The notes beneath the pieces are model-generated. The model was not told the DNA's origin. It did no database searches and saw nothing but the letters and a program-made list of their open reading frames with translations. From Candidatus Cryptobacteroides choladohippi (lineage in GTDB: Bacteria; Bacteroidota; Bacteroidia; Bacteroidales; UBA932), in assembly GCA_018065985.1 (NCBI GenBank), contig JAGHSF010000019.1, positions 6,328 through 70,327 on the forward strand: a stretch of DNA of 64,000 bases, given 5' to 3'. Below are positions 1 through 64,000 of the stretch, piece after piece (within the stretch, counting starts at the first letter, position 1; the number at the start of each line of letters is the position of its first letter). Both the position numbers and the translations under genes were made by a program.

Positions 1-1491
1 CGGCTCGTCGAGTATGTATATCACGTTGACCAGCTTGGAACCGATCTGGGTTGCAAGCCGTATGCGCTGGCTCTCGCCTCCCGACAGGGTAGCGGTGGGG
101 CGGTCGAGTGTGAGATAGTCAAGGCCCACATCGAGCAGGAACTCCACACGGTCGGAAAGTTCCTTGAGTATGTCGTGCGCGATCGCATTGCCGCGTCTTG
201 TCAGCTTGGCGGGGAGCTCCATTATCCACCTGGAAAGATCGCTGATCTCCATCGAGCTCACCTCGCTGATGGTCTTGCCGTCGATACGGAAGCACTCGGT
301 CTCCTTGCGAAGACGCGTTCCGTTGCACACGGGGCAGACAATCTTGTCTTCTATGTCTTCCACCACGCCGGGCCAGCTGACCATCTCGGCAGTGGGGCCA
401 TCTCCTATGCGGAACAGCTCGTCCGAGCCGTACACGAGCAGCGACACCGCCTCGTCCGGGAGATCCACGATGGGATCGTATAGCGAGAAGTCATACTTGC
501 GCGCTATGCTGCGCACCACTTCGAACTTGCGGTTGTCCCTGAGCCGGCCAAGCGGCACTATGCCTCCTGCGGCGATGGAGAGGCCGTGATCGGGGATTAT
601 GAGTTCCGGATTCACGTCCACAACCGTACCCAGGCCCTTGCAGTGCGGGCAGTAGCCCTCAGGCGAATTGAAGGAGAAACTGTGAGGGGCAGGTTCACGG
701 AGCGACAGACCGCTCTCCGGATCGACGAGATGCTTGCTGAAGAAGCGTACATCGCCGTCAGGCACCAGCACGGCAAGCGAGCCTTTTCCGAGCCCGAGCG
801 CCTTCTCCACCGAGCTGCGTATGCGAGCCTGGTCGCCATCGCCCGGCTTCAGCTTGTCGACCACAAGTTCTATGAAATGTGCCTTGTAGCGGTCGACGCT
901 CTCGACCTCGGCGAGTTCCTGTATCTCTCCGTCTATGCGTATCTGGGTGAAGCCTTTCTTGCGCATCTGCTCGAACAGATCGCGGTAGTGGCCCTTTCGT
1001 CCCATCACCAGCGGAGCAAGGACCATGCACTTGCGGCCCTCGTACTCCTTCATGATGAGGTCGACTATCTGAGAGTCAGTATAGCGCACCATCTCCTTGC
1101 CTGTCACGGGAGAGTACGCCGTACTGGCGCGCGCGAAGAGAAGACGCAGGAAGTCCGAAATCTCGGTTATGGTGCCAACCGTGGAGCGGGGATTGTTTCC
1201 GGTGGTCTTCTGTTCGATGGCGATGATGGGGCTGAGGCCGTCGATGCTCTCCACCAGGGGCTTCTCGAGCACACCCATGAAGTGCTTGGCATACGGCGAG
1301 AGGGTGTTCATATAACGGCGCTGGCCCTCGGCATATATGGTGTCGAAAGCCAGAGAAGATTTCCCACTGCCGGAGATTCCGGTTATCACGATGAACTTCC
1401 GACGGGGAATGTCCACGTCGATGCCCTTGAGGTTATGGGCACGTGCGCCACGTATCTCGATATATTCGCCCTTGTCTTTCACAATGGACAA
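1..1491 (-). CDS. uvrA: Excinuclease ABC subunit A (UvrA), N-terminal ~497 codons; the C-terminus lies beyond the left window edge
   Basis: This is my own minus-strand translation. It is absent from the ORF track because the frame is still open at position 1. The N-terminus reads [59 protein letters not shown] (Walker A GSGKSS). Zinc-finger motifs CPHCKGLG and CPVCNGTRL are present, and the window edge reads [36 protein letters not shown] (ABC signature LSGGE). No in-frame ATG is close to the N-terminus. The start is probably TTG at 1491 or GTG at 1482. Confidence 0.9.
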
Positions 1492-1538
1492 ATTTACGAA
1501 TAATTAATATATTTGCACCCAATTAGCTCGATTGTATT

Positions 1539-2393
1539 ATGTGGCTTTGGATGTCTGTCTGCTCAGCGATGCTTCTGGGCGTATACGATGTAGTAAAAAA
1601 ACAATCTCTCAAGCGCAACAGCGTTCTACACGTGCTGCTCGGGGCAACTGCACTCACCGCACTTTTCCTGTGCCCCTTCCTCAAGGCAGGAACGCTCCAG
1701 GATCACCTTGCCCTCATATTCAAGGCCGTGCTCGTAACGGCATCATGGATCAGCGGCCTGCTCGGAATGAAGTATCTTCCCCTGACCACCGCCAGCACCA
1801 TCAAGGCATCGCGTCCCGTGTTCGTCGTGGCCTTCAGCATAATCCTCTTCGGCGAAAGGCTCAATGCATGGCAGTGGGCCGGCGTCTTGCTTGTGATAGC
1901 CGCACTGTACCTGCTGAGCGTTTCAAGCAGGAAGGAGGGCATAAGGTTCAACAGCAGCAAAGGTGTAGCCTGCATGGCCGTCTCGGTCTTTGCCGGTGCA
2001 GCCAGCGCCCTGTATGACAAGCACATACTCGGCTACATGGAGCCTCTCTTCGTGCAAAGCTGGGCGAATTTTTACATCACCGTCCTGCTCGCATTGTGTG
2101 TGCTTGTGAAGGCGCTGAAGGACGGTCCCGAAAAGCGCGAGAGATTCAACTGGGACTGGAGGCTTCTGCTCATAGCCGTGCTCATCACGGCGTCTGACGC
2201 CCTCTATTTCTTCTCGCTCAAGGACGAAGGCGCGATGCTCAGCGTCATTTCCATGCTCCGCCGCTGCTCAGTGGTCATCACCTTCGTGCTCGGTGCCATT
2301 CTCTTCAAGGAAAAGCGCATCAGGGACAAGGCCGTGGACCTGGCGGTGCTTCTTGCCGGCTTGATAATATTGTTATTCGGCTCCGCCAAATAA
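1539..2393 (+). CDS. EamA/DMT-family membrane transporter
   Basis: The 284-aa ORF is hydrophobic throughout, with about 10 predicted helices. It has two EamA-like halves, each ending in a GE/K-rich loop (FGERLNAWQW; FKEKRIRDK). Confidence 0.7.
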   Translation: MWLWMSVCSAMLLGVYDVVKKQSLKRNSVLHVLLGATALTALFLCPFLKAGTLQDHLALIFKAVLVTASWISGLLGMKYLPLTTASTIKASRPVFVVAFSIILFGERLNAWQWAGVLLVIAALYLLSVSSRKEGIRFNSSKGVACMAVSVFAGAASALYDKHILGYMEPLFVQSWANFYITVLLALCVLVKALKDGPEKRERFNWDWRLLLIAVLITASDALYFFSLKDEGAMLSVISMLRRCSVVITFVLGAILFKEKRIRDKAVDLAVLLAGLIILLFGSAK

Positions 2394-2398
2394 CAATT

Positions 2399-2460
2399 TG
2401 ACGGGGGCTCTGCCCCGTAACGCCCCCCGGCTCCCTTCGGTCGCAGTACGCTAGCGAGCA
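2399..2460. repeat. GC-rich palindromic repeat unit (REP/MITE-like), intergenic copy
   Basis: tgacgggggctctgccccgtaacgccccccggctcccttcggtcgc... begins 6 nt after the EamA stop. It contains the hairpin acgggg-gctctg-ccccgt. My hand alignment to 7882-7928 inside the nfnB-like gene matches about 39 of 47 positions. Confidence 0.6.
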
Positions 2461-2510
2461 GTTGTAAACGGCAGCACTATCTGGCAAAAATTTTGCTATC
2501 TTTGTCTATA

Positions 2511-4112
2511 ATGAAACGCAATATCGCAATATTGGCGCTGCTCGCACTCTGCGCGGGTGCAGGCGCACAGTCAAAGGGCTTCACCCTTGGCAAATGGACA
2601 GAAATCCAGAGTTCGATTCTCAAGGAGCTCAACCGCTCATACGTTGACTCCCTCCCCATAGACCGCATCGAAAGGGCTGGCGTGAATGCCATGCTCGGCA
2701 GTCTCGACCCCTACACCGTATACATCCCGCAGGAAGAGAACGAGAATCTCGAGATGATGATCAAGAACACCTACGGAGGCATAGGCGCTGTCATCTACAA
2801 GCCGGACACTGATGGGAACGTGATCATCAACGAGCCTTACGAAGGCTCCCCTGCCGCAAAGAACGGCCTGCAGTGCGGAGACGAGATCCTGGCGATCGAC
2901 GGCGTGAGCGTACATGGCCTGACGTCATCCCAGGCAAGCGAAAAGATGCGCGGCGAGGCCGGCACCAAGGTCGTGTTCACGGTCAGGAAGCTCCGCACCC
3001 AGGAAGTGCAGGACATTACAATAGTGAGGGAGAAGATACATCTGCCCGATGTCCAGTACGCCGGAATGCTCGACAAGGAGAACGGATACATACTCCTGAG
3101 CGGATTCTCCGAGGGCGTGGCCAAAGAGATACGCAGCGAGGTCATGCGCCTCAAAAAGGAATGCGGCATGAAGAAGCTCTACCTCGACCTCCGCGGCAAC
3201 GGCGGCGGCCTGCTTGGCGAAGCTGTGGACATAGTGTCCATCTTCGTGCCCAAGGGAACGCTCGTGGTGACAGCAAAGGGCAAGGACAGGAGCTCCAACT
3301 ACGAATGCAGGACAGGCAAAGACCCCGTTGACGTCAAGATACCCCTGGTCGTTCTCATCGACTCATCATCCGCTTCAGCTTCCGAAATCGTATCCGGCGC
3401 GCTACAGGACCTCGACAGGGCGACCATCATGGGCACACGGTCCTACGGAAAGGGTCTGGTGCAGAGCATACGCGACCTGCCTTACGGCGGTCAGCTGAAG
3501 GTCACCACAGCGAAATACTACACACCTTCGGGTCGCTGCGTGCAGGCTATCGACTACAGCAACCGCAACGAGGACGGATCTGTCGGTCACATTCCCGACT
3601 CTCTCACCCATGAGTTCAAGACAGCCGGCGGCAGGATCGTCAGAGACGGCGGCGGCATCACTCCCGACATAGAGATAAAGCCCCACGAGTACAGCAGGCT
3701 GACATACTCCCTTGTTGCCTATGGCGTAATCGAACAGTATGCCCTGGAATATGTGCGCGGCCATGAGAGCATCCCGGCAACAAAGGACTTCCACTTCACC
3801 GATGCAGAGTATGAGAACTTCATCGAGTTCGCAAAGGGGAAGGAATTCGACTATCGCAGTTCCGCACGCGCCTATGTGGACCAGGCACGCGCCGAGCTGA
3901 AGCGCGACGGACTCGAGGAATCCGTATCTGCCGAGCTGGAGGCCCTGAGCAAGAGTCTCGACATGGACAAGGAGACCTTCCTGCGCCTCAAGAAAGACGA
4001 GATCATACCCTTCATCGAAGAGGAGATCGCAGTGCGCTACTACTTCCAGAAAGCCGGTATCGAGATAGAGATACGCTACGACAGTCAGCTCAAGGAAGCC
4101 CTGAACAAATGA
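2511..4112 (+). CDS. S41-family C-terminal processing (tail-specific) peptidase with PDZ domain
   Basis: The signal peptide is MKRNIAILALLALCAGAGAQS. A PDZ-like region reads GLQCGDEILAIDGVSV. S41 motifs DLRGNGGGLLGEAVD and VLIDSSSASASEIVSGALQD are present. The ORF track starts at TTG 2493; ATG 2511 is more plausible. Confidence 0.85.
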   Translation: MKRNIAILALLALCAGAGAQSKGFTLGKWTEIQSSILKELNRSYVDSLPIDRIERAGVNAMLGSLDPYTVYIPQEENENLEMMIKNTYGGIGAVIYKPDTDGNVIINEPYEGSPAAKNGLQCGDEILAIDGVSVHGLTSSQASEKMRGEAGTKVVFTVRKLRTQEVQDITIVREKIHLPDVQYAGMLDKENGYILLSGFSEGVAKEIRSEVMRLKKECGMKKLYLDLRGNGGGLLGEAVDIVSIFVPKGTLVVTAKGKDRSSNYECRTGKDPVDVKIPLVVLIDSSSASASEIVSGALQDLDRATIMGTRSYGKGLVQSIRDLPYGGQLKVTTAKYYTPSGRCVQAIDYSNRNEDGSVGHIPDSLTHEFKTAGGRIVRDGGGITPDIEIKPHEYSRLTYSLVAYGVIEQYALEYVRGHESIPATKDFHFTDAEYENFIEFAKGKEFDYRSSARAYVDQARAELKRDGLEESVSAELEALSKSLDMDKETFLRLKKDEIIPFIEEEIAVRYYFQKAGIEIEIRYDSQLKEALNK

Positions 4113-4753
4113 TAGTCTCTTCCCGCCTGCTCATTCTTCAGACGACCAAGGTCGGAGACAAGTCATTGGTGCTGCATACGTTGAGCAGCCAGTGGGGCAG
4201 GCGCAGCTTCATAGTCAGCGCCGGAAAGGGGATGGCCATGTATCTGCCCATGAACATTCTCGATGCAGAGATCATGCAGAACGAGAAATCGTCGCTTTGG
4301 CGGCTTCGGGGCATGCAGGCGGTTCACCCGCTGAACGGAATACGATCCAGCATAGGAAAGAACAGCATCACGCTCTTCATGAGCGAGGTGCTGTATCGCA
4401 TTGTACGCGACGGGGCATTCGAGGAAGGGCTTTTCGAATGGTGCGAGAGGAGTGTACTCACTCTCGATGCACTGGAAAGCGACTGGGCGAACTTCCACAT
4501 ATGGTGGCTTCTGGAACTCTGCGGGGCTCTGGGATTCAGCCCATGCTCCGAGGACCTGGTCCCTTTCGCAGGGCAGCACTTCCCGAAGCTGCAGAGGCTC
4601 CTCGGGCTTGGCTTCGGCGGATTCATGCTCGAGCCCATGAACGGCGAGGAGCGGAACACAATGGCCCAGATACTTTTGGACTACATTGGATTCCACTCCG
4701 ACTGCAAGGTTGAGATACGTTCCCTCAAGGTGCTGAGGGAACTTTTCTCGTAA
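4109..4753 (+). CDS. recO: DNA repair protein RecO
   Basis: The 214-aa N-terminus (RLLILQTTKVGDKSLVLHTLSSQWGRRSFIV) is typical of the RecO OB-fold. An ATGA start/stop overlap joins it to the upstream peptidase gene. Confidence 0.75.
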   Translation: MIVSSRLLILQTTKVGDKSLVLHTLSSQWGRRSFIVSAGKGMAMYLPMNILDAEIMQNEKSSLWRLRGMQAVHPLNGIRSSIGKNSITLFMSEVLYRIVRDGAFEEGLFEWCERSVLTLDALESDWANFHIWWLLELCGALGFSPCSEDLVPFAGQHFPKLQRLLGLGFGGFMLEPMNGEERNTMAQILLDYIGFHSDCKVEIRSLKVLRELFS

Positions 4754-4754
4754 A

Positions 4755-5858
4755 TTACTGTTTGTCTATCTGTGCCAGTGCGTAGGCGTATGCTCCGAGC
4801 GAGATTGCGGTGCTGGTACCTATGTGGGTGAATGTCACGCCCGTCTTCATCTCATTGAAGTAGCGGACCTCCCGTCCCGTTCCGAGCACAGTCACCATCT
4901 TAGAATTGTCTTTCAGGAATTCGTCCATACCCTCCTTGGTGGTAAGGTCGAAGGCCTTCATCTGCAGGCATGGGAACTGTGCGCCGGAGAATGCACCGAG
5001 CTTGGAGTTCATCTCCTCCACCATTGCGGGGAAGATATACTTCCAGTTGTTGGCGATGCCGCCGCCCACAACCACGATACCGTCGACGATGTCGAGTGCG
5101 TGAATGACTGCGTCTGCAGCCACGCGGCCGAGTTCGGCGAAAGCCGTGCGTGCAGCGAGCATGTTGCCTTCTGCCTTGCCTTCAGCTATGACGAAGATGT
5201 CCTTGGGGCTGATGTCCCGGTTGTCTTCAGGTGCGTTCTCGTGATATACGCGCTTCACAGCGCGGATGCTGACGCTCTCCTCGGTGATGAGCTCAGGGTA
5301 CTTGACATTGCGCATGAGCCACACGTCGCCGCCACAGCCGTTGTCTCCCGTAAGAAGGTTGCCGTCGATGACAACGCCACCGCCGAAGCCTGTTCCGAGG
5401 GTAAGGCCGAGAAGGTTCTTGTATCTCTTTGAACTGCCGGACTCGGCAAGCTTTGCATTGATCTCGGGCAGAGCACCTGCAAGGGCCTCGCCATAAGCGA
5501 AGAGGTTGCCGTCGTTGTTGATGAAGACGGGAATGTCGAAGGTGTCGGCCAGGAACGGACCCATGGCCACGCCACCCCTGAAGCAGGGGAAGTTGGGAAG
5601 GTCGCCTATGATTCCGTGCTCATAGTCGGCCGGCCCGGGAAATGCAAAACTGATAGCGACCGGCTTCCTGTCGCCAAGAGCGGCCTCAACCTTTCTGAAG
5701 CCCTCGACGAGGACCTGCAGACAGCGTTCGATATTGTCATTGACTGCATCCAGACGGATGGGCTCGACCACCTCGCGGCAGCCTTGGATTGCAGAGAACA
5801 CGAAATTGGTTCCACCTGCATCGAGGGTCATCACAACCCTGTCGTCATGTTCGTACAT
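4755..5858 (-). CDS. ROK-family sugar kinase (glucokinase-like)
   Basis: The DAGGTNFVF phosphate-1 motif and the GLTLGTGFGGGVVIDGNLLTGDNGCGGDVW ROK signature region are present. Confidence 0.75.
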   Translation of the reverse strand: MYEHDDRVVMTLDAGGTNFVFSAIQGCREVVEPIRLDAVNDNIERCLQVLVEGFRKVEAALGDRKPVAISFAFPGPADYEHGIIGDLPNFPCFRGGVAMGPFLADTFDIPVFINNDGNLFAYGEALAGALPEINAKLAESGSSKRYKNLLGLTLGTGFGGGVVIDGNLLTGDNGCGGDVWLMRNVKYPELITEESVSIRAVKRVYHENAPEDNRDISPKDIFVIAEGKAEGNMLAARTAFAELGRVAADAVIHALDIVDGIVVVGGGIANNWKYIFPAMVEEMNSKLGAFSGAQFPCLQMKAFDLTTKEGMDEFLKDNSKMVTVLGTGREVRYFNEMKTGVTFTHIGTSTAISLGAYAYALAQIDKQ

Positions 5859-5864
5859 AGTGTT

Positions 5865-6800
5865 TTATTTTTGCTGTTTCTTGTGGTGTTTCTGTTTGTG
5901 CCAGAGGCCATAGACCTCGCTGACGTTTCCTGCGGTGATGAATGCATTGATGTTGTTGTCCTTGACATACTTCATCACATACGAGAACTCGTCCTTGGTA
6001 AGAAGGCTCTGTATCTCCATTCTCCTGTCGCCGCTGTAACCGCCTGTAACCTCATACAATGAGCATCCGCGACCCAGTTCCCCGACAATGTATTTCCTTA
6101 TCTGTTCGGTATCGTCGGCGATGATGCATACCCGCTTGCGACGGCTGATGCTGGCCATGAAATGGTCCACGATGAGGCCGTTCAGCCAGGTTCCGATAAG
6201 GCCGATCACAACCATACGGAAGGGGTTGATGGCAAACGCGGTACAGCAGATTATGACGCCTGCGATAGAAACTGACACGCCTATGTCGAAGTGAAAGTAC
6301 TTGTTCACTATCTTGGCAAGGATATCCAGTCCGCCCGTGGATGCGTTGATGCTGAACATGATGGCCTGAGAGGCGCTGAGGATCAGAACGAAAGCAAGCA
6401 GGTCGAACCAGAGGTCACCCATGACGGAGGTCTGCCCCTCCTCCAGAAGCCTGGTGTACGGGCATATCTTCTCCCAGACATTCATGAGGGGGCCCAATAT
6501 CAGCGCAGTATATACTGTCTTTGCGCCGAATTCACGGCCGATCAGGAAGAATGCCAGGACAAGAAGCAAGGCGTTGATGATGAGCACCACCGTCGAAACC
6601 CTGATGACAAAGCCGGCTTCCTGCAGCACGGTGCCTATCACGATGGAGAGTCCGGAGATGCTTCCTACCACCAGCTTGCTGGGTACCAGGAAATAGTAGA
6701 CGGCAGCGGCGGCCACGAACATTCCCAAGGTCATGATGAAAAGCTCCTTCCAGAACTTCCATGTCCTCAGAACATTCAGACACGACAGAATGTTCTCCAT
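5865..6800 (-). CDS. YitT-family membrane protein (DUF2179 C-terminal domain)
   Basis: The N-terminal half is multi-helix, and a soluble C-terminal domain reads CIIADDTEQIRKYIVGELGRGCSLYEVTGGYSGDRR. The ATG at 6800 overlaps the upstream gene's TGA (TGATG). Confidence 0.7.
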   Translation of the reverse strand: MENILSCLNVLRTWKFWKELFIMTLGMFVAAAAVYYFLVPSKLVVGSISGLSIVIGTVLQEAGFVIRVSTVVLIINALLLVLAFFLIGREFGAKTVYTALILGPLMNVWEKICPYTRLLEEGQTSVMGDLWFDLLAFVLILSASQAIMFSINASTGGLDILAKIVNKYFHFDIGVSVSIAGVIICCTAFAINPFRMVVIGLIGTWLNGLIVDHFMASISRRKRVCIIADDTEQIRKYIVGELGRGCSLYEVTGGYSGDRRMEIQSLLTKDEFSYVMKYVKDNNINAFITAGNVSEVYGLWHKQKHHKKQQK

Positions 6801-8323
6801 CAACTGTTCTTCAGATACTCATCAATGGCTTTGGCTGCGGCACGGCCGGCACCCATTGCCAGGATCACGGTAGCCGCACCTGTGACTGCGTCGCCTCCGG
6901 CAAAGATTCCAGGGCGTGTGGTTGCGCCATCCGGGCCTGCTGAAAGGCAGCCGCGGCGGGTTGTCTCCAGACCGGCTGTAGTCTTGGCTATCAGCGGGTT
7001 GGGGCTGGTACCAAGAGCCATGATCACGGTGTCGGCATCTATCTCGAACTCGCTGCCGGGTATGGCGACGGGACTGCGGCGGCCGCTCTCGTCAGGCTCG
7101 CCAAGTTCCATCCTGACGCACTTGAGCGCACGGACCCAGCCTTTGTCGTCGGGAAGCACCTCGACGGGATTGGTGAGAAGGTCGAAGATGATTCCTTCCT
7201 CCTTTGCATGGTGCACTTCCTCACGGCGGGCCGGAAGCTCGGTCTCTGTACGGCGATAGACGATATGGACCTCGGCGCCAAGGCGAAGCGCTGTGCGCGC
7301 CGCATCCATGGCAACGTTGCCGCCACCTACGACACAGACCTTGCGGCCTGCATGGATGGGGGTCATATAATCGCTCCTGTATGCCTTCATCAGATTGTTT
7401 CTGGTAAGGAACTCGTTGGCGGAGAAAACACCGTTGTAGTTCTCGCCGGGGATGCCCATGAACTTGGGGAGTCCCGCTCCCGTGCCGATGAACACGGCCT
7501 TGAAACCTTCATCGTCCATAAGCTGGTCGATGGTGACGGTACGGCCGACGATGACATTCGTCTCTATCTTCACGCCCAGAGCCTTGACCGATTCGATGGC
7601 GGGCTTGAGCACCTTGTCCTTGGGAAGACGGAACTCGGGGATACCATATTCCAGCACTCCCCCAGCCTTGTGCAGGGCCTCGAAGATCGTCACGTCGTAA
7701 CCCATCTTCGCAAGATCCGATGCACATGCCAGACCGGCGGGGCCGCTGCCGATAATGGCGACGCGGGTCGCCGTAACGGCTGCGCCGTTGGCATCTGACG
7801 GGGGTTCTACCCCCGTAACGGCTGCGCCGTTGGCTTTTGACGGGGGTTCTACCCCCGTAACGGCTGCGCCGTTAGCATCTTTGATGGGGGCTCCGCCCCC
7901 ATAACGTCCCCCGGCGACCTCCGGTCGCTGTTCTCCGAGGGAACGGTCTGCAATTTCATCTCCGACGAAGCGCTCGAGCTTGCCGATTGCCACGGCTTCT
8001 CCCTTGACGCCGAGTATGCAGCTGCCTTCGCACTGGGTTTCCTGCGGACAGACGCGGCCGCACACAGCCGGAAGGGACGAATCCCTGGCAATCACCTCGG
8101 CTGCCCCGGGAATGTCTCCCTGGGCAATCCTCTCGATGAAATCAGGAATCTGGATGTTCACAGGGCATGCGCCCACGCAACGAGGATTCTTGCAATGCAG
8201 GCAGCGTGATGCCTCCAGCATGGCTTCCTCCCTGCTGTATCCGTAACAAACCTCTTCAAAATTGGTGGCGCGGACCTTGGGGTCCTGTTCGCGCACCGGC
8301 ACTCTTGGTATTCTGTTAGCCAT
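6800..8323 (-). CDS. nfnB: NfnB-like / glutamate-synthase small-subunit-like NADPH oxidoreductase (2x[4Fe-4S] + FAD/NADPH), carrying an in-frame repeat insertion
   Basis: The N-terminus reads CLHCKNPRCVGACPV ... CGRVCPQETQCEGSC. The dinucleotide folds are RVAIIGSGPAGLACA and VCVVGGGNVAMDAAR, and the C-terminus contains GIFAGGDAVTGAATV. The likely start is MANRIPRV at 8323, in a TAATG overlap with the upstream PyrK-like gene. The symbol is inferred from this pairing. Confidence 0.8.
   Translation of the reverse strand: MANRIPRVPVREQDPKVRATNFEEVCYGYSREEAMLEASRCLHCKNPRCVGACPVNIQIPDFIERIAQGDIPGAAEVIARDSSLPAVCGRVCPQETQCEGSCILGVKGEAVAIGKLERFVGDEIADRSLGEQRPEVAGGRYGGGAPIKDANGAAVTGVEPPSKANGAAVTGVEPPSDANGAAVTATRVAIIGSGPAGLACASDLAKMGYDVTIFEALHKAGGVLEYGIPEFRLPKDKVLKPAIESVKALGVKIETNVIVGRTVTIDQLMDDEGFKAVFIGTGAGLPKFMGIPGENYNGVFSANEFLTRNNLMKAYRSDYMTPIHAGRKVCVVGGGNVAMDAARTALRLGAEVHIVYRRTETELPARREEVHHAKEEGIIFDLLTNPVEVLPDDKGWVRALKCVRMELGEPDESGRRSPVAIPGSEFEIDADTVIMALGTSPNPLIAKTTAGLETTRRGCLSAGPDGATTRPGIFAGGDAVTGAATVILAMGAGRAAAKAIDEYLKNS
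7773..7940. repeat. Tandem 42-bp GC-rich palindromic repeats inside the nfnB-like CDS
   Basis: The unit is tgacgggggttctacccccgtaacggctgcgccgttggc(nnn). Full copies start at 7796 and 7838, with a partial copy at 7773-7795 and a diverged copy at 7882-7940. Hairpins are acggggg-ttcta-cccccgt and acggc-tgc-gccgt. The region is translated as ANGAAVTGVEPPS(K/D) repeats. Confidence 0.85.
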
Positions 8324-9183
8324 TATTTTCCCCTCCCTATTCTGCACACATGGTGCTCCTTTTCTTCAAGTTCCTCGGCCTTGTACTGCCCCTGACGGCG
8401 CATGGCCTCATCAAAGTCGACCTCATATCCATCGAACTCCGGACCCTCGACGCATGCAAAGCGGGTCTTGCCGCCAACGGTGACGCGGCATGCGCCGCAC
8501 ATTCCGGTGCCGTCGACCATGAGGGTGTTCAGGCTGACCACAATGGGAATGCCCAGTTTCTTGCAGGTCAGAGTTGCAAACTTCATCATTATCATGGGTC
8601 CGATGGCAACGGCCTGCGTAAACTTCTCCCCGGCTGCAACAAGGGCTTCCAGCTTTGCCGTTCCAACGCCATGGAATCCGCAGCTGCCATCGTCGGTGCA
8701 GATATGGAGATTGTCGCATACCGCGCCAAGTTCCTCGGTATAGATGAGGAGGTCCTTGGTGCGGGCTCCTATGATCACGTCGACCTTGGCGCCATGCTCA
8801 TGAAGCCACTTCACCTGAGGGTACACGGGAGCTGTTCCCAGTCCTCCGGCAATGAATACATAATGCTGAGCGGAAAGTTCCTCCGCGCTCTTGGTCAGGA
8901 ATTCGGACGGGAGCCCCAAAGGACCGACCACGTCGGCAAAGGCCTCACCCTCTTCAAAAGATATGATGTCTGCGCTGGACGCACCGATCTGCTGAGTTAC
9001 AATGGTCACGCTGCCCTGTGCAGCGTCGTAGTCACTGATTGTGAGAGGAATACGCTCGCCCTTCTCGTCAGCCCTGACGATGAGGAACTGGCCGGGCTTC
9101 GCAGATGAGGCAAGGCGCGGAGCCCTGACCTTCATGCGGCAGATGTTCGGCGTGAGCATTTCCTTCGAAAGAATAGTATACAT
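8323..9183 (-). CDS. nfnA: NfnA-like / PyrK-like FAD-[2Fe-2S] ferredoxin-NADP+ reductase subunit
   Basis: The protein is 286 aa. It has an FAD-binding barrel (GQFLIVRADEKGERIPLTISD), an NAD fold (VFIAGGLGTAPV) and a C-terminal cluster motif (GTGMCGACRV ... FACVEGPEF). Confidence 0.8.
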   Translation of the reverse strand: MYTILSKEMLTPNICRMKVRAPRLASSAKPGQFLIVRADEKGERIPLTISDYDAAQGSVTIVTQQIGASSADIISFEEGEAFADVVGPLGLPSEFLTKSAEELSAQHYVFIAGGLGTAPVYPQVKWLHEHGAKVDVIIGARTKDLLIYTEELGAVCDNLHICTDDGSCGFHGVGTAKLEALVAAGEKFTQAVAIGPMIMMKFATLTCKKLGIPIVVSLNTLMVDGTGMCGACRVTVGGKTRFACVEGPEFDGYEVDFDEAMRRQGQYKAEELEEKEHHVCRIGRGK

Positions 9184-9203
9184 ATTTAAGAATGTTTATC
9201 ATT

Positions 9204-9211
9204 CAAATATA
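9204..9211 (-). promoter_or_regulatory. Candidate Bacteroidetes -7 promoter box (TATATTTG) for the nfnAB-like operon
   Basis: The reverse complement of caaatata matches the TAnnTTTG consensus. It lies 21-28 nt upstream of the ATG at 9183. Confidence 0.4.
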
Positions 9212-9487
9212 CAAAAAAAGGGTTGACAAAAAAAGATTTTTGAAGTTATCATTCAAGTTCTCCGGCAACTGCCTGCCAGGCCGCAAGCGCTTGGAAATCT
9301 GCCCGAAAGTCCTTATCAGGACAATGACTTTGCCCGTTCTGGAGTTACACATCAGGATGCCAACATCTTTTGGGGAACAACGAGACCGGCAAGGGTGGCT
9401 ATGATTACATATCCGTCATCCCCATGGGTTCATGCTATACAATCTCAGCAACCGTTGATGAGTAAGGCATAGAATTGCATACTGTTT

Positions 9488-9522
9488 ATCGGCTGGCCAG
9501 ATCGGTCAGCCGATTTTCTTTT
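9488..9522 (+). terminator. Rho-independent terminator on the plus strand with no upstream plus-strand CDS
   Basis: atcggctggcc-agatc-ggtcagccgat forms an 11-bp stem with one G-U pair, followed by tttcttttacc. The minus-strand reading has no T-run. Confidence 0.65.
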
Positions 9523-9654
9523 ACCACAGTAATCCGAGGACGCTGATGCTGTTCCTTTGCACTCCATCCGCAGCATGCATCAGCAGGACGTACCGAAGGC
9601 GGAAAGTAAAAAGCCAGAGACTGTGCCATGGCAGAATCTCCGACTCTATTGACG

Positions 9655-9698
9655 AAAAAAGGAGGCAAACAGCTCGATATGAAGCCGTCGCCTCCTTT
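9655..9698 (-). terminator. Probable terminator of the rnf / beta-barrel transcription unit
   Basis: The minus strand reads aaaggaggc...gcctccttttttcgtc. This is a 9-bp GC-containing stem with a large loop followed by a T-run, about 20 nt after the stop at 9718. Confidence 0.5.
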
Positions 9699-9717
9699 AT
9701 TGCAAATTCATTCAGAA

Positions 9718-10158
9718 TTAGAATCTGTAGCGGAACGAAAGCGCTGCGCTGCTCCAGTTTGAGTAGCCGACGAAGTTCCACATAGGACGGTAGTCAACAG
9801 AAATGTTGAAAGGAATTCCGCTGAACTGATACTCGATACCTACGTTGCCGCCGATGCCGAGACCGACCTTCTGCTCTGCCTCCTTGAAAGTGTAAGCGCT
9901 GAACTGTGCGCCAGGTCCTACGAAAAAGTTGAAACCATTCTCGATGGGGAAGAGGAAGTCATAGATTCCTGATACAGTGAAACCAGAGTGGTTGCCAAGA
10001 GCCATACCGAGATCGAACTCAGCGAAGTTTGAGCCCAGGCCGTGCTGATAAGAAAGTTCAGCACCATAGGTAAGACGTGCACCGATAGCCCTAGGCTGTG
10101 CAACTGCAACTGAAGCGAAAGCTACGAGAGCTGCTGCGATAGCAATGATCTTTTTCAT
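9718..10158 (-). CDS. Small outer-membrane beta-barrel protein (OmpW/porin-like, about 8 strands)
   Basis: The signal peptide is MKKIIAIAAALVAFASVAVAQ. The sequence alternates hydrophobic residues with Gly/aromatic residues in strand-like stretches. The C-terminus is ALSFRYRF, ending in Phe. Confidence 0.65.
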   Translation of the reverse strand: MKKIIAIAAALVAFASVAVAQPRAIGARLTYGAELSYQHGLGSNFAEFDLGMALGNHSGFTVSGIYDFLFPIENGFNFFVGPGAQFSAYTFKEAEQKVGLGIGGNVGIEYQFSGIPFNISVDYRPMWNFVGYSNWSSAALSFRYRF

Positions 10159-10209
10159 AAAAAAACAAGTTGTTTTAAAGTTTCAATTTGAATTGACTAA
10201 ACAAAAGTA

Positions 10210-10809
10210 CTAAACAATTCCTGAAAAACCAAGGAATGCCATTGCCATGATGCTGACCGTGATGAGCGCGATGGGAAGGCCCTTGAATGCCTTGGGAACG
10301 TCATTCATGGCAAGATGCTCGCGGAGTCCGGCAAAGAGGCACATGGCAAGACCATAGCCCAGAGAGGTGGCAAATGCATATACGGTAGCCTCACCGAGGT
10401 TCATCATATGGGCGGGGCCGCCGAATGCCATCTCCTTTGTAACCACGGTAAGGGCAACGCCGAGCACTGCACAGTTGGTGGTGATCAGAGGAAGGAATAT
10501 GCCGAGAGCCTGATAGAGGCTCGGGCTTATCTTCTTGAGGACGATCTCGACCATCTGCACCAGGGCTGCGATCACGAGGATGAAGCTTATGGTCTGCAGG
10601 AACTCAAGGCCGAAGGGAACGAGAAGGTAATTGTTCAGAAGGTATGTGACTACCGTTGCCAGGGTGATGACGAAGCATACCGCACCTGACATGCCGGTAG
10701 CGGTGCTGAGCTTGTTGGAAACGCCGAGGAACGGACAGATTCCGAGGAACTGGGCAAGCAGGATATTGTTTACGAATATCGCTGAGATTATGATAAGTAT
10801 ATATTCCAT
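10210..10809 (-). CDS. rnfA: Rnf electron-transport complex subunit A
   Basis: NNILLAQFLGICPFLGVS and LPLITTNCAVLG are RnfA/RnfE-family hallmarks. It is the last gene of the rnf cluster. Confidence 0.85.
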   Translation of the reverse strand: MEYILIIISAIFVNNILLAQFLGICPFLGVSNKLSTATGMSGAVCFVITLATVVTYLLNNYLLVPFGLEFLQTISFILVIAALVQMVEIVLKKISPSLYQALGIFLPLITTNCAVLGVALTVVTKEMAFGGPAHMMNLGEATVYAFATSLGYGLAMCLFAGLREHLAMNDVPKAFKGLPIALITVSIMAMAFLGFSGIV

Positions 10810-10815
10810 GACTTC

Positions 10816-11400
10816 CTACTTTTTAGCCAGATACTTGTTGAAAAGAACCATGAGATAGCCCAGGACCATGAAGGCGCCGGGAGCCATCACGAACGCGAGT
10901 ATGCCGTCGCCGGGAATGAACTTCCAGCCAAAGACTGACCCGCTTCCGAGAATTTCCCTGACAATGCCGATGACAGTCAGCGACAGTGTGAATCCGATGC
11001 CGATGCCGATGCCGTCAAGAGCCGAGTCGACCACGGAATTCTTGTTGGCGAAGGCCTCTGCACGGCCGAGTACGATACAGTTCACCACGATGAGAGGGAT
11101 GAACAGGCCGAGGGTCTCATAAACGTCCGGGACAAAAGCCTGCATCATGAGCTGGAGAACAGTCACGAATGTGGCGATGATGACGATATATACCGGAATG
11201 CGCACCTTGTCGGGCACCATGGGTGCCACGAGCGAAACCACGATGTTCGAAAGGATGAGGACGAACATTGTCGCAAGGCCCATTTCAAGACCGTTCATGG
11301 CCGATGTGGTGGTTGCCAGCGTAGGGCACATGCCCAGAACCAGCACGAAAGTAGGGTTGTCCTTGACAATCCCCTTGGTGATAAGACCGAGTTTACTCAT
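10816..11400 (-). CDS. rnfE: Rnf electron-transport complex subunit E
   Basis: NPTFVLVLGMCPTLATT and FIPLIVVNCIVLGRAEAFA are present. It is a paralogue of RnfA. Confidence 0.85.
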   Translation of the reverse strand: MSKLGLITKGIVKDNPTFVLVLGMCPTLATTTSAMNGLEMGLATMFVLILSNIVVSLVAPMVPDKVRIPVYIVIIATFVTVLQLMMQAFVPDVYETLGLFIPLIVVNCIVLGRAEAFANKNSVVDSALDGIGIGIGFTLSLTVIGIVREILGSGSVFGWKFIPGDGILAFVMAPGAFMVLGYLMVLFNKYLAKK

Positions 11401-11968
11401 TGTCCTGTCCTCCTTCTTCGTTTGAACCGGCGATTGCCTTGTATGCCTCGACGGCGTTGGCTATCGCAAGAGTGTATGCACGTGAAGTGATGGTGGATGC
11501 GGTGATTGCGTCAACGTCGCCTCCATCCTTCTTTACCTGAAGTTTTTTTGCTGCGGGATCCCAGCCCCTGAACTGTGCCGAGAAATTCTCGGAAACGCAC
11601 TTTGCGCCGAGTCCGGGAGTCTCCGAATGCGAAAGGACCACCGTGTTGAAAACCTCGGGAGTCTCACCGGCGATACCTACCATAAGGCTGAGAGGACCGC
11701 CGAATCCGTTCACGGTAGAAAGTACGGCGATGCCGCTTTCTGTCTGATAGTAAGGATATTCCACGCCTCCGACGGTAATTGAGGAAAGCTTGGGATTTCC
11801 GTTGAATTCAGGCAGCACCCTTGCAATCGAGGCATTGGTCTTGGCCTGTGAAGCCTCGGCGATGGGAGCCTTGGTGACCGCATAGGTCACTGCAAGGACC
11901 GCCGAGCAGAAAAGGCAGACTGCCGTGAGGCAGAGCACCATGTTTTTGAGTGTAGATTTTGCTGCCAT
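11393..11968 (-). CDS. rnfG: Rnf electron-transport complex subunit G (FMN-binding)
   Basis: An N-terminal anchor is followed by an FMN-attachment region, DAITASTITSRA. The preferred start is MAAKSTLK at 11968, 2 nt after the rnfD stop. The ORF-track start at 12010 overlaps rnfD. Confidence 0.8.
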   Translation of the reverse strand: MAAKSTLKNMVLCLTAVCLFCSAVLAVTYAVTKAPIAEASQAKTNASIARVLPEFNGNPKLSSITVGGVEYPYYQTESGIAVLSTVNGFGGPLSLMVGIAGETPEVFNTVVLSHSETPGLGAKCVSENFSAQFRGWDPAAKKLQVKKDGGDVDAITASTITSRAYTLAIANAVEAYKAIAGSNEEGGQDNE

Positions 11969-11970
11969 GA

Positions 11971-12939
11971 CTAAGCCCTCCCGTAACCGTATTTGCGCTG
12001 GTGGAACCACTTGTTGAGAAGAGGCACGCAGCAGTTCATGATAAGGATAGCGAAGCTCATTCCCTCAGGATAAGAGCCGAAGTAGCGGATCATCATGACG
12101 ATGAAACCTATGCCCACACCATAGATGATGCCACCAACGGTGGACATCGGAGAGGTGACATAGTCGGTAGCCATGAAGCAGGCGCCGAGGATGAGACCGC
12201 CGGTGAGCAGATTGAAGGCTGCATCGGTATAGACCTCAGGCGAGCAGAGGTTGAAGATTGTGGCGACAATGGCCACGGTGGCAAATATGCTGAGTGTGAT
12301 CCAGGGCTTTATCACCTTGCGGATGAGCAGATAAACCCAGCCGGCAAGGAGCGCAAGCGCCGAAATCTCTCCGGCAGAACCGCCTATGTTCAGGAAGAGT
12401 GTCTTCAGGTAGTCTACGTTGGCAACGGCTGCGATGCCGCCCTCGCTGAATATGCCAAGAAGAGTCGAACCCGACACGGCGTCAACGTTCTGGATGAATC
12501 CCTGGGGAACGGTCCAGTCAGTCATCTGTGCGGGAAATGATATGAGGAGGAACACTCGGCCTACGATGGCAGGGTTGAACACGTTCTGTCCGAGGCCGCC
12601 GAAAGACATCTTGGCAACACCGATTGCAACCAGAGCGCCTATGACGACGATCCACCATGAGATTGTGCTGGGCAGGTTCATCGCAAGCAGAAGGCCGGTG
12701 ACCACCGCTGCAGAGAGGCAGTGAGGACCGTCCATCTTCATGAGGAACTTGGAAATGGCCCATTCGATGAGAACGCAGGACACCACGCTCACTCCGAGTA
12801 TGAGAAGTTCTGACCATCCGTAAAAGAGGATGGACACTGCTATCGCAGGGATCAGCGCGATACACACGTCAAGCATGAGCTTGGATGTGGACACATTCGC
12901 GTGGATGTGCGGGTTGGGAGATACCAGATATTTTTCCAT
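11971..12939 (-). CDS. rnfD: Rnf electron-transport complex subunit D
   Basis: This is a polytopic protein of the NqrB/RnfD type. It carries the FMN-binding-type motif GGLILGACFMATDYVTSP. Confidence 0.85.
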   Translation of the reverse strand: MEKYLVSPNPHIHANVSTSKLMLDVCIALIPAIAVSILFYGWSELLILGVSVVSCVLIEWAISKFLMKMDGPHCLSAAVVTGLLLAMNLPSTISWWIVVIGALVAIGVAKMSFGGLGQNVFNPAIVGRVFLLISFPAQMTDWTVPQGFIQNVDAVSGSTLLGIFSEGGIAAVANVDYLKTLFLNIGGSAGEISALALLAGWVYLLIRKVIKPWITLSIFATVAIVATIFNLCSPEVYTDAAFNLLTGGLILGACFMATDYVTSPMSTVGGIIYGVGIGFIVMMIRYFGSYPEGMSFAILIMNCCVPLLNKWFHQRKYGYGRA

Positions 12940-12945
12940 ATTCGT

Positions 12946-14325
12946 TTACTTTTTAGCTTCTGCCGCAGCCTTTGCCGCAGCGGCACGTGCCTTTATTGCA
13001 CCGAGTGCCATGCCTTTGGCCTGGCGTATACGGTCGAGAAGGGGAATGTATGCGGGGCAGCTGTACAGACAGCATCCGCACTCGATACAGTCCTGAGCCG
13101 CGTTCTTCTCAAGAGCTTCGACATCTCCGGCCTTGTAAAGGCGCTGAAGCAGGAAAGGCTCGAGACCCATGGGGCAGGCATCGACGCATCTGCCGCAGCG
13201 GATGCAGTTGCCCTCGGAGTGGCGCCTGGTTGCAGCTTCACTGAGGAAAAGCACTGAAGATGAACCCTTTACGGTAGCAGCATCGAGATTTGCGATGGCA
13301 CGGCCCATCATGGGACCGCCACTGACCATCTTTGCGGCCTGCTCCGGAATTCCACCCGCATATTCCACTATGTAGCTCAAGGGCATGCCTATGCGGAACA
13401 GGTAGTTGTGCTGACGGTTGTCAGGCAGGCAGTCACCGGTGATCGTGAGGGTGTTGGTGATGAGAGGCCTGTTCTTCTGAACTGCCTCGTACACTGCGAG
13501 AGCGGTTGCAACGTTCTGAACCACTGCACCCACGCTGATGGGCAGGGCTCCGGACTTCACCTGGCGCTTCATCACAGCATCGATGAGCTGCTTCTCACCG
13601 CCCTGGGGATAACGCTTCTTGAGAACCTGCACCATCATGTTCCCATATCCGAGTTCGGCCACAGCCTTGCTCATTGCCTCGATGGCTTCGGGTTTGTTCT
13701 CCTCTATGCCTATGACACACCTGCAGCCGCCGAGAACCTTCTGCATGATGGCAGCGCCGACGACTATCTCCTTCGTGCGCTCAAGCATGATGCGGTAGTC
13801 GCTGGTGAGGTAGGGCTCGCACTCTGCGCCGTTCAGGATCAGGCACTCTGCAACGCTGCCCGGTGCGGGATTCAGCTTGACATGAGTGGGGAACGTGGCA
13901 CCGCCGAGACCTACGACTCCGCAAGCCTTGACCTTGTCAAGAATCGAGTTCCTGTCTTCAGGGATAGTGGTGACAAGGGTGTCTGAGAGGTCAATTCCGT
14001 CAGCCCATACCTCCTCTTCGCTGAGGGCAATCTCCACATGCATCACATTGTTGCCTGCAATGTCCTTGCGGGGGGCGATGGACTTGACCGTGCCTGTTGC
14101 GGGAGAATGGACGAAAGCGGAGATGAATCCGCCCGGCTCCGCGATGACCTGGCCTGTCTTGACAAAGTCCCCTACTGCCACAATGGGCTTTGCGGGAGCG
14201 CCAAGGTGCTGGGCCATGGACACATACATGGTCTTGGGGAGAGGAAGGACCTCTATCGCGCACTCGCGGGCGCGCTTGTTGTCATTGGGGTGAACACCAC
14301 CAATGCTGAATGTCAGCTTATTCAT
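12946..14325 (-). CDS. rnfC: Rnf electron-transport complex subunit C
   Basis: The nucleotide-binding region reads GVVGLGGATFPTHVKL. Two ferredoxin motifs are present, CIRCGRCVDACP and CIECGCCLYSCP. Confidence 0.85.
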   Translation of the reverse strand: MNKLTFSIGGVHPNDNKRARECAIEVLPLPKTMYVSMAQHLGAPAKPIVAVGDFVKTGQVIAEPGGFISAFVHSPATGTVKSIAPRKDIAGNNVMHVEIALSEEEVWADGIDLSDTLVTTIPEDRNSILDKVKACGVVGLGGATFPTHVKLNPAPGSVAECLILNGAECEPYLTSDYRIMLERTKEIVVGAAIMQKVLGGCRCVIGIEENKPEAIEAMSKAVAELGYGNMMVQVLKKRYPQGGEKQLIDAVMKRQVKSGALPISVGAVVQNVATALAVYEAVQKNRPLITNTLTITGDCLPDNRQHNYLFRIGMPLSYIVEYAGGIPEQAAKMVSGGPMMGRAIANLDAATVKGSSSVLFLSEAATRRHSEGNCIRCGRCVDACPMGLEPFLLQRLYKAGDVEALEKNAAQDCIECGCCLYSCPAYIPLLDRIRQAKGMALGAIKARAAAAKAAAEAKK

Positions 14326-15214
14326 TTGCAGCCTCCTTCTTTACGGGTTCAACGCTCTGTGCCGCGGGTTTCGGCTCGATCTTCTTAGGCTCGAAGTTCA
14401 CTGCGTGTATTGCGCCTGTGGGGCACTCGAAGACGCACTGTCCGCAAGCCTTGCACTTTGCATGGTCGATGTAGCACAGGTTGTCCTGGATGGTGATGGC
14501 GTCGAATTTGCAGACCTTTGCACACTTTCCACAGCCTATGCAGGCAGCGGAACATGCCTTGCGTGCAACTCCGCCCTTGTCCTTGTTCACGCATGAAACA
14601 TATACCCTGCGGGTGTTGCGTGGAGTGGTTCCGGCATTGCGGATCTCGATCACATGCTTGGGACATGCCTTGGCACATGCGCCGCATGCGGTGCACTTGG
14701 TCTCGTCGACCTCGGGAAGGCCGGTCTCGGGATTCATGCTGAGGGCACCGAACTGGCAGGCGTTCACGCAGTCGCCGCAGCCGAGGCAGCCATAAGGGCA
14801 GCCTGTATCTCCGCTGTAGAGGGCAGCCTTCACACGGCAGGACCTGTCGCCGTCATAAGCGTTGACCGTGGGACGGTTGGCACAACTTCCGTTGCAACGC
14901 ACGACAGCCACCATCGGAGCCTTCTCGGAAATCTGATAACCGAGAATGTCGGCCACTTTCTTCATCACCTCATTGCCTCCGACAGGGCAGTAATTGTTGT
15001 CGAGATTGGGAGCGTGCACTGCAGCATCGGCGAAGGCACGGCAGCCTGCGAATCCGCAGCCGCCGCAGTTTGCGCCGGGCATCACCTTCTCAACCTCGTC
15101 GATTCTCGGGTCCTCCTCGACCTTGAACTTCTTCGCAACCCAGAAGAGGATAAGCGAAAGCAGCAGACCAAGGACTGTGAGAATCACGATAGTCCAGATG
15201 ATTGTACTTGTCAT
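14318..15214 (-). CDS. rnfB: Rnf electron-transport complex subunit B (polyferredoxin)
   Basis: An N-terminal transmembrane helix is followed by CGGCGFAGC and several CxxCxxCxxxCP motifs (CTACGACAKACP, CIGCGKCAKVC, CKACGQCVFECP). Confidence 0.85.
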   Translation of the reverse strand: MTSTIIWTIVILTVLGLLLSLILFWVAKKFKVEEDPRIDEVEKVMPGANCGGCGFAGCRAFADAAVHAPNLDNNYCPVGGNEVMKKVADILGYQISEKAPMVAVVRCNGSCANRPTVNAYDGDRSCRVKAALYSGDTGCPYGCLGCGDCVNACQFGALSMNPETGLPEVDETKCTACGACAKACPKHVIEIRNAGTTPRNTRRVYVSCVNKDKGGVARKACSAACIGCGKCAKVCKFDAITIQDNLCYIDHAKCKACGQCVFECPTGAIHAVNFEPKKIEPKPAAQSVEPVKKEAANE

Positions 15215-15627
15215 TATTGTTTGATGTTAAATATATACTCGTTCTTGAGACGCTTTCCGAACAGTCTGATGAACAGATAGTAGACTGCGACGGCGCCTAA
15301 TGCCCACAGACCTGACGCAAGTTCGCCGACTCCGCATCCCGAAAGGATGAGGAGCACGGCAATGAGCAGTGCCAGGGGAATCATATAGGCAATCCACACG
15401 GCCTTGTGGCCCATGCTTGCCTTCAGTGTGACAGTGACTTCGTCTCCGACCTGATAGTTGTCCCATCCGCGGGTGGGAACCTGGATGGCCTTTGTCTTGG
15501 ACTCTCCAAGGGAACACAGGCCCTTGGCATGACAGGAACTGCAGGCCGACTCGGAAACAATCTCCACCGTGGTGAAATCGGGGGTTATCTCCACGATCCT
15601 GCCTGCATGAAATATTTCTTCTGCCAT
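15214..15627 (-). CDS. RseC/MucC-family (SoxR-reducing system) small membrane protein preceding rnf
   Basis: The N-terminal CSSCHAKGLC motif is followed by two transmembrane helices. It overlaps rnfB by 1 nt. This position ahead of rnf is common. Confidence 0.7.
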   Translation of the reverse strand: MAEEIFHAGRIVEITPDFTTVEIVSESACSSCHAKGLCSLGESKTKAIQVPTRGWDNYQVGDEVTVTLKASMGHKAVWIAYMIPLALLIAVLLILSGCGVGELASGLWALGAVAVYYLFIRLFGKRLKNEYIFNIKQ

Positions 15628-15633
15628 AATCCG

Positions 15634-17148
15634 TTAGAAATCTGCAGGTGTGGGGAATCCGCCGTATGCACCGGCGTCATAGCCACCATCGAAGGGAGCA
15701 TTGTTCATTGCCGACTCGACGGGACGGGCAGCCTGTACGTCAAGCGCGTCATCGATCTCCATGAAGCGTATCTGTTCGCTCTTGAATACCATGTCGATGT
15801 CCTTGGTTTCACCGTTACGGTGCTTGGCTATGATGATCTGAGTCTTCTCACGGTCTTCGGGATTCTCCGAAAGGCCCACGAAGTCGGGACGGTGGATGAA
15901 CAGAACCATATCGGCATCCTGCTCGATTGAACCTGACTCACGAAGGTCGCTGAGCACAGGCTTTCCACCGCCGCCCTGCCTCTGCACGGCCTGACGGGAA
16001 AGCTGCGACAGTGCGATGATAGGCACGTTCAGTTCCTTTGCGGTAGCCTTGAGGGTACGGGAGATCGCGGCGACTTCCTGCTCGCGCATGCCTCTGAGTT
16101 CCACGGGGCCCTGCATGAGCTGAAGGTAGTCCACGACTATGAGGCGGACGCCCTTGTTCTTGACAAGGTTCTTGGCCTTGGTACGGAATTCCATCAGCTG
16201 GATGCCTGGGGTGTCATCAATGTAGAGAGGGGCATTTGCCAGAGCCTTGAGCTTGTATTCCAGCTGCTCCCACTCGTACGGTTCAAGCTTGCGTCCGCCC
16301 TTGATCTTGTCGGCGCTGAGGCCTGACTCGCTGGTCATCAGACGCTTGGCAAGCTGGATGGATGACATTTCAAGGGAGAAGAAGGCAACCGGCATATGGT
16401 GGTCAACGGCGGCGTTGCGGACAAGGTTGAGCGAAAACGCTGTCTTTCCGACTGACGGACGCGCGGCCAGGATGATGAGGTCGGACTTCTGCCATCCCTG
16501 GGTGATGATGTCTATGCTCTTGAAACCGGAGGGCACACCGTTGAGACCTGTCGTCTTCTGAGCATCCTCGATGTCCGCCATGGCCTCGTTGATGATGGAG
16601 CCGATGTCCTGGACATCCTTGCGCAGATTGGACTGCACTGCGTCATAGATTCTGGACTGGGCCTTGTCTATGAGTTCGTCCACCTTGATGGACTCGTCAT
16701 AGGAGTCCTTCAGAACATCGTATGAGGCCTTTATCAGGTTACGCTGTATGGTCTTCTGTTTCAGGATCTTGACGTAGTACTCGATATGTGCGGCGGAACC
16801 CACCTTTTCAGAGAGGTTTGCCAGCACGACCGGACCTCCGACAGTCTCGAGGTCCCCCTTTTCCTTGAGCTTGGCGCTCACGGTGATGATGTCCACTGAA
16901 GTGTGGTCCACCACCAGCGAGGACATTGCCGAGAAGATCAGACGATGCCTGGGGTCGTAGAAGCAGTCGGCTGTGAGTTCCTCCATGGCCTGGTCCACAC
17001 AGGACGGTTCAAGGAGCATTGCACCAAGGACCGCCTCCTCGACATCAATGGCCTGAGGCGGCTTGTTACCGATCTCCAGGCCTATGTTCTCGAGGTCCGC
17101 TTCCTTGTCTTTGCGGCGCTGTGACCGCTGCTTCTGCTGTTCGGGCAT
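15634..17148 (-). CDS. dnaB: Replicative DNA helicase DnaB
   Basis: The N-terminus contains PPQAIDVEEAVLGAMLLEP. Walker A is ARPSVGKTAFSLN, Walker B is VVDYLQLM, and the SQLSR and RESGSIEQDADMV motifs are present. Confidence 0.92.
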   Translation of the reverse strand: MPEQQKQRSQRRKDKEADLENIGLEIGNKPPQAIDVEEAVLGAMLLEPSCVDQAMEELTADCFYDPRHRLIFSAMSSLVVDHTSVDIITVSAKLKEKGDLETVGGPVVLANLSEKVGSAAHIEYYVKILKQKTIQRNLIKASYDVLKDSYDESIKVDELIDKAQSRIYDAVQSNLRKDVQDIGSIINEAMADIEDAQKTTGLNGVPSGFKSIDIITQGWQKSDLIILAARPSVGKTAFSLNLVRNAAVDHHMPVAFFSLEMSSIQLAKRLMTSESGLSADKIKGGRKLEPYEWEQLEYKLKALANAPLYIDDTPGIQLMEFRTKAKNLVKNKGVRLIVVDYLQLMQGPVELRGMREQEVAAISRTLKATAKELNVPIIALSQLSRQAVQRQGGGGKPVLSDLRESGSIEQDADMVLFIHRPDFVGLSENPEDREKTQIIIAKHRNGETKDIDMVFKSEQIRFMEIDDALDVQAARPVESAMNNAPFDGGYDAGAYGGFPTPADF

Positions 17149-17150
17149 GA

Positions 17151-17969
17151 TTATTCGGCGGATGTTTCAGATGCTACGATGATACGGCCGCAATGCTCGC
17201 AGATCACAAGCTTCTTGCCTGACTGGATGTCAAGGATGCGCTGGGGTGTGATGGTGCTGAAGCAGCCTCCGCATGAATCGCCGTTGAATACGGGAACGAC
17301 TGCGAGATGGTTGTGGACACTGGCGCGGATGCGGTTGTATGCGCTCATTGTACGCTCGTCGATCTTTGCTGCACAGGCATCCCTGCGAGCCTGAAGGGTT
17401 GCCTCCTCCTTGGCTGTGGATTCCACGATATTTGCAAGTTCCTCGTTCTTTGCCTCGAGGTCCTGCTCGCGGATTGCGAGATGCTCGCTGATGATCTCGG
17501 CGTCATTCTTGCACTCTTCGATGCGCTCGCGTGACTCGCGGATCTTCTTCTCGGCGATGGCACGCTCAAGGTTCAGGTTCTCGAGTTCCTTGTTGATGGA
17601 ATCATACTCGCGGCTGTTGCTGATATTCTCGAGCTGCTTCTGATATTTGTCGATGTCGGCGTCACGGTCAACGATATCCTGCTTTGCGTCCTCGATGGAA
17701 GCGTTGAATGATGCGATGACCTCGCCTACGCGCTCGATCTTGCCCTTGAGAGTAGCAACCTCCGCCTGAAGTGCCTCGACCTCAGAGGGAAGTTCGCCGC
17801 GGAGCTGCACGAGCTTGTCCAATTCATTGTCTGCCTGCTGGAGTTCATAGAGAACCTTGAGCTTTTCCTCTACGCTCTGCTCGGTCTCTGCGAATGATTT
17901 CTGAAGGGACACGAATGTCTCCCTTTCGTCAATGGGTGTCTGAACTTTTTTTGTCTTAGCGGTTGCCAT
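17151..17969 (-). CDS. Coiled-coil protein with C-terminal C4 zinc ribbon (DUF164/COG1579-like)
   Basis: A long heptad-rich region is followed by CGGCFSTI ... CEHCGRIIV. Confidence 0.7.
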   Translation of the reverse strand: MATAKTKKVQTPIDERETFVSLQKSFAETEQSVEEKLKVLYELQQADNELDKLVQLRGELPSEVEALQAEVATLKGKIERVGEVIASFNASIEDAKQDIVDRDADIDKYQKQLENISNSREYDSINKELENLNLERAIAEKKIRESRERIEECKNDAEIISEHLAIREQDLEAKNEELANIVESTAKEEATLQARRDACAAKIDERTMSAYNRIRASVHNHLAVVPVFNGDSCGGCFSTITPQRILDIQSGKKLVICEHCGRIIVASETSAE

Positions 17970-18025
17970 ATCTATAGTATTTGTTTTCGTTTAATAATAA
18001 GCTTACAAAGTTAGGAAAATTTCTT

Positions 18026-18343
18026 CTAAAGAGACTTCTTTATTTCCACAAGTTGAGCACGAATTTCCTTCAGCGAATCAAGGGCCTTCACATTGTGCTG
18101 CACCTTGCTCCTGTTTGCACCCAGCACACCGGCAGCTCCTTCCAGGGTCATGCCCTTGTCCTTCACCAGAAGATGGATCTGCTTCAGGGTCTCGATGTCG
18201 GCTGCGGAATACAGCCTGTTACCCTTTGCGTTGCGTCGGGGCTTGATGTAGGATTCGAAAGAATTAGACCAGAACCTTACCAGGGAGACGCTCTCCCCTA
18301 TTATCCCGGCCGCTTCACTGATTGAATAGAATAGTTTTTCCAT
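18026..18343 (-). CDS. MerR-family helix-turn-helix transcriptional regulator
   Basis: YSISEAAGIIGESVSLVRFWSNSF ... RRNAKGNRLYSAADIETLKQIHLL is a typical MerR N-terminal HTH. Confidence 0.75.
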   Translation of the reverse strand: MEKLFYSISEAAGIIGESVSLVRFWSNSFESYIKPRRNAKGNRLYSAADIETLKQIHLLVKDKGMTLEGAAGVLGANRSKVQHNVKALDSLKEIRAQLVEIKKSL

Positions 18344-18350
18344 ATTTTGG

Positions 18351-19298
18351 TTAATCCATTGATTGCAAAGTATTTACCGACATATACAGATAGTTCGCGT
18401 AATCCAGCGGCTCCACCGTCGAGAAGAAGTAGTGCACAGGATCCACAGCAAGGCTGTCCTTGTGCACCTCGTAATGCAGATGAGGGGCGAATGCCTTTCC
18501 CGTCATTCCCACGGTACCTATCTTCTGCCCGCGCTTCACCCTCTGCCCGCGCGACACGTTCACATTGTCAAGATGCGCATACACGGTGGAATAGCCTCCG
18601 TCATGCCTTATGACCACGGTGTTGCCGCCCGTCTTCGACCGTCCGGTGCCTTCCGCCACAACGCCGGCGGCAGTGGCATACACGTCCGCACCTCTGTTGG
18701 CCACCAGGTCGATGCCGTCATGCTGGACAAAGACCTTCAGGAAAGGATTCATCTTGCTGCCGCAGGACGCGCCCACCTGAGGATAGCTCAGGTCCTTGAC
18801 AGGCATGCTCATGGGAGGCATGACAAAGGACGAGTCGGCGATGGCACGGATAATCTTCTCGAAGGCGGCGTCCACCTCTGACACACGGGACACGAGAGCG
18901 TCGGACTTGTCCCTGGTGTAGCTCACGAGCTTGCTGTCGGGAATGGTGTCCGATGCGAACAGGAAATCCAGGCTCGACATGGGATCGACCGACGGTGCCT
19001 GCGCATGGAACATCCTGTCATATATCCTGTCGTCCTTGTCCGTGAGCACGTCTATGGCGTCGGAGAGCAGCTGCTCGCGAGGCTCCAGTTCCGGAAGGAG
19101 TTTCTCGTACACCTTGTTCTCACGATGAAGCCTGCGTTCGACATCAGTGCTGAACACAAAGGCGAAGATGGCATATGCAAATGCCGTAAGCGCCACGGTC
19201 CCGATGAAATACAGGACAATGCCGCGAACGAGATGCCACACGGTGTGCGTAGCCTCCCCCACTGCATGCGTAAACTGGTCAAGTTCCCTTTTCTTCAT
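18351..19298 (-). CDS. M23-family metallopeptidase (membrane-anchored)
   Basis: An N-terminal transmembrane segment is followed by HDGIDL ... HDGGYSTVYAHL ... GMTGKAFAPHLHYEVH. Confidence 0.85.
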   Translation of the reverse strand: MKKRELDQFTHAVGEATHTVWHLVRGIVLYFIGTVALTAFAYAIFAFVFSTDVERRLHRENKVYEKLLPELEPREQLLSDAIDVLTDKDDRIYDRMFHAQAPSVDPMSSLDFLFASDTIPDSKLVSYTRDKSDALVSRVSEVDAAFEKIIRAIADSSFVMPPMSMPVKDLSYPQVGASCGSKMNPFLKVFVQHDGIDLVANRGADVYATAAGVVAEGTGRSKTGGNTVVIRHDGGYSTVYAHLDNVNVSRGQRVKRGQKIGTVGMTGKAFAPHLHYEVHKDSLAVDPVHYFFSTVEPLDYANYLYMSVNTLQSMD

Positions 19299-20323
19299 CA
19301 GCGCGCCCTCCTTCTGTTCAGAATGTCACTTGTGCTGGACCGCTTGCCGCGAGGGCTTTCAGAAGCCCTTTCCGACACCATCGCCTTGAATTCGGACACC
19401 GGCATCGACATGTCCATGAAACTCATGGGATTCACGAATGAGCCTCTGTATATCACCTCATAGTGCAGGTGGCAGCCGGTCGACTTGCCGGAATTGCCCA
19501 CACTGCCTATGCGTTCCCCACGTTTCACCTTCATGCCCGGCACAACCTCGATGGTGTTCAGATGTGCGTAGTGGGACTTGTATCCGTACCCGTGGTCGAT
19601 CAGAATCTCGTTGCCATACCCCCTGAAATTGAAGTCGGCAATCTCCACGACGCCGTCGCCGGTCGCATAGACCGGGTTGCCGCGATGGGTGGCGATGTCC
19701 TGCCCCGAATGGTACTCGCCGCCACCGTAGACAGGGTCGGTGCGGTGCCCGAACGGGCTGGACAGATGATACTTGCCGGGCTCGGGGCAGATGGGCGGAA
19801 CCGAAGGCACGCAGGCTATCATGTCGCCCGCATCGCGGGCCAGGCCGCCGACCTCGTCGAGCGACTTGCTCTGGATATAGACGCGCTTGGTGAGCTGGTC
19901 CATCCTGCGCATGGTCGACTTGAGGTTGGCATTTGCGCCATATTCATCCAGATGGGCATACCTGTTTTCGCCTACCAGACCGGAATATTTCACATCGTCG
20001 GGAATTTCGCCCAGACCGTATATCGACCGGTAGACGTGATCATCGCGCTCCTCTATCCCCTGGAGGGTCTCCTCGTAAAGGTCCATCTGCCTGTTGAGGA
20101 GTTCGAGCTTTGCCTGATATCTGGCGTTGCGGCGACGCAGCAGGGCCGTCTTGGGAAGTTCGAAACCGAACACCGTCGTGTAGAGCCAGAAGTAGAGCCA
20201 GACAAGGGCCGGGGCCACAATCACAAGCACACAGATTCTCAGAACCTTGGAACGTTTCGACTCGTTCTGAGGCTCATAGAGAAGTGTTTCCGGATTATAA
20301 ACCCACTTTGCCATAGACGGCAA
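19298..20323 (-). CDS. M23-family metallopeptidase (membrane-anchored), paralogue of the downstream gene
   Basis: HSGQDIA ... DHGYGYKSHYAHL ... GNSGKSTGCHLHYEV. It overlaps the next gene by 1 nt. Confidence 0.85.
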   Translation of the reverse strand: MPSMAKWVYNPETLLYEPQNESKRSKVLRICVLVIVAPALVWLYFWLYTTVFGFELPKTALLRRRNARYQAKLELLNRQMDLYEETLQGIEERDDHVYRSIYGLGEIPDDVKYSGLVGENRYAHLDEYGANANLKSTMRRMDQLTKRVYIQSKSLDEVGGLARDAGDMIACVPSVPPICPEPGKYHLSSPFGHRTDPVYGGGEYHSGQDIATHRGNPVYATGDGVVEIADFNFRGYGNEILIDHGYGYKSHYAHLNTIEVVPGMKVKRGERIGSVGNSGKSTGCHLHYEVIYRGSFVNPMSFMDMSMPVSEFKAMVSERASESPRGKRSSTSDILNRRRAR

Positions 20324-20343
20324 AGATACTCATTTTTTGGAAA

Positions 20344-22746
20344 TTACGCGCAGTTATCTAAAGTACGCCAGTTCTGCGGGTCACGGAATCCCAGAAGGAA
20401 GGCCTTGACATCCATCCTCTTCTTTCCGCTGAGCTGGAGATCCTTTATGCTGATGGCACCGTCCGAGGTGGCGATGGCGAGGTATGTCTTGCCGTCAGAC
20501 AGGATTGTGCCCGGTTCGGCATGCAGGTCGGAGCGCTCGGAAGTGAATATCTTCAGCTGCAGGGCGTTCCCGTCAGGGCCGGCGATCTCCGTGAATGCCG
20601 TGGGGTACGGACTGAGCCCCCTGATGAGGTTGTAGATATGCTCGGTGGTGTCGTTCCAGTCGATACGGCAGGTCTCGCGGGTGATCTTGGGTGCCGGCTT
20701 GAGGACCTCGCTGCCCTGGATGAAACTCCTCTGGACGCGGGTCTCGACATTGCGCTGGATGATGCCTTCGACGGTCTGGACGACGAGTCCGGCACCCATC
20801 TCCATGAGCCTGTCATGCACGTCGCCGGCAGTGTCGGTATCGCTGATGCGGCACTCCTCGCGCAGGATGATGCCTCCCGTGTCGATGTTCTTGTCTATCA
20901 TGAAGGTGGTGACACCTGTCATCCTCTCACCGTTGATCACAGCCCAGTTGATAGGAGCGGCGCCGCGGTACTGGGGCAGCAGTGCAGCATGAAGGTTGAA
21001 GGTGCCCAGCCTCGGCATCTTCCACACTTCCTCGGGAAGCATGCGGAAGGCAACCACCACGAACATGTCGGCATTCCAGGCCTTGAGGGCCTCGAGGAAT
21101 TCCGGGTCCTTGAGCTTGACGGGCTGAAGGACGGGGATGCCATGTTCCACTGCGTACTGCTTCACGGCGCTCTGGTTCACCTTCAGGCCGCGTCCTGCGG
21201 GCTTGTCGGCAACGGTTACCACGCCCGCTATGTTGTAGCCCTTCTTGACAAGGGCATCCAGAGGTGCCACGGCAAACTCAGGGGTACCCATGTACACTAT
21301 GCGCACGGGGCGGAAGAAACGGGATATGCGGCTCTTTGTCATTCGCCACCAGTTTGAGATAGAATCCATATTGAAAATTTCCGAGTCATTGACGGCCTTC
21401 CACGTCAGGAAGGCTCCTATTGGAATCAGCACCATGGAGGCTGAGAAGGCACCGGCTACAGCGCTGATGTTGCCGTCTCTCGAAAGCTTGGTGCTGGAAA
21501 TGTCCACGATGTAGTACAGCACAAAGAACAGCACGCTCACTATGGCGCTGGTACCAAGTCCGCCCTTCTTGATCAGGGCACCCAGAGGAGCGCCGATGAA
21601 GAAAAGGATGAAGCATGCGAGCGCCTGCGCGAACTTGACAAGGAGTTCCGTGTCCGACTTGTACACATAATAGTAGAACTCATAGACGTTGTGCCCGTAA
21701 GACGTCACGTCCTGAACCAGCCTGTCGGCAGAGAACGAAGCATTCTGATAGGCCTTCGCCCTTTCGGCGAGAGTCTTCCAGTCCCCCATGCCTTCATATT
21801 CGAAGGGCAGGGTCGCCCCGCTGTGCACGGAAGTGTCCAGCTGCCTGTGCATATAGATGGAAGGGCACTTCACAAAGGCGGCAAGGTTGTCGTCGTGCAT
21901 TCTCTGGATCTGGGTGTCGAGAGAGTCGGAGAAGAACCTGAGGTCGTCGATGCTCAGGCACTTGACCTGGTCTCCGAAACGGCTGGAGTCCGACTTCTGG
22001 AAGGAATAGTTCTCCAGCGGGATGATCAGTTCCTGCCTGGCAAAGGTGATGTGCTGCAGGTCCAGGGTCGTGTCCCGGTATGACCTGTTGTTGGTCTCCT
22101 GATAGTTGGACCCGTTGTAAAGGGTGAACACAAGATAGTCCTTGGCCTTGCTCATCTTCATGGTGGCGGAGTCGGCAAGGGTCACGACGGTGTTGCCCTT
22201 GTTTCCGGTATGGTCATAGACCATCACGCCATACATCATGCCGTTGTCCTTGTTCTGGTCGTCCACCCGGAGGATATAGCCCTCGATTCCGTCATAGAAG
22301 GTTCCCCTGGGGATCTTTATCTCGTCCTTGGTACGGCCGATGTCATCCCTGAGGGTGAATATCTCGTTATAGGCGTGAGGTACCAGCTTGGAGCCGGAGA
22401 AGAACGCGCCTATCGCGATGAAGAACGCCGCGACGGTCAGAGGGGCCATGATCCTGGCAAGTGAGATGCCGGAGGCCTTGAGAGCCATAAGTTCCTTGTT
22501 CTCAGCGAGATTGCCCACCACCATCATGGAGGCGAGCAAGGTCGCAAGGGGCAGCGCCATCGGAAGGATGGTGCATATGCCCCACATGAGGAACTCGAGT
22601 ATGATCTTCAGACTGAGGCCCTTTCCGACAAGTTCGTCGATATAGAGCCAGAGAAAGTGCATCATGAGGACAAATATCACGACAATCAGTATCGCGAAGA
22701 AAGGCGCGATAAACTGCTTGAGGAGAAATCTGTCCAGTTTCTTCAT
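20344..22746 (-). CDS. fmt: Single ORF fusing an LptF/LptG (YjgP/YjgQ)-family permease (residues about 1-468) to methionyl-tRNA formyltransferase (residues about 469-800)
   Basis: The N-terminal part reads MKKLDRFLLKQFIAPFFAILIVVIF ... ENKELMALKASGISL and has six hydrophobic segments. The C-terminal part reads RIVYMGTPEFAV ... FNLHAALLPQYRGAAPINWAVINGE ... TFMIDKNIDTGGI. There is no stop codon between the two parts. An internal ATG lies at 21342 (MTKSRISRFFRPVRIVYMGTPEF). Confidence 0.8.
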   Translation of the reverse strand: MKKLDRFLLKQFIAPFFAILIVVIFVLMMHFLWLYIDELVGKGLSLKIILEFLMWGICTILPMALPLATLLASMMVVGNLAENKELMALKASGISLARIMAPLTVAAFFIAIGAFFSGSKLVPHAYNEIFTLRDDIGRTKDEIKIPRGTFYDGIEGYILRVDDQNKDNGMMYGVMVYDHTGNKGNTVVTLADSATMKMSKAKDYLVFTLYNGSNYQETNNRSYRDTTLDLQHITFARQELIIPLENYSFQKSDSSRFGDQVKCLSIDDLRFFSDSLDTQIQRMHDDNLAAFVKCPSIYMHRQLDTSVHSGATLPFEYEGMGDWKTLAERAKAYQNASFSADRLVQDVTSYGHNVYEFYYYVYKSDTELLVKFAQALACFILFFIGAPLGALIKKGGLGTSAIVSVLFFVLYYIVDISSTKLSRDGNISAVAGAFSASMVLIPIGAFLTWKAVNDSEIFNMDSISNWWRMTKSRISRFFRPVRIVYMGTPEFAVAPLDALVKKGYNIAGVVTVADKPAGRGLKVNQSAVKQYAVEHGIPVLQPVKLKDPEFLEALKAWNADMFVVVAFRMLPEEVWKMPRLGTFNLHAALLPQYRGAAPINWAVINGERMTGVTTFMIDKNIDTGGIILREECRISDTDTAGDVHDRLMEMGAGLVVQTVEGIIQRNVETRVQRSFIQGSEVLKPAPKITRETCRIDWNDTTEHIYNLIRGLSPYPTAFTEIAGPDGNALQLKIFTSERSDLHAEPGTILSDGKTYLAIATSDGAISIKDLQLSGKKRMDVKAFLLGFRDPQNWRTLDNCA

Positions 22747-22749
22747 ATG

Positions 22750-25356
22750 CTAGAACTTTGCCAGCAGCGCATTGAGTGCATCCTGAAGGCCTGCAGGGTT
22801 CTTGCCGCCTGCAGTTGCCATGCCGGGCTGTCCGCCGCCGCCACCCTGGATGAGCTTGGCGGCCTCGCGTATATCGGCACCCGCATTGCGGCCGGCCTTC
22901 ACGAGGTCGGATGAGTACATGACCATGAGGTTGGGCTTGCCCTCATACTCGAATGCGGCGAATGCTGCGGTTGCAGTAGCCTGCTTCTGGAGTATGGTGA
23001 GCGAGTTGCGGACGATAGCAGGGTCCACATCGCCCCTTGTGAAGGTGGCGATCCTGATGCCTGAGACCTCCTTCGCCTCTTCGAGCATCTTCTCGGCGTA
23101 GATTGCCGCGCGCTTTGCAGCGGCCTCCTCTGCGGCCTTCTTGTAGCCTGCGTTCTCCTCGATGAGCCTGCGGATTGCGCTGAGAAGGTCCGGAGCATTG
23201 TTGAACTCTGCCCTTGCCTCCTTGATCGTGTTCTGGAGATCGGCAACATACTTGTCGGCACCGTCGGCAGTGACGGCCTCGATGCGGCGTATTCCCGCTG
23301 CGATAGCCGACTCGCTGAGGATCTTGAACATGCCTATCTTTCCTGTGGCTGCGGTGTGGCAGCCGCCGCAGAGCTCGACACTGGGACCGAATTTCACCAC
23401 GCGTACGCGATCGCCGTACTTCTCGCCGAAGAGTGCGATTGCGCCCATCTCCTTTGCCTGCTCCATCGTGGCGTGACGGATCTCCTCCAGGGGATAGTCC
23501 TCACGGATAAGTTCGTTCACGCGCTTCTCCACTGCAGCAATCTGCTCGTCGGAGAGCTTCTCGAAGTGTGAGAAGTCGAAGCGGAGGGACTTGTCGGTGA
23601 CATATGAGCCCTTCTGCTCGACATGGCTTCCGAGAATCTCGCGGAGGGCCTGGTCGAGAAGGTGGGTGCAGCTGTGGTTGTTGGCAATCATCTGCCTGCG
23701 CTCTGCATCGACGTGGAGTTCGAACAGACCTGTGCAGTTCTTGGGAAGGCGCTCTGCGATGTGTACGGTAAGGTTGTTGTCCTTGATTGTATTGAGGATG
23801 GCGATCTTCTCGCCGTCTGAGCTGAGGATGTAGCCGGTGTCTCCGATCTCGCCGCCCATCTCACCATAGAAGGGGGTGTAGTCGAATACGAGCTGGAGCA
23901 TCTCCTTGTTCTTCTGGACCACGGTACGCTGCTTGAGCATGTGGCAATCGTGTGTGACGAGCTTGTCGTAGCCCACGAACTCGCATTCGCCGGGATAGTA
24001 CTCGGTCCAGTCGCCGAACTCGTTGGCGGTGGCGTTGCGGGCACGCTCCTTCTGCTTGCCGAGCTCCACCTGGAAGCCCTCGAGATCGACCTTGTAGCCC
24101 TTCTCGGTAGCGATGAGCTCGGTGAGGTCGATGGGGAATCCGTAGGTATCGTAGAGCTTGAATGCGTCGGCACCGGAGATGGTCCTGGAATCTCCCTCGG
24201 CCGCCATGCACTCGTCGAGCAGCTTGATGCCGCGGTCAAGGGTGCGCAGGAATGCCATTTCCTCCTCGCGGATGACATTCTCGATGAGTTTCTGCTGGTT
24301 TACGATCTCGGGGTATGCCTCGCCCATGTCGGAGATGAGCTGGGGTACGAGACGGCAGAGGAAAGGCTCGCCGAAGCCGAGGAATGTGTATCCGTAGCGG
24401 ACTGCACGGCGGAGGATTCGGCGGATCACGTAGCCGGCCTTCACATTGCTGGGCAGCTGGCCGTCAGCGATGCTGAAGGAGATTGCACGGATATGGTCGG
24501 CAATCACGCGCATTGCGACGTCGACGTCCTTGCTCTCGCCGTACTTGTGGCCGGAAAGCTCGCCGATCTTGCCGAGCATGCCGGTGAACACGTCAGAATC
24601 GTAGTTGGAGTTCTTTCCCTGGAGCACTGAGCAGAGGCGTTCGAAGCCCATGCCGGTGTCGATGTTCTTTGCGGGAAGGTTCTCGAGGTGGCCGTCGGCC
24701 TTGCGCTCGAACTCCATGAACACGAGGTTCCATATCTCGATCACGTGAGGGTCGCTCTGGTTCACAAGGTCACGTCCGGGTATGCCGGAAGCCTTCTCCT
24801 CGGGGGTACGGATATCGATATGGATCTCCGAGCAGGGGCCGCAGGGGCCGGTGTCGCCCATTTCCCAGAAGTTGTCGTGCTTGTTGCCAAGGACGATATG
24901 GTCCTCAGGCATGTGCTTGAGCCATGCTGCCTTTGCCTCGGTGTCGAGAGGGCACTCGTCCGAACCTTCGAAGATGGTTGCATAGAGTATGCTCTTGTCG
25001 ATGCCGTAAACCTCGGTAAGGAGTTCCCATGCCCAATCGATGGCCTCGGTCTTGAAATAGTCGCCGCACCTCCAGTTGCCCAGCATCTCGAACATGGTGT
25101 GATGGTAGGTGTCGTGTCCCACTTCCTCGAGGTCATTGTGCTTGCCGCTGACGCGGAGGCACTTCTGGGAGTCGGCCGCACGGAAGAACTTGGTCTTGCT
25201 GTTGCCAAGGAATATGTCTTTGAACTGGTTCATGCCCGCATTGGTGAACATCAATGTGGGGTCGTTCTTGACTACCATAGGAGCGCTGGGGACCACAACG
25301 TGGCCCTTTGAAGCGAAAAAGTCCAGGAATTTCTGCCTGATTTCTTTAGAGGTCAT
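22750..25356 (-). CDS. alaS: Alanine--tRNA ligase
   Basis: The 868-aa protein has [10 protein letters not shown] and the class II core. The editing-domain motifs HSCTHLL and CGGCHT are present, followed by a C-terminal DHHA1-like tail. Confidence 0.93.
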
Positions 25357-25407
25357 ATCGATGCTTTTTAAACAATCTACAAAAATACATATTTTTTCGG
25401 TAGGATG

Positions 25408-26049
25408 CTAATCCAGTATCACCAGAGCCATGGAAGGGTGATTGAAATCCAGCTGCACCACGTCTTCCGATGCTATGTTGAGGGAGGCTTTCCACCAGTT
25501 GTCGAAGACGACGCCGTCCAGCGGCCAGCGCAGTCCTCGCGAACTGATACGGAGGGTGTTGTCGGGAGAGAAGATGGAGATCCTGCGGCCCTCTCCCACG
25601 TGAAGTTCGGTGCTGCCGGTTATGGCAAATGATGTGGAATAGTCCGACACCATCTCGAGCCTGATTCCCCTGTCCGACAGTCCGTAATCCTTCTCATACT
25701 GCATAAGCAGCGACAGGTTGCCCACAGTGTGGGCTTCGGACTTGCCGGTCCCTCCAAGTATATGGATATCAGTGACATCAGGGTAGCTCTCAAGCACATG
25801 CAGGATCGCTTTGGTGAGGTCATTGCACTCCTGGTCGGGATTTCTCACGACCCTGGCCTTCGTTTTCCCGAGACACTTCCGGGTTGCGGAATCGAAGTCG
25901 CCGACTACCACGTCGGCATCCTTGCCGCGGCGCAGCAGTGCAGCGATTGCGCTGTCGCATGCGACGAGCACATCGGCATTGTCGAGCAGCCACTTGGGAT
26001 ACTCCTTGCGGGGATAGTCGCCCGCCGCCAGAACTACAATGTTTTTCAT
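25408..26049 (-). CDS. Thiamine diphosphokinase
   Basis: MKNIVVLAAGDYP ... VVGDFDS ... HILGGTGKS, with a beta-sandwich tail. The start is taken at ATG 26049 rather than the ORF-track start at 26067. Confidence 0.7.
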   Translation of the reverse strand: MKNIVVLAAGDYPRKEYPKWLLDNADVLVACDSAIAALLRRGKDADVVVGDFDSATRKCLGKTKARVVRNPDQECNDLTKAILHVLESYPDVTDIHILGGTGKSEAHTVGNLSLLMQYEKDYGLSDRGIRLEMVSDYSTSFAITGSTELHVGEGRRISIFSPDNTLRISSRGLRWPLDGVVFDNWWKASLNIASEDVVQLDFNHPSMALVILD

Positions 26050-26095
26050 GCGGCAAAGATACAGCAATTCACCGAATTTTTATAAATTCGCGTTC

Positions 26096-27565
26096 ATGTT
26101 ACGCAAAGTAAGAATCATCCTTGCAGTGTTGTTCTTCGCAGGAATCACACTGCTGCTGGCAGGAACAGGCCGGCAATGGTGGGGATGGATGGCAAAACTC
26201 CAGTTCCTGCCGTCCTGCCTTGCCGGAAACTTCATCGTGATCGGAGGCATCGCGCTTCTCACCCTGCTCTTCGGCCGCATATACTGTTCGGTAATCTGCC
26301 CGCTGGGCGTGTATCAGGACCTGATCATCTGGATCCGCAGGCAGATCGGACTCTTCGCCAACAAGGTCAATGTAAAACGCAAGGTCAAGGCGGCGCAGGC
26401 CCGGAAGGAAGGGCGGGAAGTAGAGGCCGTCAGCACCCTGAAGGCCGAGGTCAAGCACTTCAAGTACAACAGGGAGCGCAGGCTTCCCCGCTATATCGTG
26501 CTGGGGCTCACCGCATTGGCCGTATTTGCAGACATCCAGCTCCTTGTGGCGCTCATCGAGCCCTACAGCGCATATGGCCGCATGGTGCATACGGCCGTCG
26601 GCATGTGCGGTGGTGCAGACATACCCGTCGCACTCATGATCGCAGCTGCGGCAACCCTGGTGATAATTTCCGTCAGCGCATGGCTCTGGGGCCGCGCTTG
26701 GTGCAGCAACATATGTCCCGTGGGTTCGCTGCTCGGCATAATCAGCAGGTTCAGCCTCTTCAAGATACGTTTCGACGTCGACAAATGCACGGCATGCGGA
26801 CGCTGCGGACGCGGCTGCAAGGCATCCTGCATCGACATGCATGCCCACACCGTCGACGCGAGCAGATGCCTCGTCTGCTTCGACTGCATCGGCCGATGCA
26901 AGGAGGGCGCGATAAGTTACGGACCTCGGAAGAAATCCGCATCAAAGGCACCGTCAGAAAGCCGAGACGGCGCCAGCCGTCGAGCTTTCCTGACACAAGC
27001 AGCAATGCTGACAAGCATCGCTGTCTTGGGGCAGGAAAAGCGCAAGGACGGCGGATTGGCGGAGATCGAGGACAAGCAGGTTCCGCAGCGCTGGGGCCGG
27101 ATCGTCCCGCCAGGAGCCGGGAGCGTAAAGGACTTCTACAGCAGGTGCACTGCCTGCCAGCTCTGCATCGCAAGCTGCCCCAACAGCGTGCTGCGACCAG
27201 GCACTGACCTCGGGCATCTTCTCCAGCCCGAGATGGGCTACGAGAAAGGCTTCTGCCGACCCGAATGTACCGCCTGCGGCGAAGTCTGCCCGGCCGGCGC
27301 CATCCGCCCAGTCGGCAAGGAGGAAAAGCTCAGCATTCACATAGGCATGGCCGAAGTGAACGAGGATCTCTGCATCGGATGCGCGAAGTGCAGCACAATC
27401 TGCCCTTCCGGTGCAATCCTCATGATAAACGAGGACGGCAGGAAACTGGCAACAGTGGTCGACACGCAATGCATCGGCTGCGGAAAGTGCGAGTTCCTCT
27501 GCCCGGTAAGACCTATCAGCGCAATAACAGTCAACGGATTGGAGGAGCACAGACATGATGAATAG
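26096..27565 (+). CDS. Membrane-bound polyferredoxin (NapH/YccM-like 4Fe-4S binding protein)
   Basis: Transmembrane helices carry CSVICPLG and WCSNICPVG. They are followed by six ferredoxin-type motifs: CTACGRCGRGC, CLVCFDCIGRC, CTACQLCIASCP, CTACGEVCP, CIGCAKCSTICP and CIGCGKCEFLCP. The start is taken at MLRKVRII (26096). Confidence 0.75.
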   Translation: MLRKVRIILAVLFFAGITLLLAGTGRQWWGWMAKLQFLPSCLAGNFIVIGGIALLTLLFGRIYCSVICPLGVYQDLIIWIRRQIGLFANKVNVKRKVKAAQARKEGREVEAVSTLKAEVKHFKYNRERRLPRYIVLGLTALAVFADIQLLVALIEPYSAYGRMVHTAVGMCGGADIPVALMIAAAATLVIISVSAWLWGRAWCSNICPVGSLLGIISRFSLFKIRFDVDKCTACGRCGRGCKASCIDMHAHTVDASRCLVCFDCIGRCKEGAISYGPRKKSASKAPSESRDGASRRAFLTQAAMLTSIAVLGQEKRKDGGLAEIEDKQVPQRWGRIVPPGAGSVKDFYSRCTACQLCIASCPNSVLRPGTDLGHLLQPEMGYEKGFCRPECTACGEVCPAGAIRPVGKEEKLSIHIGMAEVNEDLCIGCAKCSTICPSGAILMINEDGRKLATVVDTQCIGCGKCEFLCPVRPISAITVNGLEEHRHDE

Positions 27566-28877
27566 AAGAGACTTTATCAGGACTGCCGGCACAGGTGCTG
27601 CAGTCCTTGGAGCCGCCGCCTGCGCGCCAAAGGCCGCGAAGAGCGCAATCGAAGAAGCCAAGGCAGCGCCCGAACTGAAAGGTGAGATGGCACAGAACTA
27701 CCCCGGCGTGAGTCTTCTGGGATACGGCTGCATGCGCTGGCCCCAGATAGAGACCGAGGACGGCAGGAAGGTCATCGACCAGGACAAGGTCAACGAGATG
27801 GTCGATTTTGCAATCGCGCATGGCGTGAACTACTTCGACGCCTCCCCCACCTATATAGGAGGTGAGTGCGAGACTGCAACCTCAATAGCACTCAACCGCC
27901 ATCCCAGGGAGAAATGGCTGCTTGCAACCAAGCTTTCCAACTTCTCGAACTGGACACTTGAGAACTCGAAGAAGATGTACCAGGAGTCGCTGCGTATCTA
28001 TCAGACCGACCACATCGACTACTACCTGCTGCACTCCATCGGCAACCGCAAGACCTTCGACACCCGCTTCGGCGACACCGGAATCATGCCATTCCTGCTC
28101 GAGGAGCGCAAAAAGGGTCACATACGCAACCTCGGATTCTCGTTCCACGGCCCGGTTGACGGCATGAAGGAACTGCTCGAACTGCACGAGACTTACCACT
28201 GGGACTTCGTGCAGATACAGATGAACTACATCGACTGGTTCGAGGGCGATGCGGAGGAACTCTACAGGATGCTCGACGAGAAGGAGATCCCGGTCGTCAT
28301 CATGGAGCCGCTGCTGGGAGGAAAGCTGGGCAACATGCCCGCCCCGCTTGCACAGCGTATGAAGGAGCGCGAACCAAAGAGTTCCATAGCATCCTGGGCA
28401 TTCAGGTTCTGCGGCAGCTACCCGCGCATCCTCACAGTGCTCAGCGGAATGTCCTGCATGGAGCACCTGCAGGACAACCTCGGCACATACATGGACTTCA
28501 AGCCCCTTGGGCAGGACGAGCTCGCCATGCTCGACGACATAGCCGAGACATTCAAGAAGTACCCCCTTGTGGACTGCACCGGCTGCCAGTACTGCATGCC
28601 CTGCCCTTACGGCATCGACATTCCAGGCATCTTCAGTTTCTACAACAAGACAGTGAACGAGGCGACGTATGTCACCTCACAGGAGCAGAAGGGCTACGCC
28701 CATGCCCGAAGGAAATACCTTCTGGCCTACAACAAGGCCATTCCCACGGTGCGCCAGGCCGACCACTGCATTGTATGCGGCCAATGTCTGAAAGAATGTC
28801 CGCAGCGCATCAAGATACCCACAGAGCTCAAGAAGATCGACAACTACATCGAGGCCCTGAAGCAGGAGACGCTCTGA
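27555..28877 (+). CDS. Tat-signal aldo/keto reductase with C-terminal Fe-S cluster domain
   Basis: The twin-arginine leader is MMNRRDFIRTAGTGAAVLGAAAC. An AKR core (GVNYFDASPTYIGGECE ... DYYLLH) is followed by CTGCQYCMPCPYGIDIP and CIVCGQCLKECP. It overlaps the polyferredoxin gene by 11 nt. Confidence 0.75.
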   Translation: MMNRRDFIRTAGTGAAVLGAAACAPKAAKSAIEEAKAAPELKGEMAQNYPGVSLLGYGCMRWPQIETEDGRKVIDQDKVNEMVDFAIAHGVNYFDASPTYIGGECETATSIALNRHPREKWLLATKLSNFSNWTLENSKKMYQESLRIYQTDHIDYYLLHSIGNRKTFDTRFGDTGIMPFLLEERKKGHIRNLGFSFHGPVDGMKELLELHETYHWDFVQIQMNYIDWFEGDAEELYRMLDEKEIPVVIMEPLLGGKLGNMPAPLAQRMKEREPKSSIASWAFRFCGSYPRILTVLSGMSCMEHLQDNLGTYMDFKPLGQDELAMLDDIAETFKKYPLVDCTGCQYCMPCPYGIDIPGIFSFYNKTVNEATYVTSQEQKGYAHARRKYLLAYNKAIPTVRQADHCIVCGQCLKECPQRIKIPTELKKIDNYIEALKQETL

Positions 28878-28927
28878 CAGTCTCGCGGTTCCCTGCAGGA
28901 GCCCGGCTATTGTATAAGGTATAACAA

Positions 28928-28969
28928 GGAAGAGGATTTTCCGCTTGGAAAATCCTCTTCTCGATTTTT
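28928..28969 (+). terminator. Rho-independent terminator after the AKR gene
   Basis: ggaagaggattttcc-gctt-ggaaaatcctcttc is followed by tcgattttt. Confidence 0.75.
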
Positions 28970-29001
28970 GACAGGCAGCATGAGACATGCTGCCGTTCAT
29001 G

Positions 29002-29925
29002 TTACTCTTCCATTAACCACTCTTCAAGGTCCGGACCACCGGGCATTGAAAGATAGCAGTAGTTGAGGCCGAATCCACCGAGGCCATCGATATAATACCG
29101 GGCTGCAATCTGAACTACATCATCATCAGCGTAACCGCTTTCTTCATTCTCGGATGCATAGCTCTTGTTGAGTGCAGAAGGCAGGTAAGCCTTGATGTCG
29201 GCACCGGGTTTGCCATTATACCAGATACCGGTAAGCCAGAAGCCGTCCCATGTAACCTGCATGGTATCCTCATCCACAACCCAGAACTCGATGTACTCGC
29301 TGGGGGTAGCCTTGGCTGCGTCATCGCCCCACAACATGGCACGACGTTCAACGTCAGCATACGGATTCATGATACGGTAACGGAGAGCGCCGTCAGGGCT
29401 CTGGCGGATCTCACATTCCACAATTCCAAGATCGCCCTCGCTATCGTCCAGAATGACAGGGTCATAGAACTGTCCTACGCCAAGATTCTTCCATGCCTTC
29501 ACACAGTTGAAAGGAATGGTGACAGCCTTGTACAGAGAGGCCAGTTCCTTGGATGCCATATTGACCTCAAAATAGTATGAATCCTTGGGATCGAGCTTGT
29601 CATAATCATATACGACATTGGCTTTTGCCCTCTTTTCACCATTTGCAAAGGAAACGGTGTTGCTCTCAAGTGAGAAGAGTCCGGAATCGTCAACGATCGT
29701 GACATTGACATCAAGAGCACCATTGGCATCATTCCTCTCGAAGAATACTTCGACAGGATCGCCGCTGAGTTCAAGATTGGTGGGCATTGAAACGTCCAGA
29801 CCTACCGTGCAACTCGCAGTGTCCTTTTCACCCGGGACATACTCGGGAGCGGTCTTGACACATGACGAAAGGCCAAATGCAAAGACACATCCGAGAAGTA
29901 TAGCGTAAATCTTATTTGCTTTCAT
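29002..29925 (-). CDS. Hypothetical surface lipoprotein, third gene of Sus-like locus 1
   Basis: The lipobox reads AFGLSSC. I recognise no catalytic motif. It starts 15 nt downstream of the SusD-like gene. Confidence 0.5.
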   Translation of the reverse strand: MKANKIYAILLGCVFAFGLSSCVKTAPEYVPGEKDTASCTVGLDVSMPTNLELSGDPVEVFFERNDANGALDVNVTIVDDSGLFSLESNTVSFANGEKRAKANVVYDYDKLDPKDSYYFEVNMASKELASLYKAVTIPFNCVKAWKNLGVGQFYDPVILDDSEGDLGIVECEIRQSPDGALRYRIMNPYADVERRAMLWGDDAAKATPSEYIEFWVVDEDTMQVTWDGFWLTGIWYNGKPGADIKAYLPSALNKSYASENEESGYADDDVVQIAARYYIDGLGGFGLNYCYLSMPGGPDLEEWLMEE

Positions 29926-29939
29926 GATATATCTGAATA

Positions 29940-31652
29940 TTAGAATTCTTTTGTTGAGTTCGGAACCTTGTTGGTAGGGTTGGGGTTGTTGAGAGTCTGC
30001 CTTACACCATCAACCTCATTGGGAGTCATGCCTTCCTCGATGATGAAATCGTTGTTCTCGATCTCCTTGCGGGGAATGAGGAAGTTCCAGTAAGGGCTGA
30101 CCTCATTGATCTCATACTTGGCAATGTCATGGATGACGTTGGAACCCTTGTACCAGGTCTTGATACCCGGACGGATACGCTTTGCATCGAAGAAGCCTAC
30201 ACCCTCGCCGAGGAACTCGACACGCTTCTGGAAGAGAACCTCCTCAGAGAAGTTCTTCACGAAGCCTTCGTTGAAGCGGGCCTTTGCGGTAGCATAGCTG
30301 TAACCGGGATCTCTGTAGGTCTTCATGAAGTCCTCAAGGAGATCTGCGCCCTTATCTTCACCTTCGGTCAGGCCGACGGCCTCAGCCTCGATGAGGTACA
30401 TCTCCTCAACACGCATGATAGGGACGTCAGAGGCACCACCGACTGAATATGTCTCCCAGTCACCCTCTCTGCAGCGGAACTTGAAACACATGTAGTTGGG
30501 AAGTGACTCGAAAGGATATGCCTTCAGATAATCTGTGGAACCCCATTCGTAGTAGGTTTCAGGATAGTTTTCACGATCAGGGTCGATGAATGAACGCTTG
30601 CGGAAGTCGCTGCGGTTCAGTCTGTCATAGAGCCACTTGTGAAGGGCGAGCTGTGTAATGGAATTGTATCCCCAGTCTGACTCGCCGGCCAGGAAGCCGG
30701 CAGGATTGCAGAGGTTACCCATGTTGTTGGCTGAGATTGAGTAGTACCACATCCATGAGTTGTTGCCTGTAGCATCGCAGAATGCCTTGGTAGGGTCATG
30801 CCACTCATCTTCAGTAAGAGGGGTCTTGCCTGACTCGGTAATGGCCATGCGGGCATATGTTGCAGCATTCTTGTAGTCAAGGACAGACATGTACATACGT
30901 GCCTTCAGACCGTAAACGACTGCCAGTGAAGGGTAGCGGTTGTTCTGAGGAACATAGTTGATGCTCTTGAAGAGTGCCTCAGCCTTGTCGAGATCGGCAA
31001 AGACCTGTGCAGACATTACCTCCTTGGGTGCACGTGCTGACTTGAACTCGGGTGCGTCCTCTGAGCTTGAAAGGATGATGGGAGCTGTAAGGCCCTCGAC
31101 TGCAGAACAGTCGGTATACTCGTTCAGAGCAGGGAGGTACATGTTGTAGATATCGTGATACATGAGGGCACGATATACATATGCTGTACCGAGATAACCC
31201 TTGGTCTCTGCATTGAGTTCATCATCCTTGCCATAGAGAGGTCCGATGATGTCATTGGTGCTCTTGATGAACTTGTAGAGGGTCATGAAAGGAAGGGTCT
31301 GCTCTTCAGTGTTGTACTTCATATCACGGCCATACGCTCCTGTATAGTTCACCCACCAGTCGTAACCGATTGTCTTGGAGTTGTTGACAAAGTCACAGAG
31401 CATACGTGAGTATGTAATCTGCAGTCCTGCATACGAGATATCGAATTCCAGCTGCTCATCATCACCGAAGAAATAGTAAGGCTGATATGTCTGGGCTACA
31501 AGTCCGTCGACTGATGCGGTGAGTGCGGAAGGAGATTTTGCTACCTGATCGCTGGTGGCAGAAGATCCCATGGGGAAGGTTTCCTTGATACAGCCTGTCA
31601 GGAGAACTGATGCAAGCGCTGCTGCGAAAAGAGTATTGGAAATATTTTTCAT
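29940..31652 (-). CDS. SusD/RagB-family nutrient-binding outer-membrane lipoprotein
   Basis: The lipoprotein signal is MKNISNTLFAAALASVLLTGC. Size, TPR-like composition and position directly after a SusC-like gene all fit. The upstream 45 codons of the ORF-track call overlap susC and are rejected. Confidence 0.75.
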   Translation of the reverse strand: MKNISNTLFAAALASVLLTGCIKETFPMGSSATSDQVAKSPSALTASVDGLVAQTYQPYYFFGDDEQLEFDISYAGLQITYSRMLCDFVNNSKTIGYDWWVNYTGAYGRDMKYNTEEQTLPFMTLYKFIKSTNDIIGPLYGKDDELNAETKGYLGTAYVYRALMYHDIYNMYLPALNEYTDCSAVEGLTAPIILSSSEDAPEFKSARAPKEVMSAQVFADLDKAEALFKSINYVPQNNRYPSLAVVYGLKARMYMSVLDYKNAATYARMAITESGKTPLTEDEWHDPTKAFCDATGNNSWMWYYSISANNMGNLCNPAGFLAGESDWGYNSITQLALHKWLYDRLNRSDFRKRSFIDPDRENYPETYYEWGSTDYLKAYPFESLPNYMCFKFRCREGDWETYSVGGASDVPIMRVEEMYLIEAEAVGLTEGEDKGADLLEDFMKTYRDPGYSYATAKARFNEGFVKNFSEEVLFQKRVEFLGEGVGFFDAKRIRPGIKTWYKGSNVIHDIAKYEINEVSPYWNFLIPRKEIENNDFIIEEGMTPNEVDGVRQTLNNPNPTNKVPNSTKEF

Positions 31653-31669
31653 TGTAGAATCCTCCAAAA

Positions 31670-34600
31670 TTAGAATTTGACAGTAATGCCACCTGAGACA
31701 GTTCTCATAGGAGAGTAGTGAGTTGCAGAAGTTGAACTGCTGAAGCTCTGACGTGGATCGAAGCCCTGACGGCAAGACCAGTACCATACATTCTCAGCCG
31801 CAGCGTAGATTCTGAGTGAGCTTACGAGGAACTTCTTCGAGATGCGCTCAGGAAGGGTGTAGCCGAGATTGATGTTCTGAAGGTTCAGATAGCTTGCAGA
31901 TGTAAGCCACCTGGTAGATGATGCGTTGCTGTATGTCTCAGCATAGGCAAAACGGGGAATATTGGTATCGGTATTCTCCGGTGTCCATGAGTTGAGCAGG
32001 TCGACATGGTAGTTGTAACCAGTGTGCGAGTTGGTAGGCGAGCTCATGAATGACTGGTATCCGCTGTCCCACTGATGACCGCCGAGCTGGTATGTGAAGT
32101 TCATTGAAAGATCGAAGCCATATGCCCTGAGAGATGTACCGAAGCCGCCGAATACGGGAGCAAGGGTGCTCTTGCGGGTGATGTACCTTGTAGCTGCAGT
32201 GTAATCATCGGTCTTTGTGACTTCCTTGACCATATAGTCGCCGTCTGCGTCCTTGTACTGCTCACCATCCTTGTCGTTATAGAGCTCGATATGGTTCCAG
32301 AGTGACTTTCCGGTCTCAGAATCCACGCCCTGATAGTCATAGGTGTACCAGGTGTACATGGGAAGGCCCTCTGCGAGGAAGAATCCGCCGCTGGTGTATC
32401 CCTTGTACTTCTTGCCGTTCTCATCGTATGCAGTGGTGGTGATCACAGCCGGATCAAGCTTCTTGATCTTGTTCTTGAGGTATGACATGTTGACATTGAA
32501 GTCCCACTGGATATCCTTGGTGTTGATGAGGTTGAAGTTGAGATCAAGCTCGACACCGCGGTTGCTCATGTCACCCACGTTCTTGTAGATTGAGCTGTAG
32601 CCCTGTGAAGGAGGTACAGGGAAGCTGAAGAGAAGGTCAGTGGTGAGTCGGTTGAAGTACTCGAAGCTACCGCTGATTCTGCCGCCGAGTGAAGAGAACT
32701 CGAAACCGGCATTGATGTTGGTATTGGTCTCCCAGGTGATGTCAGGGTTACCCTTTGTAGAGAAGATGGTTGAAACATTGCCGTCAGAAGGTGCAATGTC
32801 GAACATATCCACATATTTGTAGTTACCGATACCGTCGTTACCCTGGCTGCCGATGGAAGCCTTTACCTTGAACTCGTCGAAGGCGGGAACATTGAACCAG
32901 TCCTCCTTGCTGAGGATCCATGCAGCACCTGCACTCCAGAAGTTACCCCAGCGGTGAGCGGGATGGAAGTGTGAGGATGCATCACGGCGGAATGAAGCGG
33001 ATGCGAAGATCTTCTCTGCGTAGTTGTACTGTGCACGTGCGAAGTAACCCTCGACATCGTATTCAGACTGTGAAGAGAAAGCGCCCTGGCCGTCGACAAC
33101 GGCACCGTCAAGTTCGGTGTTCTCCTGTGAGAACATCTTGCTCTTGCTGCCGCCTACCTCATAATCCTTCAGATCATAGTACTCATGACCTGCGAGGAGT
33201 TCCATGTTGTGGAGGCCGAATGACTTCTTGTAGTTGATGAGCTGCTGGGTGTTCCAGGCATAGCTGCGGGTATGGTAAACTTCAACGGTACCGCCGGTTG
33301 AACGGAACTGGCCGTAGTAAGGGTTGTACACATATTTTCCACGGGTCTCATCGAGGTTGGCAGCCGCATTGACAGTGATTGTGAGGCCCTCGATGGGCTT
33401 GATGTCGATGAAGCCGTTTGCCGTCATTGCGTTACCCTCGGAGTTCCTGGTGTTGTAACGGTTTGCAAGGAACGGGTTTGCGTTGGTGATGAAAGGACGG
33501 CCGGTGCCGGGGATACCACCCTGGTCGAGGTTGCCGTTACCATGATCCATCACCTGGATGCCGTTTGCGTCCTTGTAGATGGAACCATCAGCATTCCTTA
33601 TATAAAGAGGATATACGGGAGCCATCTGGGAAACATATGCCCAGATGTTGGCTGTAGAGCTGTCGTTACCGTCATTGCCAAGGCTGTTGAAATTGAACTT
33701 GGTGTATGACATGTTGGTTCCGACCTTCATCCAGTCCTTGGCCTGGTAGGTACCCTTCAGACGTGCGGTAAGACGCTTGTGGTCTGACTTCTCGGTAATA
33801 CCTTCGTTGTCGAGGTATGAGATTGAAGAGAAATATGAGAGGCGGTTCTCTGCGCCTGATACTGTAAGGGTGTATTCCTGACGGACACCGTTGCGATATG
33901 CGTATTTGCCCCAGTCGTCAGGCTGTACGTAGAAGTCACCGAGCACATTGCCGATGGTGGCGTTGGGGTTGACCTTTCCGTTGCGGCCCATGAGAAGCTC
34001 TCCCTCGGGAACGCTGAAAATGGGATAGCCAAGACCGCCTGACTCAGCATCATTGATGCTCTGGTTGGCCTTGATGTATGCAACTGCATCGTTCAGACCA
34101 AGTCCGTCAGCATTGGTGTAGTAGTTGTACAATGCCTTGTAGTGCTGCTCATAGTAAGCTCTGGGATCAGTGAGGACATTGTATTTGCGGAGTGCGTTGG
34201 TATTGACACCGATCTTTGCGTCAAGAGAAACGACAGCCTGTCCTTTCTTTGCGCTCTTGGTTGTGATCATGATGACACCGTTGGCACCGCGGGCACCGTA
34301 AAGTGCGTTTGAGGCAGCGTCCTTGAGAACTGTCATGCTCTCGATATCGGAAGGTGCGATGTTGTTCATGTCGCCGTCATAAGGTGTACCGTCGACAACG
34401 ATGAGAGGGCTGTTGCCCGCGTTGATCGAGCTGATACCACGGATACGGATCGTAGGGTTGGAACCAGGTGCACCGTTTGAAGAAACGAGCTGTACACCGG
34501 CTACCTGACCGGCAAGGGCACTTGTCACGTTTGTCACCTGTGAAAGGCTGAGCGCCTCGTCGTCCAGAACCTTTGCCGAACCGGTGAAGGCTTCCTTTGT

Positions 34601-34939
34601 GGAAGTACCGAATGCGACTACGATGGTCTCGTTGAGCATTTCCAGATCGGGATCAAGTGCGACGTTGATGACCGACCTGCCATTTACAGCAACCTCAGCG
34701 TCCTTGAAACCGATGGTGGTAAAGCCAAGAGTTGCGTTTGCCGGAACGGAGATGGAATAGTTACCGTCATTGTCGGCAACGACACCATTGGGAGTTCCCT
34801 TAACGAGAATGGCGGCTCCTGACAGGGGCTCCCCCGTAGAAGAGTCTGTCACGACACCCTTCACAGTGATATTCTGCGCAAAAGCGAATACGCTGAGCAG
34901 AAGGGCAGCAGCCGTGAAAAACATTTTAAGTTTTCTCAT
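31670..34939 (-). CDS. SusC/RagA-family TonB-dependent outer-membrane transporter
   Basis: After the signal peptide comes a carboxypeptidase-regulatory-like domain (ITVKGVVTDSSTGEPLSGAAILVKGT). Plug-region motifs are IRIRGISSINAGNSPLIVVDG and NALYGARGANGVIMITTK. The C-terminus is GGITVKF. Confidence 0.9.
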   Translation of the reverse strand: MRKLKMFFTAAALLLSVFAFAQNITVKGVVTDSSTGEPLSGAAILVKGTPNGVVADNDGNYSISVPANATLGFTTIGFKDAEVAVNGRSVINVALDPDLEMLNETIVVAFGTSTKEAFTGSAKVLDDEALSLSQVTNVTSALAGQVAGVQLVSSNGAPGSNPTIRIRGISSINAGNSPLIVVDGTPYDGDMNNIAPSDIESMTVLKDAASNALYGARGANGVIMITTKSAKKGQAVVSLDAKIGVNTNALRKYNVLTDPRAYYEQHYKALYNYYTNADGLGLNDAVAYIKANQSINDAESGGLGYPIFSVPEGELLMGRNGKVNPNATIGNVLGDFYVQPDDWGKYAYRNGVRQEYTLTVSGAENRLSYFSSISYLDNEGITEKSDHKRLTARLKGTYQAKDWMKVGTNMSYTKFNFNSLGNDGNDSSTANIWAYVSQMAPVYPLYIRNADGSIYKDANGIQVMDHGNGNLDQGGIPGTGRPFITNANPFLANRYNTRNSEGNAMTANGFIDIKPIEGLTITVNAAANLDETRGKYVYNPYYGQFRSTGGTVEVYHTRSYAWNTQQLINYKKSFGLHNMELLAGHEYYDLKDYEVGGSKSKMFSQENTELDGAVVDGQGAFSSQSEYDVEGYFARAQYNYAEKIFASASFRRDASSHFHPAHRWGNFWSAGAAWILSKEDWFNVPAFDEFKVKASIGSQGNDGIGNYKYVDMFDIAPSDGNVSTIFSTKGNPDITWETNTNINAGFEFSSLGGRISGSFEYFNRLTTDLLFSFPVPPSQGYSSIYKNVGDMSNRGVELDLNFNLINTKDIQWDFNVNMSYLKNKIKKLDPAVITTTAYDENGKKYKGYTSGGFFLAEGLPMYTWYTYDYQGVDSETGKSLWNHIELYNDKDGEQYKDADGDYMVKEVTKTDDYTAATRYITRKSTLAPVFGGFGTSLRAYGFDLSMNFTYQLGGHQWDSGYQSFMSSPTNSHTGYNYHVDLLNSWTPENTDTNIPRFAYAETYSNASSTRWLTSASYLNLQNINLGYTLPERISKKFLVSSLRIYAAAENVWYWSCRQGFDPRQSFSSSTSATHYSPMRTVSGGITVKF

Positions 34940-35269
34940 TGGTTGAAATTTTAATTAAACAAATAACTATACTAACTTAACTCTAGTTCAAGTATTCACA
35001 CACCACCCCATTCAGAAAATGGGCTTATCGCGCAAGTTCGGAATTATTTTGGTCAATTCCAAAAGATTACACAATCAAAACGCCCCTGCGAGGCCACTGC
35101 CGCACATGGCTTAAGGTTTACATTTGTTATATTTCCCCCGAAAGAACTTTCAAATTATAAGCAAACAGCAATGCGTTATTATGATAAACACCAGAATACT
35201 CCCAAAAATTAAAAAATTATAAAAGAATTTTCATACCCCGTCATTTGCAACAAATCCGTTAATTCTTAC

Positions 35270-35277
35270 TACATTTG
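35270..35277 (+). promoter_or_regulatory. Candidate -7 promoter box (TACATTTG) for the S8 peptidase operon
   Basis: It matches TAnnTTTG and lies 47 nt upstream of ATG 35324. A TTTG (catttgcaac) sits about 25 nt further upstream. Confidence 0.4.
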
Positions 35278-35323
35278 TCATATAGCGACCGGCATTCACA
35301 ACATCAAGGTCGAAAGCTTTGAA

Positions 35324-37579
35324 ATGAGAAATTTCAGATTATCAATTGTAAGCATGGCGCTGGCGGCAGCCGTTTCCTGCACGGGAGAACTGCCGGAGCG
35401 CAGCCCCAACCAGGATAACGAAGCCGCCGGACAGGCAAAGGAGGTCTGTATCCGCGGAATGCTGAACGTCGAGTTCACCGAAGAGATGGCAAGGCACATC
35501 GAGACCTCCGGCGAAGAGGCCCTGCTGGCCGAAATGCACGAATATGGAATAGATTCTCTTGTCAGGATGTTCCCCGATGCCGGAGAGTTCGAGGCAAGGC
35601 ACCGTGAAGCCGGGCTGCACCGGTGGTACAAGGTCTCCTACGACCCGGCCGTCCCCGCCACAAAGGCCGCGGCCAGCTTCAGGGAGATTCCCGGGGCCGT
35701 GACTGTCGAAATCCCAAGAAAGAAGCATGCGGCCTCATCATTCCCCTTCAACGACCCATACGCGGGCGAGCAGTGGAATCTCTGCAACACAGCACAGCTA
35801 AGAGGCTTCGTGAAGGATGTCGACATCAATGTCATTCCGCTCTGGGGCATTACCGGCGGCAGCAAGGACGTGATAGTGAACGTGGTCGACACCGGCATCG
35901 ACATGGACCACGAGGATCTGCAGGGGGTATGCATCCCTGCTGACAGCCACGGCAGCCGCAACTTCGTCTACGGGCAGGAAGGCTACAGGATAACCAAGGG
36001 CAGCCACGGCACCCACGTTGCAGGCACGATAGCGGCCATCAGCAACAACGGCAAGGGAATCAGCGGAATCGCAGGCGGACTTGACGGCAAGGGAGGTGTC
36101 CGCATCCTCAACTCCCAGATCTTTTATGAAAGGGATGACGGCAAAGAAGACGGCGGCGACAGCGAGGCCGCGATAGTATGGGGCGCCGACCACGGCGCAC
36201 TGATAAGCCAGAACAGCTGGGGCTATGTCTACGAGAGCGAGCAGGAGGCCAAGGCTGCAGGGGTCCCCAGGGCGTTCAAGGCGGCAGTGGACTACTTCAT
36301 CAAGAACGCAGGCTGTGACGCGAACGGCGAGCAGACCGGCCTGATGAAGGGCGGTCTGGTGGTATTCGCTGCAGGAAACGAGGGATGGGCCTACGCGCAT
36401 CCCGCCGATTACGAACCGATAATGGCAGTCGGCGCAATAGGCCCCGACGGACGCCGCGCCACATATTCGAACTATGGCAGCTGGGTCGACATCTGCGCCC
36501 CCGGAGGCGAGTTCTACAGATTCACCGACCCCATGGCAATGATTCTGGCACCTGCCGGCGGCGAGTACTACTACATGCCCGGCACATCCATGGCCTGCCC
36601 GCATGTGAGCGGAGTGGCGGCACTGCTGATATCTGCCCTCGGAGGACCCGGCTTCACCAATGAAGACCTCAGGGGGATTCTTCTCGACGGAGCGAACCAC
36701 AGCTGCGGGACAAGCGAGATGATAGGGCCCCTGCTCGATGCGTACGGATCATATCTGGCCTACAGCGGCGAGGAAACCCCGCCTGTGATCAAGTCCGACT
36801 ACTATGGCAATTACACCATACGCGGGCACGAAAAGCTTGTTGTGAATTACACCGCAACCAGCAGGAAATCCAAGGTCAGCATCACCGCAAGCTGCGACGG
36901 TTCGGCAAAATACAGGATAGACGGGCAGAGATGCGAGGTCAGCTTCAACGACGCCAGCGGCAAATGGACAGGAACGCACACCCTGACCATCACCGCCACC
37001 AGCGAGAGTGGCAAAAGCACAACGCAGACAATATCCTACACGATTCTCGAGAACCATGCACCCTATGTGCTGCGGGAAGTCCGGGACGTGGTGTTCAAAT
37101 CGGCAGGTGAAAGTCTGGAGGAGAAGCTGGCCTCCGTGTTCAGAGACGATGACGGCGGCACACTCAGCTACAGCTGCAGCTGCAGCGACGAAACAGCCAT
37201 CGGCTGCTCACTTGACGGCAGCACGCTCATACTGAACGCGCTGGGCAACGGCGCCGCGACAATCACCCTGACCGCCACCGACCCCTGCGGACTCAGCTGC
37301 AGCACCAGTTTCAGGGCAGGAGTCTTCGACGGCAGGAACGGACCGGAAATATATCCTGTGCCTGTCGAGGACTGGATGAACATACTCGTAGCCGGAATCA
37401 GCGACACCGACGTAACCATCTACAACTCTGCAGGGAAGAGACTGTACTCGTCGCACAATCCGGGTGCCAGCGTACTCGATCCGGTAAGGGTAGACATGAG
37501 CGGATTCGCACCGGGAAGATACAGGGTCGAGGTAACATACCTCAACAGGACCTTCAGGAAAAACGTAACAAAGAAATGA
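35324..37579 (+). CDS. S8-family (subtilisin-like) serine peptidase with N-terminal propeptide-like region, Ig-like middle domains and a T9SS-type C-terminal sorting domain
   Basis: The catalytic triad contexts are VVDTGIDMDHEDL, SHGTHVAGTIAA and GTSMACPHVSGVAALL. The tail reads IYPVPVEDWMNILVAGISDTDVTIYNSAGKRLYS ... FAPGRYRVEVTYLNRTFRKNVTKK and resembles Por/T9SS CTDs. The N-terminus has a lipobox-like AAAVSC. Confidence 0.88.
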   Translation: MRNFRLSIVSMALAAAVSCTGELPERSPNQDNEAAGQAKEVCIRGMLNVEFTEEMARHIETSGEEALLAEMHEYGIDSLVRMFPDAGEFEARHREAGLHRWYKVSYDPAVPATKAAASFREIPGAVTVEIPRKKHAASSFPFNDPYAGEQWNLCNTAQLRGFVKDVDINVIPLWGITGGSKDVIVNVVDTGIDMDHEDLQGVCIPADSHGSRNFVYGQEGYRITKGSHGTHVAGTIAAISNNGKGISGIAGGLDGKGGVRILNSQIFYERDDGKEDGGDSEAAIVWGADHGALISQNSWGYVYESEQEAKAAGVPRAFKAAVDYFIKNAGCDANGEQTGLMKGGLVVFAAGNEGWAYAHPADYEPIMAVGAIGPDGRRATYSNYGSWVDICAPGGEFYRFTDPMAMILAPAGGEYYYMPGTSMACPHVSGVAALLISALGGPGFTNEDLRGILLDGANHSCGTSEMIGPLLDAYGSYLAYSGEETPPVIKSDYYGNYTIRGHEKLVVNYTATSRKSKVSITASCDGSAKYRIDGQRCEVSFNDASGKWTGTHTLTITATSESGKSTTQTISYTILENHAPYVLREVRDVVFKSAGESLEEKLASVFRDDDGGTLSYSCSCSDETAIGCSLDGSTLILNALGNGAATITLTATDPCGLSCSTSFRAGVFDGRNGPEIYPVPVEDWMNILVAGISDTDVTIYNSAGKRLYSSHNPGASVLDPVRVDMSGFAPGRYRVEVTYLNRTFRKNVTKK

Positions 37580-38388
37580 AAAGGACAGCACTGACATTAC
37601 TTGCCACAGCGCTGATTCAGTTCGGCGCAGCCGCACAGGTGGAAAGCGTGCTGTTCCCGTTCATGGAGTTCAGCCATGACGCCGTGAGGGCAGCCATGGG
37701 CGGCGTATCCCTGCTTCAGGACAGGAATGACGTAGCCCTCAGCTATCAGAACTGGAGCGCATCCTCCACATCGTACGCAAATCTTGACGCTGCAGCCACT
37801 TTCGGCGCCCTGACACTGAAGGCCGGCGTCACAGCCGGCATCATCGCGGACGCAGAAGCATCCGGAATCTCGGAAAAGATGATATCCATCGGCGCAGGAT
37901 ACAGATTCAGCCGCATGCTGGCTGCGGAAGTCAAAGGCAGATACTGCTCGGCAGGCTGCTCCCCCGACGCCAGCGCCTCCGGATTCAACGCAGACGCCCT
38001 TCTCAAGGGGTTCTTCAAGGATGCAAGGGTAGCGCTCGGAGTTACAGGGCTCGGCCCCAGGGTACAGGGATTCAGGCAGCCATCCGCCCTGGCATTCGCC
38101 GGTGCCTGCGGCAAGGAGTTCGGAGAAGGGACGGATACCCACAGCATCGAGGCAGAGATTGACGTCAAATATTACCTTGTCGGAGCAGTCGCCGCTTCGG
38201 CGGGCGTCGAATACTGTTACAACAGGTTGCTCTCTGTTCGGGCGGGTGCTCACGCCGGAGGCATCACCGGCACCCATGCATCGGTCGGCCTGGGGCTCAG
38301 TTTAAAAGGTTTCCACATCGACGGATGCTACCTTGCCGGAGGGCAGATAACCAACTCATTCTGCATAGGACTGGGGTACAGGTTCTGA
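37576..38388 (+). CDS. Outer-membrane beta-barrel protein, possibly PorV/PorQ-like, translationally coupled to the S8 peptidase
   Basis: The start overlaps the peptidase stop (ATGA). The signal peptide ends in AAAQ. The motif AVRAAMGGVSLL resembles the N-terminal motif of PorV/PorQ-type barrels. The C-terminus is GLGYRF. The family assignment is uncertain. Confidence 0.5.
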   Translation: MKRTALTLLATALIQFGAAAQVESVLFPFMEFSHDAVRAAMGGVSLLQDRNDVALSYQNWSASSTSYANLDAAATFGALTLKAGVTAGIIADAEASGISEKMISIGAGYRFSRMLAAEVKGRYCSAGCSPDASASGFNADALLKGFFKDARVALGVTGLGPRVQGFRQPSALAFAGACGKEFGEGTDTHSIEAEIDVKYYLVGAVAASAGVEYCYNRLLSVRAGAHAGGITGTHASVGLGLSLKGFHIDGCYLAGGQITNSFCIGLGYRF

Positions 38389-38430
38389 CAACAAGCCGCC
38401 TGGAAACGCGCGGCAATCGGCAATAAAACG

Positions 38431-38461
38431 AAAAACCTGCTGAAAATCAGCAGGTTTTCTT
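38431..38461. terminator. Bidirectional rho-independent terminator between convergent units
   Basis: aaaaacctgctga-aaa-tcagcaggttttct has a 9-bp stem flanked by an A-run and a T-run. It can therefore serve both the plus-strand barrel gene and the minus-strand atp/tRNA unit. Confidence 0.8.
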
Positions 38462-38469
38462 TGAAAATG

Positions 38470-38543
38470 TCGGGATGACTCGACTCGAACGAGCGACCCC
38501 CACGTCCCTAACGTGGTGCGCTAGCCAACTGCGCCACATCCCG
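38470..38543 (-). tRNA. tRNA-Pro, anticodon read as AGG
   Basis: My hand-folded 74-nt cloverleaf is CGGGATG TG GCGC AGTTGGCTA GCGC A CCACG TTAGGGA CGTGG GGGTC GCTCG TTCGAGT CGAGT CATCCCG A. The D-arm, anticodon arm and variable region closely resemble the E. coli tRNA-Pro pattern (GGCGCAG..TAGCGCAC....GTTNGGGAC....GGGGTCG). No CCA is encoded. Confidence 0.85.
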
Positions 38544-38574
38544 ATTCCCTTAACGGGATTGCAAATGTAGTAAA

Positions 38575-39516
38575 TTATTCTGAAATACCACCAACTAAAT
38601 CAAGAATTTCTGCAGTAATTTTTTGCTGGCGGCCCTTATTGTACTCCAAAGTGAGTTCTGAGAGCAAATCCTGAGCGTTGTCGGACGCCGTCTGCATGGC
38701 AATTGTACGTGCTGCATGCTCCGCTGCGGCAGAATCCAGAACAGCGGCATAGAACCTGAGCATCAGCACCTGAGGCCCGAGTTTTTCAAGGACCTCCTTC
38801 CTTCCGGGCTCGATTATGTATTCCTCATCTTCAGAATCCTTCACAAAGGCGGCACTTGAACCTGAAGAAGTCAGATTCTCCACAACGACCACCTGTTTTG
38901 CCGTGGTCACGAAGTGATTATACACCAGAATCACGTCGCCGAACTCATCCTGAATCCCCTTTGCTATCCTGGAGGCGGCCGCATACGTCGGCTTTGCGAT
39001 GAACTGAGAATAGTCGTCGGTCGGGTAGCCTGCCTTTTTCATGGCATCCGCCATCTTGCGTCCCAGCGAGTACACCGTTACCTTACTGCCCTTATCCTCA
39101 AGATCCTTTGCAAGCTCAAGAGTCTTCTTTATCACATTTCCGTTGAATGCCCCGCAAAGACTCGAATTGGAAGAGATCGACACGATTGCGACTGCATTGC
39201 GTACGGCAGAACTTCCGTTTCGGTCCATCCCATCCTCCGACTCCGCCAGCGGTCCCCCGGACACGGTTCTGCCCGGGCAGGCGCCATCGTCCTCCACTGA
39301 GGGGATCGCGCTGCTGTCTCGAAGGTCAGCGGCCGAAAGGTCGCCGGAAAGCTCGGAAAGGATCTTGGAAAGTTCCTCCTCGTACGGCCTCAGATTCTCA
39401 ATGGCCCTCTGCGCCTTCCTCAATTTGGAAGAAGCCACGAGTTTCATGGCCGATGTGATCTTCAGCGTCGACTTTACCGATCCGATGCGGTCTTTTATTT
39501 CACGCAAGGATGCCAT
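38575..39516 (-). CDS. atpG: F-type ATP synthase subunit gamma (with an extra acidic/Gly-rich segment of roughly 35 residues)
   Basis: MASLREIKDRIGSVKSTLKITSAMKLVASSKLRKAQ ... SSNSSLCGAFN ... TLEYNKGRQQKITAEILDLVGG. Confidence 0.9.
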   Translation of the reverse strand: MASLREIKDRIGSVKSTLKITSAMKLVASSKLRKAQRAIENLRPYEEELSKILSELSGDLSAADLRDSSAIPSVEDDGACPGRTVSGGPLAESEDGMDRNGSSAVRNAVAIVSISSNSSLCGAFNGNVIKKTLELAKDLEDKGSKVTVYSLGRKMADAMKKAGYPTDDYSQFIAKPTYAAASRIAKGIQDEFGDVILVYNHFVTTAKQVVVVENLTSSGSSAAFVKDSEDEEYIIEPGRKEVLEKLGPQVLMLRFYAAVLDSAAAEHAARTIAMQTASDNAQDLLSELTLEYNKGRQQKITAEILDLVGGISE

Positions 39517-39517
39517 T

Positions 39518-41101
39518 CTAACTGTTCAGATGATTGCAGATGGCCGCAGCTTCGGCTTCAATGACTTCAGTTGCGCCCTCAGGCACCTTGCCGCTGCCAA
39601 GCGCCTGCAGAAGGTCGCTGTGGTTTGAGCGCATGGAATCCAGGAACAGAGTCTGGAACTCGGGCACCTGGTCTATGCGTATGTCGGCCATGAGAGAATG
39701 CGTGCCGCAATAAAGTATTGCAACCTGCTCGCCTACCGGCATGGGGCTGTACTGAGGCTGCTTGAGCAGCTGATTGTTCTTGCGGCCCTTGTCGAGAGTC
39801 ATCGCGGTGACTTTGTCCATATCGGACGAGAACTTGCTGAAAGCCTCCAGCTCGCCGAACTGCGCCTGGTCGATCTTCAGCGTACCCGCAACCTTCTTCA
39901 TGCTCTTGACCTGGGCGCTGCCGCCCACACGTGACACGGAGATACCCACGTTGATCGCAGGACGGAATCCCGCATTGAAGAGCGAACTCTCAAGGTATAT
40001 CTGTCCGTCGGTGATGGAGATCACGTTGGTGGGGATGTATGCTGAGACATCACCAGCCTGAGTCTCGATGATAGGCAGGGCGGTAAGCGATCCGCCGGCC
40101 TTCACCTTGCCCTTCAGGCATTCGGGAAGGTCGTTCATCTTCTCGGCAACCTCCTGCTGGCTGATGATCTTGGCGGCACGCTCGAGAAGACGGGAGTGCA
40201 GATAGAACACATCGCCAGGGTATGCCTCACGGCCCGAGGGACGACGCAGGATCAGCGACACCTCACGGTAGGCCACAGCCTGCTTGGAAAGGTCGTCGTA
40301 CACCACGAGGGCATGACGGCCGGTATCTCTGAAATACTCGCCGATTGCGGCACCTGCGAAAGGCGCATAGTACTGCAGGGCGGCGGGATCGGCTGCCGTT
40401 GCGGCAACCACGATGGTGTAGTCCATGGCACCTTTGGCGCGCAGGGTCTGGACTATGGATGCGACGGTGGAACCCTTCTGGCCCACAGCCACATAGATGC
40501 AATATACAGGATCGCCCTTCAGGAAGTTCTCCCTCTGGTTGATGATCGTGTCGATTGCGATGGCTGTCTTGCCTGTCTGGCGGTCGCCGATGATGAGCTC
40601 GCGCTGGCCGCGACCGATAGGAATCATAGCGTCGATGGCCTTGAGGCCTGTCTGAAGAGGCTGGGTGACCGGTTCACGGAAGATGACACCGGGAGCCTTG
40701 CGTTCGAGAGGCATGCGGACGGTCTCGCCCTCAACGGGGCCCATACCGTCAAGCGGGGAGCCGATAGGGTCAATCACTCTTCCGAGCAGGCCCTCTCCTA
40801 CCTCGACACTGGCAATGGTTCCGAGCCTGTGCACCTTCATGCCCTCCTTCACGAGGTCGGTAGGGCCAAGAAGCACCGCTCCGACGTTGTCTTCCTCCAG
40901 GTTCATCACCACGGCCTTGACGCCACAGGCGAACTCAAGAAGTTCACCGGCTTCCGCACCCGTGAGTCCGTAGATACGGGCAACGCCGTCAGATATTGTA
41001 AGCACATGACCGACCTCCTCCCACTCCGGGGTGGTCTTTATGCCCCTGAGCTGTTCAAGCAGAAGGTCGGAGATTTCACTTGCTTTGATTGTTTGCGCCA
41101 T
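39518..41101 (-). CDS. atpA: F-type ATP synthase subunit alpha
   Basis: [24 protein letters not shown] (P-loop) and [13 protein letters not shown] are present. The protein is 527 aa. Confidence 0.95.
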
Positions 41102-41577
41102 TATACTAATCTGTTGTTGCTGATAATAAACTGCCGGCGTATCAGATCAAGGCGATGACGCACCGAGGCGTCAAGCTGACGGTCGCCGGCTTCGATCACG
41201 AAGCCTCCTATGAGGCAAGGGTCAATGGTGGTCTCGATGAACACCCTGCAGCCGAACTGTTCCTCCAGAACAGGGCGCAGGCGGTCCTCCAGACCAGGTG
41301 AGGGTGCAGCCACGGACAGTGTGACCATGACCACGCCTATGGAGTCATGGTACAACTCGAGGAAAGTGTGGAAGATGCCGCGCACATGCTCGACCCTGCC
41401 TTTGCTCACCAGCATCTCCATGAATCTCTGGAGTTCCGGCTCAAGGACGATTCCGGACATATCCCTGCCGCTCAGAAGCTCACGCACCTGGGCACTCACA
41501 CGCTCCCCACCCCCGGTCTCCTGGACATAGGCCAGAAGAGCCTTGGCGTAACGCTTGGATATGATTCCGGTATTCAT
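41101..41577 (-). CDS. atpH: F-type ATP synthase subunit delta (OSCP)
   Basis: The N-terminus [13 protein letters not shown] and the C-terminus [20 protein letters not shown] are present. The gene sits between atpF and atpA. Confidence 0.8.
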
Positions 41578-42080
41578 CAGTTAATACGGCTCTGTGATAC
41601 TTCCTCAACCATCCTGTCGATCAGCGAAAGCTGCTCGCCGGCATCCGACAGGTCCTTTTTCACGAGTTTTTCCGCTACCTCCACGCTGATGGCGGCCACC
41701 TGGGCACGGATGTCGCGGATGGCAGACTCCCGTTCTGCTGCAATCTCCACCTTTGCATGCTCGATCATCTTCGCAGCCTCCTGGGCAGCCTGCTCCTTTG
41801 CCTGGGCGACCATCTGGTCACGGGTGCGGGAGGCTTCCTGAAGGATGCGCGTCTGCTCGAGCCGGGCCTGCTGGATCATCTGTTCCTGCTCCTCGGCAAG
41901 GGAAGCGAGCTTCTCCTCCGCCTCCTTGGCCTTGGCAATGCTCTCGTTGATGCGCTCGCTGCGCTTTACAACGGAGCCGGTGATCATCGGGAAGCCGAAT
42001 TTTGCAAGGACGAAGAAGACGATGCCGAAGATCAGCGTCATCCAGAACAGCAGTCCGAAGTCAGGTGTAATCAGACTCAT
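41577..42080 (-). CDS. atpF: F-type ATP synthase subunit b
   Basis: A single N-terminal transmembrane helix is followed by a long charged helix (EEQEQMIQQARLEQTRILQEA...). The operon position fits. Confidence 0.8.
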   Translation of the reverse strand: MSLITPDFGLLFWMTLIFGIVFFVLAKFGFPMITGSVVKRSERINESIAKAKEAEEKLASLAEEQEQMIQQARLEQTRILQEASRTRDQMVAQAKEQAAQEAAKMIEHAKVEIAAERESAIRDIRAQVAAISVEVAEKLVKKDLSDAGEQLSLIDRMVEEVSQSRIN

Positions 42081-42083
42081 CTC

Positions 42084-42338
42084 TTACTGTGTGATACCGA
42101 TAAGGCAGACAAGGATTGCGAAAAGACATGCACCCTCGACGAGCGCACCGATGATGATGGCGGTCATACGGTAGTGACCTGCCTGCTCAGGCTGGCGTGC
42201 GCCTGCCTCGAGGGATGCCTTACCGATTTTGCCGATACCGAGTGCAGCAGCGAGTGCAGCAACACCTGCTGCGATGGCGATACCTGCTTTTCCGAGAGCT
42301 GCTCCTGCAGCTGCCTGAAGAATCATTGAAAGTAACAT
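42084..42338 (-). CDS. atpE: F-type ATP synthase subunit c
   Basis: This is an 84-aa two-helix proteolipid. It has a Gly-rich first helix (AAGVAALAAALGIGKIG) and a polar loop (ARQPE). Confidence 0.85.
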   Translation of the reverse strand: MLLSMILQAAAGAALGKAGIAIAAGVAALAAALGIGKIGKASLEAGARQPEQAGHYRMTAIIIGALVEGACLFAILVCLIGITQ

Positions 42339-42359
42339 AAGTCTATAAAATTTAAATTG

Positions 42360-43391
42360 TTATTCAGTTTCGGGCTCCTGCCTGCTGAGTCCGATGAACA
42401 CAGAGGAGAGCATTGTAAATACGTATGCCTGAAGGAACGCGACAAGGAGTTCCAGACAGTCCATGAACACACCGAAGAATACCGCAATGGCACTCAGCCC
42501 GGCATTCATCGCCGTACCTAGTTCAGCGGTGAGGAACACAACCGCAACCACACCCAGCAGCATGACGTGCCCGGCAAGGATGTTGGCAAAGAGCCTTATC
42601 ATCAAAGAGAACGGCTTGGTGAACATTCCTATTATCTCTATTGCGGGCATGAGGGGGAAGGCCTTCAGGAACAGAGGCACATCGGGCCAGAGTATGTCCT
42701 TCCAGTAGTGCTTGTTGCCAAAGATGTTCACCGCAAAGAATGTACAGAGTGCCAGCACGAGCGTGATGGCAATGTTTCCGGTTATGTTTGCGCCGCCCGG
42801 GAAGAACGGCACTATTCCCATGAGGTTGTTGATGAAGATGAAGAAGAAGGCCGTGAGCAGATACGGGCTGTACCGTTTGTAGTCCTTGCCCACGCAATCC
42901 TTTATTATGTCATCCTCGACCATGGTCACAAGCATCTCGACGAGGCCGGGGAAACCCTTCGGTGCCTCCTCCGAGGCATCGTGCTTCCGGTACCAGCCGG
43001 CACCAAGCAGGATTATCAGCACCACAAGGAAACTGTTCACCATCAGACCGAACACGTTCTTTGTGATGGATATGTCGAGGGGCTTGACAAGGTCGGTGCC
43101 CACAACTTCCACAAGCTTTCCCTCATGGGGCTCGCCCTTGGCCGCTATGCGCAGGCCTTCATAACTCTCACCCTCGGCAATATGCCTTGAGCTGAAGCAG
43201 TGCCAGCCACTTGTCCTGGAGTGTACGATAACGGGAAGATATATGCATACAGGCTTTCCCTTGATTGTGGTGATGTGCCATTCATAGCTGTCGCCCACAT
43301 GCCCGAAGAGGTACTCCTGCATATCCATGTCGGCTGCACCCGCAAAGGCAGGGAGCAGCAGCATGGTCAATATGAAAAGCAGCTTCTTCAT
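42360..43391 (-). CDS. atpB: F-type ATP synthase subunit a (with Bacteroidetes-type N-terminal extension)
   Basis: The C-terminal region LMIRLFANILAGH contains the conserved Arg. The start MKKLLFIL at 43391 forms an ATGA overlap with the atpC stop. Confidence 0.85.
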   Translation of the reverse strand: MKKLLFILTMLLLPAFAGAADMDMQEYLFGHVGDSYEWHITTIKGKPVCIYLPVIVHSRTSGWHCFSSRHIAEGESYEGLRIAAKGEPHEGKLVEVVGTDLVKPLDISITKNVFGLMVNSFLVVLIILLGAGWYRKHDASEEAPKGFPGLVEMLVTMVEDDIIKDCVGKDYKRYSPYLLTAFFFIFINNLMGIVPFFPGGANITGNIAITLVLALCTFFAVNIFGNKHYWKDILWPDVPLFLKAFPLMPAIEIIGMFTKPFSLMIRLFANILAGHVMLLGVVAVVFLTAELGTAMNAGLSAIAVFFGVFMDCLELLVAFLQAYVFTMLSSVFIGLSRQEPETE

Positions 43392-43626
43392 TTCTCCTCG
43401 ACACAAATGCTCATCTCATTGTCTTTCAGGCGCACCACGCCACCAAGAATCTCAAGCGACCCGGTGCTCTCCCCGGCACGCCACCTTACGCTTCCGGCAA
43501 CCAGGGTGGAAATGATGGGTGCATGGTTCACCAGCACCTCGAATTCACCAATCTCGCCGGGAAGGAAGATTGCATCAGCCTCGAATTCCTGAGACCGTTC
43601 CGGGGTCAAAATCCTGACTTTTATCA

Positions 43627-43627
<1 letters not shown>
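43388..43627 (-). CDS. atpC: F-type ATP synthase subunit epsilon
   Basis: The 79-aa protein has a beta-sandwich-type sequence (VRILTPERSQEFEADAIFLPGEIGEFEVLVNHAPIIS). It follows atpD. Confidence 0.8.
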
Positions 43628-45183
<1,556 letters not shown>

Positions 45184-45228
45184 TTAACTATTTTTTGTCA
45201 AACTTCCATTTTTGGTTAAATTAGCAAA

Positions 45229-46290
45229 ATGAAACGGTTTTTTGCATGGGCGGCAGCAGCCACAATCATCATCAGTCTCACATCATGCGGAGGCAAGAAC
45301 ATCGAAGTCGAACGCATCTGGGACAACGGTTACAGCGCATTCCCTTCCATTGTTGAATTCAATGGTAGATATTACGTATCCTGCCGCGAAGCAAAAAGCC
45401 ATATCTTCGACGAGAACGGCAAAGCCGACGGTAAAGCCAGAATCCTCGTTTCAAGAAACGGAAGGCGCTGGAAATCAGCAGCACTGCTCGAGAAGCCAGG
45501 TACCGACCTGCGCGATCCCAAACTGAGTGTCACACCGGACGGACGCCTCATGGTAACCATGGGAGGGTCAGTCTTCGAAGACAAGGAATGCGTGTCATAT
45601 TTCCCACAGGTGGCGTTCAGCTCCGACGGAAAAACCTTCACAGACCCGTCTCCTGTCAATTTTGATGAAAACATAACCGACAATAAAGAGTGGATCTGGC
45701 GTGTGACCTGGCATGGCGGCACCGGATACGGAGTGACCTACGGCCAGCATTTTGCCCTGGTGAAGACCACGGACGGCGTGAACTACACCCTGGTAAAGGA
45801 ACTCGGACTGGACAGGACGAACTTTCCCGGAGAAAGCACGATTCGTTTTGGAGCCGATGGCAGGATGTATATGATGGTTCGCTGTGACTCGGGCGACTGC
45901 CTGGGACGCTGGGGATGGAGCGATGCTCCGTACACCGACTGGACCTGGAAAGATATGGACTTTCACCTCGGAGGCCCCGACTTCATACTGCTCGGGGACA
46001 AGGTGGTTGCAGGCTCCAGGTATCATTTCCCAGGCGGGAAATGCCGCACAATGGTGCTGACCGGCAATCTCGAGGGTGACTTCGAAGAACGTTACCTCAT
46101 GCCTTCGGGAGGCGACACCAGCTACCCTGGATTCATCGACATGGGAAAGGAACTGTGGATGGTCTACTACTCCTGCCATGAGACGGCAGAGGGCGGTTCG
46201 CATGGTACCATATACGACTTCGACCCCAATGCCAAAGGCGCCCCAAAAGCCTCAATCTATCTGGCAAGAATACCGAAGTCCATGCTTTAA
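45229..46290 (+). CDS. Lipoprotein with sialidase/BNR (Asp-box) beta-propeller-like features
   Basis: The lipobox reads ISLTSC. Asp-box-like motifs are SRNGRRWKS and SSDGKTFTD. A repeated beta-strand-rich pattern runs through the protein. The function is not established. Confidence 0.45.
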   Translation: MKRFFAWAAAATIIISLTSCGGKNIEVERIWDNGYSAFPSIVEFNGRYYVSCREAKSHIFDENGKADGKARILVSRNGRRWKSAALLEKPGTDLRDPKLSVTPDGRLMVTMGGSVFEDKECVSYFPQVAFSSDGKTFTDPSPVNFDENITDNKEWIWRVTWHGGTGYGVTYGQHFALVKTTDGVNYTLVKELGLDRTNFPGESTIRFGADGRMYMMVRCDSGDCLGRWGWSDAPYTDWTWKDMDFHLGGPDFILLGDKVVAGSRYHFPGGKCRTMVLTGNLEGDFEERYLMPSGGDTSYPGFIDMGKELWMVYYSCHETAEGGSHGTIYDFDPNAKGAPKASIYLARIPKSML

Positions 46291-47288
46291 GCTATGGCGT
46301 CCATCACCTCGCGGTTTACCAGCGAGACCTCATGGGAATTGATCTTCGACTCTATCTCCCCTGATTCCACAACATTTATGAATTCCTCGAACTCGTAGAA
46401 GTATTCATCGTTCTCGAGGCCCTCTCTGATTACGGCGGGGCAGGTTGAAGGCCCGCGCCCTGAGGAGGGCGCCTGATGAGGGAGGAACGTTGCTCTGCGG
46501 CAGATATGAACAGCGTCCATAGCGATGTTGCCGCCTTCTCCACAAATCTCTGTAGGCAACTGACTGTCAACCACTTTTGAGAATGACAGCACTGCAGTCA
46601 TGCCAGGGTAGCCAAGTTCTACCGTGCCCTGTACGTCGGCGGGGCCGAACTCGGTGGGATACTTGATCAAGTTGGATTTCACGCTCTCCGGACGGCCGAA
46701 GAGAGCCACCGCCGGAAATGTGGTGTAGACTCCGATGTCGGCCAGAGCGCCGCCACCCATCTGCGGGTTGAAGGAGTTTGAAACCACTCCGGTCTTGAGC
46801 GCTTCATACTTTGATGAGAACTGGCAGAAAGACGAGCTGAAATGCCAGATTCTGCCCAGATCTACCATCTTCTCCCTGGCTGCCCGGAAGTTGGGGTTCA
46901 GGGTGGAGATCATCGCCTCCATCAGGCACTTTCCGCTGCTGCGGGAGGCTTCAATCATGCGGCGCACCTCATCAGCATTGCACGCCAGCGGCTTCTCGCA
47001 CAAGACGTGCTTGCCGCCCCTGAGTGCAGCCAGAGTGTAAGGGCAGTGTGTTGAATTGGGCGTACCAATGTAAACGGCGTCGATGCCGGGGCATGCCGCC
47101 ATCTCATCAACCGAGGTAAACACAAGAGCATCGGCATCGAACACCTCAGGATGCTTCTCTATGAACGCCCTTGCGTTTTCGGCGCTACGGGAACACACGG
47201 CAACCGCCCTGAACCTATGGTCCTGGACGGCGCCTTTCAAAACCCAGTCGCTGATGCGGCCGGTTCCTATTATACCGAAACGTACCAA
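46287..47288 (-). CDS. Gfo/Idh/MocA-family NAD(P)-dependent oxidoreductase
   Basis: The N-terminal Rossmann motif is VRFGIIGTGRISD, followed by EKPLACNADE. Confidence 0.8.
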   Translation of the reverse strand: MVRFGIIGTGRISDWVLKGAVQDHRFRAVAVCSRSAENARAFIEKHPEVFDADALVFTSVDEMAACPGIDAVYIGTPNSTHCPYTLAALRGGKHVLCEKPLACNADEVRRMIEASRSSGKCLMEAMISTLNPNFRAAREKMVDLGRIWHFSSSFCQFSSKYEALKTGVVSNSFNPQMGGGALADIGVYTTFPAVALFGRPESVKSNLIKYPTEFGPADVQGTVELGYPGMTAVLSFSKVVDSQLPTEICGEGGNIAMDAVHICRRATFLPHQAPSSGRGPSTCPAVIREGLENDEYFYEFEEFINVVESGEIESKINSHEVSLVNREVMDAIA

Positions 47289-47291
47289 TGC

Positions 47292-47807
47292 CTAGAGCAT
47301 TACTACGCAGCGGAACTGCATGGCCTCGGGGATGAATGACTCGTCGAGTTCGTAGTCGAAGTCGCTTGCCGTGTAGCAGATAGTAACGCCGCCGATTCCG
47401 ATCTCATAATCGACCTCCTCCGTGTAGAAGTACCAGTCATCGTACCCGTCGCCGTCAACGTCACCAGGACACCATTCCTTAAGTCTGATGTAGGGCATCT
47501 CGATCTGAGTGGCGGTGGACTTGTCGTAGTCATAGACGCGGTACATCTTTATCAGACCGTAGTCAAATGCATCTTCGGTGATTTCGGGAACATCCACGGT
47601 CGCACTGAAGTAGTTGTTATTGTCGACGTCAGAATACTCCCAACTGCTCTCGGGCACATTGATGATGACAGTCTTGATTGTGGCTACACCATCCAGGCCA
47701 TCTCTACCATCACGGCCAGGAAGACCGTCCAAACCGGGTTCACCACGGCAGGATGAGAGGAACAACATAGGGAGGCAAAGAAGTGCTGCCAAAAATAATC
47801 TTTTCAT
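47292..47807 (-). CDS. Small lipoprotein with a short collagen-like G-X-Y stretch
   Basis: The lipobox reads LFLSSC and is followed immediately by GEPGLDGLPGRDGRDGLDG. The rest is an acidic, aromatic-rich domain of unknown function. Confidence 0.55.
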   Translation of the reverse strand: MKRLFLAALLCLPMLFLSSCRGEPGLDGLPGRDGRDGLDGVATIKTVIINVPESSWEYSDVDNNNYFSATVDVPEITEDAFDYGLIKMYRVYDYDKSTATQIEMPYIRLKEWCPGDVDGDGYDDWYFYTEEVDYEIGIGGVTICYTASDFDYELDESFIPEAMQFRCVVML

Positions 47808-47819
47808 ATCTTATGGAAT

Positions 47820-49361
47820 TTAACGACGTGATGAACTTGAAGACGCGCTGCGGCTGCTTGAGCTGCTGCCGGCAGAGCGGCTTGTTGACGATGCGCTGGT
47901 GCTGCGGCTTGCAGATCCTGCAGAAGAGCTTCTGCTGGCGCTGGATGAGCTGGTAGCTGCGCTTCTGGTGCTGGTGCTGCTGGTGCTGGCACTGCTGGAA
48001 GAGCCTCGCTTTGTGGTGGAAGTACTGCCAGATGCAGTGGTGGTGCGCACGGTGGTCTCAGATGCACCCGAGTCGCTTACCCGGCTCCTGACGGTAGTCT
48101 GGCTGGATGAAGCCCTGGGCGTGCTGCTGTTTGCAGTACTGCGGCTTGCGGAGCCGGTGGAACTGCTGGATGTGGTTGCACTGCGGCTGCTTGAGCCGGA
48201 AGCTGCGCTCCTGGTAGCACTTGAGGTGGCTGCGCTGCGGCTTGCTGAGCTGCTGGAGGTGGCGGCACTGCGGCTGGCTGAGCTGCCTGAAGTGGCGGCA
48301 CTGCGGCTGCTTGAGCTGGAAGCTGCGCTTCTGGCAGCACTTGAGGTGGCGGCGCTGCGGCTTGCTGAACTGCTGGAGGTGGCTGCGCTGCGACTTGCGG
48401 AACTGCCCGAAGTGGCGGCGCTGCGGCTGCTTGAACTGCTTGAGGCAGCGCCTCTTCCGGTCACTGAACCGCCGCGGGTCGAGCCGCTTCTGGTAACTGA
48501 AGATGCCTCGTATGACTCGCGGATGTCGCGGGCATTGGCTGCGCGGCCGCTGGTGGCTGAAGCCACATTGGCATTGCGTACCGTGAACGAGCGCTCAGGA
48601 TGCTGCTGACCGTAGTCGTTGCGCATCATGGGCTGAGCTACGCGCTGGTAGCCGGGATAGTGGCAGGCTGTGGCATAGCGGAACTCGTGACAGTAGTGAT
48701 GGTTATGCATGTATGTGCGCACATATGCATGGTAGTGGCTCAGATACAGAGGAACGGGATGATGGTAGTGGTGAGGCCAGTGATCCCAGCACCAGGGTGA
48801 GCGCCAGGGGTTGTAATGAGGACGGCCGAAATGGATGAAGATTGCAGGTGTCGCATAGAACACGGGCTCGACGATGAAATTGGGGCCGTAGATGTAAGGT
48901 GCGCCGATGATCTGGACATAAGCCTTGGAAGGGCTATTGTACTCACATACGAGAGTTGCAACATCCTGATAGATGTTGGCAGCAAGAACGGCCTGGATCA
49001 CGAATACATGGTTCCTGCCCTCGACTGTTTCCATGACACGCAGATAATCCACGTAACCGTCATTGTTCAGATCAAGGTTGGAAAGCATGAAGGAGTCATT
49101 GTTGAGAAGGTTCTCGAACTCCTCTATCGTGTTCGACTGCGCAAATGCCGCGCCAACGGCCTGAAGGTCGAGGTACAGCGAGATATCCTCACTTGCTGCA
49201 ACCACGCGTGTGGTCGTGGTGACCGTATGTGTCCTGGGCACTGTCACGGTCGTGTAATAGGCGCTCGTGCGGCCTACGTGCGACGACTCGGTGACAATCC
49301 TTGTAGGGCAGCAGCCCGCAGCCACTGCAAGAAGGGTCAGAATGTACAGATAACGTCTCAT
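47820..49361 (-). CDS. Secreted hypothetical protein: globular N-terminal domain, His/Tyr/Pro-rich segment and a low-complexity Ser/Ala/Thr/Arg tandem-repeat tail of roughly 230 residues
   Basis: The start is taken at MRRYLYILTLLAVAAGCC (49361). The core contains WCWDHWPHHYHHPVPLYLSHYHAYVRTYMHNHHYCHEF. The tail is built of SRSAATS(G/S)SSA-type units. The open frame is maintained across about 700 bp of repeats. Confidence 0.6.
   Translation of the reverse strand: MRRYLYILTLLAVAAGCCPTRIVTESSHVGRTSAYYTTVTVPRTHTVTTTTRVVAASEDISLYLDLQAVGAAFAQSNTIEEFENLLNNDSFMLSNLDLNNDGYVDYLRVMETVEGRNHVFVIQAVLAANIYQDVATLVCEYNSPSKAYVQIIGAPYIYGPNFIVEPVFYATPAIFIHFGRPHYNPWRSPWCWDHWPHHYHHPVPLYLSHYHAYVRTYMHNHHYCHEFRYATACHYPGYQRVAQPMMRNDYGQQHPERSFTVRNANVASATSGRAANARDIRESYEASSVTRSGSTRGGSVTGRGAASSSSSSRSAATSGSSASRSAATSSSSASRSAATSSAARSAASSSSSRSAATSGSSASRSAATSSSSASRSAATSSATRSAASGSSSRSATTSSSSTGSASRSTANSSTPRASSSQTTVRSRVSDSGASETTVRTTTASGSTSTTKRGSSSSASTSSTSTRSAATSSSSASRSSSAGSASRSTSASSTSRSAGSSSSSRSASSSSSRR
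48181..48420. repeat. Two tandem 120-bp higher-order repeat units inside the Ser-rich tail
   Basis: 48181-48300 and 48301-48420 both begin ctgcggctgcttgagc.ggaagctgcgct. They differ at only scattered positions. Each encodes about 40 aa made of 11-aa SRSAATSxSSA subunits. Looser copies extend over about 47830-48520. Confidence 0.85.
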
Positions 49362-49388
49362 AGAAGTGTGTGTGTTATTTCGTTTCTG

Positions 49389-49396
49389 CAAATATA
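49389..49396 (-). promoter_or_regulatory. Candidate -7 promoter box (TATATTTG) for the Ser-rich-protein operon
   Basis: The reverse complement of caaatata matches TAnnTTTG. It lies 28-35 nt upstream of ATG 49361. Confidence 0.4.
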
Positions 49397-49735
49397 GCAA
49401 ACATTTTGCCAGAACTTTGCAAGGCAGGGGCCGGACCTGATAAAAAAGTCGCAGTTTGGTCCCGAGAGTAAACGTCATGCATATTTTCAAAAAAGTAAGG
49501 AGCGACATTTTAATTGCTATCCGAAATAAATTTCAGCATTTATGCTTACAATTTATAAGTAATATCCCAAAATTACGCCCCGATTATCATATACAATATA
49601 GTATTTAGGCTTACAGATTCAAACTGGCAATTAATAAAATTTTTGAAAAATCATCAAAATTCCCTATTTTGCGCGGAATTTAGCTTTTTAGGCGAAAATA
49701 CACTGAGTGTATAAATATAACAATCTAATATCATT

Positions 49736-52700
49736 ATGAAAAAAATCAAGTTAGTACTTGTGGTGATCAGCTTGATGCTGTCAGTCCTGGGTAATGCCCA
49801 GAACAGGACAGTGTCCGGCAACGTCATCTCTACAGACGACGGACTGCCTGTGATAGGTGCGTCCGTTTTCGTGAAGGGAACGAAGATTGGAACCGTCACC
49901 GACTTGGATGGTAACTTCACCCTCCCCGGAGTTCCTGCGGATGCGACCACACTCGAGGTCGCTTACCTCAGCATGAAGACAAAGGAAGTTCCAGTGGAAT
50001 CTTTCGTAAAGGTCGCCCTGGAACCCGACTCGGAAATGCTTGCGGAAGTCGTCGTTACCGGTATGCAGTCGATGGACCGCCGACTCTTCACGGGTTCCAC
50101 AGCAAAAATCGATGCTTCAGAAGCAAAACTTGACGGTATGGCCGACGTCAGCCGCTCCCTCGAGGGACGCGTTGCCGGTGTGTCCGTCCAGAACGTTTCC
50201 GGTACATTCGGTACAGCGCCCAAGATCCGTGTACGTGGCGCAACATCAATCTATGGTTCATCAAAGCCCCTCTGGGTTGTCGACGGAGTCATCATGGAAG
50301 ATGTCGTCGACGTGAGTGCAGACCAGCTGTCATCCGGTGATGCAAACACCTTGATCTCATCAGCTATCGCAGGTCTCAACTCAGACGATATCGAGTCATT
50401 CGACATCCTCAAGGACGGTTCGGCCACTTCTATATATGGTGCGCGCGCGATGGCCGGTGTCATCGTCATCACCACCAAGAAAGGCCGTGCCGGTTCAGCA
50501 AAGCTCACCTACACCGGTGAGTTCACAACCAGACTGAAGCCTTCATACACCACTTTCAACATCATGAACTCCCAGGACCAGATGGAAATCTACCAGGAGC
50601 TCCAGCAGAAAGGATACCTCAACTACGCATCGGTTTCCAACGCTTCTGCAAGCGGTGTATTCGGCAAGATGTACGAACTGGTCAACACCTACAACGCAAC
50701 TTCAGGAACATTCGGACTCGCCAACACCCCCGAGGCCAAGGCTGAGTATCTGAGAGCAGCGGAGTACAGGAACACCGACTGGTTCGGCATCCTCTTCTCG
50801 ACAGGCCTCCAGCAGAACCACTCTGTCAGCATTTCCGGAGGTTCCGACAAGGGTACCTACTATGCTTCAGGTTCAATCATGAATGACCCGGGTTGGACCA
50901 AGCAGAGTTCAGTGCAGCGTTACACAGGCAACGTGAACGCCACATACAGGTTCATGGAGAACGTCACCTTCAACTTCATCAGCAACGCATCATACCGTAA
51001 GCAGCGCGCTCCCGGTACCCTGGGACAGGCTATCGACGTCGTTTCCGGTGAGGTCAAGAGAGACTTCGACATCAACCCCTACTCTTACGCGCTCAACACT
51101 TCACGCGCACTCGACCCCAACGAGTACTACAAGAGGAACTACGCTCCGTTCAACATCATGAACGAGCTTGACAACAACTACATTGACGTCAACGTAACCG
51201 ACTTCCGCGTTCAGGGTGAACTCAAGTACAAGCCCATCAACGGACTCGAGTTCAGCGCAATCGGCGCGATGAAGTACACATCAACCGCTCAGGAGCACTA
51301 CATTCTCGAAGGCTCCAACCAGGCTCTCGCATACAAGGAGATGAGTACCACCGTCATCAGAAACGCCAACCCGTTCCTTTACAAAGACCCTGACAAGCCC
51401 TACGAGTACCCTGTCTCAGTGCTGCCCAACGGTGGTATCTACGAGAAGAACGACAACTCCATGCTCGGATACGACTTCCGTGCAACAATGAACTACAGCA
51501 ACACGTTCAAAAGGGACCACATCGTCAACTTCTTTGCAGGTACCGAGATCAACAAGATAGAGCGTCATGGAATATGGTTCCGCGGCTGGGGCATGCAGTA
51601 TGCCATGGGCGAGACCTCGAACTACGACTACCGCGTGTTCAAGGAAGGTTCAGAGCAGAACAGCGACTACTACACAATGAAGAACGCCCACGACCGCAGC
51701 GCCGCCTTCTTCGCAAATGGTACTTACTCATACGCAGGCAAATACATCTTCAACGGAACCATCCGTTACGAAGGTACCAACAAGCTCGGAAAGAGCCGCC
51801 AGGCACGCTGGCTTCCTACATGGAACCTGTCAGCCGCGTGGAACCTGCACGAGGAGAAGTGGATGAAGAACCTGTATCCTACAATCTCACACCTCAGCCT
51901 CAAGGCTTCATACTCACTTACTGCAGACCGCGGTCCTTCGTCAGTAACCAACTCGGCAGTGGTCATCACTGCCAACACACCCTGGAGACCTTTCACCAAC
52001 GTACGTGAGACAGCGCTTGCAATCGAAGACCTTGCCAACACGGACCTTACATACGAGAAGAAGAGAGAGCTCAACCTCGGAATCGAGACCGGCCTCTTCG
52101 ACAACCGCGTCAACATCGCCCTCGACTGGTACAGCCGTAACAACTACGACCTCATCGGTATCATCAACACACAGGGTATTGGCGGACAGGTGCAGAAGAT
52201 GGGTAACATCGCAACGATGAAGTCCGACGGCGTCGAGCTGTCACTCTCAACCACCAACATCAAGGCAAAGGACTTCAGCTGGACAAGCAACTTCATCTAC
52301 TCCCACTCCCACAACGTAGTATCCCAGCTCAAGACAACCATACGCGTGATCGACCTCGTACGAGGCAGCGGTTTCGCACAGGAAGGCTACCCTGTACGTG
52401 GTATCTTCTCAATTCCCTTCGTCGGCCTCAACGACGAGGGTCTTCCCGTGTTCAAGGATCAGGACGGTGGCCAGTCTGTCAGCGGCATCTACTTCCAGGA
52501 GTCAGACCCCGAGAAGCTCAAGTTCCTCGAATATTCAGGAAACGCAGATCCCACCGACGTTGGCTCGTTCGGTAACATCTTCAGCTACAAGGGATTCCGC
52601 CTCAATGTATTCATGACCTACTCATTCGGCAACGTCATCCGTCTGGACCCTGTATTCAGGAACACCTACAATGACCTTGACTCCATGCCCAAGGAGTTTG

Positions 52701-53065
52701 CAAACCGCTGGGCAGTTCCCGGAGACGAGAAGTACACCAGCATCCCTGTTATCGCATCAGTATGGCAGAACAGGCAGGATTCACAGCTCAGCTACGCATA
52801 CAACGCGTACAACTACTCTACCGAACGTATCGCAAAGGGCGACTTCATCCGCATGAAGGAGATCTCTTTCGGATACGACTTCCCCAATGCCTGGGTAGAG
52901 AAACTGCACCTCAACGCACTCTCGCTCAAGCTCCAGGCAACCAACCTCTTCCTTCTCTATGCTGACAAGAAGCTCAACGGACAGGATCCCGAGTTCGCAA
53001 ACGCCGGTGGTGTTGCCGTTCCGCTCCCCAAGCAGTTCACCTTCACAGTCAAGATTGGTCTTTAG
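49736..53065 (+). CDS. SusC/RagA-family TonB-dependent outer-membrane transporter (locus 2)
   Basis: After the signal peptide comes a carboxypeptidase-regulatory-like domain (RTVSGNVISTDDGLPVIGASVFVKGT). The plug contains IRVRGATSIYGSSKPLWVVDG and SIYGARAMAGVIVITTKKG. The C-terminus is FTFTVKIGL. Confidence 0.9.
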   Translation: MKKIKLVLVVISLMLSVLGNAQNRTVSGNVISTDDGLPVIGASVFVKGTKIGTVTDLDGNFTLPGVPADATTLEVAYLSMKTKEVPVESFVKVALEPDSEMLAEVVVTGMQSMDRRLFTGSTAKIDASEAKLDGMADVSRSLEGRVAGVSVQNVSGTFGTAPKIRVRGATSIYGSSKPLWVVDGVIMEDVVDVSADQLSSGDANTLISSAIAGLNSDDIESFDILKDGSATSIYGARAMAGVIVITTKKGRAGSAKLTYTGEFTTRLKPSYTTFNIMNSQDQMEIYQELQQKGYLNYASVSNASASGVFGKMYELVNTYNATSGTFGLANTPEAKAEYLRAAEYRNTDWFGILFSTGLQQNHSVSISGGSDKGTYYASGSIMNDPGWTKQSSVQRYTGNVNATYRFMENVTFNFISNASYRKQRAPGTLGQAIDVVSGEVKRDFDINPYSYALNTSRALDPNEYYKRNYAPFNIMNELDNNYIDVNVTDFRVQGELKYKPINGLEFSAIGAMKYTSTAQEHYILEGSNQALAYKEMSTTVIRNANPFLYKDPDKPYEYPVSVLPNGGIYEKNDNSMLGYDFRATMNYSNTFKRDHIVNFFAGTEINKIERHGIWFRGWGMQYAMGETSNYDYRVFKEGSEQNSDYYTMKNAHDRSAAFFANGTYSYAGKYIFNGTIRYEGTNKLGKSRQARWLPTWNLSAAWNLHEEKWMKNLYPTISHLSLKASYSLTADRGPSSVTNSAVVITANTPWRPFTNVRETALAIEDLANTDLTYEKKRELNLGIETGLFDNRVNIALDWYSRNNYDLIGIINTQGIGGQVQKMGNIATMKSDGVELSLSTTNIKAKDFSWTSNFIYSHSHNVVSQLKTTIRVIDLVRGSGFAQEGYPVRGIFSIPFVGLNDEGLPVFKDQDGGQSVSGIYFQESDPEKLKFLEYSGNADPTDVGSFGNIFSYKGFRLNVFMTYSFGNVIRLDPVFRNTYNDLDSMPKEFANRWAVPGDEKYTSIPVIASVWQNRQDSQLSYAYNAYNYSTERIAKGDFIRMKEISFGYDFPNAWVEKLHLNALSLKLQATNLFLLYADKKLNGQDPEFANAGGVAVPLPKQFTFTVKIGL

Positions 53066-53082
53066 TTCAGGAGGAAAAAGAA

Positions 53083-54756
53083 ATGAAAATGAAGAAACTC
53101 ATATATATGGTAATGGCATCAGCAGTTATGAGCCTTACCGCATGCGACAAGTTCCTCGACGTGATGCCGGACAACAGAACCGAAATCGATTCTGCCGACA
53201 AAATGCGCGCCCTGCTTGTTTCAGCATATCCCGAAACCGACTATATGCTCCTTTCGGAGTTCGTGTCTGATGATGTGGATGACTTCGGCGAGACCAACCC
53301 CAATTCCGACCGCTTCATCCAGCAGGTCTACAACTGGCAGGAAATCACCGAGACCAACAACGAGGACGTTGAAAAGCTCTGGGGAAACACCTACCTCGCA
53401 ATTGCAGTGTCAAACCAGGTAATCGACGGTATTCTCAGCCTTGATGAATCAAGTTCCGACAACAGCAAGAAGGACCTCTTTGCAGTTGCAGCGGCCAACA
53501 ACCTCCTTCCAGAGATGGCAGAAGCGCTCCTGTGCCGCGCCTACAACCACTTCATCCTTGTCAACATGTTCTGCCAGCAGTACAACACCCTGACTTCCGA
53601 CAAGGATCTCGGTATCACTTATATGGACATGCCTGAGCAGGGACTGAACCCCAAATACAAGCGCAGCAGCGTGAAGGAGATCTACGACCATATCGCAGAC
53701 GACCTCGCGCTCGCACTCCCTTACGTGAGCGACGAGTACTTTACCGTGCCCAAGTACCACTTCAACAAGACAGCAGCCTACGCATTTGCAGCAAGGTTCT
53801 ATCTCTACTATGAGAAGTGGGACGAGTCTCTCAGGTATGCGGACCTCTGTCTCGGAAGCGAACCTTCTGCACTCCTCAGGGACTGGGCAGACCAGTCAAA
53901 GATGACCCAGGACGAGGACGTGATCACCGAGCATTTCATCGATGCAGGTGTTAAGTCCAACCTCCTTCTCATGACAGCCTACTCTTGTATGGGTATGGCC
54001 TTCCGCAACTACTTCCTCTACGCCAGATACAGCCACGGCAACTACCAGGCTACCAACGAAGATGCAATCTGCCTTGCCACGATGCTCGGATCAAACAGCG
54101 GAAACTTTTACAAGATGCCCCCCGCAGTGTACAGCGCAACCAACATGGACCGCGTAATCTTCTGGAAACTCCCCTACCTCTTCGAGTACACCGACCCTGT
54201 TGCGCAGATCGGCTACCGCAGAACGGTATACCCTGCATTCACAGGCGACATGGTTCTCCTCGAGAGGGCTGAGGCAAAGATTCTCCTCGGCAAGTACGAC
54301 GAGGCTGCAGCCGACATGAACATCTGGCTCAACAACATTTCGAAGACCAAATGGGATCTCACTCCCGAAAGCATCAACGATCTGTTCAAGAAAATGGAAT
54401 ACTACAAATGGGACAACTCGACTCCCAAGAAGGCGCTGAATCCCAAATTCGACTTCCAGGAGGGAATTCAGGAGAACATGCTCCACTTTGTACTCCTTCT
54501 CAAGAAGGTCGAGGGTCTTGGACTCGGAACCAGATGGTTCGACGTAAAGCGCTACGGAATCGAGATCGTACGCCGCGAGATGGGACCTGACGGCAACCCT
54601 CTCAAGCTTCTTGACGTGCTCAAGGTAGACGACCCCAGGCGTGCACTCCAGATACCTGTCAAGGTTTCCGATGCAGGTTATGAGAAGAATCCCCGTGGAA
54701 AGAGCACGGACTCAGAATATGTGCAGAAGGTTGAAAGAGAACCCGTTAACTTCTAG
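53083..54756 (+). CDS. SusD/RagB-family nutrient-binding lipoprotein (locus 2)
   Basis: The lipobox MSLTAC is followed by DKFLDVMPDNRTEI, typical of SusD-like N-termini. The gene starts 18 nt after susC. Confidence 0.85.
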   Translation: MKMKKLIYMVMASAVMSLTACDKFLDVMPDNRTEIDSADKMRALLVSAYPETDYMLLSEFVSDDVDDFGETNPNSDRFIQQVYNWQEITETNNEDVEKLWGNTYLAIAVSNQVIDGILSLDESSSDNSKKDLFAVAAANNLLPEMAEALLCRAYNHFILVNMFCQQYNTLTSDKDLGITYMDMPEQGLNPKYKRSSVKEIYDHIADDLALALPYVSDEYFTVPKYHFNKTAAYAFAARFYLYYEKWDESLRYADLCLGSEPSALLRDWADQSKMTQDEDVITEHFIDAGVKSNLLLMTAYSCMGMAFRNYFLYARYSHGNYQATNEDAICLATMLGSNSGNFYKMPPAVYSATNMDRVIFWKLPYLFEYTDPVAQIGYRRTVYPAFTGDMVLLERAEAKILLGKYDEAAADMNIWLNNISKTKWDLTPESINDLFKKMEYYKWDNSTPKKALNPKFDFQEGIQENMLHFVLLLKKVEGLGLGTRWFDVKRYGIEIVRREMGPDGNPLKLLDVLKVDDPRRALQIPVKVSDAGYEKNPRGKSTDSEYVQKVEREPVNF

Positions 54757-54761
54757 ACGCC

Positions 54762-55652
54762 ATGAAAAAAGTAATATATATACTGTTAGCTTTTATCGCT
54801 GCTTCTGTCATGAATTCATGCCAGGAAGAGCCTCTCAAGAAGGACAGCGTCATAACGGTTGACAAGATTCAGCAGAACGACTTCGACAAGTGGCTGACAG
54901 CCAATTTTGTCAATCCCTACAACATCGACTTCGTATATCGTTTCTCGATGAACGAGTCTGATATGAATTACTACACCATCCCTCCCAAGTACGACCTTGC
55001 GGTGAAGATGGCACACCTCGTGAAATATCTCTGCGTCGACACATATGACGAAGTCGCAGGCATCAGCTTCACAAGGGCATACTTCCCCAAGATGTTCTTC
55101 CTGATCGGAGAATGGGAGTACAGGAACAATGGAACAATCATTCTCGGTACTGCGGAAGGCGGAAGGAAGATTCTCCTTTCAGGAATCAACTACCTCGACG
55201 AGTTTGTAGATGATGCCGAGGAACTCAACTACTGGTACATCAAGACCATCCACCATGAGTTCACCCACATCCTCAACCAGACCAGGCCCTACCCTTCTGA
55301 GTTCAAGCAGGTTACCGGCAACGGATATGTGGCAGACAACTGGAGCAAGGAGCCTTACAACTCAGAATACCTCCAGAATGGTTTCTTCACAGCATATTCT
55401 CAGGAAAATGACGCCGAGGACTTTGCAGAGATCATGTCAGAGTACGTGACCCACACTGCCGAGTACTGGGATTCTACCGTAGCCAAGGCAGGCGATGGTG
55501 CCATCTTCATCAACCGCAAGCTCGACATCGTACGTGCTTATATGGAAGACACCTGGGGCATCGATATGGACGACCTCAGAGCATGCATCCTCAGAAGGCA
55601 GAACGATGTGGTCAAAGGGAAAGTCGATCTTGACGATGTTTCACTTAACTAA
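54762..55652 (+). CDS. Substrate-import-associated zinc metallohydrolase lipoprotein (HExxH)
   Basis: The lipobox reads VMNSC. The HExxH site occurs in YWYIKTIHHEFTHILNQ, and a downstream acidic motif reads ENDAEDFAEIMSEY. Its position directly after SusC/SusD is typical of this family. Confidence 0.7.
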   Translation: MKKVIYILLAFIAASVMNSCQEEPLKKDSVITVDKIQQNDFDKWLTANFVNPYNIDFVYRFSMNESDMNYYTIPPKYDLAVKMAHLVKYLCVDTYDEVAGISFTRAYFPKMFFLIGEWEYRNNGTIILGTAEGGRKILLSGINYLDEFVDDAEELNYWYIKTIHHEFTHILNQTRPYPSEFKQVTGNGYVADNWSKEPYNSEYLQNGFFTAYSQENDAEDFAEIMSEYVTHTAEYWDSTVAKAGDGAIFINRKLDIVRAYMEDTWGIDMDDLRACILRRQNDVVKGKVDLDDVSLN

Positions 55653-55664
55653 ACAGGCAGAGAT

Positions 55665-56996
55665 ATGAAAACAAGAAGAATAATACTTATCGTAGCTGCG
55701 GCTATGAGCCTTTTTGCAGCGCAGTCCTGCCTCAAGGATCAGAAGATGGTATTCGACAAGCCATACTCTGAGAGAATGTCCGACTACCTCAAAAACGTGA
55801 CCGAAGTACTGGAAAGCAACGAATCCGGATGGATCATGAGAACATATCCCGGAACCGGCCAGGCCTACGGAGGATACGCCTTCTATGTGAATTTCAAAGA
55901 CGGCAAGGTGACCGCCAGGTGCGAGATCGATCCCGAGTACGAGGAGACCAGCTATTACAAGCTCACCAACGACAACGGTCCCGTTCTCTCGTTCGACCTC
56001 CACAATGAGATTCTCCACCTGTTCTCGACACCTTCAAGCGGCGCATACCAGGCAATGGGAGGAGACTTCGAGTTCACAATCAAGGAATACTCAAACGAGA
56101 AGATCGGCCTTGTAGGCAAGCGTTCAGGCAACCACTGTGACCTCTATCCTTTCCCTGTCGGCATAGCTCCTGAGAAGTACCTCCAGGACGTCTATGACAT
56201 GAGCGAGAACGTGCTCGCTGCAACTGTTGACGGTGTGATCGGAGGCAAGGAAGTCACCGGAGAGGTGGACCTCGATTCAAGGCGCATCACATTCACCTAT
56301 TATGATCCCGAGGAAGCCGCACTCATTGCAGCCGGCGATCCTGCAAACGAGGAGGAGGAAGACGGAGACGACGAGGAGGGTTATGTGACCAAGGAGATGC
56401 CTTTCATGTACACTCCTACAGGTATCAGAGCCTACGAGCCTGTCAAGATTGCAGGAAACACTCTTGACGATCTCATGTACCATTCGGAGAACAACGTATT
56501 CACAAACGGTGTGATTGTACTTCAGGGACACGTTCCCGCCGATTACACGCAATACGCAGATTTCGAAGGAACCTATACCCTCAAGTACAACTCCACGGCA
56601 ACGGTAACCCTCACTCCCAACGAGGATAAGACCGGTTACATCATGTCAGGAATCAACAAGAACTACACCATCTTCCTCAAGTACAACAAGGCAAAAGGCC
56701 GCCTGATGTGGAATGTACAGCTTGTCGGTTCTGATGGAGACAACCTCGTATGGCTCGCAGCATGGGACCTCAATGGAGGAGGGAACCTTAATTACTGGGA
56801 CGAAATGGCAGGTACCGAGATCCACTGGGTTGAGGAACGCAACCAGTTCGAGTTCGAATCCAACCTGAACTGGGAAGGTCATGCCACCGACTCATTCATT
56901 CTTTGGGAAACAGACAGCGACGGAAACTCAATGGGCCAGTACACCGGTTGGGGCAGCAGCCAGATTCCTTATCTGAAGTATCTCAAACGTAAATAA
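55665..56996 (+). CDS. DUF4302-like lipoprotein
   Basis: The lipobox reads AAQSC. The N-terminal pattern SERMSDYLKNVTEVLESNESGWIMRTYPG...GGYAFYVNFKDGKVTA matches my memory of DUF4302 proteins that accompany the metallohydrolase. This is not verified by HMM. Confidence 0.5.
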   Translation: MKTRRIILIVAAAMSLFAAQSCLKDQKMVFDKPYSERMSDYLKNVTEVLESNESGWIMRTYPGTGQAYGGYAFYVNFKDGKVTARCEIDPEYEETSYYKLTNDNGPVLSFDLHNEILHLFSTPSSGAYQAMGGDFEFTIKEYSNEKIGLVGKRSGNHCDLYPFPVGIAPEKYLQDVYDMSENVLAATVDGVIGGKEVTGEVDLDSRRITFTYYDPEEAALIAAGDPANEEEEDGDDEEGYVTKEMPFMYTPTGIRAYEPVKIAGNTLDDLMYHSENNVFTNGVIVLQGHVPADYTQYADFEGTYTLKYNSTATVTLTPNEDKTGYIMSGINKNYTIFLKYNKAKGRLMWNVQLVGSDGDNLVWLAAWDLNGGGNLNYWDEMAGTEIHWVEERNQFEFESNLNWEGHATDSFILWETDSDGNSMGQYTGWGSSQIPYLKYLKRK

Positions 56997-57008
56997 TACC
57001 GAGAAGAG

Positions 57009-59252
57009 ATGAAAAAGATCATAAACATAATGACGATAGCACTCGGAATCCTGGCATTCTCGTCATGCGGGCAGAAAGGGCTTGCTCCCATCGAGAGAAA
57101 GGTCAAGGTTGTCGAGAGCAATCTCGCCATCCCTGCAAAGGGAGGCGAGGCAAAGGTCAAGCTTGAGACCAAAGGTCAGCTCAAGGTCAGCGTCGACGCT
57201 GCATGGTGCACCTATGCCATCAATGGAAACGAAGTCACCTTTACCGCAACCGAAAACAGCAAGCTGACTTCAAGGTATGCCAAGGCCGTGTTCACAGTAG
57301 AGGACGAGAACGCCACAGTGACCATCCACCAATACGGATACATCACAAGCGACTTTTCTCCTTCAGACATCACTGCAATATCTGACGGTGAAGTATTCAA
57401 CTTCCCTTACAAGTACGATGAGAAACTCGTGGCCAGCACAGATGCTGAATGGATAACCCTTTCAGTAACCGAGGACAACCTCAGAGTCGATATTGCCGAG
57501 AATACCACGAAGGCAACGGCCGACAACAAGAGTCGCAAGGCTGAGATTGCATGGCAACTCGGTGCAGACAAGGGCATGATCAAGGTAGAGCAGTATAACG
57601 TAGACTACATGCAGCCCGATGCAAACTGGACCGTAAGCTATGACGGATACAAGGTTTACGAAGGTGACGGTGAGAAGTACGAGCACATCAGCAACGAGGT
57701 GGCAGACCCTGCCGTCTCAGGAATGTATTACATCACCTACTTCTCAAAGGATGATTTCAGCACAAGCGGACTTAATCTTGGCAACTACATCCTGTCAACC
57801 GTTCCAAGCATCAAAGATGACGTCGACGAACTTATCGAATACTATGCAAGCTACGGATATGAACTGACATACTCTGATTTGCTTTACAAGGATTCTGACT
57901 ATGAGATATTCGCAAAGTTTGAGCCAGGCGATTACTACGCATGCGTCATCGGCTTTGACGAGAACCTCGCTCCCACCGGTCGCTATTCAGTATCAGAGTT
58001 CACAAAGAAAGACGGAAGCGAGCCCAGCGCCTATGACAACTGGCTCGGTGACTGGAAGTGCCCGCACGGCAATTCCACCACCAGCTTCGACACCTGGACA
58101 TTCACCGTAAAGGAGAAGGGTTACACCTACTGGGTAAGCGGTATCGAAGGATACACCGACCTCAAGATCGAGGTCGAGTATGACGAGAACACCGAGGGCA
58201 TCATAGCCCGCGCCCAGGAAGGGATTGGAACCATGACCATAGGAAGCAAGGGAGAATGCTCAATGGGATTCTACGGAGCAACTCTCGCAGGAAATCTCTG
58301 GACTCCCGGCGCCAACCCGTACGCAATCTTCACAGCCACAATAGATGGTGACAGCGCTCAGCTGGTTCCTTCAACTCTCAGCACAGAGAGCGGCGAGGTT
58401 CAGCCTGAGATCGGCGCTTACATAGGCAAGACTTCTGATGGGAAATTCACCCTTCCCAAGTCATTTAATGACGCTACCAGAACCAACGTCGTCCTTACAA
58501 GAGGCGGTAGCGATGACGAAGGCGATGATGATGACGAAGACGACGAAGAGCATGGCACAGGCTCCGAGAGTTTCAACAAGTTCATAGGCTCTTGGGAAGT
58601 GACCCCTGCAAATTCCGAGTTCGATCCCTGGATCACCAGACTCGTGGAGGTTACACCCGATGCGGAGATTGCCGCATACGACTGGCAGGGATGGTCCCAA
58701 GACTGGGTAAAACCCGCCACTGTAACATACAAGGACAGCAAGATCACTTTCAAGGGAGGCTCGGGAGTTCCTCTCGCAGAGAATGTTATCATGGACGATC
58801 CTGGCGATCCGTTCACAGTCTATTACCTGGGATCCTGCATCATCGACGGTGAGTCTTATGTCATCCCCTCCGAAGATAAGATGTACGATGCTTGCGAAGG
58901 CGCAATCGACAAAGACGGCAACATAGTCCTCACCGGTCTTGACATCAAACTCATCGACGGAAATACATACAAAATCTCCGAGTACGGCATCGCGGCCATC
59001 AGTGCGGACGGGGAGACCATCTACACATACAAGAACGAGGCAGGTGAGTTCCCTGTTACCATGAAGAAGGCAAGTCGCAGCAGCAGCAGCAGTTCTGTGA
59101 AGGCATTCGGGCGCACCTGGAACCTCTCACTCGAAAACGCAGTCAAGGTGGAGGCTTCGCACGTTCTCAGAATGCAAGAGGAGGAGCCTGTCATGATGAA
59201 GGCAATCCCTGCCAAGTCAGCACCTTCACGTCCGAAATTTATCATAAAATAA
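57009..59252 (+). CDS. Large surface lipoprotein with two N-terminal BACON-like domains, an acidic linker and uncharacterised C-terminal modules
   Basis: The lipobox reads AFSSC. The BACON-like segments are AKGGEAKVKLETKGQLKVSVDAAWCTYAING...RYAKAVFTV and ASTDAEWITLSV...KSRKAEIAW. The linker reads GGSDDEGDDDDEDDEEHG, and poly-Ser (SRSSSSSS) lies near the C-terminus. Confidence 0.6.
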   Translation: MKKIINIMTIALGILAFSSCGQKGLAPIERKVKVVESNLAIPAKGGEAKVKLETKGQLKVSVDAAWCTYAINGNEVTFTATENSKLTSRYAKAVFTVEDENATVTIHQYGYITSDFSPSDITAISDGEVFNFPYKYDEKLVASTDAEWITLSVTEDNLRVDIAENTTKATADNKSRKAEIAWQLGADKGMIKVEQYNVDYMQPDANWTVSYDGYKVYEGDGEKYEHISNEVADPAVSGMYYITYFSKDDFSTSGLNLGNYILSTVPSIKDDVDELIEYYASYGYELTYSDLLYKDSDYEIFAKFEPGDYYACVIGFDENLAPTGRYSVSEFTKKDGSEPSAYDNWLGDWKCPHGNSTTSFDTWTFTVKEKGYTYWVSGIEGYTDLKIEVEYDENTEGIIARAQEGIGTMTIGSKGECSMGFYGATLAGNLWTPGANPYAIFTATIDGDSAQLVPSTLSTESGEVQPEIGAYIGKTSDGKFTLPKSFNDATRTNVVLTRGGSDDEGDDDDEDDEEHGTGSESFNKFIGSWEVTPANSEFDPWITRLVEVTPDAEIAAYDWQGWSQDWVKPATVTYKDSKITFKGGSGVPLAENVIMDDPGDPFTVYYLGSCIIDGESYVIPSEDKMYDACEGAIDKDGNIVLTGLDIKLIDGNTYKISEYGIAAISADGETIYTYKNEAGEFPVTMKKASRSSSSSSVKAFGRTWNLSLENAVKVEASHVLRMQEEEPVMMKAIPAKSAPSRPKFIIK

Positions 59253-59269
59253 GTTAAACAACCCATACC

Positions 59270-61876
59270 ATGAAAAAGACATTGTTATTCGCATTCGTTG
59301 CCGGAGTTCTTGCTCTGGCAGGATGCTCAAAGGACTCCGACCTCTCAAAGAAGGTCGACAACCTCGACAAGAGAGTATCAACGCTCGAGGAGCAGGTTAA
59401 GGAACTGAACGAGCAGACAGTTCCCGGTATCCGCAATCTCGTTGCCGCAATTCAGGGCAATGTATACTGCACAAGCGTAGTCGACAATGGAAACGGCTAC
59501 ACCATCAAGTTCTCAAACGGAACACAGGCTACCATCACCAATGGTAAGGATGGAAAGGATGGCAAAGACGGTAAGGACGGAAAGGACGGCGACAAGGGCG
59601 ATACTCCCGTCATCAGCTGCGCTGAGTTCGAGGGCGAGTTCTACTGGACTTGCGACGGCGAATTCCTGACCGACGCCGAGGGAAACAAGATCCCCGTTCA
59701 CAAGAAACTTCCCACCTTCATGATCATCGAAGGCAAGTGGAATGTATCTTATGACGACGGCGAGACCTGGCAGGTAGTTCCCAAGATGGGTGAAAGCGAA
59801 CAGATTCCCATCTCTATCGTGGACAGCGAGGAGAGCGTTACCTTCTATATCGGCGACAAGTCTTACGTCATCAAGAAAGAGGTTCCCTTCTACATGGTAT
59901 TCGAACAGCGCACCGACCTCGGTGTGGTTGAAGGCGAGACCGCTTCATTCCCCTACACCATCATGGGTGCAAAGGAGGACGACGAAGTCGAGGTTGACAT
60001 TCTCAATGTGATCGGTACCTGGGATGCAGAGGTTGAAGCAACCGACGCCACATCAGGAAACGTCAAGGTCACCAACAACGGTGGCAATGCAAAGGTGTTC
60101 GTATACGCTGCCAACGGCCGCGGCAAGACCGACATCAAGTCTCTCGTATTCGAGGGCGGTGTACTTACCGCAACCGTATCCGCATCTTCAGTAAAAGCTG
60201 AAGGTGGCGAGGTTGAGCTCGAAATCACCACAAACATGAACTACGAGATCAGCATCGATGCTGACTGGCTCGCAGTTGCTCCCGAGACCAAGGCAACCCA
60301 CACCGACAACATCACTCTCGTTGCCGAGGCAAACACTACCGGCAATGCGCGCACCGCTACCGTAAGCATAGTCGGCGAGGGTATCAGCCAGGAGTTCGAG
60401 ATTCTCCAGGAGTCTGGCGAGGCACCTGATTATGAAATCGACATCACCGTTGAGAACATAACCTACAACTCGGCTGACGTAACATTCACACCCAACGACA
60501 ACAATGTATATTACATTCCCGCAGTCGAGACTGCAGGATATGTAGAGCAGTTCTCAAGCGATGATGAACTGATTGCAGCCGACCTTGAATACTGGGAGGA
60601 TTATTACGAGACTTACAAAAGTGAAATTGAGGATGTATATGGTATTACCACATTCAAGGAATACATTCTCGAATGTGTTGCTAAAACAGGAGAATACGCT
60701 AATACATTTGGTAATAAGAAGGCAAACAGCAAATATTACGCATACGCATTCTGCATCGACGAGGATCTCAATGCAGTATCCGGCGTGTTCAAGCAGGACT
60801 TCACAACAGAAGAGATGTCTGGCGATGGCTCATACGAGGATTATCTTGGAGAATGGGAACTCGGAACAAATCTCCTTACCATATCTGAAAAGGAAAATGG
60901 CAAGACTTATAATGTGACCGGTTTCTCCAACATGACCAACTCTACCTTCAATTATAGCATTGCAGCCGTTGAGGCTTCATTTGAGAATGGCTTGTTCGTT
61001 CTCAAAGAGCAGGATTTCGAAGAGACAGGCTACTACACAACTTATGGAAACCTCAACATCGCTCTGACTGGCATCAATGCAAGTGGAACGCCGTCTTATC
61101 CTTGGTCTACCGGAACCCCTTCAGTCCTGATCTATGGTAACTATAACAAGGCAGGCAACGTCATCGACGTTACCAGTGATTTTGCAAAAATAGTATTCTC
61201 TTGGATCATTCAGGAGGGTAGCAACAAAGGAAGAGGCAATTACAATCTTAATGCTGCAACAATCACATCATCAATGACAAGGCCAAAGGAGATGCCTGAG
61301 GAACTCTTTGGAACCTATGTATGTCCCGAAGCTACAGAGGGCTTTACAGAAAACCCTGATACATATACGAACTGGACTTGGGTTATAAAGAAATCAGGTA
61401 CCGGTGTCGCAATCGAAGGTTATGACGCATCACTTGATGAAATATGTGAAGCTAACAATCTGAAAAAATGCGTTCCTGTTCTGACATGGGATGAGTCAGC
61501 AAGCACACTCACTCTGGCTGACAAGACAGAGACCGGTCTTTCTGTTAGTGGAACATCCGTTGTATGGAGAGGAATCCTTGGAGGATACTATCAAGATACC
61601 GTATGGGATGTTGACCTTGAAGCAGGCACAATCTCACTTGCATGTGACGGATTCCAGGCACGCGCTACAAACGCATCCTCATATTTCAAGGCCCCTCTTG
61701 TATTCACAAAGACGGATTCTGCAACAGCATCAGTCAAGTCTACAGGAAACGGTCATGCCAAGGATGCATCAATAGAGGCTGAAACAATTGCAGTTCCGGC
61801 TTATCAGAAGATGGTTCCCGCAAAGATGGGAGAGAATGCTATCAAGAGCACGCGCAGCCTTTCTATCACAAAGTAA
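59270..61876 (+). CDS. Large surface lipoprotein: coiled-coil plus collagen-like (GKD)n N-terminal module (DUF4988/PL29-N-like), BACON-like domain and low-GC C-terminal modules
   Basis: The lipobox reads ALAGC. A heptad region reads VDNLDKRVSTLEEQVKELNEQ, followed by NGKDGKDGKDGKDGKDGDKGD. A BACON-like segment reads AEGGEVELEITTNMNYEISIDADWLAV...NARTATVSI. I see no catalytic motif. Confidence 0.55.
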   Translation: MKKTLLFAFVAGVLALAGCSKDSDLSKKVDNLDKRVSTLEEQVKELNEQTVPGIRNLVAAIQGNVYCTSVVDNGNGYTIKFSNGTQATITNGKDGKDGKDGKDGKDGDKGDTPVISCAEFEGEFYWTCDGEFLTDAEGNKIPVHKKLPTFMIIEGKWNVSYDDGETWQVVPKMGESEQIPISIVDSEESVTFYIGDKSYVIKKEVPFYMVFEQRTDLGVVEGETASFPYTIMGAKEDDEVEVDILNVIGTWDAEVEATDATSGNVKVTNNGGNAKVFVYAANGRGKTDIKSLVFEGGVLTATVSASSVKAEGGEVELEITTNMNYEISIDADWLAVAPETKATHTDNITLVAEANTTGNARTATVSIVGEGISQEFEILQESGEAPDYEIDITVENITYNSADVTFTPNDNNVYYIPAVETAGYVEQFSSDDELIAADLEYWEDYYETYKSEIEDVYGITTFKEYILECVAKTGEYANTFGNKKANSKYYAYAFCIDEDLNAVSGVFKQDFTTEEMSGDGSYEDYLGEWELGTNLLTISEKENGKTYNVTGFSNMTNSTFNYSIAAVEASFENGLFVLKEQDFEETGYYTTYGNLNIALTGINASGTPSYPWSTGTPSVLIYGNYNKAGNVIDVTSDFAKIVFSWIIQEGSNKGRGNYNLNAATITSSMTRPKEMPEELFGTYVCPEATEGFTENPDTYTNWTWVIKKSGTGVAIEGYDASLDEICEANNLKKCVPVLTWDESASTLTLADKTETGLSVSGTSVVWRGILGGYYQDTVWDVDLEAGTISLACDGFQARATNASSYFKAPLVFTKTDSATASVKSTGNGHAKDASIEAETIAVPAYQKMVPAKMGENAIKSTRSLSITK

Positions 61877-61898
61877 TAAACACTTTGATATTTTAATA

Positions 61899-61933
61899 AC
61901 AAGCCGGCTGAAAGAATCAGCCGGCTTGTTTGT
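61899..61933 (+). terminator. Rho-independent terminator ending Sus-like locus 2
   Basis: acaagccggctga-aagaa-tcagccggcttgt forms a 13-bp perfect stem followed by ttgtc. Confidence 0.8.
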
Positions 61934-62012
61934 CATATGACCGACCTGTTCTATGAAGTCAGAAATGAGACTTTACAAAAAAAATACTATTTTTGTTTAA
62001 AATAAATTTAGT

Positions 62013-64000
62013 ATGATCGCGAAAACTGCGAAAATAGGATTGATTGCCATAGGGGCGGCGATGTTGCTTGCCTCCTGCGCAAAGGAAAGCGGATTCAAGG
62101 AACAGACATATACCGGTTCAACCACGGAAAAGACTGACAAGCCGGCAACCCCTGCCGATGACCTTGAGAGAATGAGGTTCATCCCGGGAGAGGCCGTAGT
62201 GCTGTTCTCCGAGGAGATGACGGACAAGATAGAGAATAACGCCATCGATCTCGAAGGACTGCGCAAGGAGCTTGGAATAAGCAACATGGAAAGACTGTTC
62301 CCCTACGCAGGCGAGTTTGAGAAAAGGACCAGGGCCGAAGGCCTGCACAGGTTCTATCTTGTCGACTTTGACGCAGCGGTCAGCCTCAGCAAGGCCGAAA
62401 GGGCTTTCCAGTCCATGGGAGGCGTGGAATGCTTCGAGCGCCAGCACAAGGTCACCGACCTCACGGTCAATGACACCAACTTCTCTAAGCTCTGGGCGCT
62501 CTCGAGCGCTGCCAGCCCAAAGACAAACATACACGTGGAGCCTGTGTGGGCATACACAATGGGCGATCCCAACGTCATAGTCAATGTGGTCGACACAGGC
62601 ATAGACCTGAACCACGAAGACCTCAGCTGGAACTGCAGCAAGGAGAACAACTTCAACTTTGTGAGGAACAACGAAATTATTACTGCCGGTGAGCACGGAA
62701 CACACGTAGCCGGAACCATTGCCGGCGTCGGCAACAATGCCAAAGGTGTGATCGGAATAGCCGGTGGTGACTATGAGGCCGGCAAAAGGGGCGTGACCTT
62801 GCTCAGTTCCCAGGTATTCTCAGACAACGGGTCGGCAAGAAGTTTTGCAAACGCCATCAAATGGGGCGCCGACCATGGCGCAGTCATCAGCCAGAACAGC
62901 TGGGGCTACGACTACGACTACGACAAGAACGGCAAACTGGAAGGCCAGGAGCTTCAGGATGCTCTTGCAGCCAAGGCAGACAATGCACTCAAGGCCGCTG
63001 TAGACTATTTCATCAAATATGCCGGATGCGACTCTGATGGCAACCAGGCCGAAGGGGCACCCATGAAGGGCGGTCTCGTGGTCTTTGCTGCAGGAAACGA
63101 CGGCATTGCCAACGGAGCACCCGCCAACTATGAGCCTGTTCTGGCCGTAGGAGCCGTCAAAAAGACGGGATTGCTCGACAGCTACTCGAACTATGGCAAA
63201 TGGGTGGACATGTGCGCCCCCGGAACCGATATCTACAGCACCATTCCCGGCAACAGGTACGCCAGCCTCTCCGGCACATCGATGGCCTGTCCCCACGTTT
63301 CCGGAGCAGCCGCCCTGCTGCTTTCATACTTCCAGAAGTATGGCCTGACATGCGATGACCTTCAGGACATGCTGCTCAAGGGAGCAAATCCTGACATTGT
63401 AGGCTATTCCGGAAAGGCATGCGGACCGTACCTCGATGTCAACTCCTCATTCCAGTACGGAATCGAGAAATACATACGCAAGTACAACAACGACCCCATC
63501 ATTGAACCTGACTATGTGGGAGATCTGATCTTCCGCCACTGGGAAGAGGCCAAGATTCCCTTCCACATATATGATCCCGACGGTGACAGCGTCGAGGTCA
63601 CAGCAAAGTTCGACGGTCGCGGAAGCCTTGAAAAGGACCCGGTCAAGGAAGATACATACATCATCTCCGTACTCTGCCAGCTGGTCAGCAGCACAGAGCC
63701 CCAGACCTTCACAATCACGGCAAAGGACATCTACAAGGCTGCAGCCGTAAAGGAATTCAGCTATACCGTCATCCCCAACAGGGATCCTGTGGCTAACAGG
63801 GGCCTCGACAACCTTCTTCTGAACATGGGCGGCAACGTCCCGGAAATCGACCTCACGGGACTGTTCTCCGATCCGGATGAAGAGCCGTTGAAGACCATTG
63901 TGACCACATCGCCTTCAGGAATCATCGATGCAGGTATCAAAGACAACAGACTCAGCCTCTCCCTAACCAACACCGGACTTACCACCGTATCTGTAGTGGC
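62013..64000 (+). CDS. S8-family (subtilisin-like) serine peptidase lipoprotein, paralogue of 35324..37579; C-terminus beyond the right window edge
   Basis: This is my own translation; the ORF is open at the window end and so is absent from the track. It starts MIAKTAKIGLIAIGAAMLLASC (lipobox). The triad contexts are VVDTGIDLNHEDL, EHGTHVAGTIAG and GTSMACPHVSGAAALLL. It shares WGADHGA(L/V)ISQNSWGY, AAVDYFIK.AGCD and KGGLVVFAAGN blocks with the first S8 gene. Confidence 0.88.
   Translation, partial: MIAKTAKIGLIAIGAAMLLASCAKESGFKEQTYTGSTTEKTDKPATPADDLERMRFIPGEAVVLFSEEMTDKIENNAIDLEGLRKELGISNMERLFPYAGEFEKRTRAEGLHRFYLVDFDAAVSLSKAERAFQSMGGVECFERQHKVTDLTVNDTNFSKLWALSSAASPKTNIHVEPVWAYTMGDPNVIVNVVDTGIDLNHEDLSWNCSKENNFNFVRNNEIITAGEHGTHVAGTIAGVGNNAKGVIGIAGGDYEAGKRGVTLLSSQVFSDNGSARSFANAIKWGADHGAVISQNSWGYDYDYDKNGKLEGQELQDALAAKADNALKAAVDYFIKYAGCDSDGNQAEGAPMKGGLVVFAAGNDGIANGAPANYEPVLAVGAVKKTGLLDSYSNYGKWVDMCAPGTDIYSTIPGNRYASLSGTSMACPHVSGAAALLLSYFQKYGLTCDDLQDMLLKGANPDIVGYSGKACGPYLDVNSSFQYGIEKYIRKYNNDPIIEPDYVGDLIFRHWEEAKIPFHIYDPDGDSVEVTAKFDGRGSLEKDPVKEDTYIISVLCQLVSSTEPQTFTITAKDIYKAAAVKEFSYTVIPNRDPVANRGLDNLLLNMGGNVPEIDLTGLFSDPDEEPLKTIVTTSPSGIIDAGIKDNRLSLSLTNTGLTTVSVV

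Follow-up and report, generated by a model that had tools for sequence, protein, structure and literature searches.

An NfnB/GltD-like gene in the 64-kb stretch of DNA analysed here (hereafter, the window) contains a tandem array of GC-rich hairpins that leaves the reading frame open. A reading of the letters alone (the sequence-only reading) had offered two alternatives: a REP/MITE-like element tolerated in coding DNA, or a hairpin-forming repeat expanding in frame. Which of these accounts for the array?

The host protein has both domains of an NfnB/GltD-like small subunit, a 2x[4Fe-4S] domain (Fer4_20, aa 26-134, 2.1e-42) and an FAD/NADPH Rossmann domain (Pyr_redox_2, aa 195-501, 5.7e-38), and an NfnA-like partner gene lies next to its own. 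Translation is likely to begin at the ATG at 8323, for a protein of 507 aa. The best structure match, T. maritima NfnB (PDB 4ylf_B, E 4e-149), could be aligned both before and after the repeat block, which falls between residues 138 and 141 of that protein. The block indeed occupies the linker between the two domains, where it had been placed beforehand.

The array is 177 nt long and comprises three 19-nt A hairpins alternating with 13-nt B hairpins, followed by a tail (Table 1). Tandem Repeats Finder reported a period of 42 at 7771-7906 (3.2 copies, 87% matches, score 202), and a direct-repeat search placed copies at 7771, 7813 and 7855 (identities 95% and 76%). With the hairpins read directly, these results bear out the proposed 42-bp tandem array in the coding sequence. 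Read in frame from the minus strand, the array gives SLGEQRPEVAGGRYGGGAPIKDANGAAVTGVEPPSKANGAAVTGVEPPSDANGAAVTA(T), in agreement with the earlier translation, which ended at RVAIIGSGPAG with the frame open. Two boundaries were revised. The stretch at 7773-7795, taken for a partial copy, is a B module, which also precedes hairpin A in the one-unit alleles L125 and L126 and is partly present in L118. The diverged copy at 7882-7940 was correctly recognised as a relative but was drawn too short, as the element continues to about 7947 (tail ...CTGTTCTCCGAGGGA). A single element orthologous to this terminal one was found in L118, L125 and L126, and units 1 and 2 are both missing from 479-aa alleles. 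GC content is 66% in the array and 59.5% in the remaining gene.

Table 1. Coordinates of the host gene, the array and its modules, and related copies in the window
Feature	Positions	Strand	Basis or remark
Host gene, NfnB/GltD-like NADPH-dependent oxidoreductase subunit	6800-8347	-	Pfam and PDB matches
nfnA-like neighbour, upstream of nfnB	8323-9183	-	Carries DHODB_Fe-S_bind
Whole intragenic array, B-A-B-A-B-A'-tail in element orientation	7771-7947	+	TRF, direct repeats, nhmmer
Hairpin A, ACGGGGGTTCTACCCCCGT	7798-7816 and 7840-7858	+	Read from sequence
Hairpin A' variant, ATGGGGGCTCCGCCCCCAT	7884-7902	+	Read from sequence
Hairpin B, ACGGCTGCGCCGT	7776-7788, 7818-7830, 7860-7872	+	Read from sequence
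B hairpin copy 0, ACGGC-TGC-GCCGT	7776-7788	+	Junction with GxGxxG-encoding DNA
Unit 1 (42 nt): TGAC + hairpin A + GTAACG + hairpin B + spacer	7796-7837	+	nhmmer
Unit 2 (42 nt): hairpin A + hairpin B	7838-7879	+	nhmmer
Terminal full element: TTTGAT + A' + ATAACG + TCCCCCGG + hairpin C + CTGTTCTCCGAGGGA	7880-7947	+	nhmmer
Hairpin C, GCGACC-TCC-GGTCGC	7914-7928	+	Part of terminal full element
Intergenic full-element copy	2394-2450	+	Between EamA stop and S41 peptidase gene
Related insert within atpG	39209-39354	-	blastn, alignment to Horse_feces71 atpG
atpG, 313 aa	38575-39516	-	ORF

Local alignment of the array with the intergenic copy gave 43/52 identities with one gap and a score of 57, against 29 for the runner-up on either strand of the window. 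An nhmmer profile built from 31 copies, all from other genomes, matched the window at 7876-7947 (E 2.5e-14), 2394-2450 (4.3e-13), 7834-7864 (2.2e-9) and 7792-7822 (2.3e-8), with no further match below E = 7.6. On these scores, the intergenic sequence is a true relative of the nfnB array, a kinship already suspected for 2399-2444. The copy begins 3 nt past the EamA stop, upstream of the S41 peptidase gene, and consists of hairpin A minus one C in its 3' arm, followed by GTAACG-CCCCCCGG-tail subtype 2. The same EamA spacer is just 35 nt long and element-free in the related species L118, and in the conspecific strain L125 an 84-nt palindromic module splits hairpin A. A related insert in atpG had been missed by the sequence-only reading. 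The mosaic element's tail and downstream modules are retained there without hairpin A; the insert encodes ...SGDLSAADLRDSSAIPSVEDDGACPGRTVSGGPLAESEDGMDRNGSS... and matches L006 at 87% over 92 nt (blastn). The atpG of the Bacteroidales MAG Horse_feces71 (GCA_024401745.1), which aligns to that of the window, contains a full element with hairpin A. With only two core-bearing loci and one relic in 64 kb, element density in the window genome is modest.

Across genomes, the core unit spans about 38 nt (TTGAC-GGGGG-YTCYR-CCCCC-GTAACG-CCCCC), folds into an 8-bp stem (AC GGGGG Y / R CCCCC GT) with a 3-nt loop and occurs together with further small hairpin modules (B, C and longer tails). At least 114 stretches carry the exact core, including at least 17 loci in the Treponema MAG Pc512_bin78, at least 10 in Horse_feces71 and, among the matches listed, 8 in a Muribaculaceae MAG; the core was also present in two cultured T. 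bryantii isolates (NK4A124 and XBD1002). Single core matches in other phyla may in some cases reflect binning contamination. Among 103 non-redundant copies from the matches listed, the loop-closing pair was C-G in 78, T-A in 22 and mismatched in 3, and the outer pair was C-G in 95, T-A in 5 and mismatched in 3. This covariation supports the 8-bp stem and a structure under constraint. A scan of IMG/VR with a 26-nt core pattern returned 0 matches and thus no sign of phage carriage. The sole match in a literature search for the hairpin strings was a Torque Teno Mini virus genotype paper, judged unrelated by its title, and the repeat family appears undescribed.

The genomic setting of the copies differed between lineages. 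In Cryptobacteroides and Horse_feces71, at least 10 of 13 exact-core loci lay in frame within genes that carry Pfam domains; the Muribaculaceae copies and most Treponema copies were intergenic. In a census of host proteins built from DNA matches, in-frame inserts with Pfam domains on both sides occurred in at least 15 different housekeeping gene families, with the element in both orientations. The forward frame (FDGGSTPVTPP) was used in AtpG, ArgS, PurL, a Fer4 protein, MetH and UvrD, reverse frame 1 (GGVTG(A/V)EPPS) in TilS, UvrA, an RlmI-like methyltransferase, a sigma-54 activator, NfnB, PurF, MnmE and NFACT, and reverse frame 2 (GGRYGGG(A/T)P(I/V)K) in NfnB. Because translation runs through the element in either orientation and in three frames, conservation is of the nucleotides and not of a peptide, and conservation of the insert at the peptide level was dropped as an explanation. 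A protein search with the 59-aa insert peptide returned 43 candidates sharing words, none of which scored, probably because of low complexity.

Within the window species, nfnB alleles encode 479, 503, 507 or 508 aa and are 99.6-99.9% identical outside the linker; GCA_024401725.1 and GCA_900767365.1 are MAGs of this species. The 479-aa allele (five assemblies) reads B-A'-tail, the 503-aa allele (three assemblies) B-A-B-A-tail2, the 507-aa allele (the window and P0123) B-A-B-A-B-A'-tail and the 508-aa allele B-A'-B-A-B-A'-tail. The 507-aa allele is longer than the 479-aa one by exactly 2 x 14 aa, and DNA alignment showed whole 42-43-nt units gained or lost and modules swapped: one versus three A hairpins, and exchanges of A with A' and of tail 1 with tail 2. 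All close relatives compared were MAGs or metagenome contigs, in which short-read assembly can miscount tandem units; the alleles were found repeatedly in independent NCBI, ENA and Logan assemblies. The close orthologue P0014 (460 aa) is free of the segment, with a linker of 24 aa. The expectations of the sequence-only reading were borne out on both counts. Further copies exist, at many loci in several genomes and in at least 15 host genes, and strains differ in copy number by in-frame expansion and contraction. The two alternatives, dispersed element and in-frame expansion, are both supported as true together.

From the ERF motif to the GxGxxG strand, the NfnB linker measures about 71 aa here and 21-28 aa in element-free orthologues. 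Across 119 NfnB orthologue clusters, it ranged from 21 to 104 aa while the remainder of the protein stayed at 434-441 aa; 41 of the 119 carried some insert there (linker >40 aa), and the insert site was at the domain boundary every time. Judging from these alignments, the linker is a permissive site. Three unrelated types of NfnB-linker insert, checked as DNA, each had copies elsewhere: for example, 68 nt of the L124 linker reappear, inverted and at 98.5% identity, within the coordinates of the neighbouring FGGY kinase gene, and 39 nt of the L123 linker are repeated at 100% identity beside the PurL insert of the same genome. From the intact frame, we infer that the insert is translated and that the product is NfnB with a long linker rich in Ala, Gly and Pro; the predicted tryptic peptides of the insert are DANGAAVTGVEPPSK and ANGAAVTGVEPPSDANGAAVTATR. 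An AlphaFold2 model (45 close homologues) showed residues 131-180 as coil with pLDDT 25-32. The repeat-encoded linker is probably disordered, although the model lends this weak support because it is poor overall (mean pLDDT 56).

A wider reading would be that of an undescribed family whose core of about 31-38 nt (ACGGGGGYTCYRCCCCCGTAACGCCCCC) hardly varies and is common to Bacteroidota and Spirochaetota, and probably Fibrobacterota, of animal guts. Its turnover would be continuing at strain level, some lineages would hold it mostly within housekeeping genes, and inter-domain linkers such as that of NfnB would be places where several palindromic elements, unrelated to each other, repeatedly land or are retained. 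We put this forward tentatively, leaning slightly against its holding in full.

We compared the element with known systems. BIMEs of enterobacteria are extragenic mosaic arrays of GTAG REPs served by RAYT. As in BIMEs, a palindromic unit alternates here with short motifs in strain-variable number; by contrast, the present array lies within coding sequence, and an approximate query found no RAYT in 0.9 Mb. As in coding-region VNTRs, the length of the tandem unit is divisible by three (42 nt, 14 aa) and strains differ in copy number, by whole 42-nt units at flank identities of at least 99.6%, but the unit derives from a dispersed palindromic element and not from local sequence. The Treponema Pc512_bin78 composites are typical of MITEs, with 19-nt terminal inverted repeats and 8-bp duplications at 4 of 11 copies, whereas the window copies show neither terminal inverted repeats nor duplications; no parent insertion sequence (IS) was found.

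The likeness to REPs, as far as the survey text used here describes them (PMC3733652), extends to a short (20-40 nt), structure-maintained, GC-rich stem-loop (stem about 8 bp) with a short conserved tag and tail; to many dispersed copies per genome (here at least 17 and at least 10 loci, the window genome being covered for 64 kb), often grouped with other motifs; and to the host genes uvrA, uvrD and tRNA synthetases. According to that text, some GTAG and CGTC REPs lie in frame within known genes, with uvrA, uvrD and the genes for tRNA synthetases prominent among them (PMC3733652), and intragenic REP clusters can encode 43-82 aa (PMC3733652; Di Nocera et al. 2013). It reports no dedicated transposase for CGTC REPs (PMC3733652), and none was found here in 0.9 Mb with an approximate query. 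Set against the REP description rather than consensus figures, the present element has a reversed tag of CGTT instead of CGTC, a stem starting with AC instead of AT, a loop of 3 nt instead of 4-5 nt and a tail of CAA instead of CCA (PMC3733652). Its reversed 5' flank, CGTT-AC, is one base from CGTC, and about 30 of the 103 copies, mostly from Treponema, carry CTAC, which is GTAG reversed, on the other side. The taxa also differ: the core is common to two phyla, and the only Bacteroidetes and Spirochaetes in the survey text used here are Gramella and Turneriella (PMC3733652). Moreover, REPs are described there as mostly extragenic (PMC3733652), whereas at least 10 of 13 exact-core loci in the Bacteroidales relatives of the window are genic.

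Rickettsia palindromic elements (RPEs), as summarised in PMC10969869, share the in-frame insertion of palindromic repeats into many unrelated housekeeping genes, here at least 15 families, with the added peptides tolerated (PMC10969869). They are about 100-150 bp long and confined to obligate intracellular Rickettsia (Ogata et al. 2000 via PMC10969869), whereas the present element has a modular core of about 38 nt and resides in free-living gut anaerobes, host taxa unrelated to Rickettsia; compared by description, it also differs in showing copy-number differences between strains. With intragenic REPs and RPEs already described in these sources (PMC3733652, PMC10969869), the sequence-only reading overstated how uncommon such an insertion is.

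We consider it likely, with good confidence, that the nfnB block is one intragenic member of a dispersed family of palindromic, GC-rich mosaic repeats, of the same kind as REPs, BIMEs and RPEs, and that the following history holds as a whole. At the same linker site, the related species L118 has a single element (partial B module, A, tail) and the conspecific one-unit alleles L125 and L126 read B-A'-tail; insertion would be ancestral to the window species and the L118 species. The element would have survived because the linker tolerates extra residues and the frame used is free of stops. Unit number may then have changed by replication slippage or unequal recombination between repeated GTAACG-B-A units, and modules may have been exchanged by gene conversion with other copies or alleles. 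For new loci, we propose mobilisation in trans by a transposase as the most likely route. One candidate is a DDE enzyme acting on larger hairpin-carrying MITEs, as in Treponema; the other is an HUH/Y1 enzyme recognising the single-stranded hairpin, as for REPs.

The Treponema MAG Pc512_bin78 carries the hairpin within 130-290-nt elements that have 19-nt terminal inverted repeats (CCACTGTCAACAACTTAAG), and 4 of 11 copies (L014, L022, L076 and L083) are bordered by perfect 8-bp target-site duplications. A search for a full-length IS with these inverted repeats returned only MITE-sized pairs of 110-290 nt, and tblastn with an approximate IS200 TnpA query gave no match in the 0.9 Mb of loci searched (8-kb slices). 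Neither terminal inverted repeats nor target-site duplications were seen at the window copies or other Bacteroidales copies. Three comparisons of Bacteroidales copies (L012 with L120, the EamA spacer, and L099 with the window) yielded no clean empty/filled junction or target-site duplication, the sequence around the sites being replaced or too diverged to define a target. P0014/L120, with its AT-rich 24-aa linker, is 98.6% identical over 6.3 kb to the element-bearing L012, and the whole linker with some flank is replaced between them, which looks like allele exchange and not a fresh insertion. Two further candidates were rejected, an attC-like site for want of the GTTRRRY box and a tRNA T-arm origin for its wrong loop length.

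The hairpins could instead be a selected cis-acting RNA or DNA structure, exapted as an mRNA fold that pauses ribosomes between the Fe-S and flavin domains, as a 3'-end stabiliser or terminator for EamA, or as a protein-binding site. Stem covariation fits such a role, and so does the fold of 7765-7950 as RNA (-95.2 kcal/mol), which is far better than shuffled sequence (z = -4.84). The intergenic copy lies 3 nt past a stop, as is typical of mRNA 3'-end REPs in the survey text used here (PMC3733652), and the NfnB insert invariably sits at the domain boundary. However, recognition of the hairpin by a transposase predicts stem covariation equally. Conspecific strains fare the same whether they have one unit or three and whichever tail they carry, close relatives lack the element altogether, genic copies lie in either orientation, and the stem of the intergenic copy is damaged. 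A terminator/promoter scan of 2200-2700 found none and no T-tract terminator; the intergenic copy therefore does not qualify as a canonical intrinsic terminator. Rfam searches of the whole window at the gathering threshold, and of 7700-8000 at E up to 10, returned noise only; the array is no described RNA family in Rfam. We regard a selected structure as unlikely.

A purely local minisatellite, in which a hairpin-prone 42-nt linker sequence expands by slippage and the other loci are convergent GC-rich low complexity, would account for the 42-nt steps between strains, and neither a transposase nor a target-site duplication was found for Bacteroidales copies. It does not account for the flanks that the fold does not force (AC before the hairpin, CCCC after), which are kept in real matches and not in chance matches, for the detection of the window copies, at E down to 2.5e-14, by a profile made from other genomes, or for the Treponema hairpins lying in MITEs with target-site duplications. 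These three observations largely refute it, and the identical A-B-A order of modules in UvrA of another genome (L041) also speaks against it; we give it very little credence. Least probable of all is an ordinary lineage-specific linker selected as a peptide, or an assembly or binning artefact: the Ala/Gly/Pro-rich composition resembles many natural linkers and the data all come from metagenome assemblies, but unrelated proteins use one nucleotide sequence in either orientation and in three different frames, which rules out peptide-level selection, and an artefact is at odds with alleles that recur across independent assemblies, with a core present in cultured T. bryantii isolates and with an array that, at 177 nt, is about one short read long.

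An intragenic copy of a dispersed palindromic repeat makes selfish DNA an active, strain-level source of protein length variation in abundant gut anaerobes, in hosts that include the central redox enzyme NfnB (of the electron-bifurcating transhydrogenase family), ATP synthase gamma, UvrA, ArgS and PurL. Such inserts inflate and fragment protein clusters, can mislead domain-architecture annotation and break short-read assemblies (contig L117 stops inside an element); they are also usable as strain markers. The NfnB linker, at 21 to 104 residues, is a natural experiment on the insertion tolerance of a multi-cofactor enzyme. A hairpin core found across phyla, with no transposase found, sharpens the question, raised by CGTC REPs, of how such repeats spread. 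If the cross-phylum family reading is true, a mobilisation machinery or a horizontal transfer route would cross phyla, and culturable T. bryantii and other free-living gut anaerobes would offer a tractable counterpart of the Rickettsia RPEs for the building of linkers by selfish hairpins.

Tandem Repeats Finder recovered the 42-nt repeat array that a sequence-only reading had reported inside nfnB (3.2 copies, 87% matches, score 202). Direct reading of the sequence showed that this block is an array built from two hairpins, the 19-nt hairpin A and the 13-nt hairpin B, and translation kept the ORF open across it, as that reading had written. The insert occupies the inter-domain linker of NfnB: it lies between Pfam domains Fer4_20 (aa 26-134) and Pyr_redox_2 (aa 195-501), and in the alignment with a close homologue, T. 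maritima NfnB (4ylf_B, E 4e-149), query residues 139-186 stand opposite chain residues 138-141. AF2 modeled residues 131-180 as coil (pLDDT 25-32, within a poor model of mean pLDDT 56), and the insert is probably translated as a flexible linker. Folded as mRNA, the array reached -95.2 kcal/mol (z = -4.84).

Coordinates of the repeat elements and associated features (window positions unless a locus is named)
Feature	Position	Strand	Detail
nfnB ORF	6800-8347	minus	
nfnA-like gene	8323-9183		just upstream of nfnB
42-nt tandem period	7771-7906		Tandem Repeats Finder
Hairpin A (ACGGGGGTTCTACCCCCGT)	7798-7816, 7840-7858		sequence read directly
Hairpin variant A' (ATGGGGGCTCCGCCCCCAT)	7884-7902		sequence read directly
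Hairpin B (ACGGCTGCGCCGT)	7776-7788, 7818-7830, 7860-7872		sequence read directly
Array tail	end near 7947		AACGTCCCCCGG, then hairpin C (GCGACC-TCC-GGTCGC), then CTGTTCTCCGAGGGA
nhmmer match	7876-7947		E 2.5e-14
nhmmer match, intergenic copy	2394-2450		E 4.3e-13
nhmmer match	7834-7864		E 2.2e-9
nhmmer match	7792-7822		E 2.3e-8
atpG (ATP synthase gamma subunit)	38575-39516	minus	313 aa
atpG in-frame insert	~39209-39354		~50 aa
atpG element, Horse_feces71	L006 6110-6317		full element with hairpin A
EamA-S41 spacer, same species	L125 15730-15926		84-nt insert
68-nt linker module and inverted copy	L124 10465-10532, 11760-11827		inverted copy within FGGY (glycerol-kinase-like) gene coordinates
Ser/Ala/Thr/Arg-rich ORF	47820-49508	minus	562 aa
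Tandem repeats in that ORF	47845-48473		periods 33 and 120 nt, score <= 426
Paralogous coding stretches	35868-36519, 62572-63238		73-83% identical, 26.7 kb apart

The resemblance of the nfnB block to the intergenic sequence after EamA, also noted earlier, is not due to chance: local alignment matched 43/52 positions with a score of 57, against a background maximum of 29 across the window, and an nhmmer profile built from 31 copies, all from other genomes, found both, with no other match below E = 7.6 within the 64 kb. The window also holds a 562-aa ORF whose long C-terminal repeat (SASRSAATSSSS...) is unrelated to the hairpin element, and a pair of paralogous coding stretches whose motifs VVDTGID and SNYG we take to indicate putative subtilisin-type peptidases.

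With one genome representing each GTDB species, we looked for the core, that is, hairpin A with its flanks, using the pattern GGGGGYTCYRCCCCN{0,1}RTAACG. The scan yielded at least 114 core stretches, against a few tens expected by chance (a rough estimate assuming uniform composition). Apparent chance matches, including those in Rhodococcus, Streptomyces and Leptolyngbya, lacked the conserved flanks; real matches agreed at unforced bases too (AC 5' of the hairpin, and CCCC(C) following GTAACG). Exact-core loci numbered at least 17 in the Treponema MAG Pc512_bin78, 10 in the Bacteroidales MAG Horse_feces71, eight in a Muribaculaceae MAG, four in a second Muribaculaceae-like bin, four in each of several other Treponema MAGs, four and two in the cultured isolates T. 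bryantii XBD1002 and NK4A124, respectively, three in a Cryptobacteroides MAG and one in each of two Fibrobacter MAGs. Single matches listed for Lachnospiraceae, Anaerobutyricum and a 'Proteobacteria' bin had flanks of the Treponema type and could be binning contamination. The core had no match in IMG/VR viral contigs, nor did the window or array in Rfam. The window repeats thus belong to a dispersed hairpin family, which supports the earlier interpretation as a REP/MITE-like element and widens it beyond a single locus.

Among 103 non-redundant copies of the core, the stem of hairpin A covaried. The first and last 'loop' bases were C-G in 78, T-A in 22 and mismatched in three, compared with about 36 mismatches predicted from the marginals, and the outer stem pair was C-G in 95, T-A in five and mismatched in three. 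Because both positions covary, the hairpin has an 8-bp stem and a TCY triloop; the window's A' hairpin (AT...AT) belongs to the doubly compensated stem variants.

By taking the longest stop-free frame across each core and checking it with Pfam, we found the element residing in-frame in many genes. Hosts were AtpG, TilS, UvrA, an RlmI-like methyltransferase, ArgS, a sigma-54 activator and PurL in Horse_feces71; ArgS (at the same site), a poly-ferredoxin and NfnB in Cryptobacteroides; and MetH (four species), UvrD, PurF (two species), MnmE and an NFACT protein in Treponema. The tandem A-B-A arrangement of the window array recurred in UvrA of Horse_feces71. Of the 13 exact-core loci listed for the nearest relatives of the window, at least 10 were genic; Muribaculaceae copies and most Treponema loci were intergenic. 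The core reads forward as FDGGSTPVTPP, with stops in the remaining two forward frames, and in reverse as GGVTG(A/V)EPPS and GGRYGGG(A/T)P(I/V)K. Since three frames and both orientations are in use, selection on the encoded peptide is ruled out, and only stop-free, frame-preserving copies survive within genes. A third related insert in the window, overlooked by the sequence-only reading, lies in atpG and consists of the mosaic element's tail together with its downstream modules, at the place where Horse_feces71 carries that element in full. In ArgS of Horse_feces71 (L085) and Cryptobacteroides (L101), the element occupies one site within the DALR anticodon-binding domain (...ILRK..FDGGSTPVTPPE...), reflecting either an old common insertion or repeated landing.

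Gene order around nfnB (rnf - nfnA - nfnB - YitT - ROK - RecO - S41 - EamA) was conserved, and the element varied between strains in presence and unit number. L118, from a related species with 83-86% nt identity, carried a single element, partial B-A-tail 1. Locus L120 (protein P0014) had none, with an AT-rich linker of 24 aa; it matched Cryptobacteroides locus L012 at 98.6% identity across 6.3 kb, and the L012 linker contains an element, the entire linker and part of the flank being replaced. Within the window's species (99.6-99.9% identity across the last 900 nt of nfnB), we observed four allele types: 479 aa (B-A'-tail 1; five assemblies including GCA_024401725.1), 507 aa (B-A-B-A-B-A'-tail 1; the window and P0123), 508 aa (B-A'-B-A-B-A'-tail 1; L127) and 503 aa (B-A-B-A-tail 2, in the other reverse frame; three assemblies including GCA_900767365.1). 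Tail 2 was closer to the window's intergenic copy than to its genic copy. The 42-nt steps may reflect slippage or unequal exchange among repeated GTAACG-B-A units, and the module swaps gene conversion or allele exchange.

The intergenic copy was likewise polymorphic: the EamA-S41 spacer of L118 was 35 nt long without it, and in L125 the 5' arm (GGGGG) of hairpin A was replaced by an 84-nt palindromic module. This module has its own hairpins, TTGGAGGGGTACGCCCCTCCAA and GCAAGCCTGGCTTGC, and begins with a 10-nt sequence, CGCTAGCGAG, that is directly repeated downstream of the element. A Logan contig of the same species (L117) has one end, its position 1, precisely within the intergenic copy (GTAACGCCCCCC), which suggests that the repeat breaks short-read assemblies.

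Across 119 NfnB cluster representatives (at least 74% identity), the protein outside the linker measured 434-441 aa, and the ERF-to-GxGxxG distance ranged from 21 to 104 aa (30 aa or fewer in 76, more than 40 aa in 41); the insert sequences were of at least six unrelated types. Four types examined at the DNA level all folded as long hairpins (-77 to -113 kcal/mol, raw energies without shuffled controls), and three had copies elsewhere; the L121 linker matched only itself. The palindromic 68-nt module of L124 had an inverted copy (98.5% identical) 1.3 kb away within the coordinate span of the neighboring FGGY gene, and a 31-nt piece of it was common to the L122 and L124 linkers. In Horse_feces71 (L123), 39 nt of the linker were 100% identical to a stretch adjoining the PurL insert. 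The NfnB linker therefore collects several palindromic modules beyond the hairpin A family.

In Treponema Pc512_bin78, hairpin A lies within MITEs, as one of their internal modules; these are 130-290 nt long and bounded by 19-nt terminal inverted repeats (CCACTGTCAACAACTTAAG), and perfect 8-bp target-site duplications surrounded 4 of 11 copies. Such MITEs, each with four internal GC-rich hairpins, A among them, occurred in Treponema/Spirochaetaceae MAGs at loci L004, L005, L014, L020, L022, L037, L072, L075, L076 and L083. These ends and duplications imply mobilization in trans by a DDE transposase; a search for a parent IS sharing the terminal inverted repeats found none, turning up MITE-sized pairs alone. 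Bacteroidales copies compared at L012/L120 and the EamA spacer had neither terminal inverted repeats nor target-site duplication, and tblastn with an approximate IS200 TnpA query detected no transposase near Bacteroidales copies in the fetched loci.

Di Nocera et al. (2013; PMC3733652) describe GTAG- and CGTC-tagged REPs, some of them located within uvrA, uvrD and tRNA synthetase genes, as well as REP clusters encoding 43-82 aa and CGTC REPs without a dedicated transposase, and equate RPE-4 and RPE-6 with CGTC REPs; the taxa surveyed there include no Bacteroidales or Treponema. A 2024 review of prokaryotic MITEs presents RPEs as the most extreme example of in-frame insertion, and neither group is mentioned there. 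In reverse (GGGGG-CGTT-AC-GGGGG-YRGAR-CCCCC-GT-CAAA), the present core shares the REP layout of tag, 8-bp stem and tail as described there, but has a CGTT tag, AC first stem pairs and a 3-nt loop. Searching the accessible literature for the hairpin strings matched only a Torque Teno Mini virus study, unrelated by its title. Given the shared layout, in taxa outside the REP survey and the MITE review, we therefore place the family among intragenic REP/RPE-like repeats, an already described phenomenon (PMC3733652), so the element is less rare in kind than first supposed. What is unusual is one core common to several phyla, the large genic share in one Bacteroidales lineage, and strain-level unit polymorphism documented within an essential-looking redox enzyme gene.

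Follow-up and report, generated by a model that had tools for sequence, protein, structure and literature searches.

The six tightly spaced genes near the 3' end of the window (the whole stretch of DNA analysed, 64,000 nucleotides of a Candidatus Cryptobacteroides choladohippi contig) and the subtilase gene that follows them are, in our view, best explained as a protein-harvesting locus, in which surface proteolysis would be coupled to SusCD import of peptides or glycopeptides; judging from the sequences, we give this reading about an even chance of being correct. A zincin and an S8 subtilase are the only predicted enzymes of the cluster, which is laid out as follows:

49736-53065, plus strand: SusC gene (1109 aa, SusC/RagA-family TonB-dependent transporter)
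53083-54756, plus strand: SusD gene (557 aa, SusD-like lipoprotein)
54762-55652, plus strand: HExxH lipoprotein gene (296 aa, zincin-type, Peptidase_Mx1 family)
55665-56996, plus strand: DUF4302 + DUF4987 lipoprotein gene (443 aa)
57009-59252, plus strand: 747-aa BACON lipoprotein gene
59270-61876, plus strand: 868-aa BACON lipoprotein gene
61898-61930, plus strand: hairpin separating the 868-aa lipoprotein gene from the S8 gene
62013-64000, plus strand: S8 subtilase gene, 5' part only (662 residues, then the window edge)

The open reading frames lie exactly in the order and on the strand given in a preliminary description of the window; the spacing is as tight as stated there, though the gaps of 17, 5, 12, 12 and 17 nt, measured from the ORF coordinates, span 5-17 and not 5-18 nt. 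A lipobox cysteine can be read in all six non-SusC proteins. The identical gene order was found again in dozens of independent genomes, and the arrangement is thus not due to chance. Upstream lie genes for two unknown proteins of 562 and 171 aa, for a GFO/IDH/MocA oxidoreductase and for a further unknown of 353 aa, as well as an F-type ATPase operon. No regulator was found near the locus, be it an ECF sigma factor, a hybrid two-component system or an STN domain, in agreement with the earlier claim that no HTCS or ECF-sigma/anti-sigma pair adjoins it; nor was a conserved operator seen in the upstream regions of the loci.

The transporter scores 643.8 bits against TIGR04056 (cut-off 368), carries the TIGR04057 signature and has N-terminal CarbopepD_reg_2 (PF13715) and Plug (PF07715) domains in Pfam; PF07660 gave no match, and the SusC does, as had been claimed, lack an N-terminal STN signalling domain. 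Its partner, with the lipobox LTAC followed by DKFLD and a 119-bit Pfam match to PF14322 (SusD-like_3), is the second gene in every related locus at 40-88 % identity. The SusC itself is the most conserved gene of the set, with 61-93 % identity to its counterpart in every one of the 80 related loci, a level unusually high for PUL transporters. Such identity, seen from Prevotellaceae to Cryptobacteroides, could mean that the system serves a specific ligand and not mainly nutrition, either a signalling or antagonistic protein, as in the pair ButCD-BfUbb, or a small hydrophobic molecule in lipocalin-like barrels; in that case a single invariant ligand would account for the high conservation of SusC and zincin. 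ButCD, an importer of a folded protein, is likewise described as highly conserved (PMC11467351), and the four or five beta-barrel modules present have a putative ligand-binding role. We nevertheless regard a specific ligand as very unlikely: the idea is purely inferential and offers no candidate ligand, the clades differ strongly in their distal lipoproteins and attached proteases, which speaks against a single invariant ligand, and the architecture of the ButCD locus differs, its metalloprotease being encoded upstream of SusC with no DUF4302 mentioned (PMC11467351).

The HExxH lipoprotein, with the lipobox NSC followed by QEEP and the motif IHHEFTHILNQ, belongs to PF15890 (Peptidase_Mx1, 272.9 bits) and to TIGR04549 (330.3 bits, cut-off 75), the family named [quoted passage not shown]; profile searches of the PDB returned 9urd_A (3e-71) and 4l7a_A (4e-62). 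Residues H165, E166, H169, Y212, E219, D220 and E223 are invariant among 50 homologues. Its HExxH, Tyr and Glu residues are intact, and the protein is a predicted peptidase; for the Mx1/TIGR04549 family, the accessible literature text yielded neither a published function nor demonstrated peptidase activity. In Foldseek, the AF2 model of the zincin (pLDDT 79.5) matches 4l7a and then, as the best structural match outside its own family, anthrax lethal factor (M34), a weak link with a probability of 0.84, an E value of 0.03 and a TM score of 0.26.

The three lipoproteins that follow are presumed to bind rather than to cut. The DUF4302 protein (lipobox QSC followed by LKDQ) combines PF14135 DUF4302 (173.8 bits, residues 28-272) with PF16377 DUF4987 (63 bits, 282-414), showed no PDB relative by sequence, and is the fourth gene in all related loci, even in Pedobacter, Sphingobacterium and Tenacibaculum; presumably it is a non-catalytic surface binding or adaptor protein. 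The 747-aa protein, for which 30 full-length homologues were found, has PF13004 BACON in Pfam, and its AF2 model (mean pLDDT 80.5) shows a pair of Ig/BACON-like domains (about 30-196), then a middle domain of mixed alpha/beta type (207-333) and then two beta-barrels (345-498 and 525-687) with an acidic linker between them. Searched against the PDB with Foldseek, the model gave tandem Ig-like matches only and no catalytic fold, and its PDB profile matches are restricted to the BACON domains of one GH16 and one GH5; we presume it to be a substrate-capture protein. The 868-aa protein begins with a head (1-170) of DUF4988, a coiled coil and a collagen-like GKDGKDG stretch, followed by BACON (304-380) and by a middle domain and beta-barrel module shared with the 747-aa protein. 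Pfam gives PF16378 DUF4988 at 98.6 bits and BACON/BACON_2, the sole PDB profile match is a BACON-like domain, and hhalign aligns residues 303-760 with residues 39-578 of the 747-aa protein (probability 99.3 %, E 4.7e-20); from these alignments, the protein is classed as a paralogue of the 747-aa protein with a DUF4988 head added. The two giant lipoproteins of the preliminary description thus both contain BACON in Pfam. A PL29 lyase was considered for the 868-aa protein and rejected: the match to NF058554 (BT3328) reaches 57.6 bits where the cut-off is 1100, and is confined to the non-catalytic N-terminal part of the model (1-165 of 840).

Neither Pfam, NCBIfam and PDB profiles nor the model of the 747-aa protein revealed a GH, PL or CE domain in the six genes, and no CAZyme was found in or adjoining the locus. 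The earlier claim of CAZyme absence therefore holds in the HMM check, and for the large lipoproteins also in the structure check, the 747-aa model being Ig-only in Foldseek and the 868-aa protein its paralogue. On the other hand, BACON is usual in carbohydrate-related proteins, and this speaks against protein harvesting. The locus could instead forage glycoproteins or glycans with CAZymes encoded elsewhere: the BACON lipoproteins would bind glycan or heavily glycosylated protein (candidates being plant hydroxyproline-rich glycoproteins, arabinogalactan proteins and mucin), the proteases would serve only to make the substrate accessible, and the imported glycan or glycopeptide would be finished in the periplasm by glycosidases of other loci. 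BACON domains occur in every fifth-position lipoprotein; a gene of GH127, the beta-L-arabinofuranosidase family, lies directly 3' of the cassette on the same strand in three loci of Prevotella (L078, L075 and L066); L001 has GH101 upstream and GH10 downstream, and L008 has GH10 downstream. The Bacteroides xylanisolvens version, moreover, is under ECF sigma, anti-sigma and STN control, which is typical of host-glycan PULs in Bacteroides. The flanking GH genes are, however, inconsistent between close relatives, as the two GH10 proteins are 34 % identical, L004 carries its GH127 on the other strand and L006 lacks such genes; with the conserved catalysts being of peptidase type and no CAZyme in or beside the window locus, we consider a glycan-centred function unlikely. 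A glycoprotein substrate remains compatible with the GH101, GH10 or GH127 genes flanking some relatives.

The hairpin that separates the lipoprotein genes from the S8 gene has a perfect, GC-rich 14-bp stem and a 5-nt loop, and folds with z = -6.9. It lacks a T-run in the window and thus was missed by the consensus terminator scan, which did not list it; a strong hairpin of different sequence occupies the same position in six of six relatives, some of them with a T-run. What had been called a strong terminator at 61899-61933 is thus a real hairpin, though at 61898-61930 and without a T-run, and is probably a terminator or attenuator; its conservation suggests that the S8 gene is a separate transcription unit. 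The S8 gene does follow, starting at 62013 (and not 62014), 83 nt past the hairpin. Its product has the lipobox LASC followed by AKES, all triad motifs (DTG, HGTH and GTSMA) and Pfam matches to Peptidase_S8_N (PF16361, 61 bits) and Peptidase_S8 (PF00082, 148 bits). The label of a subtilisin-like lipoprotein is correct as to family and lipobox but too simple: the S8 proteins of relatives, 755-774 aa long, carry a type A T9SS domain at the C-terminus (PF18962/TIGR04183), and the next gene, overlapping by 4 nt, encodes a PorV/PorQ-family barrel (98-122 bits, cut-off 90). For the S8 of the window, both the C-terminal domain and the partner would be encoded outside the window, and they are predicted from relatives that are 74-82 % identical. 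A lipobox Cys is not typical of T9SS cargo.

The SusC-SusD-zincin-DUF4302 cassette occurs across Bacteroidota, and the 80 closest loci all preserve its order, as do distant taxa. Conservation falls from SusC through zincin, SusD and DUF4302 to the distal lipoproteins, a gradient that fits a common imported product with lineage-specific capture of different substrates. The two large lipoproteins, the S8 and the PorV/PorQ-family barrel, whose gene would lie immediately beyond the window edge, are additions of the sub-clade to which the window belongs, one made up of Bacteroidales of the horse, ruminant and human gut. Synteny of the S8 with the gene set had been named beforehand as a refutation test, and the S8 follows in 18 of the 19 sub-clade loci with the region visible, a result that favours the earlier interpretation. 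An S8 with a PorV/Q-family gene comes after the set in L001, L004, L006-L009, L013-L016, L020, L026, L033 and L039, and different pairs of this kind stand behind other lipoproteins in L024, L041, L057 and L077; in Mangrovibacterium (L093) the order is S8, PorV/Q-like, SusC, SusD, zincin, and the Prevotellaceae locus L078 has, besides its GH127, a C10 cysteine protease in the S8 position. Other lineages have thus independently attached an S8 in different order or a C10 protease. Against protein harvesting, many cassettes lack a further protease within 10 kb, among them those of Segatella copri, Bacteroides muris and B. xylanisolvens, and the hairpin sets the S8 apart; in its favour, the second SusCD of the window is also flanked by an S8 and PorV/Q-like pair of its own:

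29002-29925, minus strand: 307-aa unknown beside the second SusC/SusD
29940-31787, minus strand: second SusD (PF07980/PF14322)
31670-34939, minus strand: second SusC (TIGR04056, 764.7 bits)
35324-37579, plus strand: second S8 subtilase (751 aa; PF00082 151.8 bits, PF16361 73.8 bits)
37576-38388, plus strand: PorV/PorQ-like ORF (270 aa; NF033709 E 1.9e-9, 37.6 bits, cut-off 90)

The second S8 is 39 % identical to the first (BLASTP E 4e-123), scores 21 bits against TIGR04183, below the cut-off of 23, and overlaps the PorV/PorQ-like ORF by 4 nt; the pair is divergent from the second SusC/SusD.

If the locus harvests protein, the subtilase would be fixed to the cell surface through its lipid anchor, through binding of its C-terminal domain to the cognate PorV/Q-like barrel, or through both, and would cleave extracellular protein or glycoprotein, releasing large fragments; the DUF4302/DUF4987 protein and the pair of large paralogous lipoproteins would capture these and pass them along, the zincin would trim them to oligopeptides or glycopeptides sized for the SusCD "pedal bin", and SusC would take up the products with TonB energy. 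It has been proposed that cognate PorV-like barrels keep the C-terminal domains of cargo proteins in place, as PorQ does for PorZ (PMC10202324), and SusCD loci with metallopeptidases have already been proposed as peptide importers, ButCD importing a protein (PMC11467351). The foraging of protein, peptides or glycoprotein suggested earlier gains from the lack of CAZymes, the near-constant S8 and the proteases attached by other lineages, and is tempered by the GH genes that flank some relatives. The accompanying claim that the locus type is uncharacterised does not wholly stand: TIGR04549 is named for its SusC/SusD association, the trio of the Capnocytophaga canimorsus ICS has been mapped (PMC5429918), and peptide import has been proposed (PMC11467351).

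One relative reported as characterised, the ICS (PUL3), acquires iron and not amino acids: the available accounts describe iron capture from transferrin (PMC5429918, PMC4576167). By analogy, the window locus might strip iron or another metal from a surface carrier protein and import it. The ICS and Riemerella anatipestifer B739_0098-0103 resemble it in that, as far as these accounts go, the annotation places the third gene in the same zinc metallohydrolase family, and several lipoproteins come after it, with no CAZyme (PMC5429918, PMC4576167); icsC, icsD and icsE correspond to B739_0103 (SusC/RagA), B739_0102 (RagB) and B739_0101, and the Riemerella cluster rises by log2 3.1-3.8 under iron limitation (both from the accessible text of PMC5429918). 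The SusC-SusD-zincin-DUF4302 order is phylum-wide, so the ICS plausibly shares the core. The systems differ in the same accounts: the ICS serves iron acquisition in pathogens under iron-limitation control and has seven genes including icsA, with no subtilase or PorV/Q partner described. The homologous BT3958-3961 of B. thetaiotaomicron go down, with many other PULs, under iron limitation (PMC10434189). The hosts of the window-type loci are herbivore and human gut commensals with no obvious transferrin niche, no icsA-like gene, recognisable iron-regulatory element or conserved upstream operator was seen, and an added subtilase or C10 protease suits bulk proteolysis better; metal capture thus seems improbable to us.

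Among other known systems, RagAB of Porphyromonas gingivalis, reportedly shown by Madej et al. (2020) to be a SusCD-type oligopeptide importer fed by T9SS-delivered gingipains, is a functional analogy for the proposed role: the window locus would likewise join surface proteases to a SusCD-type TonB-dependent importer, but RagAB is a bare SusC/SusD with no zincin, DUF4302 or BACON lipoproteins, and its cysteine gingipains are encoded elsewhere. ButCD of Bacteroides fragilis, a highly conserved SusCD without CAZymes beside a zinc metalloprotease, imports BfUbb and has been proposed to serve protein or peptide nutrition, and further SusCD loci in which a peptidase gene comes immediately after susD are listed as candidate peptide importers; the ButCD metalloprotease is of the ZnMc type, and BACON and S8, like DUF4302, are not mentioned (PMC11467351). 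Classical PULs (Sus; BT4240-4250) share SusC/SusD, BACON/Ig surface lipoproteins and operon organisation, and the mucin O-glycoprotein locus BT4240-50 also, in the available account, an M60-like peptidase (BT4244) with SusCD and a glycoprotein substrate (PMC11992087); they have glycoside hydrolases and a dedicated sensor, neither of which was found at the window locus. The C-terminal domain of the relatives' S8 and the adjoining PorV/PorQ-family barrel recall the T9SS pairs PorQ-PorZ and PorV-PorU (PMC10202324), but here the barrel is dedicated to one hydrolase inside a nutrient-import locus, and the cargo has a lipobox Cys. The TIGR04549/PF15890 SusCD loci, whose zincin family has the solved members PDB 4L7A (BACCAC_01431) and 9URD, place the zincin directly after SusD and then DUF4302, as in the window; the B. 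xylanisolvens locus at 95 % identity to 9urd shares the five-gene core and likewise lacks CAZymes. The Bacteroides version has an ECF sigma, an anti-sigma, an STN on its SusC and Fib_succ_major lipoproteins, whereas the window clade has none of these regulators and no STN. The cluster type is thus already catalogued, and the window clade is set apart by its pair of large paralogous lipoproteins, its S8 subtilase and its PorV/Q-family barrel.

Reading of the ORFs and HMM family assignments confirmed the six plus-strand genes laid out in the preliminary description, with gaps of 17, 5, 12, 12 and 17 nt from the SusC gene to the 868-aa gene; a subtilase gene follows.

Genes of the locus, in window coordinates
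49736–53065, plus strand: SusC, matching TIGR04056 at 643.8 bits (cut-off 368.25), with CarbopepD_reg_2 and Plug domains
53083–54756, plus strand: SusD, matching SusD-like_3 (PF14322) at 119.1 bits, with lipobox LTAC
54762–55652, plus strand: HExxH lipoprotein (the zincin), matching PF15890 Peptidase_Mx1 at 273 bits and TIGR04549 at 330.3 bits (cut-off 75)
55665–56996, plus strand: fourth gene, DUF4302 and DUF4987
57009–59252, plus strand: 747-aa protein, a single Pfam match, to BACON
59270–61876, plus strand: 868-aa protein, DUF4988 at residues 26–170 and BACON at 304–380
62013–64000, plus strand: 5' part of an S8 subtilase (662 residues), Peptidase_S8_N and Peptidase_S8, with its own lipobox

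The HMM scans also gave SusC the TIGR04057 signature (52.6 bits against a cut-off of 46.2) and Plug (PF07715, 50.9 bits). As described before, SusC lacks an STN domain: there was no Pfam match to PF07660, which is present in the Bacteroides xylanisolvens homologue. STN is a trans-envelope signalling domain, limited to the anti-sigma-coupled subset of SusC/RagA transporters. All five proteins downstream of SusC in the unit carry a lipobox cysteine, and most have acidic residues in the next five or so positions (CDKFLD, CQEEP, CLKDQ and CSKDSD), the 747-aa protein (CGQKG) being the exception. Acidic residues just after the lipobox cysteine are the motif of the surface-export signal of Bacteroidetes lipoproteins, with which these stretches are consistent, and the proteins would then be located on the cell surface. 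That signal is the subject of PMC5080379.

The zincin starts 5 nt after SusD, has the lipobox NSC and carries its HEFTH motif at residues 165–169; its TIGR04549 score, HExxH motif, lipobox and adjacency to SusC and SusD are those of the TIGR04549 family. Its only relatives by sequence in the PDB, even with a profile, were 9urd (3e-71) and 4l7a (4e-62). The former belongs to the Bacteroides ovatus/xylanisolvens group and not to an organism with the iron capture system (ICS) known from Capnocytophaga canimorsus. Residues H165, E166, H169, Y212, E219, D220 and E223 are invariant in 50 homologues. The structural model (pLDDT 79.5) matched 4l7a at E 1e-18; the next match, to anthrax lethal factor, was weak (E 0.03, probability 0.84, TM 0.26), and a faint one was to PPEP-1, which like lethal factor is a member of peptidase family M34. 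The EDFAE segment of the zincin recalls the 'E-F/Y-FAE' segment that we take to hold the third zinc ligand of M34 enzymes, and we treat this as a lead only. The zincin thus has the look of an intact, predicted metallopeptidase of gluzincin type.

No CAZyme family was found with Pfam or NCBIfam in any of the seven genes or in the three nearest upstream genes (47820–49508, 47292–47807 and 46287–47288). The earlier claim that the locus has no CAZyme held also for its large lipoproteins: by Pfam, NCBIfam, PDB profiles and whole-chain Foldseek, a GH or PL domain is absent. For the 747-aa protein, 30 full-length homologues were found, and the mean pLDDT of its AlphaFold2 model is 80.5.

Parts of the 747-aa model, in residues
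~30–196: two Ig/BACON-like sandwiches
207–333: mixed alpha/beta middle domain
345–498 and 525–687: two beta-barrels with an acidic linker between them

Whole-chain Foldseek of this model against the PDB returned tandem Ig-like proteins only; a catalytic fold was rejected, the few GH107 entries aligning through Ig-like appendages with a TM of ~0.12. In the PDB profile search, matches were confined to the BACON domains of one GH16 and one GH5. An hhalign comparison pairs residues 303–760 of the 868-aa protein with residues 39–578 of the 747-aa family (probability 99.3%, E 4.7e-20), and the two large proteins are therefore paralogues with a common module of BACON, middle domain and barrel. Relatives of the 868-aa protein are often named 'PL29 family lyase N-terminal domain-containing protein' in database entries. 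The PL29 hyaluronan endo-lyase (BT3328, NF058554) was rejected for the 868-aa protein: it scored 57.6 bits against a cut-off of 1100, over model positions 1–165 of 840. As this match covers the DUF4988 head only and the rest of the protein is a homologue of the 747-aa lipoprotein, there is no room for a lyase domain. The four barrels of the large lipoproteins may be DUF4987-like; the hhalign matches of the barrel starts to the DUF4987 start are weak and suggestive only (E 2.6e-4 to 0.09, probability at most 42%), and some relatives of the 868-aa protein have precomputed DUF4987 matches. An exhaustive profile search gave 176 representatives at E ≤1e-30 and 2119 at E ≤1e-10, many via BACON repeats. 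A single-protein pattern search of GTDB genomes found no close relatives of the 868-aa protein, and these were reached via metagenome contigs instead. As a side observation, the DUF4988 head of this protein contains a collagen-like GKDGKDGKDGKDGDKGD stretch at residues ~92–110, behind a coiled-coil segment, and Pfam Collagen (PF01391) matches at the equivalent place in many relatives.

The zincin profile, run against one genome for each GTDB species, gave 332 loci. The best 80 of the 332 were analysed, and the order SusC–SusD–zincin–DUF4302 was found in all 80. A BACON lipoprotein comes next in about 75 of the loci analysed, loci from other searches included. The carriers are Bacteroidales from the gut of horses, ruminants and humans: Candidatus Cryptobacteroides, 'Alistipes sp. 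CAG:435/514', Segatella copri, Prevotella, Muribaculaceae and Bacteroides muris. In the 80 loci, identity with the window copy is 61–93% for SusC, 54–89% for the zincin, 40–88% for SusD, 28–77% for the DUF4302 protein and 20–73% for the distal lipoproteins. An AT-biased DNA pattern for HHEF[AT]HIL had matches in Pedobacter, Sphingobacterium and others, and none in Capnocytophaga or Riemerella; the four-gene order is present in Pedobacter, Sphingobacterium, Tenacibaculum, Dyadobacter and Chitinophagaceae at ~30% zincin identity, and the order of the cassette is thus phylum-wide. The full set with both large lipoproteins was seen only in the sub-clade closest to the window (~20 loci). Contigs encoding close homologues (L001 and L003–L009) repeat the six genes in unchanged order, and S8 and a PorV/Q-family gene follow wherever the contig continues.

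The tie between the subtilase and this gene set, which the preliminary description had proposed to check by synteny, passed: S8 follows in 18 of the 19 visible loci of the sub-clade, L017 being without it, and the S8 of L010 and L021 is a longer, more distant paralogue. Linkage to an endopeptidase recurs in at least four arrangements. Other pairs of S8 and PorV/Q stand behind other lipoproteins in L024, L041, L057 and L077, and S8 alone in L023 and L040. In a Mangrovibacterium MAG (L093, 1–8000), S8 (C-terminal part), a PorV/Q-like gene, SusC, SusD and zincin follow one another, the protease pair being upstream. In the Prevotellaceae RUG12152 (L078, 14069–18299), a C10 (streptopain-like) cysteine protease that has an I69 propeptide comes after the core and a BACON lipoprotein, and the next gene belongs to GH127, the beta-L-arabinofuranosidase family. 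GH127 follows the core also in the Prevotella loci L075 and L066, on the same strand in all three.

Occasional glycosidase genes of this kind, together with the BACON domains, speak for foraging on glycoproteins or glycans with the CAZymes encoded elsewhere. The flanking CAZymes are, at the same time, inconsistent among relatives: L001 is flanked by GH101 upstream and by GH10 downstream, L008 by a GH10 that differs from it, L004 by a GH127 on the opposite strand and L006 by none. A conserved GH10 linkage was rejected, as GH10 occurs in two loci only and with a mutual identity of 34%. In Bacteroides xylanisolvens XB1A (L143, 2809–15592), whose zincin is 95% identical to PDB 9urd, the order is ECF sigma, FecR anti-sigma, SusC with STN, SusD, zincin, DUF4302/DUF4987, a BACON lipoprotein and two Fib_succ_major lipoproteins, and no CAZyme was seen in this locus. 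We consider glycan or glycoprotein foraging of this sort rather unlikely.

The S8 subtilase matches PF00082 at 148.2 bits and has the triad motifs VVDTGID, HGTHVAG and GTSMACPH. The window copy ends at the window edge before its C-terminus; in relatives, the protein is 755–774 aa long and has a putative T9SS type A C-terminal domain. The precomputed PF18962 matches are unmarked in L001 and weak in L004 and L008, and TIGR04183 reached 18.1 bits against a cut-off of 23; a T9SS-type end (...APGxY...IxKK) is found throughout the family, the longer L010 paralogue excepted. Every S8 of the family but that paralogue (window 62013–62090, L001, L004, L006–L009, L011, L013–L016, L020, L026, L033 and L039) also has a lipobox cysteine at about position 20–32, mostly with acidic residues after it. 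Lipobox and T9SS C-terminus in one subtilase would be an unusual double targeting signal. In relatives, the gene after S8 encodes ~305 aa and was scored with PorV/PorQ NF033709 (cut-off 90).

The gene after S8 in three relatives
L001, 15000–15908: 98.1 bits
L008, 18260–19177: 121.6 bits, overlapping S8 by 4 nt
L006, 17857–18765: 76.4 bits, overlapping S8 by 4 nt

Pfam gave no confident match to this gene, with a faint one to OMP_b-brl in L008 only. It encodes a putative PorV/Q-family barrel, apparently dedicated to one T9SS cargo, and the partner of the window S8 would, judging by the relatives, lie past position 64000. A comparable set is present within the window.

The second S8 set, in window coordinates
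29002–34939, minus strand: second SusC and SusD with a 307-aa unknown lipoprotein, divergent from the second S8 pair
35324–37579, plus strand: second S8, 751 aa, 39% identical to the first over its full length, with lipobox
37576–38388, plus strand: PorV/PorQ-like ORF after the second S8, 270 aa, 4-nt overlap, 37.6 bits (E 1.9e-9, cut-off 90)

The T9SS C-terminal domain of the second S8 is near threshold (TIGR04183 at 21 bits against a cut-off of 23). The pairing of SusCD with S8 and a PorV/Q-like barrel is therefore found twice within 64 kb.

Going upstream from the locus, the order is two unknowns, an oxidoreductase, a further unknown and the F-ATPase operon.

Upstream ORFs, in window coordinates
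47820–49508, minus strand: 562 aa, no significant Pfam/NCBIfam match and no PDB sequence match
47292–47807, minus strand: 171 aa, no significant Pfam/NCBIfam match
46287–47288: 333 aa, GFO/IDH/MocA oxidoreductase
45229–46290, plus strand: 353 aa, no Pfam match, a below-threshold NCBIfam lipoprotein match (E 0.091)

As the preliminary description had it, neither a hybrid two-component system nor an ECF sigma or anti-sigma gene was found near the locus. The 171-aa and 333-aa ORFs, of sizes suited to a sigma/anti-sigma pair, were rejected as such: neither carries a sigma or FecR domain, and one of them is the oxidoreductase. None of the upstream ORFs has a counterpart beside any related locus and they are therefore not part of the system. 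Farther away, an 800-aa ORF (20344–22746, minus strand) joins an LptF/LptG permease (6–450) to Formyl_trans_N/Formyl_trans_C of methionyl-tRNA formyltransferase type (482–787), and may be a gene fusion or reflect a missed stop or frameshift. Judged by the genes present, regulation varies by lineage: B. xylanisolvens has an ECF sigma, an anti-sigma and STN on SusC, S. copri has an OmpR-type two-component pair, and nothing recognisable was seen in the window's clade. An alignment of 12 regions upstream of SusC showed no shared operator or promoter motif. Between the 868-aa gene and S8 lies a hairpin (61898–61930) with a perfect 14-bp stem (intergenic fold z = -6.9), which the consensus terminator scan missed because it has no T-run. 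A strong GC-rich hairpin separates the last lipoprotein gene from S8 in six of six loci (window 61877–62012, L001, L004, L006, L008 and L009); the hairpin sequences are unrelated, and some have a T-run that the window copy lacks. This constant position points to an attenuator or a transcriptional boundary that has been conserved.

On the reading that is best supported, the locus would couple surface proteolysis to SusCD import; we regard this as evenly balanced between right and wrong. The subtilase, its C-terminal domain docked on the PorV/Q-like barrel, would cut first; the fragments would be captured by the modular lipoproteins and trimmed by the conserved zincin, and the oligopeptides or glycopeptides would be imported by SusCD. 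The docking idea comes from PMC10202324, which hypothesises that cognate PorV-like barrels hold the C-terminal domains of their cargo as PorQ does that of PorZ. According to PMC11467351, a CAZyme-free SusCD adjoining a zinc metalloprotease imports a protein, and SusCD loci with a peptidase after susD are candidate peptide importers. To import of a specific non-nutrient ligand by the same genes we give only a slim chance.

A wider form of the proteolysis-and-import reading, which we hold more tentatively and somewhat short of an even chance, is a dedicated 'protein utilisation locus': a T9SS subtilase docked on its own PorV/Q-like barrel, a conserved SusCD–zincin core, and variable capture lipoproteins of Ig, BACON and middle-domain-plus-beta-barrel type. 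Lineages would retarget this modular surface machine through exchange of its endopeptidase (S8 or C10) and of its capture proteins, and it would be a major route for protein nitrogen in herbivore and human gut Bacteroidales, Segatella copri and Cryptobacteroides included. To our knowledge, gut Bacteroidota have been studied almost entirely as glycan degraders, and what is known of protein nitrogen uptake comes mainly from the RagAB of an oral pathogen. The cassette is strongly conserved, phylum-wide and equipped with peptidase-type catalysts only, in abundant gut taxa (Segatella copri, Prevotella, Cryptobacteroides, Muribaculaceae and Bacteroides). If peptides are imported, it would be a widespread, testable system for foraging protein or glycoprotein in the rumen, hindgut and human colon, and would account for an entire class of 'PULs without CAZymes'. 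Dedicated cargo docking, hypothesised so far only for PorQ–PorZ-like pairs, would also be exemplified by a nutrient locus in which a T9SS-type subtilase is paired with its cognate PorV/Q-like barrel.

By its genes, the locus belongs to a catalogued class, the SusC/SusD loci with a TIGR04549 zincin. Literature searches on DUF4302, DUF4987/4988, Peptidase_Mx1 and TIGR04549 gave incidental mentions in transcriptome tables only. The interpretation of the preliminary description was partly supported: its direction was right and the S8 synteny bore it out, but its view of the locus type as uncharacterised needs correcting, since the class is catalogued and the ICS, a putative relative that has reportedly been characterised, has another role. 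According to PMC5429918, the ICS of C. canimorsus has Riemerella homologues, icsE corresponds to a gene annotated with the name of the zinc metallohydrolase family (B739_0101), and the Riemerella cluster rises by log2 3.1–3.8 in low iron; a core of SusC, SusD and zinc metallohydrolase is present in the window, and on that annotation it may correspond to the core of the ICS of Capnocytophaga and Riemerella. If the cassette works in the same way, as an ICS-like metal capture system, the mechanism would extend from pathogens to commensals. The aligned upstream regions share no operator element, and the homologous BT3958–3961 of B. thetaiotaomicron fell in low iron together with many other PULs (PMC10434189); we consider metal capture quite improbable.

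Overall, we see a solid lead, open to testing, on how abundant gut Bacteroidales may forage protein, and not a new category of system. What appears new is an eight-gene variant, in which the core is combined with a subtilase, its cognate PorV/Q-family barrel and a pair of paralogous capture lipoproteins based on an undescribed module of middle domain plus barrel, together with comparative evidence of lineages plugging different endopeptidases into a common conserved core. A classical PUL joins SusC/SusD to at least one CAZyme, and none was found in the window locus, whose closest functional analogue is RagAB fed by the T9SS gingipains.
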